Source of the DNA: Octopus bimaculoides
Taxonomy: Eukaryota
Length of the DNA: 64,000 nucleotides
Assembly: GCF_001194135.2 (NCBI RefSeq)
Contig: NC_069008.1
Location: 12,751,044-12,815,043 of the forward strand
Reading direction: 5' to 3'
The notes under the pieces were generated by a model. The model saw only the letters and a program-made list of their open reading frames with translations, did not search any database and had not been told where the DNA came from. The translations under genes and the position numbers were made by a program. Below, piece after piece: positions 1 through 64,000 of the stretch (position 1 is the stretch's first letter; the number at the start of each line of letters is the position of its first letter).

Positions 1-295
1 TACCAACGAAACCGCGGCGGTTGCCAGAGAAAGGGGACCCCCACACTGTAGGTGATAATGGACTCTGCTTTTGAGATGATTTAAGTCATATTGTTATCAT
101 ATAGAGAGTTTGGTAAGATATGATAGATTTTCTTTATTGGAATAAGCAAAACCATTCATGGTTTCTGGATTAAGATAGAAGCCAATAAACGGGTACGGAT
201 TAAAAGTAAAATTGGGTGATGTCCGAAATTCTATTCTGTATTTTAAGTAAAACTTTCGAAAATCCAGTGCATTTAACAGTGACTGCATATTTCGA

Positions 296-299
<4 letters not shown>

Positions 300-345
<46 letters not shown>
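300..345. repeat. (TA)n microsatellite
   Basis: Near-pure TA run. Confidence 0.95.
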
Positions 346-384
346 ATACGTCCATATTTTTTCTTGGAGCTTCTAAACAGAAAC

Positions 385-531
385 TAAGTACAGTTCGTCG
401 TTTGTGTCTCCGAGTCGGTTTTTGTAATTTCTGTTGTGAAAGTTTACTTCGTGTTGAATGGCGCCTTGTAACAGACATTTGGTGTAATTGAAGACATGTC
501 ACTATGAACACAGATTTATGTTGCATAACAG
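385..531 (+). other. Putative non-coding first exon of ZNF-A1 (donor CAG|GTAAGA at 531/532)
   Basis: Aligns by eye with 23345-23552 (+) and 19892-20060 (-). Shared motifs CCGAGTCGG, TTGTGAAAGTTTACTT and GAATGGCG; all three end in GCATAACAG|GTAAGAT. Confidence 0.7.
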
Positions 532-1074
532 GTAAGATGTAATAATTCAGATATTTTAGTAAATGTAGTTGGACACGGGCAATGTAAAACTTTTTGCTGT
601 TGCGAGTCGGACATTGATATTGATTCTATTCTCCACCCCTATTATTAAACAGATTTATACATAACAACCCATGTGTGAAAAATTGCTATTTTGAACCCTC
701 GTCGTTATTTTTGAAATACCTTCCATGCGGTGTACATTACGATCCTATTGGAAGAAATTAGAGTGGCGATAATTCACTTTCTGAAATCAAATGCAGAAAG
801 AAAGGTTTGTTTATTATCTGACTTCACCGTAAACTTTGTCTTCACATTCAATTCCGACATAATCGTAATCTACACTATCAAAAACATGTTTATGGAAAGT
901 ATGTTGCTTTTTCTTTTGCTAATGTTACTGGAACGTAAGTCGAGCTGTGAGGCGGAGAAAAACGCTAAGACACTAACAGATACGGGCATAAACATCTCTT
1001 TATCTTGTTTCAGTCGTTCGACTCCGGCTATGCCTTCGTATTGACTTGCTGGGTTTTAGGCATACCTCCATATG

Positions 1075-1190
1075 TGTGTGTACGTCCCCACCGATTGTGT
1101 TTCTGAATAACTTTAAGAAAAATAGATATTTTTCAATGAAAGTTTCTACAAATACGCCTCAGATGGTGTAGATTTCGATTATATACATAT
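1075..1190. repeat. Unclassified dispersed repeat (cataact..gaaaaatggatatttt unit)
   Basis: Similar to 32225-32400 and, inverted, to 19690-19760. Confidence 0.5.
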
Positions 1191-1235
1191 GATCAAACTG
1201 ACTACAAAGAGGCTAGGGTGTCTGCATTGGCAAGA

Positions 1236-1545
1236 CATCATCATCGTTTAACATCCGCCTTCCATGCTGGCATGGGTTGGATGGTTTGACAGGAGCTGGC
1301 CAGGTAGAATACTACCTCAGGCTACTGTGTCTGTTTTGTCATGGTTTTTATGGTTGCATACCCTTCATAAGAGCAACCACTTTGCAGAATGCTTTTTACA
1401 TGGTACTATACACAGGCAATGTCTGTTTTGGCATGGTTTTTACTGCTGGATGCCCTTCCAAATGCCATCCTCTTCACAGTGTGAACTGGGTTATTTTTAC
1501 ATGGCACCAGCACTGGCAGGGTTGCCAAGTAGCAGTGCAAGACAA
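1236..1545 (-). mobile_element. RTE-type LINE 3' UTR fragment
   Basis: Begins catcatcatcgtttaacatccgccttccatgctggcatgggttgg, the reverse complement of the tail that follows RTE ORF remnants elsewhere in the window. Confidence 0.75.
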
Positions 1546-1719
1546 GGAATTTTTTAGAGGAATATTATGTAGTAAAGTCAAAAAGAATACAATGAATGAG
1601 TCTGAAGAAGGACACTGTCCAAAACGGATTTTGCACCCCCCACAACTAGTTCGCTGTAATATTTTCATTGATTATTCATATGTGTGTGTGAAATAAACAT
1701 CACAGATGCTTTGCCTCAT

Positions 1720-2510
1720 GCAGAAGCTGCAGGAGTTACTCTGATATTTTGCAAGCTCTTCTGAATCCATTGCAATGCTGGAAACTCTATCGTGTCATCA
1801 CCAAGTATCTTACGGTCATAAGCATTTTGCCCCTTTGCCTATACACTTCACCTCAGTGGGGTAACAAGAACTGAACTAGTCTTCACCTATAGAAGAGTTC
1901 CACTTGCAGTCTCTTATTAACCATAGCTGCTGCCATACTCGTCTCCTTAATGGCTTTTTTCAGTTGTCTGGGTTCCAGACCTATCTTCTGCAGGAAATAG
2001 CTCAGTGACCTGGATGGCTCTACAAGTTTGACCACGAATTCCTGGAGAGCAGGAGCATGTCTGATCAGAGTGATGTTACCACTATCTTCTGGTTAGAATA
2101 CAAAATAGAAAATGGGTCTCTTACCCTTTGGTGGTGGCAATAACTGGTGTTTATTAGCCTTCACCCTTCGCAGATCAGTCCACTTGGCAATTTCTTCAAG
2201 GACCTTGTCATGTCTCAATTTCTATTGGGCAGTCCCTAGTGCCTTTGAGTATCCAATCAAAATGTAGTTCAAAGTGCAAAGAATTGCTCTGCACTGCTTG
2301 CAGGATGGGTCTCTTTTTTTTTTGTTTTTGTATACCCTACATTTTAATGTTATTTAGGATTGGCAAGCAGTCAGCAATAGTATGAAGGAAGGACAAACTC
2401 CTTTGTTGCTCCAGAGTTCCTTCCAGGACAGTGGGTGCTCAAGTGCCTGGTCCCACTATATCCATTGACCCTGGTGGGGTCCTACTGCCTTCACGCAGCT
2501 ATCCTTCTCT
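1720..2510 (-). mobile_element. Degenerate HERO/NeSL-like (RLE-type) non-LTR retrotransposon, C-terminal region
   Basis: Manual minus-strand translation gives KAVGPHQGQWI*WDQALEHPLSWKELW and DPSCKQCRAILCTLNYILIGYSKALGTAQ*KLRHDKVLEEIAKW, the CCHC-knuckle/RHD region of RLE LINEs. Contains stops and frameshifts. Confidence 0.65.
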
Positions 2511-2549
2511 GTTGAATCATGGGTCCTTTGCACTGCGAGCTCTCTCATA

Positions 2550-2580
<31 letters not shown>

Positions 2581-2809
2581 GAGTGTGTTTGAAGGATTCA
2601 TTAAGAATCACGTCACATCAACATGTAAGACACCACCAATTGGCTAGATAACAATACACAGCGTAGACAGTGAAATAATCCATCATCGTAGGCATCAATT
2701 ATACCAACTAAATACTGTTGTTAGGTAATTCTCAATTCCAATTATTTACCAATGATAAAATTCCTTGCATGTAAGTGAATGTATTTATTGCTAGTATGGA
2801 CATGACAGA

Positions 2810-3812
2810 TCATCATCATCATCATCATCATCATCATTTAACGTCCGCTTTCCATGCTAACATGGGTTGGACGATTTGACTGAGGACTGGTGAAACCGGA
2901 TGGCAACACCAGGCTCCAATCTAATTTGGCAGAGTTTCTACAGCTGGATGCCCTTCCTAATGCCAACCACTCAGAGAGTGTAGTGGGTGCTTTTACGTGT
3001 CACCCGCACGAAAACGGCCACGCTCGAAATGGTGTCTTTTATGTGCCNNNNNNNNNNNNNNNNNNNNNNNNNNNNNNNNNNNNNNNNNNNNNNNNNNNNN
3101 NNNNNNNNNNNNNNNNNNNNNNNNNNNNNNNNNNNNNNNNNNNNNNNNNNNNNNNNNNNNNNNNNNNNNNNNNNNNNNNNNNNNNNNNNNNNNNNNNNNN
3201 NNNNNNNNNNNNNNNNNNNNNNNNNNNNNNNNNNNNNNNNNNNNNNNNNNNNNNNNNNNNNNNNNNNNNNNNNNNNNNNNNNNNNNNNNNNNNNNNNNNN
3301 NNNNNNNNNNNNNNNNNNNNNNNNNNNNNNNNNNNNNNNNNNNNNNNNNNNNNNNNNNNNNNNNNNNNNNNNNNNNNNNNNNNNNNNNNNNNNNNNNNNN
3401 NNNNNNNNNNNNNNNNNNNNNNNNNNNNNNNNNNNNNNNNNNNNNNNNNNNNNNNNNNNNNNNNNNNNNNNNNNNNNNNNNNNNNNNNNNNNNNNNNNNN
3501 NNNNNCAACTGTTAGGGTGTGGCACTTTTTCACGCAGCTATCCTCATCCATTCTCACCACATGTCCATACTAGCGCAATCGTCTCTCTTGCACACCACAA
3601 CTGATGCTTCTAATGTTCAGCTTTTCTCTCAAGATACTTACACTCTGACGGGTATTCACATTGACATTACACATCCAACGGAGCATACTGGCTTCATTCC
3701 TTGCGAGCTTACGCATGTCCTCAGCAGTCACAGCCCATGTTTCACTGCCATGTAGCATGGCTGTTTGTACGCATGCATCATACAGTCTGCCTTTTACTCT
3801 GAGTGAGAGTCC
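2810..3812 (-). mobile_element. RTE-type LINE, 5'-truncated, interrupted by an assembly gap
   Basis: ORF 3570-3758 (MLHGSETWAVTAEDMRKL...ERRLR) and RMDEDSCVKKCHTLTV, followed by the 3' UTR and a (GAT)n tail at 2810-2836. Confidence 0.85.
3048..3505. other. Assembly gap (N run)
   Basis: N bases. Confidence 1.
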
Positions 3813-4270
3813 CTTAGGACAATATTTCTAGCTAGATACATATTGTTAAGAAGACATTGAAATTTAATTCTACAATTGCATAATGCAGGAGGTGAATGGA
3901 TAATATGGGTATCAGTAAAAGGAATGTTGTATGTAGGTAGCATCACTACATTCATTAATTTCACTCCTGTTATCCATGATCAAATTAGAGGCAAAGGGAT
4001 CATAATCATTTTGAATACTATAGTTATTACTGGAATACCAAGTGTTTGTTACCACCAATGCTATCAATTAACCTAGTAGTCTCTAATTCCCACCAATATT
4101 GTCATTGTTGCCCCTATTACTATCACCATTATCAGTATTTCTGTTGTCGGTGTCATTGTTGATTTGATTCATGCCATTATCCCTGTTAATAATTGCTAGC
4201 ACTATATTATACACTAGCTTTGGTGTAGTAGAAACAGAAATTCTTGTTTTACATTTATTAAAAATGCTAT
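3813..4270 (-). mobile_element. Penelope-like element fragment (Naiad-like RT/GIY-YIG linker)
   Basis: Minus strand reads IFNKCKTRISVSTTPK, then an Asn-rich linker, then LCNCRIKFQCLLNNMYLARNIVL. This resembles the IFN..K+SYS and CNC..C motifs of Naiad-type PLEs. Confidence 0.55.
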
Positions 4271-4625
4271 AATATGTATATGACATTAGACAATAAATTA
4301 AATATTTTTCCCCTCCATAATCTGCACCTTAGTTGATTGACAGCTCTTGAACACACCCACTTGTTTATATATTCATATTCCACCTTTAAAATCCCACTAG
4401 CTGCTCTACCTGAAATGTGTGTGTGTATACATACATACACACACATGTACATATATATCATGAACTAACTATTACTTTCTCAGATGCAGCACAGAATTTT
4501 GTCAGTGAACAGGTCGCGGTCTCAAAGCGACGAAAATATTTTGACAAATCAAATTTAAATGTTGAAGTGAATCTAACGGATTTTGTGTGTTATTTTAAAT
4601 GGCTTATAAACACCTTCCACGCTGC

Positions 4626-4628
<3 letters not shown>

Positions 4629-4698
<70 letters not shown>
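4629..4698. repeat. (TA)n microsatellite
   Basis: About 70 bp TA run. Confidence 0.95.
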
Positions 4699-4702
<4 letters not shown>

Positions 4703-4740
4703 TGTATATGTGTATGTATAAATATGTGTGTGCAATTACA

Positions 4741-4905
4741 CACACACAACATGCTTCCACACAGATACCATCTGCCCAATCCACTCACAAGGCTTTAGTC
4801 AGTCCGAGGCTATAGTAGGAGACACTTGCCCAAGATGTCAGACAATGGAATTAAATCCAAGATCAAATAGTTGGAAACTAAGTTTCTTAACCACCCTCCC
4901 ACATC
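4741..4905 (-). mobile_element. tRNA-derived SINE (abundant cephalopod type), 5' part
   Basis: Diverged match to the intact copy at 49940-50306. Confidence 0.7.
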
Positions 4906-4906
4906 T

Positions 4907-4943
<37 letters not shown>

Positions 4944-5007
4944 CATATATATCTACACTATTATAATTTACATCTTCCAAAGAGAGGAAAATAGTTCAGT
5001 TGTCCAG

Positions 5008-5116
5008 GTAAATGTTTATTTCTACAGCTTATCTCTATAAGAAATATACTAAAATTTATTCTGTTATATTTTAAGACTTCCCTATATCTTACACTGTTGT
5101 TTCTCTACTATTGCAG
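5008..5116 (+). other. Putative 109-bp 5'-UTR intron of ZNF-A1
   Basis: CCAG|GTAAAT...TTGCAG|AATAAC. GT-AG segments of identical 109-bp length occur at 18532-18640 (-) and 23992-24100 (+). Confidence 0.55.
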
Positions 5117-5518
5117 AATAACAAATGACATTGGCATCAAAGAATTGTATCATTTAAAGACTAAAGGAAAATGTTATACAGGACAGATATGAATCTTTTT
5201 ATATAAATCTCTGACAAATTACAGGCAAATATTTTTTTCTAAATTGAGATTATTAATTATAATTCTTTACTTGACTGTCCAGAATGTGTACAAGATTATA
5301 TTGAATGTGAATTAAACTTGGATGGATTTCAAAAGAAGTTTGCAACCTACATCATATACCAGCAAAGATCACAGTAGTATAAGTGTTTATTAGCAAGAAA
5401 ATATATGTCAAAAGAAGATAAACATTCCGAAATTGTGGTGAAAAAAAGTGAAGATGAATAATGTGTGAATAAGTTTAAATATAAAAGACTGTTTAAAAGT
5501 ATTGATTTTCCTGGTAAA

Positions 5519-6889
5519 ATGAATAAAAAGAAACAAAAAACATCATCATACCACTGTGATATTTGTGGGAAATCATTCTCTGGAAGTGCTAACTTAGCAA
5601 AACACAAATGTACTGGTGCAGGAGAAAAACCATACCACTGTGATATCTGTGGAAAATCATTTTCTGAACGTTGTAACTTAAGAACACACAAACGTATTCA
5701 TACAGGAGAGAAACCATATCGCTGTGATATTTGTGGTAGATTATTCTCTGTAAGTAGTGTCTTAACTAATCACAGACGTATTCATACAGGAGAGAAACCA
5801 TATCAGTGTGATATCTGTGGCAAATCGTTCTCTCAGAGAGGTATCTTAACTAATCACAAACATATTCACACAGGAGAGAAACCATTTCAGTGTGATATTT
5901 GCAGTAAATCGTTCTCTGAAAGTCGATTCTTAACGACACACAAACGTATTCATACAGGGGAGAAGCCATATTGCTGCGATATCTGTGGTAAATCATTCTC
6001 TGTCAGAGGTACCTTAACTAATCACAAACGTATTCATACAGGAGAGAAACCATATTCTTGTGATATCTGTGGTAAACCATTCTCTGAAAAAGGTACCTTA
6101 ACTAAACACAAACGTATTCACACAGGAGAGAAACCATATAAGTGTGATATCTGTGGTAAATCATTCTCTGGAAATAGTTGCCTAACTGAACACAAACGTA
6201 TTCACACAGGAGAGAAACCATATTACTGTGATATTTGTGGTAAATCATTCTCTCGAAATGGTTACTTAACTGAACACAAACATATTCATACAGGAGAGAA
6301 ACCTTACCGTTGTGATATCTGTGGTAAGTCGTTTGCTCTTAAAGAACACTTAACTAAACACAGACGTATTCATACAGGAGAGAAGCCATATTGCTGTGAT
6401 ATCTGTGGAAAATCATTCTCCCGATGTAGTGATTTAACTAAACACAAACGTATTCACACAGGAGAGAAACCATATTGCTGTGATATCTGTGGCAAATCAT
6501 TCTCTCGAAATTCTCACTTGAATGAACACAAACGAAGTCATACAGGAGAGAAGCCATATCACTGTGACATCTGTGGTAAATCATTCTCTCATGGAACTAA
6601 CATAGCTATACACAAACGTATTCATACTGGAGAAAAACCCTATCACTGTGATATCTGTGGTAAGTCGTTCTCTCAAAATGGTGAATTAGCCTCTCACAAA
6701 CGTATTCATACTGGAGAGAAACCCTATCACTGTGATGTCTGTGGTAAATCATTCTCTCAAAAAAATCAGTCAACTACACATAAACGTATTCATACTGGAG
6801 AGAAGCCATATCAGTGTGATATGTGTGGGAAATCATTCTCTCAAAGGATCCATTTAATGAAACATGTTGGTATTCATGTACGGCAGTAA
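5519..6889 (+). CDS. C2H2 zinc-finger protein ZNF-A1, 456 aa, 16 tandem fingers (first lacks its second His)
   Basis: [21 protein letters not shown] repeats. ATG at 5519 ([12 protein letters not shown]) matches paralog starts MNKEKGKT; the ORF-track start at 5465 is a GTG. Confidence 0.92.
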
Positions 6890-6930
6890 CTGTATCAGTA
6901 TAAAAGTTCTGGTTGTCAAGGATAATTTCA

Positions 6931-9700
6931 CCCTCCCTCTGACTGGTTAACCATGTATCTCCTCTATAACAACACACCTATTCTGGCCTCAGTCTTGATC
7001 ACTCTCTTTGATCTGGTAACCATTTATCTCTTCTCTGTCACACACTAACCTTTCATCACATTACCTGGTCACCTGGTACAAGATCACCTTCTCCAATGCC
7101 CCCTTCTTGCCATCACCTACACCTGCATTCACACCTTCTCACCATGCCTGGCCTCCATTCCTTCCTTCTGCACCTCTACTTTCTTCTCTCCCATTTTCTT
7201 TCCAACTTTCTTCCCCGGTGCCTGCAACCCTCTATACAACTCTCTCATTCTCTTTTTAAATAAAACCCGCCACTCCAGCTATCTCTCTTTCCATCACCGT
7301 TGCCTCCATCATCATGTCACACCCCATAGCTTCAAGGGACCTATACAGGGAGGAAGCGCTCAGTCAACTTTTTGAACTCCCTCTTCTATTGCCTTCTCCT
7401 CTCCGACCCCACCCTCTCCAACCAGCAGCACGTGTCCTCCACCATCCATGACCTCATCTCATCTTCTGCCTCCCTTCTACTGCCACCAACCTCATTGTCC
7501 AAACACCCCATATCTCCACCATGTATTTCCTTCCCAAAATACACAAACCCAACAACCCAGGCTGCCCCATTGTTTCCGCCTGTAACTGCCCCACAAAACT
7601 CATTTCAAAATATCTCAACCTCATCCTGTCCCCTTTAGTTGCTGATCTGTCTCATTAACGACACCAACCATGCCCTTTGCCTCTTCAATTCCTTCTCCTT
7701 CCCTCCCAGCCCTTCATGCTTCATTTTAACCTGGGACATAAAATTACTAGATACTATGATCCTCCACAACGACGGTCTCTTAGCCCTCGAATACTTCCTC
7801 GACTGTTGCCCCGACCACACATCCAGCACCTCCACCCTTCTCACCCTCAACTGCTTTATGTTCACAGGAGAGATTTATCAGCAGGTCTCTCGTGTTGCTA
7901 TGAGAAGAAGAATGGGCCCCAATCTTGTCAACTTATTTGTTGGTTACACTGAGACCCAAATCTTCTCACAATTCTTTGGACCGACCCCAGAGCTGTGCGG
8001 TTGCTATATAGATGACTGTATAAGTGACACCTCCCGCTTCTGCAAGCAGCTCTCCAGTTTCATCTCCTTCATTTCTAACTTCCACCCTTCTCTTGAATTT
8101 ACCTCTACCTTCGCTGACACTTCTGTAAACTTCTTGGATATCTCTCTCACCACCTATGCCTTCCATCCTATGGACTCCCACCTCTGCCTCAACTTTTCCT
8201 CCTCCCATCCCTCCCACACCAACTGGGCCATCCCAGTTCCTCTGCCTCTGACACCTGTGCAGTGGGGACAAGGATTTCAAAACCTAGTCTGAATACCTGG
8301 CCCACTTGTTCATACGTTGTGGATACCCATCCACCCTTGCCTAAACTACTCTTATCCATGCTTGTCAAATCGATCGCACTCTCCTTCCCCACACTGATCC
8401 CCTTTTCCATCCCTCCACTCTACCCCTTCGTCAGAGGATCCTGCAGGCCTTCCGTCGCCTCCAGCTAAATCCCACCACCCGCCCTTGCCCTCCTTCAAAC
8501 TCGCCCGTAACCTACGCGATCTTCTGGTCTGTAGCACCCTCCCCCCTCCATTCCAATCCCACCCAGATCCTTTCCTTGCTCCAAATCCCATTGCCACCTC
8601 TGTCACTTCATCACTAACACCTCCTCCTTCACCGTACCCAACTAGCACACCCTCTACATTAGGAACTCCTCCTGCACTTCTTCCAGCCTTATTTATTGCA
8701 TCAGGTGTAATCTCTGCAACAAACTTTACATTGGCCAGACAGGCCACCGGCTAGCCAACCGGTACATCAGACATCTACGAGATATTTGTCTACGTACAAA
8801 CACCCCTGTTGCCCGTCATTTTCGCTTGGCCAACCAGTTCACTTCCAATAACACCGTCTTCAGCCTTGCCCTTCACAATGGACCCACCAGTTTTCACTCT
8901 ACATACCCAAACTCCTTTCTGACTCAACTCAACCTCATCCTCTCAGTGACTGTTCCTATAAACTTTTAAAAAAAACTTTTTACCTTGTCTTATTTTTTTA
9001 TTATTTCGTTTATCTCTTATTCAGTTTTTTTGATTTTTTTATCATTTATTCTTTTATTTGGTTATTTATTATTGGTTTATTCTGATTTTTTTATCTTTTA
9101 AAAATTTAGTTATTTTAACTTTCATTTATTTATTTCTCTTACTGATTTGTTCACATAATCTTTTTCCTTTGTTTTTATTTTATCAACTTTTATTTATTGT
9201 TTATCATTTTTTATTAATAATTGTATTTTCATATTTTATATTCCCATACCACACACCACATACCCTGCTCACCACACACGTGCACACACTCATCCATATT
9301 CACCCATTCACACAACCTTCAGACTACCCCAACTCACTATTGACCATTCCATCTATACACACATGCTAAAACACACACACACACACACACACCTGTCGCT
9401 ATAGCTCCTGACCTCTCACTACAACATTACACACACAGACACACACCAACCATTCTTCACACTCTCCTGTCCCAGAAAGTACTTTCTCTTTGTCCTACTT
9501 CCAGTCATTTGAAAAATGTAATTACACATGGACTGTCTGTGACTTTTTTTTCCTCCTTCCTTTTCTTGTGGACTTTCCTATGTTTTCTGTTTCTGAAGAA
9601 GAGCTGTGTTCAAAACATAAGTTTCCTTCTCTAAGCATCGTATTAATACTTACATGTGCTATGTCTTCATGTTATTTTTTTCTTGTCTTTTTCTCCGTTT
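6931..9700 (+). mobile_element. Penelope-like element (RT + GIY-YIG), degenerate, inserted just 3' of ZNF-A1
   Basis: RT motifs YFLPKIHKP, VAMRRRMGPN (GVAMG-type), CYIDD, NFHPSLEFT, NFLD, SSHP. GIY-YIG motif SLIYCIRCNLCNKLYIGQTGHRL at ~8690-8760. Multiple frameshifts. Confidence 0.85.
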
Positions 9701-9719
9701 TTTTTTTTTTTTCAATTAA

Positions 9720-10100
9720 ATATGTATAAACTTAAATCTTAAATGTGTAGAAGATGGTATTTTTAGAATATTAAATAGTATTTTTAATAAAAGATATAAA
9801 TGTATATCTTTAAAGAATGGTAATGGTTTCTTGTATAAGGGATATACTAATATAAGTAAAAGAAAAATGAAAGGAACGGTTAGTTTTATTATTAATAATT
9901 CCTTTGTAATGTTTGCGGGTAGGGTATTTGAGCAGGTTAGGGGGATTCCAATGGGTGGCAATTATTGGTGGACCTTTATCTTTCTTCATGCGAGTTCCTT
10001 TTATTTAAAGACCTATGTGCTAGGAAATGTATGTAGTGTTTTATTATTAACTTTTGAATGATGAAATAATGTATTTCACACATAATTGTTATTAGTTAAA
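9720..10100 (+). mobile_element. Second, AT-rich Penelope-like RT fragment (GIPMG type)
   Basis: FIINNSFVMFAGRVFEQVRGIPMGGNY in ORF 9831-10061. Confidence 0.65.
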
Positions 10101-10754
10101 TTAATTTCAATTATGTTTGTTTTGTTTTGGAGAGATTTATATAAAGCTTTAACTTTCATTATATTAGTAACTATGGAAGACTGGTGGGATTATTATTTGT
10201 ATGGACTTATAGATTGGTCCAGATTTAGTATATAATTTAGTTATTGCAGTTTGATATTAATACCGATACAATGTACATTGGTTTATATGTTTTTTATTGT
10301 AGTTTATTAAAGTTTAATCCTGCCTATAAATTGATTTATTGAATGAATGTGGTTGTTAAGCTTTCACTTTTTATATTATACTACGGAAGACAGTAGGGAT
10401 TATAATTTTTGTATGACTTAATAGATTTGTTGCTGTTTAATTACGTATTTAGGAGTTGGTTGTAATTTATTTATTGAATTTATTTACTGATACTGTTGTA
10501 CATAGGGTAAATGTATTTGAAAGTTGTAATTTATTTGGTTTGTTTGTTCCCAAACAACACTTATCTTATTGTTGTTGACACTGCCGGATTGAATGGTACT
10601 GCCCTGGTGTTGAAACCATAATGATATCTGTGGGGCAGCTGATGATGGAGGTATGTTGCATTGTTGGTATGGCTGTTTTTGTATATGTGGAATAGTATTA
10701 TAACACATCCTTTTGATATATACACACATGCATAGTTTGATATGATGATGATGA

Positions 10755-10995
10755 TCATCATCATCATCGTTGTTTAACGTCCGCTTTCCATGCTAGCATG
10801 GGTTGGACGATTTGACTGAGGACTGGTGAAACCAGATGGCTACACCAGGCTCCAATCTAATTTGGCAGAGTTTCTACAGCTGGATGCCCTTCCTAACGCC
10901 AACCACTCTGAGAGTGTAGTGGGTGCTTTTACGTGCCACCGGCATGAAGGCCAGTCAGGCGGTACTGGCAATGGCCACGCTCAAATGGTGTTTTT
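10755..10995 (-). mobile_element. RTE-type LINE 3' end
   Basis: Near-identical to 2810-3047. Confidence 0.85.
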
Positions 10996-11724
10996 ATATT
11001 TTGTTAATCTGTCGTATTATTGACAGGCATATACTCAACGAATTGACGTGTCTAGCTGCTCTCTCCTTAATTAATCTACAACATTCTCACCCATTCATTA
11101 GTTTTATCTATCCTTCTTTTCCTCTGGATAATGTCTGTATCTTAACTATCTTAACAACATCAATGAACTATTGTGTATCATTTTGGCACAAGCAAGGATG
11201 TGTTGAACATGTTTATTTTTGTATATACATAGCAATGATGGTTTCTACAGAATGCTTTCGTTAAAAAAACTAACACTTCTGAGTTTATCACAGGTTAGCC
11301 TACATGTTGTTAAATAACTTCCTTTCGAAATTCTCCCTGGGCATATACCCAATTCACTGGTTTTGAATATGGAATTTTATTTCTGAAATTAAAGAATTTT
11401 GTATGCAAACAGCTGTAGGTAGAAATTTCTATGTATGAATTCGAATGTCTTTGAATAAAAATATCTGTACGTAAATTTTTATCCATTTTCTTCATTTCCG
11501 TATTTAAAAAGATTTATTTAAATACGTATATGTTTTGATGATAAACTAATATACTTGGTTTTCTCTGAACGCTGGTATAAACTGGTAAACTAGGATGCTT
11601 GCTTCCTTTAAGGGACTTTAGTTCCTTGACTAATTAAATGAAATATATATGTACATGTATATATACATAAATGTATATATATATATATATATATATACAT
11701 AGTTATATGTACACATGTATATAC

Positions 11725-11925
11725 ATCATCATCATCGTTTAACGTCCGCTTTCCATGCTAGCATGGGTTGGACGATTTGACTGAGGTCTGGTGAAACCAG
11801 ATGGCTGCACCAGGCTCCAATCTGATTTGGCAGAGTTTCTACAGCTGGATGCCCTCAGAGAGTGTAGTGGGTGCTTTTACGTGCCACCGGCACGAAGGCC
11901 AGTCAGGCGGTACTGGCAGCACATG
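11725..11925 (-). mobile_element. RTE-type LINE 3' end
   Basis: Near-identical to 10755-10995 with a small internal deletion. Confidence 0.85.
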
Positions 11926-11939
11926 TGTATATACATACA

Positions 11940-11976
<37 letters not shown>

Positions 11977-11988
11977 TATATACTTTTA

Positions 11989-12158
11989 NNNNNNNNNNNN
12001 NNNNNNNNNNNNNNNNNNNNNNNNNNNNNNNNNNNNNNNNNNNNNNNNNNNNNNNNNNNNNNNNNNNNNNNNNNNNNNNNNNNNNNNNNNNNNNNNNNNN
12101 NNNNNNNNNNNNNNNNNNNNNNNNNNNNNNNNNNNNNNNNNNNNNNNNNNNNNNNNNN
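11989..12158. other. Assembly gap (N run)
   Basis: N bases. Confidence 1.
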
Positions 12159-12403
12159 AGAAACAACCACAATAAGCCAAACCTATGCACATTTCAATAG
12201 GGTATCCCGGATAAATAAACCACATCATAAGATGTCTCGTAAAATATTGTAACAAATTACAACATATTACAAATTTCTGGATACTCCATCTCATCAGGGT
12301 CGCATTATTGCCATCACCAATACTACTATTATTAGCAAAACACACACATCATCCAAGAGGGTGAAAGAAATGTGCATAGGTTTGGCTTATTGTGGTTGTT
12401 TCT
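12159..12403 (-). mobile_element. Probable Penelope-like terminal repeat bracketed by a 37-bp perfect inverted repeat
   Basis: 12159-12195 is the exact reverse complement of 12367-12403. The internal minus strand has CCTGATGAGATGGAGTATCCAGAAA. Confidence 0.5.
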
Positions 12404-12839
12404 GTTATTATAATTGTTGCTGCAATAAAGTATCTTCAATGCATTGATTTTGAGCTCTATCCTTTAAGAGACATGTATACATATATATATATACATACAT
12501 ACATACTAGCTGGAAAATGCAATTCCATGAGTGATAATATTCCTAATTAATTGAAAAAGTGGAAGCTTAAAACTTTTGTAGCCGAAGTTGGAATTGAAAT
12601 AAAAATATACATTGCTTTTAGTTTCCTTCAAATGTGAAAGTATACCTCTTGTTTAGGTTCTAACCCTCCCAAAGAAAGAAATGCTATATGGGAGTGTCAT
12701 ATATTTATTCCTTATAAAATAAAATGTGGTGGATGATGGGAGAGTGGTGGGAGTGAAGTACTCTTATATGATTGAGATGTAGTCTGTCTTAAAAAAATTT
12801 AGAAATTTTAGCTACTTCTCATGTTTCTCCAAATATAGC

Positions 12840-12965
12840 TAAGTGGGTGCAGTGGTAAAGACAGACACAAGCGTGTATGTACACATGACAAGCTTCTGCA
12901 CAGTTGCCATCTACCAATTCCACTCAGAAGGAATTAGTCAGCCTGCTGCTTTAGTTGAAAATACT
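12840..12965 (-). mobile_element. tRNA-derived SINE fragment
   Basis: Diverged match to the middle of the 49940-50306 family. Confidence 0.55.
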
Positions 12966-13054
12966 TGCCCAAAATGATGATGATGATATTTCTTCTTAAA
13001 TTTCAGTGTTCCAAATCTGGTGCTAGGTAGTTTTGTTTTATTATTTTAATTAGT

Positions 13055-13240
13055 AATTATTTGTTGCTTAGCTGTCAAGTATTGTTAGCATCTGACAAAA
13101 CACTTCACAGTTCTGAGTTTAAATTCTGCCAACCTCAACTTTGCCTTTCATCCTTTTGGGTTTGATAAAATTATGTTCTGGTCAAGTACTGGGGTCTTTA
13201 CCCCATAAAATTGCTCACCTTGTGCTAGAAATTTGAACAT
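13055..13240 (+). mobile_element. tRNA-derived SINE, second family
   Basis: gttctgagtttaaattctgcc..aactttgcctttcatcctttt, as at 22575-22745, 38110-38310 and 45370-45535. Confidence 0.65.
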
Positions 13241-13619
13241 TATTTGTATTGATAAATTTTTATTGTTTGGTTAAAAAATAAAATGAATAAATCATTCTTA
13301 GCCGAACAATGAAAAACAATATATCATGTGACAATAGGAAATCTGTTTTCTACCTTAATTTAGTGATATTAGCAGAGAAACAAACAAGCCATAATTCTAA
13401 CGCTTCATGAAAACACCTCTATGACTCATCAATAGATTGCAAACTATGTAGAAATGAACGAAAGCAGTGTTACACAAATTATTATTCAGTACAAAAGCAC
13501 AGGAAGTGCAAACACTTGATAATAAAATTACGGTGGTCACAGTTGGGCATTTGATGAACATAGCTTTCATTATGTGAGGTGAATTTCAATCAAAAGACCT
13601 CAAAATACTTCAAGCGATG

Positions 13620-14330
13620 TTAAATCCAACATGGACCAAAAGGTTTCTACACCTGGATGCCCTGCCTCATGTCAACCACTACAAGAGTGTAGTGGGTGCC
13701 TTTTAACATGTCATTGGTATGGATGCTTTTATGTCACCGAAACCAGCTACAACTATGACTTCACTTGATGAGTCTTCTCAAGCATAGCATATTGCCAAAG
13801 GTCTCGATCACTTGTCATCGCTTCCATGAGAGTCAGCTTTCGAAGATCGAACTTCAACACCTTGTCCCATGTCTTGCTGGGTCTACCTCTTCCACAGTCA
13901 GAGATTGGCACTTCTTTACACATCTACCCTCATCCAATTGCATCATATGACCATACCAGTACAGTTGTTTCTCTTGCAACATCTGATGCCTCTTATGCCA
14001 AGTTTTTCTCTCAAAATACTTACACTCTGTTGTACATGCACACTGACATTGGACATTCAGCAAAGCATACTAGCTTCATTTCTTTCAAGCTTTTGCATGT
14101 CCTCTGTGGTCACAGCTCATGTTTCACTGCCAAGTATTATGACAGTTTGCACACAGGCATCATACAATCTACCTTTCACTCTGAGGGTGAGGTCCTATAT
14201 TACCAACAAAGGTAGAAGCTTTCTGAACTTTGCCCAACCTATTCTTATTTTAGCAGTTATGCTCTCAGAGCATCCATCTGTTGCTGATTTGGTCACTTAG
14301 ATAATGGAAGTTATTAACTACTTCTAGGTA
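13620..14330 (-). mobile_element. RTE-type LINE 3' fragment
   Basis: Remnant translation EKQLYWYGHMMQLDEGRCVKKCQSLTV, followed by 3' UTR motifs. Confidence 0.8.
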
Positions 14331-15499
14331 TCCCCACTAGCATTTGATGGAGTTTATTTTCTGTACATTTCTAGTGTTTTTTGCACCTGCACATCTGCCA
14401 CACACAAAGATTATTTTCCCTGTTAACCTTCCCCTGATAATGCTGCACCTCTTATGTGTCCTCATATTTGAAATAAAAATAATACTTTTCACATATAATA
14501 ATTTGGCAATCCTGTATCTTTTACTTGTTTCAGACATTGAATTGTAGCCATGCTGGATCACAACTCTGGAGGGTTTAAGTTGAAAAAAAATGTACACAGT
14601 ATATATATGTATTAAGTCTGGTACTTATTCTGTGCATCTGCTTTATTGAGACTTTAAGTTACAGAGACAGAGAGAAACCAGCATGCCAGGTGTTGGTGAT
14701 ACAAAGACACATACACAATCTGCTGGGCACACAAGCCCGATTAACTTCTTTCTCCTTCTGCATATCCTTCCTCTTGATTCCTCCTCCCCTACATAATCTC
14801 TACCCCACTTACTCATCCCATAACCATACTTTTATTTATTCATTTTTTTTTTTTTTTGTTTCCTCCTGATATAAGCCAAAAAATAAGGTCTGGAAGACGC
14901 ACAATGTAAGAATACACCTTCGATGCAAGTCTTATGAAGTGCCTCTCCAATGCCTAAAATCACAAACATTATGTAAATTTTTGTTTCGAATTTTTGTGTA
15001 AATAGGCCTTGCAAATAGAGTTGGTTTAGAAAAAATTGTAATGAGCCTTTCTCTTCCTAACATTTCCTCTTCATAAACTACGATTGTTTTCCAATCCCCT
15101 TCCTGCTCTCACTGTATTGCTGCTCCCCACCCAGGTTCTATGCTCAAATCCTTGTTACTTGTGAGTATATCCTTGCACTACATCATCTCTCTTCTACTCT
15201 CTTACACCTTTGCTATTTACTACTCTCTCTCTCTCTCCTTCTCGTTTTTCCTGACTAGGTAACCAAGTATTTTCTTTACATCAACATACTTGTTTCTCTC
15301 TCACTGGGTGACCATGTACCTCCTCTATAGCAAGACACCTATTTCTCTAGGTTAGACTAACCTTTCATCATCTGATACTGGGCCACCTCCTCTAATGCCG
15401 CCTCTGTTGTGGCAAGACACTTGCCTTGTCACACTCTAACCTTTCATCCTCTGACACAAGTTCCCCTCCTCAAATGCCCCTACCCTTCTCATAATTCCT

Positions 15500-15812
15500 T
15501 GACTTGTGAGTTACTTGGCGACCCTGCCAGTGCTGGTGCCATGTTAAAAGCACCCAGTCCTCACTGTAATGTGGTTGGTGTTTGGAAGAGCATCCAGCTG
15601 TAAAAGTCATGCTGAAACTAACCTCACCTGTGCTAGTGCTACATAAAAAGCACAGAGTCCACTCTGCAGAGTGGCTGGTGTTAGGGAGGGCATCCAGCTG
15701 TAAAATCCCTGCCAAAACAGACACAGTAGCATAGGGTAGTTTTCCTAGCTGGCCGGTTCCTGTCGACCATCCTACCCATGCATGGAAGAGGGACGTTAAA
15801 TGATGATGATGA
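15500..15812 (+). mobile_element. RTE-type LINE 3' UTR ending in (GAT)n
   Basis: ggaagagcatccagctgtaaaa ... ggacgttaaatgatgatgatgat, followed by (TA)n at 15815-15866. Confidence 0.75.
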
Positions 15813-15813
15813 T

Positions 15814-15869
<56 letters not shown>

Positions 15870-16034
15870 TTTAAGTTCGTTTATAAGAAACGTTTTGAAT
15901 ATTCATATAAAAGCTCCCATGAATGCATGTCCATGAGCTACACAATGTACATGGAGACTATGGACTACACAGTAATCATCCCAGGAATACAAACTATGAT
16001 CTTAAAAAACATGAGACTTCTGGAAACACATATG

Positions 16035-16282
16035 GCAATACATTATTTACAATTGACGGATATTTGTCCTCATCTTGTTTGTAGTTAACACAATGTTTCG
16101 GCTGATATACCCTCCAGCCTTTATCAGGTCTCTTGGGGAAATTTCAAACCTGGGTTCTCATTCTTAAGGTATTTTTTCGATGTTTTTTTTGTTGTTGTTC
16201 TTATTATTATTCAGGTTGCTGCTTGGAATCGAACTCGGAATCTTGGGGTTAGTAGCCCGTGCTCTTAACCACTACGCCATAC
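16035..16282 (-). mobile_element. tRNA-headed SINE with a Penelope-like, hammerhead-like tail
   Basis: Minus strand: A box TGGCGTAGTGG (16269-16279), B box GTTCGATTC (16226-16234), A-rich spacer, then CCTGATAAAGGCTGGAGGGTATATCAGCCGAAAC. Confidence 0.65.
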
Positions 16283-16420
16283 GTGTCCATTGCTTGTACT
16301 GGATATACTGTATCGAATTTCTACCTACACCTTTCTAACATATTGAGCAGGTCATTTCCCTGAAGGGATTAGTAACTTGTCTGCTTTCTTACATATTGGG
16401 ATTTTGGTCTTTGCTTAATT

Positions 16421-16681
16421 CAGGGGTTTTCAAACTGTGGTCCACAAGGACAAGACAGGGGTTTGGACAGCAAATACTTTTTATGGGCAATTTGATTTTA
16501 TATATGCTTTTTAATTGAAATCTTTTAATTGACAATAAACCTATTTTGTTAAATAGTTAAATAAATAAATGTAAAAATATGTTATTTTAAGCAAATATTT
16601 ATGTATAAATTTCATAAGCGTCCCCAAGGTAAAGCCTGAAATATAAAGGGGTCCGCAAGTCAAAAAGTTTGAAAACCCCTG
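16421..16681. mobile_element. hAT (Charlie-like) MITE, 261 bp
   Basis: Perfect 16-bp TIR CAGGGGTTTTCAAACT. The 8-bp flanks GCTTAATT and GTTTAGTT match at 6 of 8 positions. Confidence 0.8.
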
Positions 16682-17066
16682 GTTTAGTTAACTCTAAAGG
16701 TCCCTTGATTCCAGGCTTTGCTTCTACACCTGAAATTTCTTCTTTAATTCCATTCAATGCTATCTATGTTACTGACTTTGGTATCCCTGACAGCATCATT
16801 GGATGGTTCTCACCAATCATTCATCTACCCCAAGATTCTACAGCAACTGCCAGATACCAGACAGAAGTTAGCTGTCGAGTAATTTCTCCATGCTGACATA
16901 TATACAATAACAAACACAAAAGATCTACAAAAAAAAAAATAGCTGAGTAAACAATACCATGAATTTGGATCATAAAAATGAATAAATTTATATAAAATAC
17001 CATACAAGAGAACTTCATCATTTATTGAAACTGTCGACAACCTGAATTTTCATACTGATAGAGTTA

Positions 17067-18179
17067 CTATAGTATATGAATAGCTACATGTTTTGTTAAG
17101 TGAATCCTTTGAGGAAATGATTTGCCACAGATATAACATTGGTATGGTTTCTCTCCTGTATGAATACGCACATGTGTAGTTAAATGGCTTGTTTTAGAGA
17201 AAGCTTTGTCACAGATATCACACTTGTATGGCTTTTCTCCTGTATGAATACGTATGTGTGTAGATAATTGGCTTGTTTTAGAGAATGCTTTACCACAGAT
17301 ATTACAGTGAAATGGCTTCTCCCCTGTATGACTTCGTTTATGTTCAGTTAAGCGATCGTTTCGAGAGAAAGATTTACCACAGATACCACAATGATATGGC
17401 CTCTCTCCCGTGTGAATATGTTTGTGTTTAGTTAAATCACCACTCTGAGAGAATGATTTCCCACAGATGTCACAGTGATATGGTTTCTCTCCTGTGTGAA
17501 TACGTTTGTGTATAGCCATGTTATTTCCCAGAGAGAATGATTTACCACAGATATCACAGTGATATGGCTTCTCTCCTGTGTGAATATGTTTATGTACAAC
17601 TAAATGATCATTTCGAGAAAATGATTTACCACATATATCACAGTGATATTGTTTCTCACCAGTGTGAATATACTTGTGTTTAGTTAAATCACCACTTTGA
17701 GAGAATGATTTACTACAAATATCACAATGATATGGCTTCTCTCCTGTATGAATATGTTTGTGTTTAGTTAAATCACTGCTTCCAGAGAATGCTTTACCAC
17801 AGATATCACAATGATATGGTTTCTCTCCTGTATGAATACGTTTGTGTTTAGTTAAGGTACCTCTCACAGCGAATGAATTACCACAGATATCACAGTGATA
17901 TGGCTTCTCTCCAGTATGAATACGTTTGTGATTAGTTAGGACACTACTTACTGAGAAAGATTTACCACAGATATCACAATGATATGGTTTCTCTCCTGTA
18001 TGAATACGCTTATGTGTTGTCAAGTTAGAATTTTCAGAGAACGATTTACCACAAATATCACATTGATGTGGTTTCTCTCCTGCATGAATACGTTTGTGTG
18101 ATGTTAAGCGACCAGCTTCTGAGAATAATTTTCCACAAATATCACAGTGGTATGATGTTTTCCCTTTCTCTTTATTCAT
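17067..18179 (-). CDS. C2H2 zinc-finger protein ZNF-A2, 370 aa, 13 fingers
   Basis: Intact [18 protein letters not shown]... with TGEKP linkers. AATAAA on the minus strand at 17021-17026, about 40 nt past the stop. Confidence 0.93.
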   Translation of the reverse strand: MNKEKGKTSYHCDICGKLFSEAGRLTSHKRIHAGEKPHQCDICGKSFSENSNLTTHKRIHTGEKPYHCDICGKSFSVSSVLTNHKRIHTGEKPYHCDICGNSFAVRGTLTKHKRIHTGEKPYHCDICGKAFSGSSDLTKHKHIHTGEKPYHCDICSKSFSQSGDLTKHKYIHTGEKQYHCDICGKSFSRNDHLVVHKHIHTGEKPYHCDICGKSFSLGNNMAIHKRIHTGEKPYHCDICGKSFSQSGDLTKHKHIHTGERPYHCGICGKSFSRNDRLTEHKRSHTGEKPFHCNICGKAFSKTSQLSTHIRIHTGEKPYKCDICDKAFSKTSHLTTHVRIHTGEKPYQCYICGKSFPQRIHLTKHVAIHIL

Positions 18180-18531
18180 ATCACCAGGAAACTTTTTTTT
18201 TTTTTACCACAACATTGAAATATTTATCTTCTTTTAATTAATGTATTTTATTCCTGATAAGTATTTTTACCACTGTAATTTTTGTCAACAACTGGATTGA
18301 GTTGTAAACTCCATGTTATATTTGTATATGTGCAAATTTAATTCAAATGTAAAATCTTGCTCACATTCCAGTCAGGAGAGAACAGAATTTTTGTTATAAA
18401 TCTCAGTTCAGAGAAAATATTTGCATGTAATTTTCCACAAAGGTATATCTATTCAGCGCAACATTTTCTTTGTATCATTAAAAGATAAATATTGATGATG
18501 TATATAATTGTTTGGTACCAATGTCATTATT

Positions 18532-18640
18532 CTGAAAGAGTAGAGAAACAACAGTATAAGATACAGGGAAGACTTAAAATACAACAGAATAAATTTTAGT
18601 ATATTTCTTATAGAAACAAGCTGTAGAAATAAACATTTAC
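18532..18640 (-). other. Putative 109-bp 5'-UTR intron of ZNF-A2
   Basis: Reverse-complement homolog of 5008-5116 with CCAG|GTAAAT and TTTCAG|AATAAT. Confidence 0.55.
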
Positions 18641-18949
18641 CTGGACAATAGAACTGTTTTCCCTTATTTTCAAGATGTATATACCTGATCTGAATGTTTT
18701 TATGTAAACTATTTTCTGACTCATCACAGAGGATACACAAAACCTCAAACTTTTCTTATCATTATCAAAGACTATCACTTGATTTGAATACGTTTATCTA
18801 GACTAATTTTTGACACCACAGAGGATAGACAAAGCCTTTTTTAAATCAGTGAAACCAGTTAAGTTAATGATTACTTCTAAAAAAAACTCCTGCATTTTCA
18901 GATTCTATTCTTTATATTTTAACTCGTGTGATAACCCCCCAATTGTGTA

Positions 18950-19430
18950 TATTGTGTGTGTATTTGTCTGTCCCCACCCTCACTCCACTGGTTGACAACT
19001 GGGGCGATCTTACGGTACGAGTCCTAAATATCGGCCTTTTCAGTAAAAAGTGTCTTCGGCGATCTTTACCAAAGATCGCCCTTTTCCGTAACACCCGCAC
19101 GATCTTCACTACGGTGTTAGGGTTAGTGTTTAGGGACGGAATTCCCAAACCTAAACCCTTCAAAATAAATCGCGCTCTCTGTATGTCTTTCGCTTTTATG
19201 ACGTCGTTTCCCTGTTTCTCTCCAACCCTTTTTACGGAAAAGGCCGATATTTAGGACTCGTACCGTAAGATCGCCGACAACTGGTGTGGGGTTGATTGCA
19301 CCCCTGTAAATTAGCAGTTCGCTGAAAAATAGAACGTGCTCGTGACTTAAAAAGTAAATGCGTAGTAGGGTACACTTTAAAGTGTTGCCCCAGCATGGTC
19401 ACAGTCCATTGACTGAAACAAGTAAAAGAT
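18950..19430 (+). mobile_element. SINE body/tail split by a MITE
   Basis: ttgacaactgg..gtgt and cagcatggtcacagtcc..gactgaaacaagtaaaaga match the abundant SINE family. Confidence 0.6.
19003..19275. mobile_element. 273-bp MITE with 48-bp TIRs and a 9-bp TSD (Mutator- or Merlin-like)
   Basis: TIRs 19003-19050 and 19228-19275 differ at one base. TSD GACAACTGG at 18994-19002 and 19276-19284. Confidence 0.9.
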
Positions 19431-19891
19431 GTGAGTGCGAGTGTCTGTGTTTCCTCATCCACAGCTCGACAACCGGTGTTGGAATGTTTATATCCCAGTA
19501 ACATGGGTAGCTCAGCAAAACACACTGATTGATTAAGAACCATAATTGCTGCAACTGTTTCCAAAAGAGTAGATTACGATTATGAAGGAACTCGATGTGA
19601 ACAAATTTGGAATGCGGTCGGATAATTCACAGACCTTTGAAGTGTGTGACTTATCGCTAACATTATTCCTCCGCCCCCTACATCAAATTCCGATAGAATC
19701 ACAACGTATACCGTCTGAAAAGTATTTGTTGAAGATTTTATTTTAAAATACCCTGTTTTCACACGAGTGTAGCAGTTATCAGTTTAATCATTCCTTTTAG
19801 ACAAAAGTGGTGGAGAATGTTTTACCTCGTAATATTAAAGGGTTTCGTATTACCAATGTCCAACTATTTTACTAATATCATTATATCTTAC

Positions 19892-20060
19892 CTGTTATGC
19901 GTCATAAATTTGTGTTTATAATGAAATAGCTTTAATACACCTTCTTTAATGTCTGCTTCTTGACGCCATTCCACCAAAAGTAAACTTTCACAATAGATTT
20001 TATAAAAACCGACTCGGAAACATAAACGACGACATGTATTTAGTTTCTGTTTATAAGCTC
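19892..20060 (-). other. Putative non-coding first exon of ZNF-A2 (donor at 19891)
   Basis: Reverse-complement homolog of 385-531 with GCATAACAG|GTAAGAT. Confidence 0.7.
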
Positions 20061-20968
20061 GTATAAAATTACATATGTATTATTTCTCAAAGTTGTATTT
20101 AAAATATACAAACAGTCATTATGAAATGTACTAGATTTACGAAAATTTTACTCGAAATTTTAGAAAAAGTGGAATTCTGTAAATCTTTCTGCAATATCCA
20201 ATAGACTTGGATGGTACAATATAATTTGATACCATTAATCTGAATGTTTCTGAAGAATAATAAAGTATCGAGCTAGCTTTAAATGTATTAAAAAGAACAA
20301 ATGAAGCATCATTCTCACTTTAAATGCATTTCACAAATGAAGAACGCGATATACCAGGTGACAATGGTGAAATGTTTTAGTACGTTTCGTTTTCTCGATA
20401 TCGGTGTTTTAAGTTGTGTTGTGAAAAGTTAGTTCCAGATGAATGGCACCTTGAAATATTTAGATTAGCTATAATAAACATGGATTGAGGATGGGAGATA
20501 AAAATAATAAATTTATGGTGAATTACAAAGGAGTATTTTAGCTAGCAGTGGGGGAAGTAATAACTGATTTCTTTGATTGATTGTATAATACAACTAGCAT
20601 TAGATATGTAGCCTTCGCTATTTTTACTGAAGTATAAGTGAATAAATGACGATGTAAATCAATACAGAAAATTATACATTTATTAAAGTGGGATAACAAG
20701 GATTGCTGAAATATTAAATAATTCATCCATCATCTGTATGAAAAACAATACGTATATTATTGTTAACGTATCGAATAAGTGAAATATTTAAAAGTTAATA
20801 AATAAATTTTACAGTGAGAAAACATATTGTTAAAAGACTAATATTGTTTTATTTTTCCTCTGCAAATACAGAATACAATTTCAGACATCGTTCAGCCTTA
20901 CTTTTAATCTGTAATTGCTTACGAGCATCTTCAGGGAAACAGGAAGGAGTTTGGTTATACAAATAAAG

Positions 20969-21330
20969 TGGAGGCGCAATGGCCCAGTGGTTAGGGCAGC
21001 GGACTCGCGGTTTCGATACCCAAACCGGGCGTTGTGAGTGTTTATTGAGCGAAAACACCTAAAGCTCCACGAGGCCCCGGCAGGGGATGGTGACGAACCC
21101 TGCTGTACTCTTCCACCACAACTTTCTCTCACTCTTACTTCCTGTTTCTGTTGTGCCTGTAATTCAAAGGGCCAGCCTTGTCACGCTGAATATCCCCGAG
21201 AACTACGTTAAGGGTACACGTGTCTGTGGAGTGCTCAGCCACTTGCACGTTAATTTCACGAGCAGGCTGTTCCGTTGATCGGATCAACAGGAACCCTCGA
21301 CGTCGTAAGCGACGGAGTGCCAACATCAAC
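20969..21330 (+). mobile_element. Full-length tRNA-derived SINE with a 12-bp TSD
   Basis: A box TGGCCCAGTGG, B-box-like GTTTCGATAC, (CAA)-rich end. TSD ATACAAATAAAG at 20957-20968 and 21331-21342. Confidence 0.85.
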
Positions 21331-22574
21331 ATACAAATAAAGATATGTTAAAACAACCTCTCTAATACTACTTTGATAACAGTATGTCTTCCGTAATGGA
21401 AAAAGTTGTCAAGAACTCCCTCGTTTATCATCCGCAGTGTGTATCCTTTCTCTGTGACCATTACTACAGTTTTGTTGAATCGGATCTACCAGAGAATTAC
21501 ACTCAAACGTCATATACTTGTCTCCCGTCATTCTACCAAGTCTGGACTGAGAACTCCTTAGTCAAGACATTGAGTTTTATAACGGGGAAAGTTAAAAGAT
21601 CTGTATACTCATATCTCATTAAGTGTAAGTCCAGTTGGCTTAGAGATTATTTCCTTCATGACAATATGAGCACGTCATTTGAATTGTAAAATAAAATATC
21701 AGCTTTAAATCAAAAACGTCTGGTTATTACGGTCAGTTATATCTTTGTGTGGTATCTTTTACAAGTAACTTGGTCGCTGACAGCTACGTTTCTTGGTTGT
21801 GGGCATAACTGACATTTTAAACTACATTAAACATGGAGTTGTACTTTAAAAAGTGAATGTCCCCGATTGTTTTTTGTGCATGTTCATCTACAGATTCTCT
21901 CTCTCTCTTCGGAAATCAAAGAGAAAGAGGATAACTATGGACAACAACTTTGAAACCTTCTGCTTCTATACCCAACAGTAATAGGTCTTTCAACTTTTTC
22001 CATCACATTCTTATAATAGTGTACATTTTCAGAACGTGCTCCTCCACTACTATAATTTAAGTCACCTAGATAACAGAAACTATCTGCTACCTCGAAAAAT
22101 CTACTTAGCGTGTACCCTCTGTGTTTATAGCTCCACCCTATCTTTCAGAAACACTCATTTTTCTGGTAGCCTTCCTGCTTATTCCACAGCACCTTGTGTG
22201 CCCATTCGCTGCTCTGGATACACTGTATGCAGCGTTGGATTAACTATTAAGCAAAATAAGCACGTGCTTAGGGTATCAAGAGAAGGGGAAAGCGCCTTAG
22301 AAATGGTAAATGGTTTACGGCACAAAAGAAATCACTTTAAACTTATTGAAATATTCGGTATGCTTTTATCTCTACGAAGTGTAAATGCAGATGTGTTGCC
22401 CGCAAAGAACGCAATAGATAGATATCACGTGCCAAGGGAGCTGGAGAACTCGCGCTTAATCGGGAAAATTTTCCTTGTAGTGTCATTCATGCACTGCTGA
22501 GGTACGATACATGACAATGTTAGCCGTGGAGAATAGAATATCCTCCCTACTGAAGGCACCACCCTGAAAGGGAG

Positions 22575-22745
22575 GGGACTAGTCGATTACATCGAACCCA
22601 ATGTTTCACTGGTACTGAAATTATCGACCCCAAAAGGATGAAAGGCAAAGTCGACCTCGGCGGAATTTGAACTCAGAACGCAGCCACGGGCGAAATACCA
22701 CAAAGCATTTTGCTCGGTATGCTAACGATTCTGCCAGCTCGCCGC
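22575..22745 (-). mobile_element. tRNA-derived SINE, second family
   Basis: Reverse complement reads gagctggcagaatcgttagca...gttctgagttcaaattccgccgaggtcgactttgcctttcatcc. Confidence 0.8.
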
Positions 22746-23344
22746 TTGATAATAGAATTGATATGGGCGGAGCGTGAGCTACACTACCCAATTTTCTATA
22801 TTGATTTACATCATGATTCATTCAACACTACAGTAAATATAGTGAAGGCTACATAACATATAATCAATTAATGAAATCAGTTATTACTGTCTCACTGCTG
22901 GCTAAAATATTTACTTATATTTCTCCGTAAAATTATTATTTATGTTTCCCATCCCCAATCTATGCTTGTTGCGGCTAATCTGTACATTTCATGGTGTCGT
23001 TCAACTGGAATTAAAATTTCACATCACAGCTTAGAACATCGATATGGACGAAAACGAAACGTACTAAAAGCATCTGGACATTGTCACCTCAATATCCTCA
23101 TTCTTCATCTGTGTAATTACTTTTGAGACACACATTTAAAGTAATAGTGATGATTCATTTGTTCTTCGAACACACATGAAGCGATATCGATGCTCCGTTC
23201 TTCTTCAGAAACATATTAAGAAACAAGACACCAAACAAGATTGTACCTTCAGTCACTGTACTACATCGGTCATATATTGCAAACAGAAAAAAATTATACA
23301 ATTCCATTGTTTCTGTATTTTTAGTACAATTTTCGTAAATACAG

Positions 23345-23552
23345 TACATTCAACAGTGACTCTTTGCGTATATTAAGTAAATTTTTTTAGAAATAATACA
23401 TATTGGCTTTTCCAGGTGCTTATAAAGAGAAGCTAAGTACATGTCGTTTATGTTTCCGAGTCGGTTTTTATAACTTCTGTTGTGAAAGTTTACTTCAGAT
23501 TGAATGGCGTCAGGGAACAGGTGTAATTCGAGATATTTGTGTAGCATAACAG
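23345..23552 (+). other. Putative non-coding first exon of ZNF-A3 (donor at 23553)
   Basis: Homolog of 385-531; ends GCATAACAG|GTAAGAT. Confidence 0.65.
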
Positions 23553-23689
23553 GTAAGATATAATAATATAGATGTTTTAGCAAAAGTAGTTAAACTTGGT
23601 TAATGTGAAAATGATTTGGCGTTGCTTGTTAGACATCGTCATTAATTCTATTCTCTACCACTTGATCTAAAATCCATGGTTTAAGACAT

Positions 23690-23773
23690 AAGTGTATTCT
23701 ACTATAGCCTCGGGCCGACCAAAGCCTTGTGAGTGGATTTGATAGACAGAAACTGAAAGAAGCCCGTTGTATG

Positions 23774-23811
<38 letters not shown>

Positions 23812-23905
23812 CGTGTGTTTGTGTTTCTGTGTTTGTACCCCTACCATTGCTTGACAACCGATGCTGGTGTGTTTACGTCCCCGTAACTTAGAGGTTCGGC
23901 AACAG
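23690..23905 (+). mobile_element. SINE, central fragment
   Basis: ctactatagcctcgggccgaccaaagccttgtgagtggattt, matching 50150-50220 in reverse. Confidence 0.8.
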
Positions 23906-24336
23906 TGACCAATATACTATACATATATTTATTTGTATTAACCATTATAATATACATCTTAAAAGTAGCATGAAACATTTCACTTGTTCTGGTAAATATT
24001 TATTTCTACGGTTTATCTCTACAGGAAATATAGTAAAGTTTATACTGTTGTATTTTAAGTTTTCTCTATATCTTATACTGTCATTTTTGTACTATTTCAG
24101 AATAACAAATGACATAGGCATCAAAGAATTGTGAAATCAGAAACATCATAACTATCTTTTGGCAAAACACAAGCAAATATTTTTTCTGAACTGAGGTGGA
24201 TAAAAGTAATTCTATTCTCAACTGTCTGCGTACAAGAGGATTATGAATTCAAATTAAACTTGGATACTTTTAAAAAGGAGTTTGCAACCAGCTTCAGATA
24301 CTGAAAAATATTACAATTGTAGAAATATTTCTTTAG

Positions 24337-24692
24337 CGTGGCTGTGTGGTAAGAAGTTTGCTTCTGAACCACATGGTTCTGGGTTCAATCCCACTGCGTA
24401 CATCTTTGGCTAGTGTCTTCTAATATAATGTTGGGCTGACCAAAGCCTTGTGTGTGGATTTGGTAGACAGACACTGAAAGAAGCCTGTTGTGTGTGTGTA
24501 TATATATATTTATGTGTGTATGTCTCTATTTGTCCCCCCGCCACCATCACTTGACAACTGATGTTAGTGTGCTTATGTCCATGTAACTTAGCAGTTTGGA
24601 ATAAGTACTAGGATTGATTTCTTTGACTAAAATCCCTTGAAGGCAGTGCTCCAGCATGGCCACAGTCAAATGACTGAAACAAGTAAAAGAAT
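24337..24692 (+). mobile_element. SINE inserted in the 5' part of the ZNF-A3 last exon
   Basis: gcgtggctgtgtggtaagaag ... gactgaaacaagtaaaagaat. Absent at the homologous position in A1 (about 5390). Confidence 0.85.
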
Positions 24693-24749
24693 AAATGGAA
24701 AGAAGATAAACATGGAAAATGAACTACATGAACCTGAGTTTAGGTTTAA

Positions 24750-24948
24750 CCCTTCAGCATTCCAACTAGTTGTATCCAGCCCAGATATTCTATCTGTTTT
24801 ATGTTCAAAGCAGCCGAATCCAACCTCACACACATATCTTACAATGATATTCTAAAAATAATGAGTTATGAGACAATGCATGATTAATTTAAAACAATGT
24901 GAACAAATAAGCATTAGATTTAATAGAGTAATTTGAATGCTAAAGGTT
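24750..24948. mobile_element. piggyBac-type MITE
   Basis: TTAA|CCCTTCAGCATTC ... GAATGCTAAAGGT(T)|TTAA. Absent in A1 and A2. Confidence 0.75.
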
Positions 24949-24952
24949 TTAA

Positions 24953-25570
<618 letters not shown>

Positions 25571-25717
25571 AAAGACTGTACCAATGTCAAAATTCTGGTT
25601 GTTAAGCATAGTTTCAATAAATCCCAAATCTATTTTGTATAGTATTTAATATAACTTTATTAGTCTTTATTGTCCAAAGACATGCTGTTGCCCACTCTGA
25701 ACTCATTGTTTATATAT

Positions 25718-25887
25718 NNNNNNNNNNNNNNNNNNNNNNNNNNNNNNNNNNNNNNNNNNNNNNNNNNNNNNNNNNNNNNNNNNNNNNNNNNNNNNNNNNN
25801 NNNNNNNNNNNNNNNNNNNNNNNNNNNNNNNNNNNNNNNNNNNNNNNNNNNNNNNNNNNNNNNNNNNNNNNNNNNNNNNNNNNNNNN
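25718..25887. other. Assembly gap (N run)
   Basis: N bases. Confidence 1.
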
Positions 25888-26519
25888 NNNNNNNNNNNNN
25901 NNNNNNNATCTCTCTTATTTATTTCTCTCTATCTGTATATATATTATCTCACATGCATTGCTTTCATTTTGCTTAAAACTTTGTCTCCTGTTTACTTTCA
26001 TTTTATCACAACTATTACACACAAATCCTGTTTTCTGAATGGGTAAAAATGATCAATCTTTAAACCTCTGTAACATTTATCTATAATTTTTCTGGAATAA
26101 ATGGATCACACACTTGAATTCAGCATGAGAAAGGGCATCAATATACCAAATTTGAAAATTTTCACTTAATTTTAAAATTTCAAAATCTGTGACAGCAACA
26201 GAAAAGATGTCTATCTTCTTTCATTTTTCGCTATTTTCATGTTAAAAAATTTTCCTCTCTCTATACATTTTTACCACACTCTCCCACTCACTACTGTGTG
26301 TGTTTGTCTATATAGTGTATGCATGTGTGTGAAGAATTTCAATAGGCCAACAGACTGATTTAAAAAAAGGTGTGTAAAAGATAATTTATTTTAATAGCAT
26401 ACTTTTGTTAGTAAATATGTTTTTTCATACATACACATGGACTTGGTTGATGCAGGGTGGGGGTTCAAAATTTAATAAGAATTTTTGGTTTGTTGTTACT
26501 TATATCCCAACAATGGATA

Positions 26520-26990
26520 CCACATCATCATCATCATCATCATCATTTAACGTCCGTTTTCCATGCTGGCATGGGTTAGACGGGTTGACTGAAAACTGGT
26601 AAGCTGGGAGGCTGCACCGGGTTCCGATTTGATTTGGCAAAGTTTCTATGGCACAGTATATCACCAACCATCTTGGTCACCTGTCACTGCCTCCATGAGG
26701 CCCAACACTTAAACAGCACTTTTTATGCGTCACCAGCACAGGTGCCAGTCAGATGGCACTGGCATCGGCCATGACTACAGTTTTACTTGGTTCAACAGGT
26801 CTTCACAAGCACAGCATATCAGCTAACGACTGAAGCGTGCTTTTAACAGGCCAGTTATGTGACACTGGCATCAGCCATGACTATGATCTCACTTGGCTTG
26901 ATGGTCCTTCTCAAAGGTCTCAGTCACTTGTCATTGCCTTTGTGAGGCCCAACATTTGAAGATCATGCATCACCACTATCATCATTCCAT
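26520..26990 (-). mobile_element. RTE-type LINE 3' end
   Basis: (CAT)n tail at 26524-26546; remnant VMHDLQMLGLTKAMTSD. Confidence 0.8.
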
Positions 26991-27774
26991 AAAATGTGCT
27001 TATGCGGAGAAAAATATTGTAAAACATCAATACATGTGAGAGTAACAAAGAAACGAGGTAGCAGGTGGTCGTGGGATGTGCTAGAACAACAACTAAATGT
27101 TCTACACATATGTATGGTGAAGGATAGGAGAGCAGGTGATGCACAATTGTATGTAAACTGTTTTGCAAAATTTAAAAATTTTAGTTACTTTCCACTCGTG
27201 TTTTACCAAATATATCTGAGCTTACTTTTAGGTCTTCAGAAATACAAGCTCATATAGTGGTGAGGAATAGTGACTAGGATGTACTTCCAATCCCTTATTA
27301 ACAGTGAAATAGGATATAGTATCTTGTCAGCTCAGAAATTGTGAGAGATAAATGTTATGGTGGTTTTTGAAGGTTTACTTACTCGCACTAAAGAAATGAA
27401 ATCTCTCACAACTAAAGTTTGGAATCTATGCCTGTTAATATCTGGAAATCCAATGCTTTTGGGCTCGTATCTAGAAGCACAAACATACACACACACAATG
27501 TTCATGACTTCTATAAAGCTGGACCAACAAACCTCTCATCCACAAAAGAAAGAAATTTAGTTCATCATCCTCAGACACAGCATAAAGCATTGGGTATGAT
27601 TTCAATATGACATGCTATGGGGGAGAGGAAATAGATACCAGGAACACCCTGCTTTTTCTTTTAATCTTTTCTCAATTTCCCTTTAGAGCTTATTCAAATT
27701 TTAATTCCAACTTCAGCTGTAATATTTTTAAGCTTTCACTTATGTACTTTAACAGGATCAATTAATTGATGCAA

Positions 27775-28855
27775 TGTTATTACCAGTTCAAATGTGCCAG
27801 TAGCTTGTTTGGACTTGTAAACAAGGCATTCACTGTGTTTTGTCATGGAGAAATTTCTTTCTCACTGTAGACAAATGCTGTAAATACACCCAAATCAGCA
27901 CATAGTGCCACCTATCCTGACTGTGAGCTACAAGCATTTCAGAGTGGTTCTCTTCTCTTCAGTCACAGAAACTGAATGTTATGCTATTCCAGTCAACATA
28001 TGTTGGCTGGTTGTGCAGATTGACGGCTCGTCGATTAAATTATGGATTGGGAATGCTAAGCAATGATATGTATAAATGCAATATTATGACCAGTTTGGAT
28101 ATGTGAATAGCACGTTTGGACTCATAAGCAAGCTATTCACTGTTTTGTCATGGAGAAAATGTTTTGCTGTAGATGAACTGTGTCTACAAATAGCTTGTTT
28201 ACAAGTCTGAATGTGCTACTGACATATTCCAACTGGTAATAACATTTCATTTATACACATCACTTGTTCGCACTCCCACCCTATAATTTAATTATGATGA
28301 ACCATTGATTTGTGCAACCAGCTGATGTATGTTGACTGGAACGACATAAACTATCTCTCTTACCTGCTTGTGCCACTGTCCAGTTTCTGTGACTGAAGAG
28401 GAAATGACCATTCCAAGATGCTTGCATCTTACAGTCTGGATAGATTGAGCTGCGAGCTGACTTAGGTGTGTTTTTACTGCATCTGCAGTTATACATATAA
28501 TTTGAATTAAGAATTTCTGATTGAAAATAAAGTAAAATAAATAGTTGATATATGCAGAAGGTTATATAATTGGTTTTTTGGTAAAATTTAAAAAATTTGT
28601 TCTTATTTGGCTTCTTTATCATTGATACTTTGAAATTTTAAAAGTAAACAAGGATTAGACACCCCATTATTTTTTTAGTGTTAAAGTCGATTTATTTTAC
28701 CTGATATTATAATGATAATTAATTGTTATTAGTTATTGACCATTTGTCTATAGTGAGAAATTTTCTCCATGACAAAACACAGTGAATGGCTTATTTACAA
28801 GTCTGAATGTGCTATTGGTATATTCAAACTGGTAATAACATTATATTTATACATA
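27775..28855. repeat. Foldback / long inverted-repeat element
   Basis: 27775-27880 is an imperfect reverse complement of 28740-28855, with additional partial copies at 28130-28270. Confidence 0.65.
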
Positions 28856-29139
28856 TCACTACTTAATGCTCCCACTCAGCAATTAATTAATATCTTTCCT
28901 GTGCAAGCATTTTTCTTGCTAGTCCAGATAAAGAAAAAAATGTATTTGTTATTGAGACAAAACTTAGAAATTATAAAATCTAAAACAGTTGATGTTTTTT
29001 TTTCCACCCGTATAAATTGACACAAAAATAAACTACATAAAAGAAAATTTCCAATGCCAAATCCAAGATGAAGGAGAAAAATACCAATAAAGCAGCAGTA
29101 GAGAAATTAAATAATGTCAGTTAGAAAGCTGTACAATAT

Positions 29140-29390
29140 ATATGAGTCAACCAGTTTGAGGCAGAAGAGGTCGTCACATTCATATTCTTGTGAAACGCAT
29201 TGAGCACAGCACAAATCTCTTTGTAGATGAAGCCCAAGATGTACTCAACGAATGACAAACTAAGCATCAGGTGGCCAACTGGGTGATGTCTTGGAGTTTG
29301 TCATGTAGACTCTTGTGATTAAGCTTGGTGTCTTCCTTGTCCAGTTCTTTGCTGCTCTTGCTTCATCCAGACATGATGATCAGGAGGAGA
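29140..29390 (-). mobile_element. Possible RLE-type LINE C-terminal remnant
   Basis: Weak: VEYILGFIYKEICAVL...SSASNWL resembles the VEVG.xGF...AS.WLW end of HERO-like elements. Confidence 0.3.
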
Positions 29391-30589
29391 GTGAGAGAAA
29401 AACAAGTAGTAAATAGCTATGTTGAGAAATGTTTTTTATAAAGAATAAATTACCAAAAAACAAAAACAGTTTAATAAAATTTGTAATTTCAAAAAAAAAT
29501 GTTTTGAAATGCAAATAATACGTTTAACCAGTATTGCTTCATAATTTTCAGATTTTCAGTTCGATGCTAAGAAGTCACATTGTCTTACTTATTTGTTGGT
29601 AAGCTGGCTAAGTCACTGAATTTGAACCGTTTAGCTTGACTGTGACTGGAACTCGACTTTTACATGTAACTGACACTTAACTCCAACTGAGAACTTGTAC
29701 GACTGACATACAACTCCCTTTACTGGCTGATGTCATGTCACTTTATAGTGGCTACATCATACCACTTGTCCCATTGCTACTACAACACTTTCCTTTTGGA
29801 TCTTTCGATTATCAATTCAAATTCTGCTAAGACTAATGTGGCCTTTCATCCTCTCATAGTTGTAACATCTTGACATTTTTGTCAAATGAGGTACAGGCAT
29901 ACAAGTGAACTATCAGCTATGTGGACACATTTCTCTCCTATGACAGCAATATTCTCTCAGTGTCCTGCAATTTAAAACACTTCAAGTCTCTAGTCCTCAT
30001 ATTGCAGAACGTTGGCAAACCTCATCTGTGCTTCCCCACTGGCTAAATATACCTGTCTCCTTCATAACAGTAACATATAGTTTGAAGTAGATAAGCAAAT
30101 ACTCTTTTAGCCATCATCTAACCTCTCTTCTGAGGATCAAATACTCGATCTGGCTAATTACTGTGCCAGCAACTACAACTCTTTACATAGAAAACAAACA
30201 AAATGAAAATACATGCATCTTAAATGCTTTGACAGAGCTTTTTCTAAATCTTCCAAAATATCATGGAGTAAAAATAATGGAAATATGTTAATTTGCCCTT
30301 AATTAAATTAAGTAGTTTGAACATTTTTATATAAATCTTTTGATATTTACACCTATTTATTCAATTTTTTGCTGAGATGCTAGTTTCAGTTTTTTTCTTT
30401 TACTTTTAATTAGCATTTCGAAAACATCAGGAAATATAACTATTATTCTGCTATGTGTAAAACTAACCACAATGAGGATGTTTTGAAATGTTGATTATTG
30501 TGTATTAAAAATCTACGTGAGAGAGGATGCAATCCACTATTAAACCCAAAATCCCTTTTCTGTCGACTAGTTTAACTACAGGATGCCCC

Positions 30590-30870
30590 CCCCCCCCCAA
30601 AGGACATGGCAACAAGATGGAGCAAAGGCCCATAGAGCCAAGGACACTATTACCTGGCCCAGAGCCAATACTCCTGACTTCATTGAACCTAACGAATGAC
30701 CCTCAAACACTTCAGATCTCAGCGTAATGGATTTTACTATGTGTGGCTTACTACTACATCAACTTCAGTTAGAGAGGAGAGAGGTGAGACATACAATACT
30801 TAAAAACTATGTTGGTGGAAGCTTGGAACTATATCCTGTTTGCTGTTATTCAAAGGGCGACTGGAAGTTG
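30590..30870 (+). mobile_element. Tc1/mariner (maT/DD37D-like) transposase fragment
   Basis: TWQQDGAKAHRAKDTITWPRANTPDFIEPNE*PSNTSDLSVMDF, resembling FQQDGAPAH...WPPxSPDLNPMD. Absent from the paralogous blocks at 39560 and 49770. Confidence 0.7.
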
Positions 30871-31514
30871 GCTAGATCGTCTACGTCGTTGTGCAATAAA
30901 AGTCCTCGTCTACAGTTTGTCTCTTGCAAATTAACGGGCAGGCGTAGTAATCTGCCATCTATGTCTGAGGTAGCTAGTGTGCGGTCAATCGTACTGCCTC
31001 GCTCATAGATGTGTAGCGTACGCTACAGACGTACGGACTCACCACTGCAGAAGAGAAAAGAGTGTGCCCTTTTTGCAATCAGTCAGTCAGCCAGCCGAAA
31101 ACTTCGACGTCATTACCGTCAGCAAACAGATACCATGACCGCCGGCGAACAGATCTTCACATTTCACACCAGCCTTTGTTCCACCGGTTACAGCTTGTTC
31201 GTTTTTCTTACATCCTTAGCACTGTAACTTCTGACCTACTTGTGCAATTGTAAGTTTTTATGGCTTCGCTCTGACTCTCTCTCTCTCTATATATATACGC
31301 TCACTTTGCTCAGCACTTGTCAACAATCCCAAATAAATTACTATGCTATGTTAACAAAATCCGAAATTTTTTTTAAAAAAATGCATTTTTCAAGGAGAGG
31401 TTCGATTCTGCATTAGCCAGTCTTCTGACATTTATTCCTGCATACACTTTTTTCCACGTTATATTCGGAAATTGTTACATTCGAAGACTCGGTTTTAATT
31501 TATGCCTTTTGCAA

Positions 31515-31675
31515 GTTTCAATTGGCAACTCTTTCCTTCTACCGGAGAATTTAAGAAATACACAGCATATAAAGGGGGACAACTTCATTCTTTGTCCGAT
31601 GTATATGATAGGCAAGAGGTCGATTGAATTGTTGCTGATAGCGCACTGACTAATTGCATGTGAAGAACGGTAAGT
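31515..31675 (+). promoter_or_regulatory. Putative core promoter and first exon of ZNF-B1
   Basis: ATTGG (reverse CCAAT) 31521-31525, TATAAAGGGG at 31568, donor AACG|GTAAGT at 31670. Conserved at 39800-39965 and 50788-50935. Confidence 0.65.
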
Positions 31676-32224
31676 TGACAAAGATTTACTTGAATAATCT
31701 GTAATAATGTATGTGAGAGAATTGTTATACAGTGAATCCTTCAACAAGTGAAAAACACCTGACAACATTGATACAAAGATATTTGCTCTCGGAAGTCCTC
31801 GTTTTGTTGACTTTTACAGGATAATACTTCCAGACTGAAATATCGATCTGTTATTCTTAGACGCATGCCATTGTTACATGTGAAATAATATAACGAGATA
31901 AATATTTGATAGATTATTTTTATATTCCGAAATCATGGTTTAAGCAGCTCATATAACTCCTTATAACTCTTATTTTTTGGAATTCCTGAGAAAATTTTTG
32001 CGAGTTTGTATTCTCATGGAAATCGATATGGTTATGCGACAATCAAAGGAAAAAGAATTGCTGGAGAGTGATTTAAGAACAGCTATCTGCTGTTCATTTT
32101 AGCCCATCTTCCCCTTCTACTTCTTGTTTGTCAGTCTTATTTTTCAATGTCTTCTTCCCATAAACACATTTAGGCATAACTACAGCTGTGGGTACTCCGA
32201 GAGGATCATTAAGAAGAGTGGACT

Positions 32225-32740
32225 CGCGCTAGTCACATGGCTGCGAGTATACAGATGTGTAACCGCACCGACTTTGTTGCCTCATAACTTCCAGAAAAAT
32301 GGATATTTTAAACGAAATTTTCAACAAATACCGTTTAGATGCTGTGAATTCAGAGTATATAGAGATTCATGGGAAATAATTTTTGGGAGGGGTGGAGACG
32401 AATTTCGGAAAATTCACGTTCCGACTTGTTTTTCTCATAACTTTCTGGAAAATGGCGAGCTTTTTAATGAAATTTTATACAAATATCTTTCAAACGGCAT
32501 AGATTACGATTATAAAGAAATTTGCGTGGAGTTTCGGATCAGGAAGACCAAATTAGTTGGAACTACTCCGTTTTGATGGAGATTTTCCCCAGTTTTTTTT
32601 CATTTCACCTCTGCCTTCGAAATGACCTGCTAAACTTGCTGCAAAACCCTTATTTTTGTTCGGAAAAAGGGGGTGGGTGGAAATCTGAACCCCCACCCTA
32701 TCTCGGAATCATTGGAAATTTTTTTCTTTGAATGATTTCC
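32225..32740. repeat. Unclassified non-autonomous element with internal repeated subunits
   Basis: Two cataact..gaaaa(a)tgg..tttt(t)aa(c/t)gaaatttt..caaata units; related to 1075-1190 and 19560-19760. Confidence 0.5.
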
Positions 32741-32759
32741 GGTGACCTCCTAATATGCC

Positions 32760-32995
32760 ACAAAACCCTAGCTGTGGCCAGTGCCCCAGACTGGCTCCTG
32801 TGCCAGTGGCATGTAAAAAGCACCCACTACACTCTTGGAGTTGTTGGTATTAGGAAGGGCATCCAGCTGTAGAAACATTGCTAGATCTGATTGGAGCCTG
32901 GTGCAGCCTCCTGGCTTGCCAGTCCCCAGTCAAACCGTCCAACCCATTTCAGCATGGAAAGGGGACGTTAAACGATAATGATGAGGATGATGACT
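32760..32995 (+). mobile_element. RTE-type LINE 3' end
   Basis: ggaagggcatccagctgtagaaac ... gacgttaaacgataatgatgaggatgatg. Confidence 0.8.
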
Positions 32996-33189
32996 TTCTT
33001 TCTAACTTCTTCCCTGTTTTCCACCACCCTTCTTCACTCATATATTCTGATGGAGAACAGAGACCTGAATGACTCATTCCTGTTCAAGCAGGAAAACGTG
33101 TCCCTCTAGTTGTGTTTCTGACTTTTTCTATTTTTCATTATGCATGTTCAGTACATATTTTTCTCTGTCTGTCTGTCTGTATGTATGTA

Positions 33190-33480
33190 TCATCTTCACC
33201 AGCATTTAACGTCTGTTGTCCATGCTGGAAAAGGGTGGACAGTTTGACCAGGGCTGGTAAGCTGGAAGGCTGCACCAGACTCCAGTTTCATTTGGCATTG
33301 GTTTTCTACAGCTGGTTGCCCTTCTTAATGCCAACCATTCTGAGAGTGTAATGAGTGCTTTTATGTGCCATTTGTGTGACACCAGTATCTGTTACGACTG
33401 TGATTTTGCTCGGTTTGATGGGTCTTCTTCTCAAGCACAATATAATGCCAAAGGTCTTGGTCATTGCCCAACACTCTGAA
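33190..33480 (-). mobile_element. RTE-type LINE 3' end
   Basis: catttaacgtctgttgtccatgctgg ... cttctcaagcacaatataatgccaaaggtc. Confidence 0.7.
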
Positions 33481-33548
33481 GGAGCTCAGCTGCTTTGCCT
33501 CCATATACAATATCATATATGTATATACACATATACATGCATGCACAC

Positions 33549-34095
33549 NNNNNNNNNNNNNNNNNNNNNNNNNNNNNNNNNNNNNNNNNNNNNNNNNNNN
33601 NNNNNNNNNNNNNNNNNNNNNNNNNNNNNNNNNNNNNNNNNNNNNNNNNNNNNNNNNNNNNNNNNNNNNNNNNNNNNNNNNNNNNNNNNNNNNNNNNNNN
33701 NNNNNNNNNNNNNNNNNNNNNNNNNNNNNNNNNNNNNNNNNNNNNNNNNNNNNNNNNNNNNNNNNNNNNNNNNNNNNNNNNNNNNNNNNNNNNNNNNNNN
33801 NNNNNNNNNNNNNNNNNNNNNNNNNNNNNNNNNNNNNNNNNNNNNNNNNNNNNNNNNNNNNNNNNNNNNNNNNNNNNNNNNNNNNNNNNNNNNNNNNNNN
33901 NNNNNNNNNNNNNNNNNNNNNNNNNNNNNNNNNNNNNNNNNNNNNNNNNNNNNNNNNNNNNNNNNNNNNNNNNNNNNNNNNNNNNNNNNNNNNNNNNNNN
34001 NNNNNNNNNNNNNNNNNNNNNNNNNNNNNNNNNNNNNNNNNNNNNNNNNNNNNNNNNNNNNNNNNNNNNNNNNNNNNNNNNNNNNNNNNNNNNNN
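33549..34095. other. Assembly gap (N run) covering the acceptor, 5' UTR and start codon of ZNF-B1
   Basis: N bases; sequence resumes at A GAG AAA CCA (K-E-K-P). Confidence 1.
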
Positions 34096-34972
34096 AGAGA
34101 AACCACAATCAAGATATCAGTGCAATATCTGTAAAACGTTTTTCACTTACAAACATAGTTTAACTACACACAAACGTATACATACAGGAGAGAAGCCATT
34201 TCACTGTGATATCTGTGGTGAATCATTCTCTGTTCGAAGTGACTTAACTAATCACGAACGTATTCATTCTGGAAAGAGGCTATTTCACTGTGATATCTGT
34301 GGTAAATTATGCTCTTGTGGGAGTGCCTTAATATCTCACAAGCGTATTCATACAGGAGAGAAACCATTTCACTGTGATATCTGTGGTAAATCGTTTCTTT
34401 TCAAAAGTTCTGTAGCTCCTCACAAGCGTATTCATACTGGAGAGAAGCCATTTCAATGTGATATCTGTGGTAAATCATTCACTGTTGGAAGTGCCTTAAT
34501 AACTCACAAGCGTATTCATACAGGAGAGAAACCGTTTCACTGTGATATCTGTGGTGAATCATTCTCTCGAAGTAGGAATTTAACTGATCACAAGCGTATT
34601 CATACTGGGGAGAAGCCATTTCACTGTGATATCTGTGGTAACTCATTCTATCGAAATAGGACTTTAACTGATCACAAGCGTATTCATACAGGAGAGAAAC
34701 CATATCAGTGTGATATCTGTGGTAAATCATTCTCTCAAAGTAGGACTTTAACTGATCACAAACGTATTCACACAGGAGAGAAACCATATCAGTGTGATAT
34801 CTGTGGTAAATCATTCTCTCAAAGTAATGTTTTAACCAAACACAAACGTATTCATACTGGGGATAAACCATATCAGTGTGGTATCTGTGGTAAATCATTC
34901 TCTGTAAAAAGTAAATTAATTATGCACAAACGTGTTCCCACAGGGGAGAATCTTTATGATTGTGCTATCTAG
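34096..34972 (+). CDS. C2H2 zinc-finger protein ZNF-B1, 5' partial; 10 fingers, last with His->Pro
   Basis: [22 protein letters not shown] matches the B2/B3 N-termini ([11 protein letters not shown]). The 502-aa ORF call through the Ns is an artefact. Confidence 0.88.
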
Positions 34973-35331
34973 GGTAAATCATTCTCTTGAAACTGTCTCT
35001 CAAATAGACATGTATGTGTACAAAAGTGTGACTATATTGTCAGAGATCATTGCATCTCATAACAACCAACGTTTTCAGATCTGTTTCTCTGATAAATCAG
35101 GAAATGGCAGTGTGATTTTTAACAGTAATCCATAAACTCTTCACTATAATCATACTCATTGTTCTATCTTTGAGGTTGTATTTTATTCCATATTCTTTGT
35201 AGCACTTTTAGAAACCTCTTACAACATACAAGGAATGTGGTATTCTATCTGTATCTAGTTTTAAAATAAAACTGCATAGAAATACTCTGTCAAAATTGAT
35301 TCTAAAAATACTTATTAAATGTAACTAAAGT

Positions 35332-35636
35332 GGAGGCACATGGCCTAGTGGTTAGAGCAGCGAACTTGCGGTCAAGGGATCGCAGGTTCGAATCTCAGAC
35401 CAGGTGATGCGTGTGTTTATGAGCGAAACACCTAAATTCTAAGCGGCTCTGGCAGAAGGTAATGGTGATCTTCTGCTGTCTCTTTCGCCACAACTTTCCC
35501 TCATTCTTTCCTCCTGCATCTAGCAGCTCACCTGCGACAAACCGCGTCCCATCCAGGTGGGAAACCTATTCGCAAATGAAACCGGGAAACCAATCCTTAT
35601 GAGCTGAGCATGGCTCAAGAAGGAACAAACAACAAC
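35332..35636 (+). mobile_element. tRNA-derived SINE (same head as 20969, different tail)
   Basis: A box TGGCCTAGTGG, B box GTTCGAATC, (CAA)n end. AATGTAAC is repeated at 35318 and 35637. Confidence 0.8.
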
Positions 35637-36009
35637 AATGTAACCATAAATAAAATTATATAACCACAAATGTATTCACACATAACAGAAAATCTAACAG
35701 AATGTCAGAACAACCACCCAACGATATATCTTATATTTGGAGGTATCCTCCATGTTACAGCCACCTCAAATTTTGCCCTAATGGTAATTTTAAAGTATGA
35801 CCACTAATTTTGGGATAGGAACTGTAAATTTGCTCTTAAGGAAACTCATTGCGTAGTTTAAAACTGCACTTTTCGCATAGCTCAGTGGCCACTTGCACTT
35901 TAGTTAAAATCAGCGTATAATAGCTAGGAATTTGAAAAACTAATATTATATTAACACACACATATGCATAGGTATATATAATGAACATAAAATGAGTGTG
36001 TGTGTGTGT

Positions 36010-37050
36010 ATCATCATCATCGTTTAACGTCCGCTTTCCATGCTGGCATGGGTTGGACGGTTTGACTGGGGACTAGTGAGCCAGATGGCTGCACCAGGCT
36101 CCAATCTGATCTGGTAGCATTTCTACAGCTGGATGCCCTTCCTAACGCCAACCACTCCGAGAGTGTAGTGGGTCCTTTTACATGCCACCGGCATGAGGGC
36201 CAGTCAGGTGGTACTGGCAAAGGCCATGCTCAAATGGTGTTTTCCATGTACCATCAGCACAAGTGGCAGTAAGGCGACGCTGGTAACGATCACGCTCGAA
36301 TGGTATTTTTTACGTGCCACGCAGCAGCTCTGGTCATGATCACGCTCGGATGGTGCTCTTAGCACTCCACTAGCACGGATGCCAGTCATGCGGTGCTGTC
36401 ATCGAATTCGATTCCGATTTCACTTGCCTCAACAGGTCTTCACAAGCATAGTTTAGTGTCCAATGAAAGAAAGGTATGCCTAAATGGGCTGGTTACACCA
36501 CCGGCATAGGCCACAAGTTATGGTCTCACTTGGCCTGGCCACAGGTTATGGTCTCACTTGGTCTGCTGGGTCTTCTCAAGCACAGCATATTTCCAAAGGT
36601 CTCAGTCACTAGTCATTGCCTCAGTGAGGCCTAATGTTCGAAGGTCATGCTTCACCACCTCATCCCAGGTCTTCCTGGGTCTACCTCTTCCACAGTTTCC
36701 CTCGACTGCTAGGGTGTGACACTTTTTCACACAGCTACTATCATCCATTTGCACCACAACCATACCAGTGCAGTCGTCTCTCACACATCTGAGGCTTCTT
36801 AGATCCAACTTTTCTCTCAAGGCACTTATACTCTGTCTACATCATCATTTAATGTCCATTATCCCTGCTGGCATAGGTTGGATGGCTTGGCCTAACCTGG
36901 CAAGCTGGTGAGTTACACCAGACTCCAGTGTGATTTGGCATGGTTTCTACAGCTGGGTGCTTCTATGTGACACAGCATGCATGCATTTATGTGACACCAC
37001 ACACAACATGGGCGCTTTTCTGTGGTACTGCCATAAATGCTTTACACCAC
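36010..37050 (-). mobile_element. Two tandem RTE-type LINE 3' ends
   Basis: (CAT)n tails at ~36010 and ~36840. ORF 36602-36820 contains GRGRPRKTWDEVVKHDLRTLGLTEAMTSD. Confidence 0.85.
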
Positions 37051-38109
37051 CAGAATGATCGGTCTTAACAATTCTGTGGATTACTGTATGGCAAGATCCA
37101 TGAACTGAATGGCCTAACCACTAATCCATGCACCTTCACAATAGTTTGAAATAGATAAGTGAATATGTTTCAAATAAAAGCATATAATGTGGTGTCCTAA
37201 TGTATTTTGAAAGTTGAATGAAATGTCTTTGATGTTAGGTCTATGGGGATTGATTTAGATTGATGAGATAGCCACAATAATATAATTTGCAACAACAATA
37301 TGACCACCACACCTGCCCACCATCACATGTAGACTAATGTAACCGACATCATTGACGCAACAACTTTTGAGTTCAACTGAATATCAGACTGTATGCCAAG
37401 ATGTGTGTGTATGTGTATTTGTTTTAAATCAGAAGTGCAAGGGTTGAATTGCCTATAAAATCTGGTAACCCCGCATATAGTATTTTCTCTTCCTGAGTCA
37501 TCTTATTTCTATTATTACTTCCGTAGAAATAAGAAAATGTTTTACTCCCACATAGTAAATCTTTTCAAATTTTTTTTACTATATATTTGATTTGGATAAT
37601 CAATTGCCACTGCTATTGGATCTTCTTTCAATATGAAATATTTGGAAAGGAGCTATCAAGTAGGCCTGAAGGTAGTAATGCGGGAAGGAACTGGAAAGCG
37701 ATTACACTGGTTATTAAACTTGATGTTTCTAAAAAGATTTGGAGCAGAAGTAAAACTCAGTTTGGCAAAACATTATATTTTGAAATGTCACACCAGGATT
37801 GATATTTGACTACTGAGTGAATACTATGCTGAAGAAGCTCCTCCATTAATTGTGAGAGCTTATTTTTCCATACATGTAATCAGCATCGTTTAACGTCCGC
37901 CTTCCATGCTAGCATTGGTGGGTGCTTAAAACACACGAGTATATGGATGGAGGATCAGAATTGGTGTAATGTGCCTATAAACAAGTAATTCAAAAGAGCC
38001 AAAAGTTTATATGATGATTTACTGTAAGAGGAAGGTGAAACTTGTAATGAAAACCCTTTTGTGTCTCATAAAAGCTGATTTGAAAGAAATATAATATGAG
38101 AAGAATCTA

Positions 38110-38310
38110 AGATGGTGAGCTGGCAGAATTGCTCATGCCCTGAGCAAAATGCTTAGTAGCATTTCATCTGTCCTTATGTTCTGAGTTCAAATTCTACTGT
38201 GGTCAACTTTACCTTTCATCCTTTTGGGGTCCATAAAATAAGTACCAGTCAAGCACTGGGAATTGATGAAATCCCCAGAAATTATTGGCTTTGCATCAAA
38301 ATTTGAAACT
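38110..38310 (+). mobile_element. tRNA-derived SINE, second family
   Basis: gagctggcagaattg...ttctgagttcaaattc...aagtaccagtc; orthologous to 45370-45535. Confidence 0.75.
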
Positions 38311-38334
38311 AATTTGCAGAGAACCTTTATGGCA

Positions 38335-38910
38335 TATTATAAGAGAACTTTCAAAGTCTATATATGAAAAGAACTTTCAAACAACATATGAAAGCAATTG
38401 ACAGGGAGGAGAAACCTACAATTAGAGATTTCTGGAGGAAGTTCAACATAATGGATGCTTTGGGTAATATAGCGGGATGATGTGAAACCTTCAACTTTGA
38501 ATAGTTCTTGGAACAGTATATAGCCAGACTGTATCTGTGACATTACAAGTTTTCCTCAAGCAGAAAGTCTACATGGAATTGGGAAGGATATTGTGACACT
38601 TGCAAAGGATGTAGGATTTGATGTGATTGGGTTACCAGTGTTTCAAAGAGAAAGTTTATCCATTGAAGAGGTGATACTCTTAGAGAAAGAAATGAATATA
38701 CAGATGACACGACAGAAGTCCTAATGACAGTTAAATTCACTAAAAATATTATTGTTGAAGGGTTGGCACGTATAGAGGAATGTTTGCAGGTTTATGCTGA
38801 CAATTTGTGAACCTTTGACATAAATCATATTCATGGTTCTTTGTTTGAACAATTGTTTTATAGCCAGATTCTCTGTTTGTAGCCTTTTATAACATACAAG
38901 GATTTGGTAC
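38335..38910 (+). mobile_element. pogo/Tigger transposase C-terminal remnant
   Basis: MKRTFKQHMKAIDREEKPTIRDFWRKFNIMDALGNI...VKPSTLNSSW...IVTLAKDVGF, similar to the TIGD/Tigger DDE C-terminus. Duplicated at 46195-46790. Confidence 0.7.
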
Positions 38911-39799
38911 ATCCCCCCTGTGTTCAGTGGCTAGACCTCAAAAGGTCTGGAACGGAAAAACATCGAGATGGTGTGAAGCTAGAGTTTTATAGTGAGCAGT
39001 CAGCTCACACTGAGGTTTAGAAGAGACTGTCTCACGTGACCTTATTTGAAGGCTGCAACTGGTTGGGTTGCATATTGGTGCACAATAGAGCAAGAGACAA
39101 ATTGCCCCAATACCAACCAATCAGAGTAGTGGACACAACAGGGTCCAAAAGGGCGGCCGAAGACTAGCTGTTATCTACTACGTCCGTATTTATGTATATG
39201 TAACAGAGAGAGAGGAATTTCCCTCAAGCGTACGCTACACATGCAAAAAAAAAAAAAAATACATAACACACAGCCTCACTCTCTTTCTCCTCTCACTTCA
39301 AATCAAACGTCGCCTTCAAAACGTCATGAAAACAAAAGTAAATAGATAAAAAATCTTCTACGGAAATTAACGAACAATCATATAGTCCCATATGATTGAA
39401 TTTTGACAGACATGAGGGGTATACCGAAAGAATGCCGCTTTTCGTACGCTATGCGTAAAAATAACTCCAAACGAGGATGTTTTGAAGTATAGATTATCGT
39501 GTGTTAAACATCTAAAGCGTGAGAGAGGATGCAAACCACTAACTGAAGCCAGAGTCCCTTTTATTTCGCCCAGTTCGTTAACTGGTTTGCAATAAACGTC
39601 CTTGTCTTCAGCTTGTTTCTTGCAAGTTCACGGACAATGTCGTACAGGAGTAAACATAAAAAGAAGAATGTTAGTTTGATTTTAATTGAAGTAGAACTGA
39701 AATTTGTAATATAAATCTTTAGATATTTACACCTGTTTATTCGCTTATTTGCTCACGTGCGATTTCAAAGTACCTTTCACTTTCAATTTGTGTTTTTAG

Positions 39800-39965
39800 C
39801 AAGTTTCAATTGGCAACCCTCTTTCTCCCTCTACCGGAGAATTAAAATAATACACATATAAAGGGGAATAACTTCATATTTTGTAAGATATACGTGATTA
39901 GGACGATGTCAGTTTAATTGTTGTTAATTGTGCACCGACTAATTGCATATGAGGAACGGTAAGTT
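39800..39965 (+). promoter_or_regulatory. Putative core promoter and first exon of ZNF-B2
   Basis: ATTGG 39809-39813, TATAAAGGGG at 39857, donor AACG|GTAAGT at 39959. Confidence 0.65.
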
Positions 39966-40639
39966 GACAAAGATTTACTTGAATAATAAATCTGTAATAA
40001 TGTAAGTGAGAGAATTGTTATTCTGTGAATCCTTCAACGGTACAGCAGCTCTTTTCAAGTGAAAACACACGACAACATTGGGACAAAGATATTTACTCCG
40101 CAACTTGAAAGGATAATACTTCCAGGCTGAAATGTCGATCTGTATTTTTAAAGACACACACTCCATTGTTACATATAAAGCGATATAACGAGATAAATGT
40201 TTTGTTAAATTATTTTATATTCCTTAATTCTGGTTTAAACACCCCATATAAGCTCCCATCACTTTTTTAGTTTTTGGAATTCTTGAAAATTTTTTTGCGA
40301 ATTTATATTCTCCACATGAGAATTCATACGATTGTGCTAAAACCAAAGGAAAAAGGGTTGATGGTGCGTGATTTAAAGGCTATCTAGCTGTTATTTTTAG
40401 CCCATCTCTCCCTTATACCCTACTTGTTAGTGTTATATATTGAGGTTTTTCAATACCCCCCCCCCAATTAAAATTTTTGATTTTATTTGCTTTAAAGAGA
40501 TCGTAGCGAATTGACGAACATATACAAATCGAAATTGAATACATACAAACACATTAAAGTGGAAAGAATTTGCGTTTTACTTGTGTTTGCCTTAATATAT
40601 TTGTCAACTAAATGTGGCGGTCCTATAGAATTGTCCCTC

Positions 40640-40920
40640 ATATTGACAAATGACTGAGACCTTTGTCGATATACTGTGCTTGAGCAAACCTGATGAAATT
40701 GTAGTCGTAGCTGATGCTGGTTTTACATAACTAGCACCGATGCTGGTCGCACGTAAATGTCAACGACTACATACTTGGAGGAATTGATGTTAGGAAGGGC
40801 ATTCAGCCAGAGAATCCGTGCCAAATCAGATTGGAACCCGGTGCAGCTCCCCAGCTTACCAATTTTCAGTCAAACCATCCAATTCTTGCCAACAATTGAA
40901 AATGGATATTAAATGATGTG
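40640..40920 (+). mobile_element. RTE-type LINE 3' UTR
   Basis: Orthologous to 53100-53390, with the same junction into the adjacent PLE. Confidence 0.75.
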
Positions 40921-41510
40921 TGGTTGTTAATGTTAAGTCCTTTCTTTTTTCTTTTGTTGCCGTCCAGGTGCGTGGGGCTCTTGCTATCATATTTCTTTAC
41001 GTTTTGCGTATGTGTACGCCTGGCATAAGATTCAGCGTTCTATGGTTTCTGCCATTATCTCCACTATACCTGATATTCCCTCTTGTTTGAATGTTTTTTG
41101 CTACTGTATAAACTGTATATTTTTTTGGTTGTATCCTGTGTATTCACCCCCACCACTTTTCTTGTTGTTTTCTCTATTCTGTTATGGGGGTGCATCTGGT
41201 TGTTATGGTTATTTTTTTTTGTGGGCGGGGGAGTAATTTGCTATTCTACAGATTACCTTATTACATTTATCCATTTTGGTTTGGTTCACTGAGCTATGTA
41301 ATATTTTATCTTTGTATCCTGCATCTTCTAAAGCTTTATTATAGCAATTATTGTTTTCTTTAAAAATGTCCTTATTACCGACAATCTGGATATGCAAGTG
41401 GAAATGTTTCTGACTATGGATTGAGTTATGCATTTGGGTTGAATGCTTTTGTAGTTTATGTATTTAAGGTTGTAGTTAGATTTATGGTATGGTTTGAATA
41501 CACTGGGAAT
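40920..41510 (-). mobile_element. Penelope-like (Naiad-like) fragment
   Basis: Minus strand reads VFKPYHKSNYNLKYINYKS...KDIFKENNNCYNKALEDAGYKDK, matching the PYHKP...LxxSGY thumb region of Naiad-type PLEs. Confidence 0.55.
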
Positions 41511-41935
41511 TAGGGTTTTAGGGTTAGGGTTAAGGTTAGTGTTAGGGTTAGGATTAGGATTAGGGTTGGTGTTAGGGTTAGGGTTAGAGTTAACCTAGAA
41601 GGGACAGGCCCCTTATTTTTTGGTTAAGGGTGTTGGTAAGTTTTCCTAAGTTACTCCAATCCAGATCCCCAATGCAAACCTTCAGATCAACCTTTTCCTA
41701 GGCAGATCTCTAATGCAACTTTAAAAAAAAACAGTCAATGAGTGGAAATAACCAATAAACTGATTCCATATGGGATTTCCCAATCAAATTGCCAGCAAAC
41801 CATTTTCAGCCAAACCAATTTCAACGGATTTTGCTCAAATCTGATGTCCATGTTACTTATTTTGGTTTTAAATAAAGCACTTGATCACTTAATAATCCTA
41901 GCTTAATCCCGGGCAGCGCCGGGCTATACTGCCAG
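41510..41935 (+). mobile_element. Helitron-like non-autonomous element with a degenerate (TTAGGG)n tract
   Basis: TTAGGG-like array 41510-41592. 3' hairpin CCCGG-GCAGCG-CCGGG at 41908-41923 followed 8 nt later by CCAG|T (canonical end is CTAG|T). Confidence 0.5.
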
Positions 41936-42878
41936 TATATATATATATATATATGTATATGTGTCTGTTTACAGTTTGGCAAAAGAGAATAAGGACTAGG
42001 CATACAAAGAATAAATCCTGGGGTTGATTTCTTCAACTAAAAGGTGGTGCTCCAGCATGGCCACAGTCAAATGACTGAAACAAGTAAAAAGGAAGAATGA
42101 ATATATATATATATATATATATATGTAATAATAAAGGATAAAAATGATCAAAGATTTTATCAGTGGCCAGCATATAATATAGACCTATTAAGGTAAATTC
42201 ATATATAGAGAATTTATAATAGTATAAAATACAATTATAATTAAGGGCATAGAAGAGACCATGACATATATATTTAGACACATACAAGATGATGATGATG
42301 ATATATTTACATAGACACATTATGAGAAGCATAGCCTCTAGAATGATGTTGGTATTCCAAACCTGACATAATGTTAGAGTTGGTCTTAGTAACGGTGATG
42401 GTTTTAGTTGTAATCCACTGTTTCATCTCTGCTTTTAAAATGTCCTCTAAATCTTACACTGTTGTTTCTCTCTTTTATTTCAGAATATCAGATGACATTG
42501 GCATCACAGTATTGTTTCCATGAATATTTATCACCTTCTAAAACTGAAAGAAAATATTGTTCAGAATAGATTTTTAATAATCCTAGAGAATTACAGTGAA
42601 ATATTTCTTCTGAAGTGAGATTGATAGCAACATTTCTCTTCTTAAATGTTTGGAATGTCTACAGAGTGATTTTATACAGAAATCAAACTTCGGTAATTTT
42701 GAAAAGAATCTTACAGCATCTTCAGATATTAACAAAGATTGCAGCCGAAGGAAAGAGAACAGTAATAAAGGAATAAACTGTGGAATTGAACAGGAAATGC
42801 TTTGGCATATATTGTGCTGATAAAAGCAAAATGAGGATTGTCTGAGAAAGCTGTAGAATATATTTTTATAAAGAGGTG

Positions 42879-43931
42879 ATGTCAAAAGAGAAACCACAAT
42901 CAAGATATCAGTGTGATATCTGTAAAACGTTTTTCACTTACAAACATAGTTTAACTACTCACAAACGTATACATACAGGAGAGAAGCCATTTCACTGTGA
43001 TATCTGTGGTGAATCATTCCCTGTTCGAAGTGACATAACTAAGCACAAACGTATTCATATTAGAGAGAAGCTATTTCACTGTGATATCTGTGGTAAATTA
43101 TCCTCTTGTGGAAGTGCCTTAATATCTCACAAACGTATTCATACGGGGGAGAAGCCATTTCACTGTGATATATGTGGGAAATCATTCTCTCAAAGTAGCG
43201 TTTTGACTTATCACAAACGTATTCATACAGGAGAGAAGCCGTTTGATTGTGATATCTGTGGTAAATCATTCTCTGTTGGAAGTGCTTTAATATCTCACAA
43301 GCGTATTCATACTGGAGAGAAACCGTTTCACTGTGATATCTGTGGTAAATTATTCTCTGTTGGAAGTGGCTTAACATCTCACAAGCGTATTCATACTGGA
43401 GAGAAGCCATTTCAGTGTAATATCTGTGGTAAATCATTCTCTCAGAGTAGCACTTTAACCAAACATGAACGTATTCATACAGGGGAGAAACCATATCACT
43501 GTGATGTCTGTGGTAAATCATTCTCTGAAAATGGCAAATTAACCATGCACATACGTATTCACACAGGAGAGAAGCCATTTCACTGTGATATTTGTGGTAA
43601 ATCATTTTCTGCAGGTAGCATATTAATTAAACATCAACGTATTCATACAGGAGAGAAGCCTTTTCACTGTGATATCTGTGGTAAATCATTCTCTCAAAGT
43701 GGCACTTTAACCAAACATGAACGTATTCATACAGGGGAGAAGCCATATCAGTGTGATATCTGTGGGAAATCATTCTCCGAGAAAGGTAAATTAAGTCTGC
43801 ACGTACGTATTCACACAGGGGAGAAGCCATTTCACTGTGATACCTGTGGTAAATCATTCCCTGCAAAAGGTAAATTAACTATGCACAAACGTATTCACAC
43901 AGGGAAGAAGCCATATCATTCTGCTGTTTAG
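42879..43931 (+). CDS. C2H2 zinc-finger protein ZNF-B2, 350 aa, 12 fingers
   Basis: ATG at 42879 ([11 protein letters not shown]); upstream acceptor TTTCAG| at 42483. Confidence 0.93.
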   Translation: MSKEKPQSRYQCDICKTFFTYKHSLTTHKRIHTGEKPFHCDICGESFPVRSDITKHKRIHIREKLFHCDICGKLSSCGSALISHKRIHTGEKPFHCDICGKSFSQSSVLTYHKRIHTGEKPFDCDICGKSFSVGSALISHKRIHTGEKPFHCDICGKLFSVGSGLTSHKRIHTGEKPFQCNICGKSFSQSSTLTKHERIHTGEKPYHCDVCGKSFSENGKLTMHIRIHTGEKPFHCDICGKSFSAGSILIKHQRIHTGEKPFHCDICGKSFSQSGTLTKHERIHTGEKPYQCDICGKSFSEKGKLSLHVRIHTGEKPFHCDTCGKSFPAKGKLTMHKRIHTGKKPYHSAV

Positions 43932-44179
43932 GGTAAATCATTCTCTCAAAACTGTCACTTGAATAGACATATATCTATGCATATAAAAAATGTGACTATA
44001 TCTTTGTCAAAGTTCATTGCATCTGAAAACAACCAATATTTTCATGTCTTTTATTCTGATAAATCAGGAAATCCATCAACTCTTCTCTATAATCATTGTT
44101 CTTTCTTTGAGATACATGTTATTGCCACATTCTGTATGCGTAGGTATATATAATGAACATAAAACAAGTGTGTATATAT

Positions 44180-44440
44180 ATCATCATCATCATTTAACGT
44201 CCATTGTCCCTGCTGGTATGGGCTGGATGGTTTGACCACAATCTAATTTTGCATGGTTTCTACAGCTGGATGGCCTTCCTAACACCAACCACTTTCCAGA
44301 GTGCTGGGTGCTTTCATGTGACACCACATGGGCACCTTTACATAGGACTGTACGGGAACTTTTACATGACGCCACATGGGTGCTTTTCTGTGGCACTTTC
44401 ATGAGAGCTTTTCACCACCAGAAGGATCAGTCTTAAAACT
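44180..44440 (-). mobile_element. RTE-type LINE 3' end
   Basis: catcatcatcatttaacgtcc..., orthologous to 36840-37050. Confidence 0.7.
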
Positions 44441-44591
44441 TCTGCAGTAGAGTATGTACTTTCTTGATTACGGCAGGGTGCTAGGTATGTCTGTCCTTTG
44501 TCATCTCGCCTCAAATATATGCATACATGAATGTGTGCATGTGTGTTTCTGTCATCATTACCAACACCAACAATAACAGGAACAATATCTG

Positions 44592-44920
44592 AAATGGCAC
44601 TCTTGGTTACAATGACAAGGGTCCTAATTGATCCAGTTAATGGAACAGCCTGCTCATGAAACTAATGTGCAAGTGGCTGAGCACTGAAGAACTGCACAGA
44701 CACAGACACACGTATCTTTAATGCAGTTTTCAGGGAGAGTCAGCAGGACACAGAATGTGACAATGCTGGCCATTTGAATTACAGGTACGACTTATTAGCC
44801 GAGTGAATTAGAGCAGTGTGAAATAAAGTGTTTGCCCCAAGGATACAGTGCACTGTTGGGAATCGAACTCACATACTCAGACACATGGGCTGAATGGCCT
44901 AACCACTAAGACACGCACCT
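44592..44920 (-). mobile_element. tRNA-derived SINE with a CORE-like middle and the same tail as 20969-21330
   Basis: Reverse complement: cttagtggttagg...gagttcgattccc...tccttggggcaaacactttatttcac...gtgctcagccacttgcac...gcaggctgttcc. Confidence 0.7.
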
Positions 44921-45369
44921 TCGCCATAGTTGGAAATAGATAAGCAAATACATTTCAAATAAAAGCCTATAATAAGGTGTCCTGGTGTATTTTGGAAGTT
45001 GAATGAAATGCCTTCGATCTTAGGTCTATGGGGATTGACTTGGGATAGCCAAAATGATATAACCACCACACCCCCAGCAGTACCTGCCCACCATCACATC
45101 TAAACCAATGCAACCCACATCATCACCACTATTGACCCAACAACTCTTGAATACAACTACATATCAGCATGTATGCCAACACGTGTGTGTTTTTGTATGT
45201 GTATTTATGTCTTTAACTCAGAATTACTACATATTTGTTTTGGATAATTAATCATAACTGCTATTGGATTTTCCTTCAGTTTCCCTTGCCTGTAAAGAAG
45301 CTATCAAGTAGGCCTAAAGGCAGTAAGGCGAAAGGAAGAATATAGGGAATGTGATGTGTGTAGAACCTA

Positions 45370-45535
45370 AGGCGGTGAACTGGCTGAATTGCTACGGCAC
45401 TGAGCAAAATGCTTAGTAGCATTTCATCTGTCTTTATCTTCTGAGTTCAAATTCTGCTGTGGTCAACTTTATCTTTCACCCATTTGAGGTCCATAAAATA
45501 AGTACCAGTCAAGCACTGGGAGTTGATGTAATCCA
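45370..45535 (+). mobile_element. tRNA-derived SINE, second family
   Basis: Orthologous copy of 38110-38310. Confidence 0.75.
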
Positions 45536-45759
45536 AAATCTGAAGCCAGTACGAAAAGAACTTTGAAGGCGTTTTATAAGAGAGAGAGGGATGGAGAGAG
45601 AGGGACGGAGAGAGAGAGAGAGTAGATAGTGTGTGAGTAGTATGTTTGAGTAGTACAGAGTGCGTTCTGTCTCAACATATATTTCTGCGATAAGTTATTT
45701 TAGATAACCACAACCAACTATTTATTTGTATAATAGCATTTTTCACCAGACGTGTACAT

Positions 45760-46170
45760 GCATGTTATAACAGTTCTGCACCATACAAATTTTAGATGGA
45801 AGCTATGGACTTCTTTTATATATGAGAGAAAATTAAGGATCTGATGAGGAGCTGCTATAACAATTTCAAAATGTGGTTCATGAGAGAAAATTTCACAACA
45901 GACTGGTATCATCTTGAGACTGGAATTGTTGTAGTTATTACAGCTCAAGAGAAATCACCTAAGAAGATATTCATGGATGACATAACAATACTAACAAAGA
46001 GACTAAAAGGATGTGCAAATAGTTCTGGATAGTAAATTCGATGGACGAAGTACTTGGTCAAGAATGTGGTTTAAAGCAAATAAGTAATGCAGTCTATCAT
46101 TTGTGAAAGGTCAGTGGAAACAAGTGAAGTTAAAAATAGCAGGAGAACCCATGCTAAAAGTTAAAGACGA
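45760..46170 (+). mobile_element. HERO-like LINE reverse-transcriptase fragment
   Basis: IFMDDITILTK and WSRMWFKANK*CSLSFVKG..LKIAGEPM, the RT core D-D motif and the following W.RMxFK segment. Confidence 0.65.
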
Positions 46171-46194
46171 TGGTACACTATCTTGTTAACTGAT

Positions 46195-46790
46195 AAGCAT
46201 TGATGAGAACTTTCAAAGTGCATATATGAGAAAAACTTTCAAACAACATATGAAAGCAATTGACAGGGAGGAGAAACCTACAATTAGAGATTTCTGGAGG
46301 AAATTCAACATAATGAATACTGTGTGTAATATAGCTGAATGATAAGATGAAGTGAAACCTTCAACTTTGAATAGTACTTGGGAAAGTATATGGCCAGATT
46401 GTATCTGTGACTTTACAAGTTTTCCTCAAGCAGAAAGTCTACATGAAATTCGGAAGGATATTGTGACACTTGCAAAGGATGTAGGATTTGAAAAAGTCAG
46501 AGAATGATGTGATTGAGTTGCTAGTGTCTCAGAGAGAAAGTTTTTCTACTAAGGAAAAGAACAATCTGAAAATACATATGAGACAACAGAAGTCTTACCA
46601 ATAAACTTAAATTCAGTAAAAATATTATTGCTAAACAGTTGGCATGTACAAAGGCAGATCTGCAAGTTTTTGCTAATAATCGACGGACATTTGACATAAA
46701 TCATATGATCATGGTTCTTTGAGTAATTGTTTTATAGCCATGTTCTCTCTTTGTAGCCTGTTATAACATACAAGGATATGGTACATTATA
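46195..46790 (+). mobile_element. pogo/Tigger transposase remnant (duplicate of 38335-38910)
   Basis: High nucleotide similarity to 38335-38910; adds EKVRENDVIELLVSQRE. Confidence 0.7.
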
Positions 46791-47181
46791 TTAAAACTGG
46801 ATATAAATACTGTCAAAATTGCTTCTAAAGATTATTGTCTTATTTAACCATTAATAAAGATTATCTTATATAACTATAAATGTATTCACACACAACCTAC
46901 GATGTAACAATATATAAGAGCAACTATTCGACTCTATATTTTATATATATCCTACCATAACTTTATTTATATTTTAATAAAATCACACTTTCAAAATGTT
47001 CATCACTTGGCTGTGTGATAAAGAAGTTTGCTTTCAAACCACATGGGTTTGGGTTCATTCCCACTGCATAACATCTTGGATAAGTGTCTTATATACCCTG
47101 AACTGACCAAAGCCTTGCTAGTGTATTTGGTAGATGGCAACTTGAGAAAAACCTGTGTGTGTGTATATATGTATGTATGTA

Positions 47182-48029
47182 TTGGGTCATCCCATAAATA
47201 ATGCGTTTTTTTTTAATATTTATTTTTCAAAATTAAGATAAAGTTCTTTTTAATCTAAAACATACTCTCCTTCATTTTCTTCAATGCTCTGCCATCTAGC
47301 TGGTATATTTGCAATGCCCCTCTTCTAAAATCCACTTGTGTGTGACGAAAAATACTCTTCTAGTACTGTTCTGACCTCATCTACAGAATTCATATTTTTC
47401 CTGTCCAAGTGATTTTGAAGTCTGCAAAATAAATGATAATCAGATTGGGCAAACTGCTCCAGCTGTCGGAATGTTATCGCTGCATGTGGCAAGCATTATC
47501 CTGATGGTAGACCATCTTTCGTCTTGAAACCAAAGATGGTCATTTTCTGATGTTATGCAGGTGTTGATGAAGTGTTGAATGACCAAATCCAAGCTTCTCT
47601 GCTGTCTTCTCAATAGTTACAATGGGATTTTGTTCCACCAGGGTTTGCAGGACCTCCTCATCGAGCTCTACAGATCTTCCAGGATGAGGCTCGTCTTCTA
47701 GGCTGTAGTATCCGGCTCGGAATTTCTGGAACCACCGTTGACACTGGCTTATGCTTATTTTCCAATCCCCATATGCTGCATTAGTATTCCTTGCATTTTC
47801 CGTTGTGTTGTTGCCTTTATTGAACTCATAAATCAAAATATGCTGAATATGCTCCTTTGTCACTTCCACAATAGCTTTGAAAAAATAACTGTTAAAATCA
47901 AAGTGGACTCTTCCAAACTTGCACTGAGAATGAAAACAAGGTAAAATTACATCCTGTTCCCTTCCAACTTCCCCTCTGACTTTTAGTTCATACAATTGAA
48001 AAAACCGTGTTATTTATGGGATGACCCAA
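47182..48029 (-). mobile_element. Mariner element, internally deleted, 848 bp
   Basis: TIRs TTGGGTCATCCCATAAATAA.. at both ends and TA TSD at 47180-47181 and 48030-48031. N-terminal HTH (EVTKEHIQHILIYEFNKG...SQCQRWFQKFRAG) and C-terminal DYHLF motif are present; most of the catalytic core is missing. Confidence 0.92.
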
Positions 48030-49859
48030 TAATTTATGTTGTATTGTTTCAGCAAGTAATGTTTTGATGAGGTAAGAGAGTGAAGATAATCTTAAAATAA
48101 AAACTACTGTAGTAGTGCAGGTTACTTCTATTGTACTGCACTTAACTGTGCAGGCTAAGCCTCGCCAATGTTTGAACGAATTTGTAATGGCCATGCCAGC
48201 CTGGAAGCAATAAATTATGTTGAAATTTGTCTTAAGATAGATGAGGCTTAGCCCATACAGTCAAGTACTCTATGCTACATGTGTCCTACAACACTATGAT
48301 GGTTTTTATTTTGACATTATATACATATATTCATGCATGTGTCTGTGTTATATACATGTATGTCTGTATCTTCTTGTCTTGATATCACATGATTGTTGCA
48401 TATGAATGTCATTAGGATTGCAAATTATATGAGTAAATATGGTATTGTGTGGGGTGGGGGCATGGATTGTGTTTAAGCATTGATTAATCCTGGATGAACA
48501 AACTTGCAATATAAAACGGGTTGATTACAGGGACTTTTATGACCTTTCAAATGGAAATAAAGATTGTATTGAACCAAGGAAAGATGTTTAAATAACAAAG
48601 AAAATTTACAAAATACCTTGTACATGTGGCTTCTAACTACAGTTTGGTACCCCCACCACTGATTTTCATTTTATTTCACAATGACATCTCCTAGCATACA
48701 CTAAACAGGTTTCCTTGTTTTACTTAGAAATCCATCCACATTCTCTGGCCAGTACTTGTGGAAGGGTTGATGTGGGTAGGGACCTGAGATACCTCATTAC
48801 AAGGGTACAATCAGAGACAATGATCATTTCAGTCTCCAGTTGGAATCTGAAGTATAAGCAACTGAAATAATGACTATTATCCAATCATCTATTTCTTGGT
48901 CTATCCCTAGGACTGCCTTTTAGTTAGGCTTGAAGAATCTGCCTTGTGAGTCTTTTATGCAACTTTCTAACCACAAGTCTAAAATACAGGAGTTGTAATC
49001 TCTCAATGTAGAAAGAGTCCTTGATCTCCACAGTAGAGATCTTTTGGTGGAACCACATTTGGCCACTTGTATTCTTGATCATACTCTTTCAAACATCACC
49101 TAACCTTTCTTCTGCGAATTGAATGCTTGATGTGGCTCATTACTGTACCAGCACCTATAATTCTTTGAGTAGGAAAATAAGGGAAAAGAAAATACATGTA
49201 TCATAAATGCTTTGACAGAGTTTTTTCTAGATCTAAAATATTAAGGAATGAAAATAAATGGAATGTAGGAGTACTATTTCCCTTTGGCAGAACAGTTATC
49301 CATCTATGCATGATTTAGTTAGTGTAGCCAACTACTTTAACTTGTGCATAAACACATGCTGCTGCCTATCACCAGACATGGGGAAGTTTTTTAGTCAGTT
49401 CTAGTCAGGCTTCCACTGAAGCAAGATGTATCATCATGTCGCTGTCTGAACCCAACACCATGTGGAAAATATCTAATAGAGAAACATTCAGCACCTCACC
49501 TTGCACACCCAATCTCCAATGCACAGCTTTCACTGGGGGAGATTGCAAGAAATACTGCAATCGGTGTTGTTTTACAGTGCTTTCAGTTTTCAGTTTTTTT
49601 TTCACTTTTAATTAGTTCTTCCAGAACATTATGGAATACAGCTTTTGTTATGCTAAACATAAAAATAACCGCAAACAAGGATGTTTTGAAGTGTTGAATA
49701 TTTTGTGTTAAATAATTTGCAACGTATGAGAGGATACAAACCACAATTAAAGCTAGTCTCTTTTCTGTCGACCACTTCATTATCTACTTTGCAAGTCCTC
49801 GTCTACAGTTTGTCTCTTGCAAGTTCACCGAAAAGAAGAATGTTAATTAGATTTTATTG

Positions 49860-50601
49860 TTGTATTTCGGGACGGCCTTTTTTTTTTTTGCCAAATAAAC
49901 ACATGCACTATATATTTTTTCACTTGTTTATTACTCTCGTTCTCTCTTTTACTTGTTTCAGTCATTTGACTGCGGCCATGCTGGAGCACCGCCTTTAGTC
50001 GAACAAATCGACCCCAGGACTTATTCTTTGTAAGAACCGCTAAATTACGGGGACGTAAACGCACCAGCATCTGTTGTCAAGCGATGTTGGGGGGGACAAA
50101 CACAAACATATGCACACACACACATATATATATACATATATACGACAGGCTTCTTTCAGTTTCCATCTACCAAATCCACTCACAAAGCTTTGGTCGGCCC
50201 TGGGCTATAGTAGAAGACACTTACCCAAGGTGCCACGCAGTGGGGACTGAACCCAGAACCATGTGGTCGGTAAGCAAGCTACTTACCACACAGCCACTCC
50301 TGCGCCTACTGTTCTTATTTTTAAAAACTTTAACCTATGTCCATTGTCTGGAAATCTTTCGTCACACATCTGTGACCTCTTCAGCAACACTTTCGTTTTC
50401 GTGTGTGTTCTGCTCAAGTGGAGCAAAAACTAACATGAAAATGAAAAGTGTCGCTGAAGTGGTCGCAGATATGTTACGAAAGATTTCAGGACCAGGGACA
50501 TGAGTTAAAATAATAGAATAAGAACAGTAATAAACGAGTGAAGAAAAAATATATAGTGCGTGTGTTTATTTGGCAAAAAAAATTACCGTCCCGAAATACA
50601 A
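49860..50601. mobile_element. Palindromic MITE (~375 bp) with a SINE inserted in its left arm
   Basis: Outer arms TTGTATTTCGGGACGG.. 49860-49936 and 50520-50601; inner arms 50338-50405 and 50432-50502. Confidence 0.8.
49940..50306 (-). mobile_element. Full-length abundant tRNA-derived SINE
   Basis: Reverse complement ggcgcaggagtggctgtgtggtaagtagc...gggttcagtcccactgcgtggcaccttgggtaagtgtc...gactgaaacaagtaaaagag. Confidence 0.88.
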
Positions 50602-50787
50602 TACCGGTTTCTACACACGATTTCACATCAGGAATCTTGCAACACAAATTCATAACCGTAAATTTGATTTTAATTAAACCGAAATTTTTTTTAATAAATT
50701 TTTTTGATATTTACATCTGTTTATTCGATTTTTTTGCTCCGGTGTTATTTTAAAGTATTTTTCCCTTTTAATTTGTGCTTTTTAGCA

Positions 50788-50935
50788 AGTTTCAATTGGC
50801 AACTCTCTCCTTCTACCGGAGAATTTAAGAAATACACAGCATATAAAGGGGGACAACTTCATACTTTGTCCCACGAAGAGGTCGATTTAATTGTTAATTG
50901 TGCACTGACTAATTGCATGTGAAGAACGGTAAGTT
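50788..50935 (+). promoter_or_regulatory. Putative core promoter and first exon of ZNF-B3
   Basis: ATTGG 50795-50799, TATAAAGGGG at 50842, donor AACG|GTAAGT at 50929. Confidence 0.65.
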
Positions 50936-51319
50936 GACAAAGATTTCCTTGAATAATAAATCTGTAATAATGTGTGTAAGTGAGAGAATTGTTATTCTTC
51001 AACGGTACAGCAACTCTTTACAAGTGAAAACACCTAACAATGTTAGGACAAAGATATTTGCTCCCGAAAGTCGTCGTTTTGCTGTACAGGATAATACTTC
51101 CAGACTGAAATGTCGATCTGTTATTTGTAAATAGATTCACTATGTGAAGTGATAGAAGGAGATAAATGTTTTGATCAAATATTTTGCAATCAATCGCTTT
51201 GAGTTTCTGAGTTGTCACTAACAACTTGTCAGTTACCCTGTTTTAAACTATGATAAAAAAACAACAACAACAACAACAAAAATTACATTTTTTCGTAGCC
51301 TTGTGAATTCCTGATTGTA

Positions 51320-51531
51320 CAGGGTGTCCACAAAGTCTGGGTATATGGAGTAAATAAAATCGTAGCATAAACAATTAAAAATAAGAAATAATAATTTCTT
51401 AAAGTATGTGTTAATTCCCACATGAGTACACGGAGTAAATAAAATCATAACATAAACAGTTAAATATAAGAAATAATAGTTTCTTAAAGTATATGTTAAT
51501 CCATATGTACCCAGATTTTGTGGACACCCTG
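51320..51531. mobile_element. Tc1/mariner-type MITE, 212 bp
   Basis: TA|CAGGGTGTCCACAAAGTCTGGGTA ... TACCCAGATTTTGTGGACACCCTG|TA, with an internal ~80-bp direct repeat. Confidence 0.88.
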
Positions 51532-52189
51532 TAGAATACAAATTCGTTAGAATTTTCAGAAAATTCCAAAAATATAAACTATGAGAGTTTATATGCTGAG
51601 CTTAATGCAGATTTCCTAGGAATTTTAAAATAAATATCGTGCACGAGTATGATTTTGTTGTGCAACGATTATGATCAACTTATTAAATGGTTTAAAAGAT
51701 TTATAATTCTAGCTTAACTTTGTGCGTGTGATTTTGGCCATAATTGTTGATCTGTAAAATTTATCTCTAATCGCAAGCTGGCTGCTCTATTACTTTGAAC
51801 TTTCCATCAGCTTCTATCACACGTTGCTCAGCACGACTATAATTACCATCATCTCGGACAAATGCCGCACTTCAGTTCTCAACGAAAGAATACCTGAAAA
51901 ACATTTGAATTGACATACAGTTTACAGTCCCAAAATAGTGGAAATAAATTGTTTAGAATATGAAAGTGAATTGCGATAGAAAGTAAAAGTGACGACATTG
52001 AGATCCCGTAATTTGTGACTTTTATATAATGTTGACACATGGTATATTCGGTATGTGATGTGCCAGCGTATCCAATACATAAATGTGTGTGTACGTATGG
52101 CTGTGTGAAAAGAAGCTTGCTTCCCAACCAGGTGGATCTGGGTTCTGTCCCACTGCTTGGGCAGCTGTCTTCTTCCATAGACTGAGAAG

Positions 52190-52800
52190 TTATTTTGCAT
52201 CTATTCACTAGTTTCTTTGTCAAATATCTAGAGTTTAAGGTGCATACTTTATTCCTAGCACAATTACAGAGACCGTGTACCCTGTTCCTATTATTTATTG
52301 CGTTATAGTTCCTGCTACATGACTCTGCTGCGCTTGTTTCTAACAATCTGCCGTATTTTGTAAGCTTTCAATCCATAGGTGTTTGTGGTCTGCTATTTCT
52401 AGCGATTCACACTTCCTGTCTTCCCTCATTTGCTGGCTCTTAGTTTATTACCCCCCACCCCCACCCCGTAGTGTGTGTTATATTGGTATTAGCATTCGAG
52501 TCCCTTCTGTTATTAACTATTCTTGTCCTGTCAGCTAGTTTAATATTATCAATATTGCCGTCAATGAGTTCATTTTTCTGGTCTATTCTAGATTCATTAG
52601 TCTTTCGGAAGTGAGATGTAGTCTTCTTGCGTTGCGTGTCCCTATTATCTGCACTAGTGGAAAAAGTGAGCTGGACATTGCGGGTATTTGGTATTTGGTA
52701 GACTTGAAAAAGTGTTTCTCGATCGTAGTGTAGGACTGCTTCAGAATGTTGGAAACTATTTGTCCCCCAAATCCAACATTGTACCATAGTCCTTGAATTC
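52190..52800 (-). mobile_element. Penelope-like (Naiad-like) fragment
   Basis: IEKHFFKSTKY / NTRNVQLTFST, an Asn/Thr-rich linker, then LCNCARNKVCTLNSRYLTKKLV. Homology with 40920-41100 resumes at 53395-53590. Confidence 0.55.
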
Positions 52801-52814
52801 CTATTACTATGTAT

Positions 52815-53390
52815 TGTGTACAATATGTTGTACTTGAGAAGACTCATCAAGTCAAGTGAAATTGTAGTCGTGGCTGATACCTGGGTTGCATAACTTTCAC
52901 CTGTGCCATAAAAAGCACCCTTTGAATATTGGGTGATATGCCGTACTTGAGAGGACCCTATTACTTTGGGCATTATTATGTATTGTGTACAATATGCTGT
53001 GTATGAGAAGACCTGTAAAGCGAAGGGAAATCGTAGTTGTGGTTGATTCCAGTGTTGTGTAACTTACATGTAAAAAGCACCCTTCAAATGTTGGGCCTCA
53101 CAGAGGCAGTGAGAAATGACTGAGACCTTTGTTGACATACTGTGCTAGAGAAGACCTTTCAAGCCAGGTGAAATCGTAATCGTGGCTGATACCAGTGTTA
53201 CATAAGTGGCACCCATGCTGATGGCACGTAAATATCACCCACTATACTCTTGGAGTGGTTGATGTTAGGAAGGGTATCTCGCTGTAAAAGCCATACCAAA
53301 TCAAATTGGAACCTGGTGCAGCTTACCAGTTTTCAGTCAATCTTTCCAACCCATGCCAGCATGGAAAACGGACGTTAAATGATGTTCATG
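52815..53390 (+). mobile_element. RTE-type LINE 3' UTR (several repeated units)
   Basis: Repeated gaagac..tcaagtcaagtgaaatt/cgtagtcgtggctgat units; ends ggacgttaaatgatg. Confidence 0.75.
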
Positions 53391-53789
53391 ATGTATGGTT
53401 GTTAATGTTAGAGCCTTTCTTTTTTCGGTGGTGGCTGTGTGGGTATGTGGGGCTCTTGCTATCATATTTCTTTGTTTTGTGCATGTGTACACCTAGGATA
53501 GCTTACTTCACTTCTAAGGTTTAGTGTTCTATGATTTGTGCGATTATTTCCACTTGGTAGTTGCACCTGATATTACCTCTCGTTATAATAAATAAATAAG
53601 TTACAGTAACTTATATGTTGTAGTAAAAGCAACATGTTCTTTGTCTATCTCCTTAACTTCTTGGAGACTTTAGGTATAATTATACTAATGTGTCCATCTG
53701 TTCTAATTTAATTAAATTCTATGTCTTTGTGCAGCTGAGGATTGCTCTGCATTTTAAATTGATGTAATGATTGCATTGTTCAATTAAAT

Positions 53790-54248
53790 GGAGTTGCATG
53801 AAACGATCGTACTGCATTACCTCTAGATATCCTTGTTGCTTATTTTGTTGCGAAGACTTATTGGGGCAAGCGAAAGCAAAATCGGGATGGCACCTGTGCC
53901 CAGCGTCGCCTTTCTGGCACTTGTGCCCGTGACATGTGCAAGGATTTTCAAGCGAGATCATTGCCAGTGCCCCTGGACTGGCTCTTGTGCAGGTGGCACA
54001 TAAAATACACCATTTTGAGCGTGGTCGTTGCCAGTACTGCCTGACTGGCCTTTGTGCCGGTGGCACGTAAAAACACCCACTACACTCTCGGAGTGGTTGG
54101 CGTTAGGAAGGGCATCCAGCTGTAGAAATGCTGCCAAATCAGATTGGAGTCTAGTGTAGCCATCTAGTTTCACCAGTCCTCAGTCAAATCGTCCAACCCG
54201 TGCTAGCATGGAGAGCGGACGTTAAACGACGGATGATGATGATGACGA
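53790..54248 (+). mobile_element. RTE-type LINE 3' end, young
   Basis: Close to the reverse complement of 10755-10995; (GAT)n tail. Confidence 0.85.
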
Positions 54249-54774
54249 TATATATATATATATACACACAAAGATATATATACTATTTGTCTTTCTGTCT
54301 TCTTCCCTGCTTTCCACGGCACTTCTTCATTCCTGTATTCTGATGGAAGAAAGAAACCTGAATGACTCTTTCCCTTCTACTGTTCAAGCAGGAAAACTTG
54401 TCCCTCTGGTCATGTTTTTGAATCTTTTCTTTTTTTCATTATTCTCATTCATTACATGTTTCTCTCTCACTCTGTCTCTCTATGTATGCTATCAATCAGT
54501 TTCATTTCTCTATTTCTTCTCCATAGAGAAAGAGCCGGACTCTAACATAGATTCAAGGCTCCTTCATTGGAACTTTTATCAACGTCATCTAGGTATTTGT
54601 GCATATGTGTGTGTGTGCAGTATTTGGTGTTAGTGTATGCGCAGATTTGTATGTTTGTTTTATGGATGCGTTTTTATGTCTAGATGCATGCATATGTATT
54701 TATGTGCTAAATTTTTGGAAAGTTTTACATATCTTTACAGTTCCATTGATGGCTTGAATCTGTAATGTATGTAT

Positions 54775-55322
54775 GTATATACTCTTTTACTTGTTTCAGT
54801 CATTTGACTGCGNNNNNNNNNNNNNNNNNNNNNNNNNNNNNNNNNNNNNNNNNNNNNNNNNNNNNNNNNNNNNNNNNNNNNNNNNNNNNNNNNNNNNNNN
54901 NNNNNNNNNNNNNNNNNNNNNNNNNNNNNNNNNNNNNNNNNNNNNNNNNNNNNNNNNNNNNNNNNNNNNNNNNNNNNNNNNNNNNNNNNNNNNNNNNNNN
55001 NNNNNNNNNNNNNNNNNNNNNNNNNNNNNNNNNNNCTCTTTTGCCGAACCGCTAAGTTATGGGGACGTAAGCACACCGGCATTTGTTGTCAAGCGATGTT
55101 GGGGGGACAAACACAGACACACAAACATATACACACACATTCATATATATATACATATATACGATGGGCTTCTTTCAGTTTCCGTCTACCAAATCCACTC
55201 ACAAGGCTTTGGTCGGCCCAAGGCTATACTAGAAGACACTTGCCCAAGGTGCCACGCAGTGGGACTGAACCCATAACCATGTGGTTGATAAGCAAGCTAC
55301 TTACCACACAGCCACTCCTGCG

Positions 55323-55324
<2 letters not shown>
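54775..55324 (-). mobile_element. Abundant SINE (contains an assembly gap)
   Basis: Matches 49940-50306 on both sides of the Ns. Confidence 0.85.
54813..55035. other. Assembly gap (N run)
   Basis: N bases. Confidence 1.
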
Positions 55325-55381
<57 letters not shown>

Positions 55382-55437
55382 AAGCATATATATATGTAAA
55401 CATATACATATACGTGTGTGCACATACATAGGTGTAT

Positions 55438-56030
55438 ATCATCATCATCATCTGTTTTCCATGCTGGCATGGGTTGGACGGTTTGACTGAGGTCTGGAGA
55501 GCCAGATGGCTGCACCAGGCTCCAATCTGATCTAGCAATGTTTCTACAGCTGGATGCTCTTCCTAACATCAACCACTCCACGAGTGTAGTGGGTGTTTTT
55601 TACGTGCCACTAGCACAGGCCAGTCAGGCAGACCTGGCACTGGCCACACCTATGATTGCATCGGCCATGGCTGTGATCTCACTTTAGTTGCTTGGTCTTC
55701 TCAATCCAAAGGTCTCGGTCTCCTGTCATTGCTTCTATGAGGCCTAACGTTCGAAGGTCATGCTTTACCACCTCATCCCATGTCTTCCTGGGTCTACCTC
55801 TTCCACAGTTAGGGTGTGGCACTTCCTCACACAGCTGTCCTCATCCATACGTAACACATGACTATACCAGCACAGTTGTCTCTCTTGTACACTACATTTG
55901 CTGCTTCTTATGTTCAACTTTTCTTTCAGGGTGCTTGCACTCTGTCGTGTATGCACACTGACATTACACACCCAGCGGATCATACTAGCTTCATTTCTTT
56001 CAAGCCTACACATGATCTCAAGAGTGTTGG
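55438..56030 (-). mobile_element. RTE-type LINE 3' fragment
   Basis: ORF 55765-56013 (RLERNEASMIRWVCNVSV...VLRMDEDSCVRKCH), followed by the tail. Confidence 0.85.
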
Positions 56031-56937
56031 CTCATGCTAATTAAAAAGCACCCAGAACACTGGGTTGACATTAAGAAAGGTATCTATCTGTTAAAACCAT
56101 GGCAGAGCAGACAGTAGAGCAGGGTGCAGTTCTCTGGCTTGCCAGCTTCTGTCAAATTACCCAACCCATACTAGCATGGATAACAGACTTAAATATTGAT
56201 GGTGATGATGATGATGTCATAGTCGAAGGGAAAAGGGGTAATGTCTATGATCTATTTTAGGGTCTCAAAAACTAGATGGTAGTGGTGGTGTGGAGGGAAA
56301 GTTTCAGATAGGAGACATCGCCTGGATTCTTGCAATGAGGTGGATACTACTAAAGATGCCCAAAGCACCAGCGGTGGTGGGGGAGGGGTGTTAAACTGAG
56401 TGAGGGATTATGTTTGATACCAATAAAGCAATCCCAGATATACTATGGCTGAAAATAAGAGAGAGAGAGAGAGAAGTAAAAAAAAAATGTCCTCTATATC
56501 TTACACTGTCATTTCTCTCTTTTATTTCAGATGATCGGACGACATTAGCATCATGGCATTGCTTCCATCATCAGTATTTATCACCTTTTAAAACTGAAAG
56601 AAAATATTGTACAGAAAAGATTTCATAACTGTAGAGAATTACAGTAAAATATTTCTTCTGAACTGAGATTGATAGCAACGTTTCTCTCCTTAAATATTTG
56701 GAATGTCTACAATGTGATATTGTACACCAATTAAACTTGGATAATTTTATAAAGAATCCTACAGCATCTTCAGATATTACCAGAGATTGCAGTTGATGGA
56801 AATAGAGTTGTAAAATTATTTGTTAGCAATAAACTTTTGAATGAAAATAGGAAATGTATCCATGTGATGATAAAAGTAAAATAATGGACAAATGGATTGT
56901 GTGAGAAAACTGAAAAATATATTGTTATTGCAAAGAG

Positions 56938-57831
56938 ATGTCGAAAGAGAAACCACAATCAAGATATCAGTGCAATATCTGTAAAACGTTTTTCACTTAC
57001 AAACATAGTTTAACTACACACAAACGTATACATACAGGAGAGAAGCCATTTCACTGTGATATCTGTGGTGAATCATTCTCTGTTCGAATTGATTTGACTA
57101 AACACAAACGTATTCATTCTGGAAAGAGGCTATTTCACTGTGATATCTGTGGTAAATTATGCTCTTGTGGGAGTGCCTTAATATCTCACAAACGTATTCA
57201 TACGGGGGAGAAGCCAGTTTACTGTGATATCTGTGGTAAATCATTCTCTCAAAGTAGCTGTTTAACTTATCACAAACGTATTCATACAGGAGAGAAGCCA
57301 TTTGATTGTGATATCTGCGGTAAATCATTTCCTGCTGGAAGTTCTTTAACATCTCACAAGCGTATTCATACAGGAGAGAAACCATTTCACTGTGATATCT
57401 GTGGTAAATCATTCTCTTTTCGAAGTGCCTTAGTATCTCACAAGCGTATTCATACTGGAGAGAGGCCATTTCACTGTGATATCTGTGGTAAATCGTTCTC
57501 TGAAAGAAGGAATTTAACTAATCACAAACGTATTCATACTGGAGAGAAGCCATTTAATTGTGATATCTGTGGTAAATCATTCTCTCGAAGTAGCAATTTA
57601 ACTGTCCACAAGCGTATTCATACTGGGGAGAAGCCATTTCACTGTGATATTTGTGGTAAACCATTCTGTCAAATTGGGAATTTAACTGATCACAAGCGTA
57701 CTCACACAGGAGAGAAGCCATTTGAATGCGATATCTGTAGTAAATCATTCTCTCTTCATAGCACTTTAACCAAACATAAATGTATTCACACAGGGAAGCA
57801 GCCATTTCACTGTGATTTCTATGGTAAATGA
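56938..57831 (+). CDS. C2H2 zinc-finger protein ZNF-B3, 297 aa, 10 intact fingers
   Basis: [15 protein letters not shown]...; acceptor TTTCAG| at 56530. The stop TGA replaces the TCA (Ser) of an 11th finger. Confidence 0.92.
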
Positions 57832-58000
<169 letters not shown>

Positions 58001-58658
58001 AAATTGATTCTAAAAATCTTTGTCTTATGTAACCACAAATAAAAGAAATATCTTGCCTAACTGTAAATGTATTCACACATGACCTACCATGTAACAGTAT
58101 ATAAGAGCAACTACTTGACTCTATATGTTATATATATCCTATCCACAATTGTATTTATATTTTAATAAAATTGCCCTTTCAAAACATTCATCACTTGGCT
58201 GTGTGATAAAGAAGTTTGCTTTCAAACCACATAGGATTGGTTCATTCCCACTGCATAGTATCTTGGACAAGTGTCTTATATATGCTGAGTTGATCAAAGC
58301 TTTGTCAGTGCTTTGGAAGGTCCTTCGTGTGTTTGTGTGTGTGTATATATATATAGTATATGTATGTATGTATATACACTATGTTGTAATGTTTCAACAA
58401 GTAATGTTTTGATCAGATAAGAGAGTGAAGATAATTTTGAAATAAAAACCACCATAGTGGTGAACATTACTTGCATCATATAGCACTCGACTGTGCCAGC
58501 TAAGCCTTGTTAATCTTAAGACGAATTTGTTATGACCACACCAGCATGGAAGCAATAAATTATGTTATGATTTGTCTTTAGGCAAAGCTTCACCTGTACA
58601 GTTGAGTGCTCTATGACACAAGTGTCCTACAACAATATATTGGTTTTTATTTTAAGAG

Positions 58659-58693
<35 letters not shown>

Positions 58694-60327
58694 TGTGTAC
58701 CTGTATGTATCTTCTTGTCTTGATATCATGTGAGTGTTGTATATGAATATTGTTATGATTGCAAATTATGTATGAATAAATATGGTATTTTGTTGGGTGG
58801 GGGCATGGGTTGTGTTTAAGCATTGATTAATCTTGAATGAACAAGCTTACAATGTAAAGCATGTTCATTATGGATTTTTATGACATTTCAAATGGAAATA
58901 AAAATCATGTTGAACCAAGGAAAGATGTTTAAATAAAAAAGAAAATTTACAAAAATACCTTGTATATGGTGTCTAACTACAGTTTAGTACCCCACCACTG
59001 ATTCTCATTTTATTTCAGAATGACATCTCATAACCTAGATTAAACAAGTTTCCTTGTTTTACTTCGAAATCCATCCACTTTCTCTGCCCAGTATTTGTGG
59101 AAGGGTTGATGAGGGTAGAGTCATGAGATATCTCATCAGTGGAATACTATCAGACACATTGATCATTACAGTCTTCAAATTTTCTATGAAGAACTCCAAA
59201 ATTGATTCACACACCCTGCACCACCTCATCTTGTTGTCTAAAACTGAAAATGAATTGCCGAGAAGAGAAAGTAAACAGAAATATATTTTACATACCTGTC
59301 GTACACGTCAGTTTTGTTTTTTGTTTTTTTTTTGCTTTAAAGGTAGACGATTCTCATAGAAGCAAACACGATATTGAATAATTCTCCGTCACTCGTCTAT
59401 GACCCTACCACTTTTTTTTTTTTTTAAGTAAAGATAAATACTTTTTACTTGTGATAATAAAACATTAATAAAGAAGATTAATAATGAAAAATTAATATCT
59501 CTTGCAAACGAGAAGGTGGCATTTTCTCTCTTTTTGAATATTTAATTAGAAAAGAGAATATGTTGTTACCAAAAAACTTTGAGATTAATCCAATGAGTTG
59601 ACAGTAAGGTATGTAAAAGTACTTTTCTACACAAAATTTCTGTGTACGGTCCTGTCGCGCACGCATTCACACCAACACTTTCACACAAAGGTTGGTTGTT
59701 AATAAACAATTGTGATGAGATAAACATTCGGTAAATATTTACAATAACACCGTACTTGCTAACTCATAACCCTAACTGGCATTTTCTCTCTTTTATCCCT
59801 GTACTATAGCGTAAAACTTAAAATTCGATGTTGCACGCAACATATGTAATTTTCAGAAGAAAAAGAAACAGTAAGGTTTCTAAATAACGAAAGGACTTCA
59901 TATGGATGCACGCCCAAAGTCATTTATTCATTCGGTCCTTTACGCAATATACACTGTAGGATATTTTTCAGTTTATACGGTAAACTTAATAAAGTTTAAA
60001 GTTCAATATTCCCGTGACATAAGTTAGAGATATTGACACGAATTATTCAAATTGTTCGTGGAATGGACCTAATAGAATTAGCTAGAGTACACTCGATATA
60101 TCATATTTAAATCTGATGTCAATATTTCTACTTGGATAGGAATTAGAAAATGTTATATCTTGATAAACTTCCAATACATATTTTGAATATTTTTGAAACA
60201 ACTCGTCTTATCAGGATTTATTCGTGGATATGGATTGAAAAATATTATATGCTGATATAATTACCTATTCTAAATATTCTTGGAGCAACTTGACTTATTA
60301 ACACTGGATATTTATGTATGTATGTGT

Positions 60328-60660
60328 ATATGAAAGATAATGTGTGTGTGTGAGAGAGTGACTGCCACTTACACATACATGCGAAAAATGCATACATGAC
60401 AACACATCTTCACTCACTCACTCTCACACACACACGCAAAAAAGATGTATGTATATGTATTTATGTAAGGATGTGAATATGAAAGATAGTGAGAGAGAGA
60501 GTGCCACTTCCAGATACATGACAACACACCTTCACTCTCTCTCACACACATGCAAATATATAAAAGATGCATGCATCTACGTGTATATGAAAGATGTGTG
60601 TGTGAGAGAGAGAATGCCACTTACACATACATACAAAAAATATGCATAACAACACACCCG
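60328..60660. repeat. Degenerate ~130-bp minisatellite (about 3 units) built from GT/GA/CA microsatellites
   Basis: atgaaagat..gtgagagag..tgccactt..acatac..acaacacac recurs three times. Confidence 0.6.
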
Positions 60661-60829
60661 AGTGAATGGCAGATTTGGAGGTATAGTAAAGTGAGGCGGT
60701 AATCTTTGAGATCGAAGGGGGGTGCATGTGAGGAAAGGGTTGCAATGTCAATAGTCAAGGGGCCTGACCAGAGCAGGAAGGGTGAGAGGAGAAGTGAGGG
60801 AAGGAAGGAAGGAAGGGCAGGGGGCGTTC

Positions 60830-61510
60830 TCTTTTGCCTTGGTGCATTTGCTACTAAGGGCCTCTACTCAGGATGAAAGGTAGACTGTACGATGCATATG
60901 TGCGAACTGCTATGCTATATGGCAGTAAAACATGGGCCATGATTGCTGAGGACATGCATAAGCTTGATGGAAATGAAGCTGGTATGATCCACTGTATGTG
61001 TAATGTCAGTGTGCATACACAACAGAGTGTAAGCGCCCTGGGAGAAATGTTGGACGTAAGAAGCATCAAATGTGGCGTGCAAGATAGATGACTGCACTGG
61101 TATGGTCATGTGTTAGGTATGGATGAGGACAGCTATGTGAGGAAGTGCCACTCCCTAACTGTGGAAGGAACCTGTGGAAGAGGTAGACCCAGGAAAACAT
61201 GGAATGAGGTGGTGAAGCATGACCTACAAACATTGGACCTCACAGATGCAATGACAGGAGAGCAAGACCATTGGAGATATGCTGTGATTGAGAAGACCCG
61301 ACAGCTGAAATGAGATCGCAGCCATGCATGTCTATCCCAGTTATGAGTACCCCTGTTGCATCAGACGATATGATATGCTTGAGAAGACCTGTTGAGTCAA
61401 GTGAAACCAATACCGTATGTGTGGGCAGTGCCCCCTAATTGGCTCCCATGCCATTGACACGGAAAAAGCACCATCCGAACATGGTCAATGCCAGGTCCGC
61501 CTGACTGGCT
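60830..61510 (+). mobile_element. RTE-type LINE 3' fragment
   Basis: KGRLYDAYVRTAMLYGSKTW...WYGHVLGMDEDSYVRKCHSLTVEGTCGRGRPRKTW...EKTRQLK*. Confidence 0.88.
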
Positions 61511-62946
61511 CAGTTTTCCATAAACAACCTTGCCCGGACTTGTACCTGGGAGGGTAACTTTCTAGGTGCAATCCCATGGTCAGTAACGACCGAAGGGGGT
61601 CTCAGCATCTCCCTGATGTATGCAAAGTTACTCAAGGGATGTAATTCAGCAGTTAATGGTTAAAGAGATGTGTGGATTTTCTGAAGTATTTTTTATGTTA
61701 CACTATTAATTTACCAACCAAACTGTCATATGAACACTATGGACTTCTTTCCTGCCTTATCCTGAGTGGCGGTTGTCTACCTGTTTACATCGCAACTATT
61801 AACATCTCCCCACAGTCGAAACTTTTCCCTATGTGCTCCATTATGTACTTGTTCATCTCTATACATTGTATAAGCATAAATATACCTTAATATTACCTGA
61901 TATACATTTTGCCTGCCAGTTTATGTACATAGAAACTTGATTAGTACATTGCCTATAGCCAGTCTTTATTTCAAAATCTATCACATCCCTACATTTGAAA
62001 ACTGGACGTTTAGACACTAATTCGAACTGAGCACTGACTATGTATCCCCATTGTCTCATGTCATACAACGTCCTATTTTCTGTAATTTCTTTATGCATAT
62101 AAGTTTTTATGTACATATTAATGTATGTATGTAGGGATCGATAGAGAGGAGAGATGAACATATATAATAAATAATCAGGGGAACTAACTCTCACCTATCA
62201 AAGAAAAAAACATTTTTCTCATGCAGTCTATCAGACATCAGTTATGTCTATAATTACGGTACTTGGCTGTCAGTAACTATACCATACAACTGACTGTGTT
62301 AAGAAAAAGCTGTGTTGATTAACAAGTGATATGTTATTTTGCAACGTTGAAATACAAATGACGTCTGTTATTATCTTGTCATGAAAGAAATAAAAAAACC
62401 AAGCTAACTAAAGCTACATATCTAATGGGATGGCCCCCTAGAAATTTCTAGACGCACAGATCCGTTGGCTTATTTCCCATTATAAAACACAATGCTTCAG
62501 ACTGGAAGATCTCCGTCAGGATATGCTAGAATGATGGGAGACGACAAATGAGTAATTTTCTATTAGATCTGTTGAAACAAAATAGTGATAGACACAGAGA
62601 AAGGTGACACACTGCAAGTGATAAATGACTTATGTTAAGACAAACAAAAATGCCACAAAGCATTTTGTCCAGCATGCTAACATTTCTGCCAGCCCACCAT
62701 ATTACAGAGTGCAATATTAATAAATTTTATTCCAAGGAACATAAAACCGATTTTCGTTTCGTTTCCCATGCACAGCGTTTTCTATTTTATACGTGCCCTC
62801 ATATTTACACAGTTCACGCTGTTGGTATATAGTTGTTTACAGCTCTTTCCGTTGTTTCCGAAGCGATGGAAGTCATGTTGTTATGATAGTAGTATTAGAA
62901 GTTGGTATAAGATAAATTGTCTTTACTGGAATAGACCAAACCATAA

Positions 62947-63140
62947 CGGAATCATGATGTAAGCACCTGCTAAAACCCCTCATAACCTTTATTTTTACGA
63001 ACTTTTACAATTTCTTTTCGATTCTGTCTTCTGCATTGTGGAATTGATATGACTATGCAAAAAAGAAAAAAATTAAAATTCCCCAAACTCCTTTGTAAAA
63101 ATAAAGTTATGAGGCTTTGATACGTGCTTACATAATTCCG
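62947..63140. repeat. Imperfect inverted repeat (~50-bp arms), MITE-like
   Basis: 62947-63000 pairs with 63091-63140 (cggaat..atgtaagcac..cctcataac..tttatttttac). Confidence 0.6.
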
Positions 63141-64000
63141 CCGAAATATTTTATGCAGGTGGGTGCGTATGTGATCTTTTGAAATTCTGAAACCTCAAAT
63201 ATCTATGAGTCGTTGCTAAGTTGAAATAAAGTTTACTGTCCTCATTTTCTGCGAAAATCTAATGTAAAGGGATTGTCTCCATACTGCTAAATACACACGC
63301 ATATATAGTAATAACGAAAATGACACGTGGATAGAAGATTTAGACTTTAATGTATTGCAACATAGAAAATATTGAACAAACAATGTGAGAGTAACAAAAT
63401 AAGGTGGTCGTAAGATATGCTAGAAACAACAGCCAAATCATAAATCAATCACCTGGCTTAAGAATCCCATAAAACTAATTTTGTGAATGTATTCTCCACA
63501 CCTGAGTGTGTACAATTACGAGAAAAAAGATTTGTTGCGTGACTTGGGCAATCTAGCTATCATCTCGAGCACAACTTACGACCTCCTGATTTAATGCGCG
63601 GTCCACTGCTGGGATTTATGGAAAATCTAAAAGAAAGGAAGTTTTAGGATTCATGGGAGGGCGGGGAGCTAAAATTCTTTCGTCTTTAGCAGCATAAATG
63701 GCAAATGCCGAACTACTTACGTAATCATATGAATCTTTCGCGAAAATTTCAAATGGGGTGCTAAGAATCGATCAGAAGATGAAAAAATAAAAATTTCAAA
63801 ACTTATAATAAAAGAAAAGGTGCCATCATTTCGAAAGCTGTGGGAAAAAGGAAAAATTCCAGTCAAAACTAACGTGTGTCCTTCATCTTGACTATAGGTT
63901 TAAGTAGAACTTTACGAAAAAATTTAGAGGCCCTGAAAAGGGCCGTTGGGCTAAAGCAGTAGCTTCATTATTTCCAATTTAGGCTCTCTCACCACGGATA

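What the first reader, a model, noticed from the sequence alone, without database searches (positions are those of the whole stretch)
5519..57831. Tandem cluster of six finger-only C2H2-ZNF genes with no effector domain, embedded in very dense TE debris
All intact ORFs begin only 11-12 residues before finger 1 and end at or just after the last finger. No KRAB, ZAD, BTB or SCAN sequence is present in the coding exon, and the upstream exons appear non-coding (seen). Large clustered C2H2 expansions are known in octopus. Linkers and scaffold are invariant while the helix residues vary strongly, the pattern of TE-targeting KRAB-ZFPs in tetrapods. Inference: an independent TE-surveillance or decoy system in which bare arrays act by occupancy, or recruit a co-repressor through the short basic N-terminus (MNKEKGKT / [11 protein letters not shown]).
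Basis: partly seen in the sequence, partly recalled or inferred. Interest (0 to 1): 0.7.

Follow-up and report, generated by a model that had tools for sequence, protein, structure and literature searches.

The report
Ordinary octopus zinc-finger gene cluster
This is a typical piece of the already well-known zinc-finger gene expansion of the California two-spot octopus: six duplicated finger-only genes (four intact) in repeat-rich DNA, with nothing in the sequence that shows what they bind or that they police transposons.

Summary
The window is Octopus bimaculoides chromosome CM046628.1 (the species name is from memory of the accession). Six Krüppel-type C2H2 arrays exist where stated, but only four are intact ORFs: A, B, E and F. 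C is a pseudogene. D's start codon lies inside an assembly gap. F is cut by a premature stop with relic fingers beyond it, and D and E also have a killed finger after their stop. B is inverted.

"No effector domain" holds as far as sequence can show. Pfam finds only fingers in the five ORFs scanned, and nothing in about 24,000 residues of gene-strand open segments around the arrays. In-frame stops lie 27-60 nt upstream of each ATG, with no conserved splice acceptor. The recorded gene calls equal the bare ORFs.

Scaffold codons are constrained (dN/dS 0.19). DNA-contact codons run at about the neutral rate (1.2, CI 0.9-1.6), so positive selection is not shown. Repeat density (about 40% repeated within the window) matches the genome average of about 45%.

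The expansion, its clustering, its coincidence with a TE burst, and the TE arms-race idea are all already published. The occupancy, decoy and N-terminal-motif proposals have no support in the sequence. Verdict: real, ordinary, already known.

The parts
5519..6889 (+). Gene A: single-exon ORF of 456 aa. N-terminus [10 protein letters not shown], one degenerate finger (HKCTG, second His lost) and 15 canonical fingers. Natural end right after the last finger (…HVGIHVRQ*).
   Evidence: an exact gene call is on record
4966..5518 (+). Upstream block of A, homologous to the upstream blocks of B, C, E and F. It holds multiple stops in the ORF frame, the last one 60 nt before the ATG. There is no YAG or pyrimidine-tract acceptor in between.
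17067..18179 (-). Gene B, inverted: ORF of 370 aa, N-terminus MNKEKGKTS plus 13 canonical fingers. Fingers 6-7 and 9-10 look like an internal 3-finger-period duplication.
   Evidence: an exact gene call is on record
18180..18682 (-). Upstream block of B, homologous to that of A. The last in-frame stop is 27 nt before the ATG.
24986..25560 (+). Pseudogene C of the A/B subfamily. It keeps the [12 protein letters not shown] and ~6.5 finger units. It has in-frame stops at 25217, 25310 and 25439, and a frameshift before the relic of the terminal QRIHLMK finger.
33549..34095 (.). Assembly gap that swallows D's start codon, its first 8 CDS bases, and the ~440-bp upstream block present in E and F.
34096..34972 (+). 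Gene D of the D/E/F subfamily, with its 5' end unread: 9 canonical fingers, one finger with the second His lost (HKRVP), then a stop. A relic finger follows at 34973-35010.
42879..43931 (+). Gene E: ORF of 350 aa, N-terminus MSKEKPQSR plus 12 canonical fingers. The stop replaces a Cys of a 13th finger, whose relic is at 43932-43990.
   Evidence: an exact gene call is on record
42437..42878 (+). Upstream block of E, 79% identical to that of F. The last in-frame stop is 36 nt before the ATG.
56938..57831 (+). Gene F: ORF of 297 aa with 10 canonical fingers, truncated by a nonsense codon inside finger 11 (CDFYGK*).
   Evidence: an exact gene call is on record
57832..58010 (+). Relic fingers of F beyond its stop, in the same frame, with further stops at 57838 and 57967.
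56484..56937 (+). Upstream block of F. The last in-frame stop is 27 nt before the ATG.
47179..48034 (-). Mariner (Mos1-type) fragment. It is present in the downstream flank of E but absent from the homologous flank of F, so it inserted after the duplication. The HTH_48 ORF is at 47540-47995.
   Evidence: (E = 5e-17)
7452..8966 (+). Probable Penelope-like retroelement remnant just downstream of A. It has KIHK…PIVS and YIDD motifs and a weak GIY-YIG match.
   Evidence: GIY-YIG E = 0.0044, below Pfam's cut-off; Pfam found no family in either RT-like open segment (7639-8292; 7452-7655); the motif reading is from my own knowledge
10740..10995 (+). Best copy of a ~250-bp SINE-like family. The family has 23 hits in the window covering 6.6% of it, for example 2804-3039, 11700-11937, 32758-33002, 35991-36246, 54007-54263 and 55413-55661.
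   Evidence: no tRNA or Rfam match

Best explanation
**What it is.** The region is a ~52-kb stretch of one of the lineage-specific C2H2 poly-zinc-finger gene clusters of Octopus bimaculoides. Local segmental duplication, including one inversion, produced two related subfamilies: A/B/C and D/E/F. They are evolving by birth and death. Four copies are intact. One is a pseudogene. One has an unread start. One of the intact copies has already been shortened by a nonsense mutation. The arrays also grow by internal duplication of 2-3-finger blocks.

**Gene structure.** Each gene encodes its whole protein in one exon: a 9-10-residue lysine-rich N-terminus followed directly by 10-16 Krüppel-type fingers. 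There is no recognisable effector domain.

**How it most likely works.**
- Shown: selection has kept the zinc-finger fold and linkers intact, while the DNA-contacting residues have changed at about the neutral rate or faster.
- Inferred: the proteins are most likely nuclear, sequence-specific DNA binders whose paralogues have diverged in target specificity.
- Not determined by the sequence: what they bind and what happens after binding.

**My estimate of the targets.** About 45% mainly repeats or TEs, as published genome-wide predictions suggest. About 35% host regulatory DNA in neural or embryonic programmes. About 20% largely dispensable copies. Any downstream effect would have to come from occupancy or from partners recruited through the fingers themselves.
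For: **Source and context.** The window is GCA_001194135.2, CM046628.1. Albertin 2022 reports about 1,800 clustered C2H2 genes in this species (PMC9068888).

**Architecture.** Six arrays; Pfam on the five ORFs scanned finds only finger families (pseudogene C not scanned).

**Duplication history.** The paralogues share ~450-550 bp of upstream sequence. D, E and F share further flanks, and E's flank carries a mariner insert that F's lacks. C, D, E and F carry decay lesions. The arrays show 168- and 252-bp super-periods.

**No effector domain.**
- Pfam finds nothing in 18,082 residues of gene-strand open segments >=40 aa upstream of all six arrays.
- It finds nothing in ~6,200 residues downstream of A, B and F.
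- In-frame stops lie 27-60 nt before each ATG, with no position-conserved YAG or pyrimidine tract in between, and with a purine at -3 in all five copies.
- The ATG position is shared by both subfamilies and by the pseudogene.
- Gene calls with exactly the ATG-to-stop products, spanning only the ORF, are on record for A, B, E and F.

**Selection.** Scaffold dN/dS is 0.19 (0.13-0.29). Contact dN over scaffold dS is 1.2 (0.9-1.6).
Against: - I obtained no transcript evidence. Exact-match look-ups found these ORFs only in the genome record, not in run assemblies. So expression, 5'UTR structure, and the absence of a weakly spliced upstream coding exon remain inferences.
- I could not verify where the recorded gene calls came from.
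- A novel effector exon unknown to Pfam, or shorter than 40 aa, would have been missed.
- Orthologues from other octopus species could not be retrieved. The dN/dS values therefore rest on within-cluster paralogues, with some uncertainty about which fingers are orthologous.
- The pseudogene C, the truncated F and contact dN/dS of about 1 are also what a partly decaying cluster would show.
Confidence: 0.85

Rival explanations
1. The bare arrays form a TE-surveillance or decoy system. They silence or mask transposons by occupancy alone, or by recruiting a co-repressor through the short basic N-terminus.
For: - No known effector domain is present.
- Contact residues diversify while the scaffold is constrained.
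- Wells et al. 2023 found that predicted motifs of octopus ZNF ORFs are enriched in TE consensus sequences (PMC10547256).
- The ZNF expansion coincided with a TE burst about 25 Mya (PMC12988792).
- Paralogue dS (0.15-0.5) and SINE-like copy divergence (70-93% identity) are of similar depth.
Against: - Nothing in the window links these six arrays to any TE.
- The scaffold/helix pattern is universal among poly-ZNFs.
- Contact dN/dS is not significantly above 1.
- TE density is at the genome average.
- The N-terminus (MNKEKGKTS / MSKEKPQSR) has no similarity to SNAG, eh1, WRPW or PxDLS-type repressor motifs (by inspection), and it differs between the two subfamilies.
- Wells et al. themselves state that such motif predictions recover only about 5% of known human motifs.
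Confidence: 0.3
2. These are ordinary developmental or neural transcription-factor paralogues. The duplicates were retained for gene regulation in the nervous system and embryo, with no special relation to TEs.
For: Holzinger et al. 2025 report that octopus-specific C2H2 duplicates are expressed mainly in nervous tissue and segregate into different co-expression modules (PMC12513265). The purifying selection on the scaffold fits this reading.
Against: Expression of these particular six genes was not examined. The rapid turnover (pseudogene C, truncated F) and the near-neutral contact residues are unusual for regulators fixed in developmental networks.
Confidence: 0.3
3. A hidden effector exists. 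The true proteins carry an N- or C-terminal domain encoded by a separate exon that the ORF view and the recorded gene calls miss.
For: - Octopus introns can be long.
- The ~450-550 bp upstream of each ATG is conserved among the paralogues.
- Pfam cannot detect a lineage-specific domain. The 28-aa FiNZ domain of cyprinid ZNFs went unrecognised until 2023.
Against: - In-frame stops lie 27-60 nt before every ATG, and no plausible conserved acceptor lies between stop and ATG.
- No Pfam domain appears in any gene-strand open segment in the window.
- The recorded gene calls equal the ORFs.
- The upstream homology is at the level of neutral divergence and contains stops in the ORF frame.
Confidence: 0.07
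4. The cluster is largely non-functional. These are recently duplicated copies drifting towards pseudogenes, and the intact ORFs are simply young.
For: - C is dead.
- F is truncated.
- D and E have lost terminal fingers.
- A's first finger has lost a zinc ligand.
- Contact dN/dS is about 1.
- No transcript contig was found.
Against: Scaffold and linker dN/dS is 0.19, with an upper confidence limit of 0.29, over dS of 0.15-0.5. The zinc ligands are invariant in 57 of 57 scored fingers. That is incompatible with neutral drift of the whole coding sequence.
Confidence: 0.12

Closest known systems
Octopus / coleoid lineage-specific C2H2 zinc-finger expansions (Albertin 2015; Albertin 2022 PMC9068888; Holzinger 2025 PMC12513265)
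   Same: Same species and genome. Both are clustered, locally duplicated multi-finger C2H2 genes embedded in SINE-rich DNA. This locus is simply a sample of that expansion.
   Different: Nothing substantive differs. The papers I could read do not discuss domain architecture. The word 'effector' does not occur in Holzinger 2025, so the explicit finger-only description of these copies is a small addition.
Tetrapod KRAB zinc-finger protein clusters (e.g. human chromosome 19)
   Same: Both show tandem or inverted local duplicates and birth-and-death evolution with pseudogenes. Both have all fingers in one exon, TGEKP linkers, a constrained scaffold with fast-changing -1/2/3/6 residues, and array growth by internal finger duplication.
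   Different: There is no KRAB A/B box anywhere on the gene strand, so there is no predicted TRIM28/KAP1 recruitment. Here the whole CDS is a single exon.
Cyprinid FiNZ-ZNFs (Wells et al. 2023, PMC10547256)
   Same: Both are large lineage-specific non-KRAB poly-ZNF families proposed to co-evolve with TEs, with a short N-terminal segment before the array.
   Different: FiNZ is a conserved 28-aa, glutamate-rich domain. Here the pre-finger segment is only 9-10 residues, lysine-rich, and differs between the two subfamilies. The FiNZ genes have knock-down evidence of TE de-repression, whereas nothing has been tested here.
Effector-less 'poly-ZF only' C2H2 proteins of vertebrates and insects (own knowledge)
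   Same: The proteins consist of little more than a tandem Krüppel-type array, and many have unknown function.
   Different: None in kind. This shows that a finger-only architecture is not unusual in itself.
SNAG-domain repressors (Snail, Gfi1; own knowledge)
   Same: This is the only well-known precedent for a very short N-terminal peptide on a C2H2 protein acting as a repressor module.
   Different: The SNAG consensus (MPRSFLVK…) is absent. The N-termini here start MNKEK / MSKEK.

Membership tests
Krüppel-type C2H2 poly-zinc-finger proteins | Tandem C-X2-C-X12-H-X3-H fingers matching Pfam zf-C2H2 | tested here: met
   63 of the 64 regex hits lie in six arrays; one is a chance match at 13987. 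PF00096 and PF13465 match with E = 1e-48 to 1e-134 for A, B, D, E and F.
Krüppel-type C2H2 poly-zinc-finger proteins | Conserved H/C linker TGEKP between fingers | tested here: met
   T 53/57, G 56/57, E 52/57, K 52/57, P 53/57.
KRAB zinc-finger proteins | N-terminal KRAB domain (PF01352), usually on separate upstream exons | tested here: not met
   There is no KRAB in the ORFs or in any gene-strand open segment >=40 aa upstream of the six arrays.
KRAB zinc-finger proteins | Recruitment of TRIM28/KAP1 and H3K9me3 deposition at targets | not testable with these tools
   This needs protein-interaction and chromatin assays.
SCAN-, BTB/POZ- or ZAD-associated zinc-finger proteins | Presence of the respective N-terminal domain | tested here: not met
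   The Pfam scans returned no families other than fingers.
FiNZ-ZNF (cyprinid) | Conserved ~28-aa glutamate-rich N-terminal domain | tested here: not met
   Only 9-10 residues, lysine-rich, precede finger 1. The FiNZ description comes from PMC10547256. No sequence comparison was possible because no FiNZ sequence was on hand.
SNAG-domain zinc-finger repressors | N-terminal MPRSFLV-type motif | tested here: not met
   The N-termini are [16 protein letters not shown] and MSKEKPQS. The motif is recalled from my own knowledge.
Octopus-specific C2H2 expansion | Encoded in the O. bimaculoides genome in local clusters of paralogues | tested here: met
   The window is GCA_001194135.2, CM046628.1. It holds six paralogous arrays in 52 kb. 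Clustering is documented in PMC9068888.
Octopus-specific C2H2 expansion | Falls inside one of the octopus-only clades of the published C2H2 tree | not tested
The homology searches were swamped by generic ZNFs.
Octopus-specific C2H2 expansion | Predominantly neural or embryonic expression | not testable with these tools
   There is no expression data. Exact-match look-ups found no transcript contigs.

The most novel reading that the evidence does not exclude
The octopus lineage-specific poly-ZNFs really do lack any effector module. They control transposons or satellite-like repeats without a KRAB/TRIM28-type adaptor. They would do so by long-footprint occupancy alone, or through a partner recruited by the fingers or by the 9-10-residue lysine-rich N-terminus. 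That would be an independently evolved, mechanistically different ZNF-TE arms race in a mollusc.
Probability: 0.12. Interest if true: 0.6.

Novelty: already known. Interest (0 to 1): 0.2.

Why it matters
As it stands, this matters little. The locus is a representative sample of a gene-family expansion described in 2015 and re-analysed in 2022, 2023, 2025 and 2026.

Its modest value is as a clean, small test bed. It offers four intact finger-only paralogues from two subfamilies, with a dead copy (C) and a truncated copy (F) as internal controls. The open question it could address is whether octopus ZNFs target TEs or neural genes, and how a protein with no effector domain produces any regulatory output.

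If finger-only arrays were shown to silence TEs, that would show that the ZNF-TE arms race does not need a KRAB-like adaptor.

Tried and rejected
1. **Full-length homology searches with B and E.** They returned only generic vertebrate KRAB-ZNFs at 40-58% identity, because the word prefilter is dominated by linker words. They say nothing about orthologues or N-terminal extensions.
2. **Search with E's family-specific first 60 residues.** It gave 14 candidates, none of them a close relative.
3. **Exhaustive representative search with the same 60 residues.** It was swamped by giant poly-ZNF proteins that accumulate score over 14-49 matched stretches, so it could not show whether relatives begin at residue 1.
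4. **Exact cluster look-up.** None of the ORFs is in the protein collection.
5. **Pfam by DNA reference on whole upstream frames.** I replaced this with X-joined open segments.
6. **The conserved 'TTACAG' ~300 nt upstream as a shared splice acceptor.** Rejected: B reads TTACAT there, and the ORF frame has several stops downstream of it.
7. **tRNA or Rfam origin of the SINE-like family.** No hit.
8. **Pfam on the LINE-tail-like and Tigger-like open segments.** Nothing significant. Their TE nature rests on their repetition in the window and on motif recognition from my own knowledge.
9. **The arrays themselves being cargo of a mobile element.** Considered and set aside. D, E and F share extended non-array flanks, as segmental duplicates would, and no terminal repeats frame the units. 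I did not test this exhaustively.
10. **Recognition-code motif prediction against the local repeats.** Not attempted. The published method recovers only about 5% of known motifs, so a six-gene test would not be informative.
11. **Albertin et al. 2015.** I could not read it. Its statements are cited only through later papers.

Full report
**Source.** An exact look-up of the 370-aa ORF at 17067-18179(-) places the window on GCA_001194135.2, record CM046628.1, at about 12.75-12.81 Mb. From memory, this accession is the chromosome-scale Octopus bimaculoides assembly. The window is 37% G+C and has five runs of N.

**What is there.** A six-frame scan for C-X2-C-X12-H-X3-4-H gives 64 hits. One is a chance match, and the other 63 fall into six arrays.

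| Array | Coordinates | Strand | Content | State |
|---|---|---|---|---|
| A | 5519-6889 | + | 456 aa; 15 canonical fingers + 1 degenerate first finger | intact ORF |
| B | 17067-18179 | - | 370 aa; 13 fingers | intact ORF |
| C | 24986-~25560 | + | ~6.5 finger units | pseudogene |
| D | 34096-34972 | + | 9 canonical fingers + 1 degenerate | 5' end unread (gap) |
| E | 42879-43931 | + | 350 aa; 12 fingers | intact ORF |
| F | 56938-57831 | + | 297 aa; 10 fingers | intact ORF, truncated |

- Pfam reports only zinc-finger families for the five ORFs scanned, with zf-H2C2_2 E-values of 1e-80 to 1e-134. C was not scanned.
- The only 84-bp tandem repeats in the window are the arrays themselves. They show 168- and 252-bp super-periods, which indicate internal duplication of 2-3-finger blocks.
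- There are two subfamilies. A, B and C start MNK(E/K)K… and share the terminal finger QRIHL(M/T)KH. D, E and F start [11 protein letters not shown] and share an unusual first finger, C(D/N)[15 protein letters not shown].
- No further arrays lie within 4.5 kb to the left or 3.8 kb to the right of the window.

**Gaps, tested first.**
- Gaps 11989-12158 and 54813-55035 are intergenic, next to SINE-like copies or microsatellites.
- Gap 25718-25907 lies beyond C's 3' flank. That flank (25589-25690) is homologous to B's 3' flank (17050-16952), so the gap does not truncate C.
- Gap 33549-34095 does matter. D's readable sequence begins at the position homologous to CDS nucleotide 9 of E and F. The sequence before the gap is a SINE-like copy. 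So D's ATG, its first two codons and the whole ~440-bp conserved upstream block are unread. The nominal 547 N could hold them, but D's continuity and intactness cannot be established.

**Corrections to the observation.**
- C is a pseudogene with in-frame stops at 25217, 25310 and 25439. A frameshift precedes the relic of its terminal finger.
- F stops inside finger 11 (…FHCDFYGK*). Two more finger relics continue in the same frame to about 58010, with further stops at 57838 and 57967.
- E and D both end with a stop that replaces a zinc-ligand Cys of one more finger: YHSAV*GKSFSQNCHLNRHISMH in E and YDCAI*GKSFS* in D.
- D's tenth finger has lost its second His, and so has A's first finger.
- Only A and B end naturally just after the last finger.
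- B is inverted relative to the other five.

**Is there an effector domain or a hidden coding exon?** Four lines of evidence bear on this.
1. *Pfam.* The five ORFs scanned contain nothing but fingers. I then took every stop-free segment of >=40 aa on the gene strand between each array and the previous array or window edge (18,082 residues). I did the same for segments of >=50 aa downstream of A, B and F (about 6,200 residues). Pfam returned no family at E <= 0.01 in any of them. So no KRAB, SCAN, BTB, ZAD or other known domain is present.
2. *Upstream stops and acceptors.* In all five assessable copies, the ORF frame is closed 27-60 nt upstream of the ATG. The AG dinucleotides in between are mostly AAG or GAG, preceded by 19-56% pyrimidine, and none is conserved in position. 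All five have a purine at -3.
3. *Start codon.* The ATG sits at the homologous position in both subfamilies and in the pseudogene.
4. *Gene calls.* Calls whose product is exactly the ATG-to-stop ORF, and whose range is only that ORF, are on record for A, B, E and F. No other gene is called within +-10 kb.

*Limits.* I do not know what produced those gene calls, and I found no transcript contigs. A lineage-specific domain unknown to Pfam, or an exon shorter than 40 codons, would escape detection. I put the chance of a hidden effector exon at about 7%.

**Selection.**
- Across 57 fingers the zinc ligands are invariant. Most scaffold and linker positions have <=1.3 bits of entropy (+5 is 1.5; the residue before the first Cys is 2.1). 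Positions -1, +1, +2, +3 and +6 have 3.2, 2.8, 2.4, 3.7 and 3.1 bits.
- I paired fingers between paralogues by unit-level alignment and pooled Nei-Gojobori counts.
- Scaffold and linker dN/dS is 0.16-0.30 per gene pair. Contact-codon dN divided by scaffold dS is 0.9-2.2.
- On the comparisons E-F, D-F and A-B, restricted to units with >=85% scaffold identity (27 units), the values are 0.19 (bootstrap 95% interval 0.13-0.29) for the scaffold and 1.23 (0.90-1.63) for the contact codons.
- So the fold has been under purifying selection since the duplications (dS about 0.15-0.5). The specificity residues have changed at the neutral rate or somewhat faster. Positive selection is not demonstrated.
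- This pattern is what every poly-ZNF family shows. It does not point to TEs in particular.

**Duplication history and repeats.**
- Paralogues share ~450-550 bp upstream of the ATG, at 67-79% identity.
- D and E share flank segments (37099-38912 with 44884-46786). E and F share others (46826-47178 with 58011-58359, and 48035-48838 with 58380-59177).
- The E copy is interrupted at 47179-48034 by a mariner fragment (HTH_48, E = 5e-17) that F lacks, so it inserted after the duplication.
- With the arrays masked, 25.3 kb of the remaining ~56 kb of read sequence is repeated within the window.
- One ~250-bp SINE-like family, with a (CATCAT)n-rich 5' edge, has 23 hits covering 6.6% of the window. It has no tRNA or Rfam match.
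- A family resembling LINE reverse-transcriptase C-terminal tails recurs five times: at about 3508-3817, 13766-14190, 36549-36837, 55666-56036 and 60854-61326. That identification is from my own knowledge, and Pfam gave nothing.
- A probable Penelope-like remnant lies at 7452-8966, with a GIY-YIG match at E = 0.0044, below Pfam's cut-off. Pfam found nothing in its RT-like segments, so the RT motifs are read from my own knowledge.
- The O. bimaculoides genome is about 45% repeats with about 4% SINEs (PMC12988792). The TE density here is therefore about average and says nothing specific about these genes.

**Comparison with what is known.**
- Coleoid genomes are known for clustered C2H2 expansions. 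Albertin 2022 reports 165 C2H2 genes on one octopus chromosome as 9% of the total, which means about 1,800 genes (PMC9068888).
- Holzinger et al. 2025 describe four octopus-specific expansion clades of 104-495 sequences, with mainly nervous-tissue expression. They call the ZNF-transposon arms race "an open question" (PMC12513265).
- Wells et al. 2023 predicted motifs for all octopus ZNF ORFs and found them enriched in TE consensus sequences relative to non-repeat DNA. They caution that only about 5% of predicted human motifs match experiment (PMC10547256).
- A 2026 BioEssays article sets out the arms-race and neural-function readings side by side. It also recalls that the ZNF expansion coincided with a TE burst about 25 Mya (PMC12988792).
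The N-terminus is 9-10 residues, lysine-rich, and different in the two subfamilies. It resembles none of the short repressor motifs I know (SNAG, eh1, WRPW, PxDLS; by inspection).
- Finger-only poly-ZNF proteins are also common in other animals (own knowledge).

**Verdict.** The feature is real but ordinary. It is a birth-and-death cluster of single-coding-exon, finger-only Krüppel-type ZNF genes belonging to the documented octopus expansion. The most likely mechanism is sequence-specific DNA binding with paralogue-specific targets. Whether those targets are TEs, and how binding is turned into regulation, remains open and needs transcripts, binding maps and reporter or partner assays. Interest is low (0.2). 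The most novel reading that is not excluded is effector-independent TE control, which I put at about 12%.

Noticed in passing
window 41518-41592: There is an interstitial telomere-type repeat, (TTAGGG)x12.5 at 84% matches. It lies ~1.3 kb upstream of gene E and ~0.85 kb beyond the 5' edge (42437) of E's conserved upstream block.
   Followed up: no
window 47179-48034 versus 58359-58380: A Mos1-type mariner fragment (HTH_48 ORF at 47540-47995, minus strand) interrupts the flank downstream of E. It is absent from the homologous flank downstream of F, so it dates to after the E/F duplication.
   Followed up: partly
window 7452-8966 (+): Open segments carry KIHK…PGCPIVS and CYIDDCI motifs, followed by LIYCIRCNLCNKLYIGQTG (weak GIY-YIG match, E = 0.0044). 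This is the layout of a Penelope-like retroelement, sitting 0.6 kb downstream of gene A. Pfam found nothing in the two RT-like segments.
   Followed up: partly
window 43060-43605(-), 34479-34898(-), 57098-57469(-), 57554-57967(-): Long antisense ORFs of 123-181 aa with a repeating '[13 protein letters not shown]…' motif run across arrays D, E and F. They are the open reverse-complement frame of the periodic finger repeat, not independent genes.
   Followed up: no
window 3048-3505, 11989-12158, 33549-34095, 54813-55035: Four of the five assembly gaps lie within 9-378 bp of a copy of the SINE-like family, often with (TA)n or (CAT)n microsatellites between them. This suggests that the assembly breaks at these repeats.
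   Followed up: partly
window 42831-42845 (E), 56893-56913 (F), about 5456-5470 (A): A short upstream ORF ends at a homologous TGA 27-50 nt before the main ATG. It reads MRIV* in E and MDKWIV* in F, both in the main frame, and MNNV* in A in another frame. The region is deleted in B. It may be a coincidence in AT-rich sequence.
   Followed up: no
window 17412-17642 and 17664-17894 (gene B); arrays D, E, F: B fingers 6-7 (QSGDLTK, RNDHLVV) and 9-10 (QSGDLTK, RNDRLTE) repeat with a 3-finger period. TRF finds 252-bp super-periods in D, E and F, and 168-bp super-periods in C and F. So arrays expand by block duplication.
   Followed up: partly
window 3508-3817, 13766-14190, 36549-36837, 55666-56036, 60854-61326: Five copies of a repeat have open frames reading …LYGSETWA…RMLRWMCNV…GRGRPRKTW…. 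This resembles the C-terminal tail of RTE/L2-type LINE reverse transcriptases. Several copies lie directly next to SINE-like copies. Pfam gave no match.
   Followed up: partly
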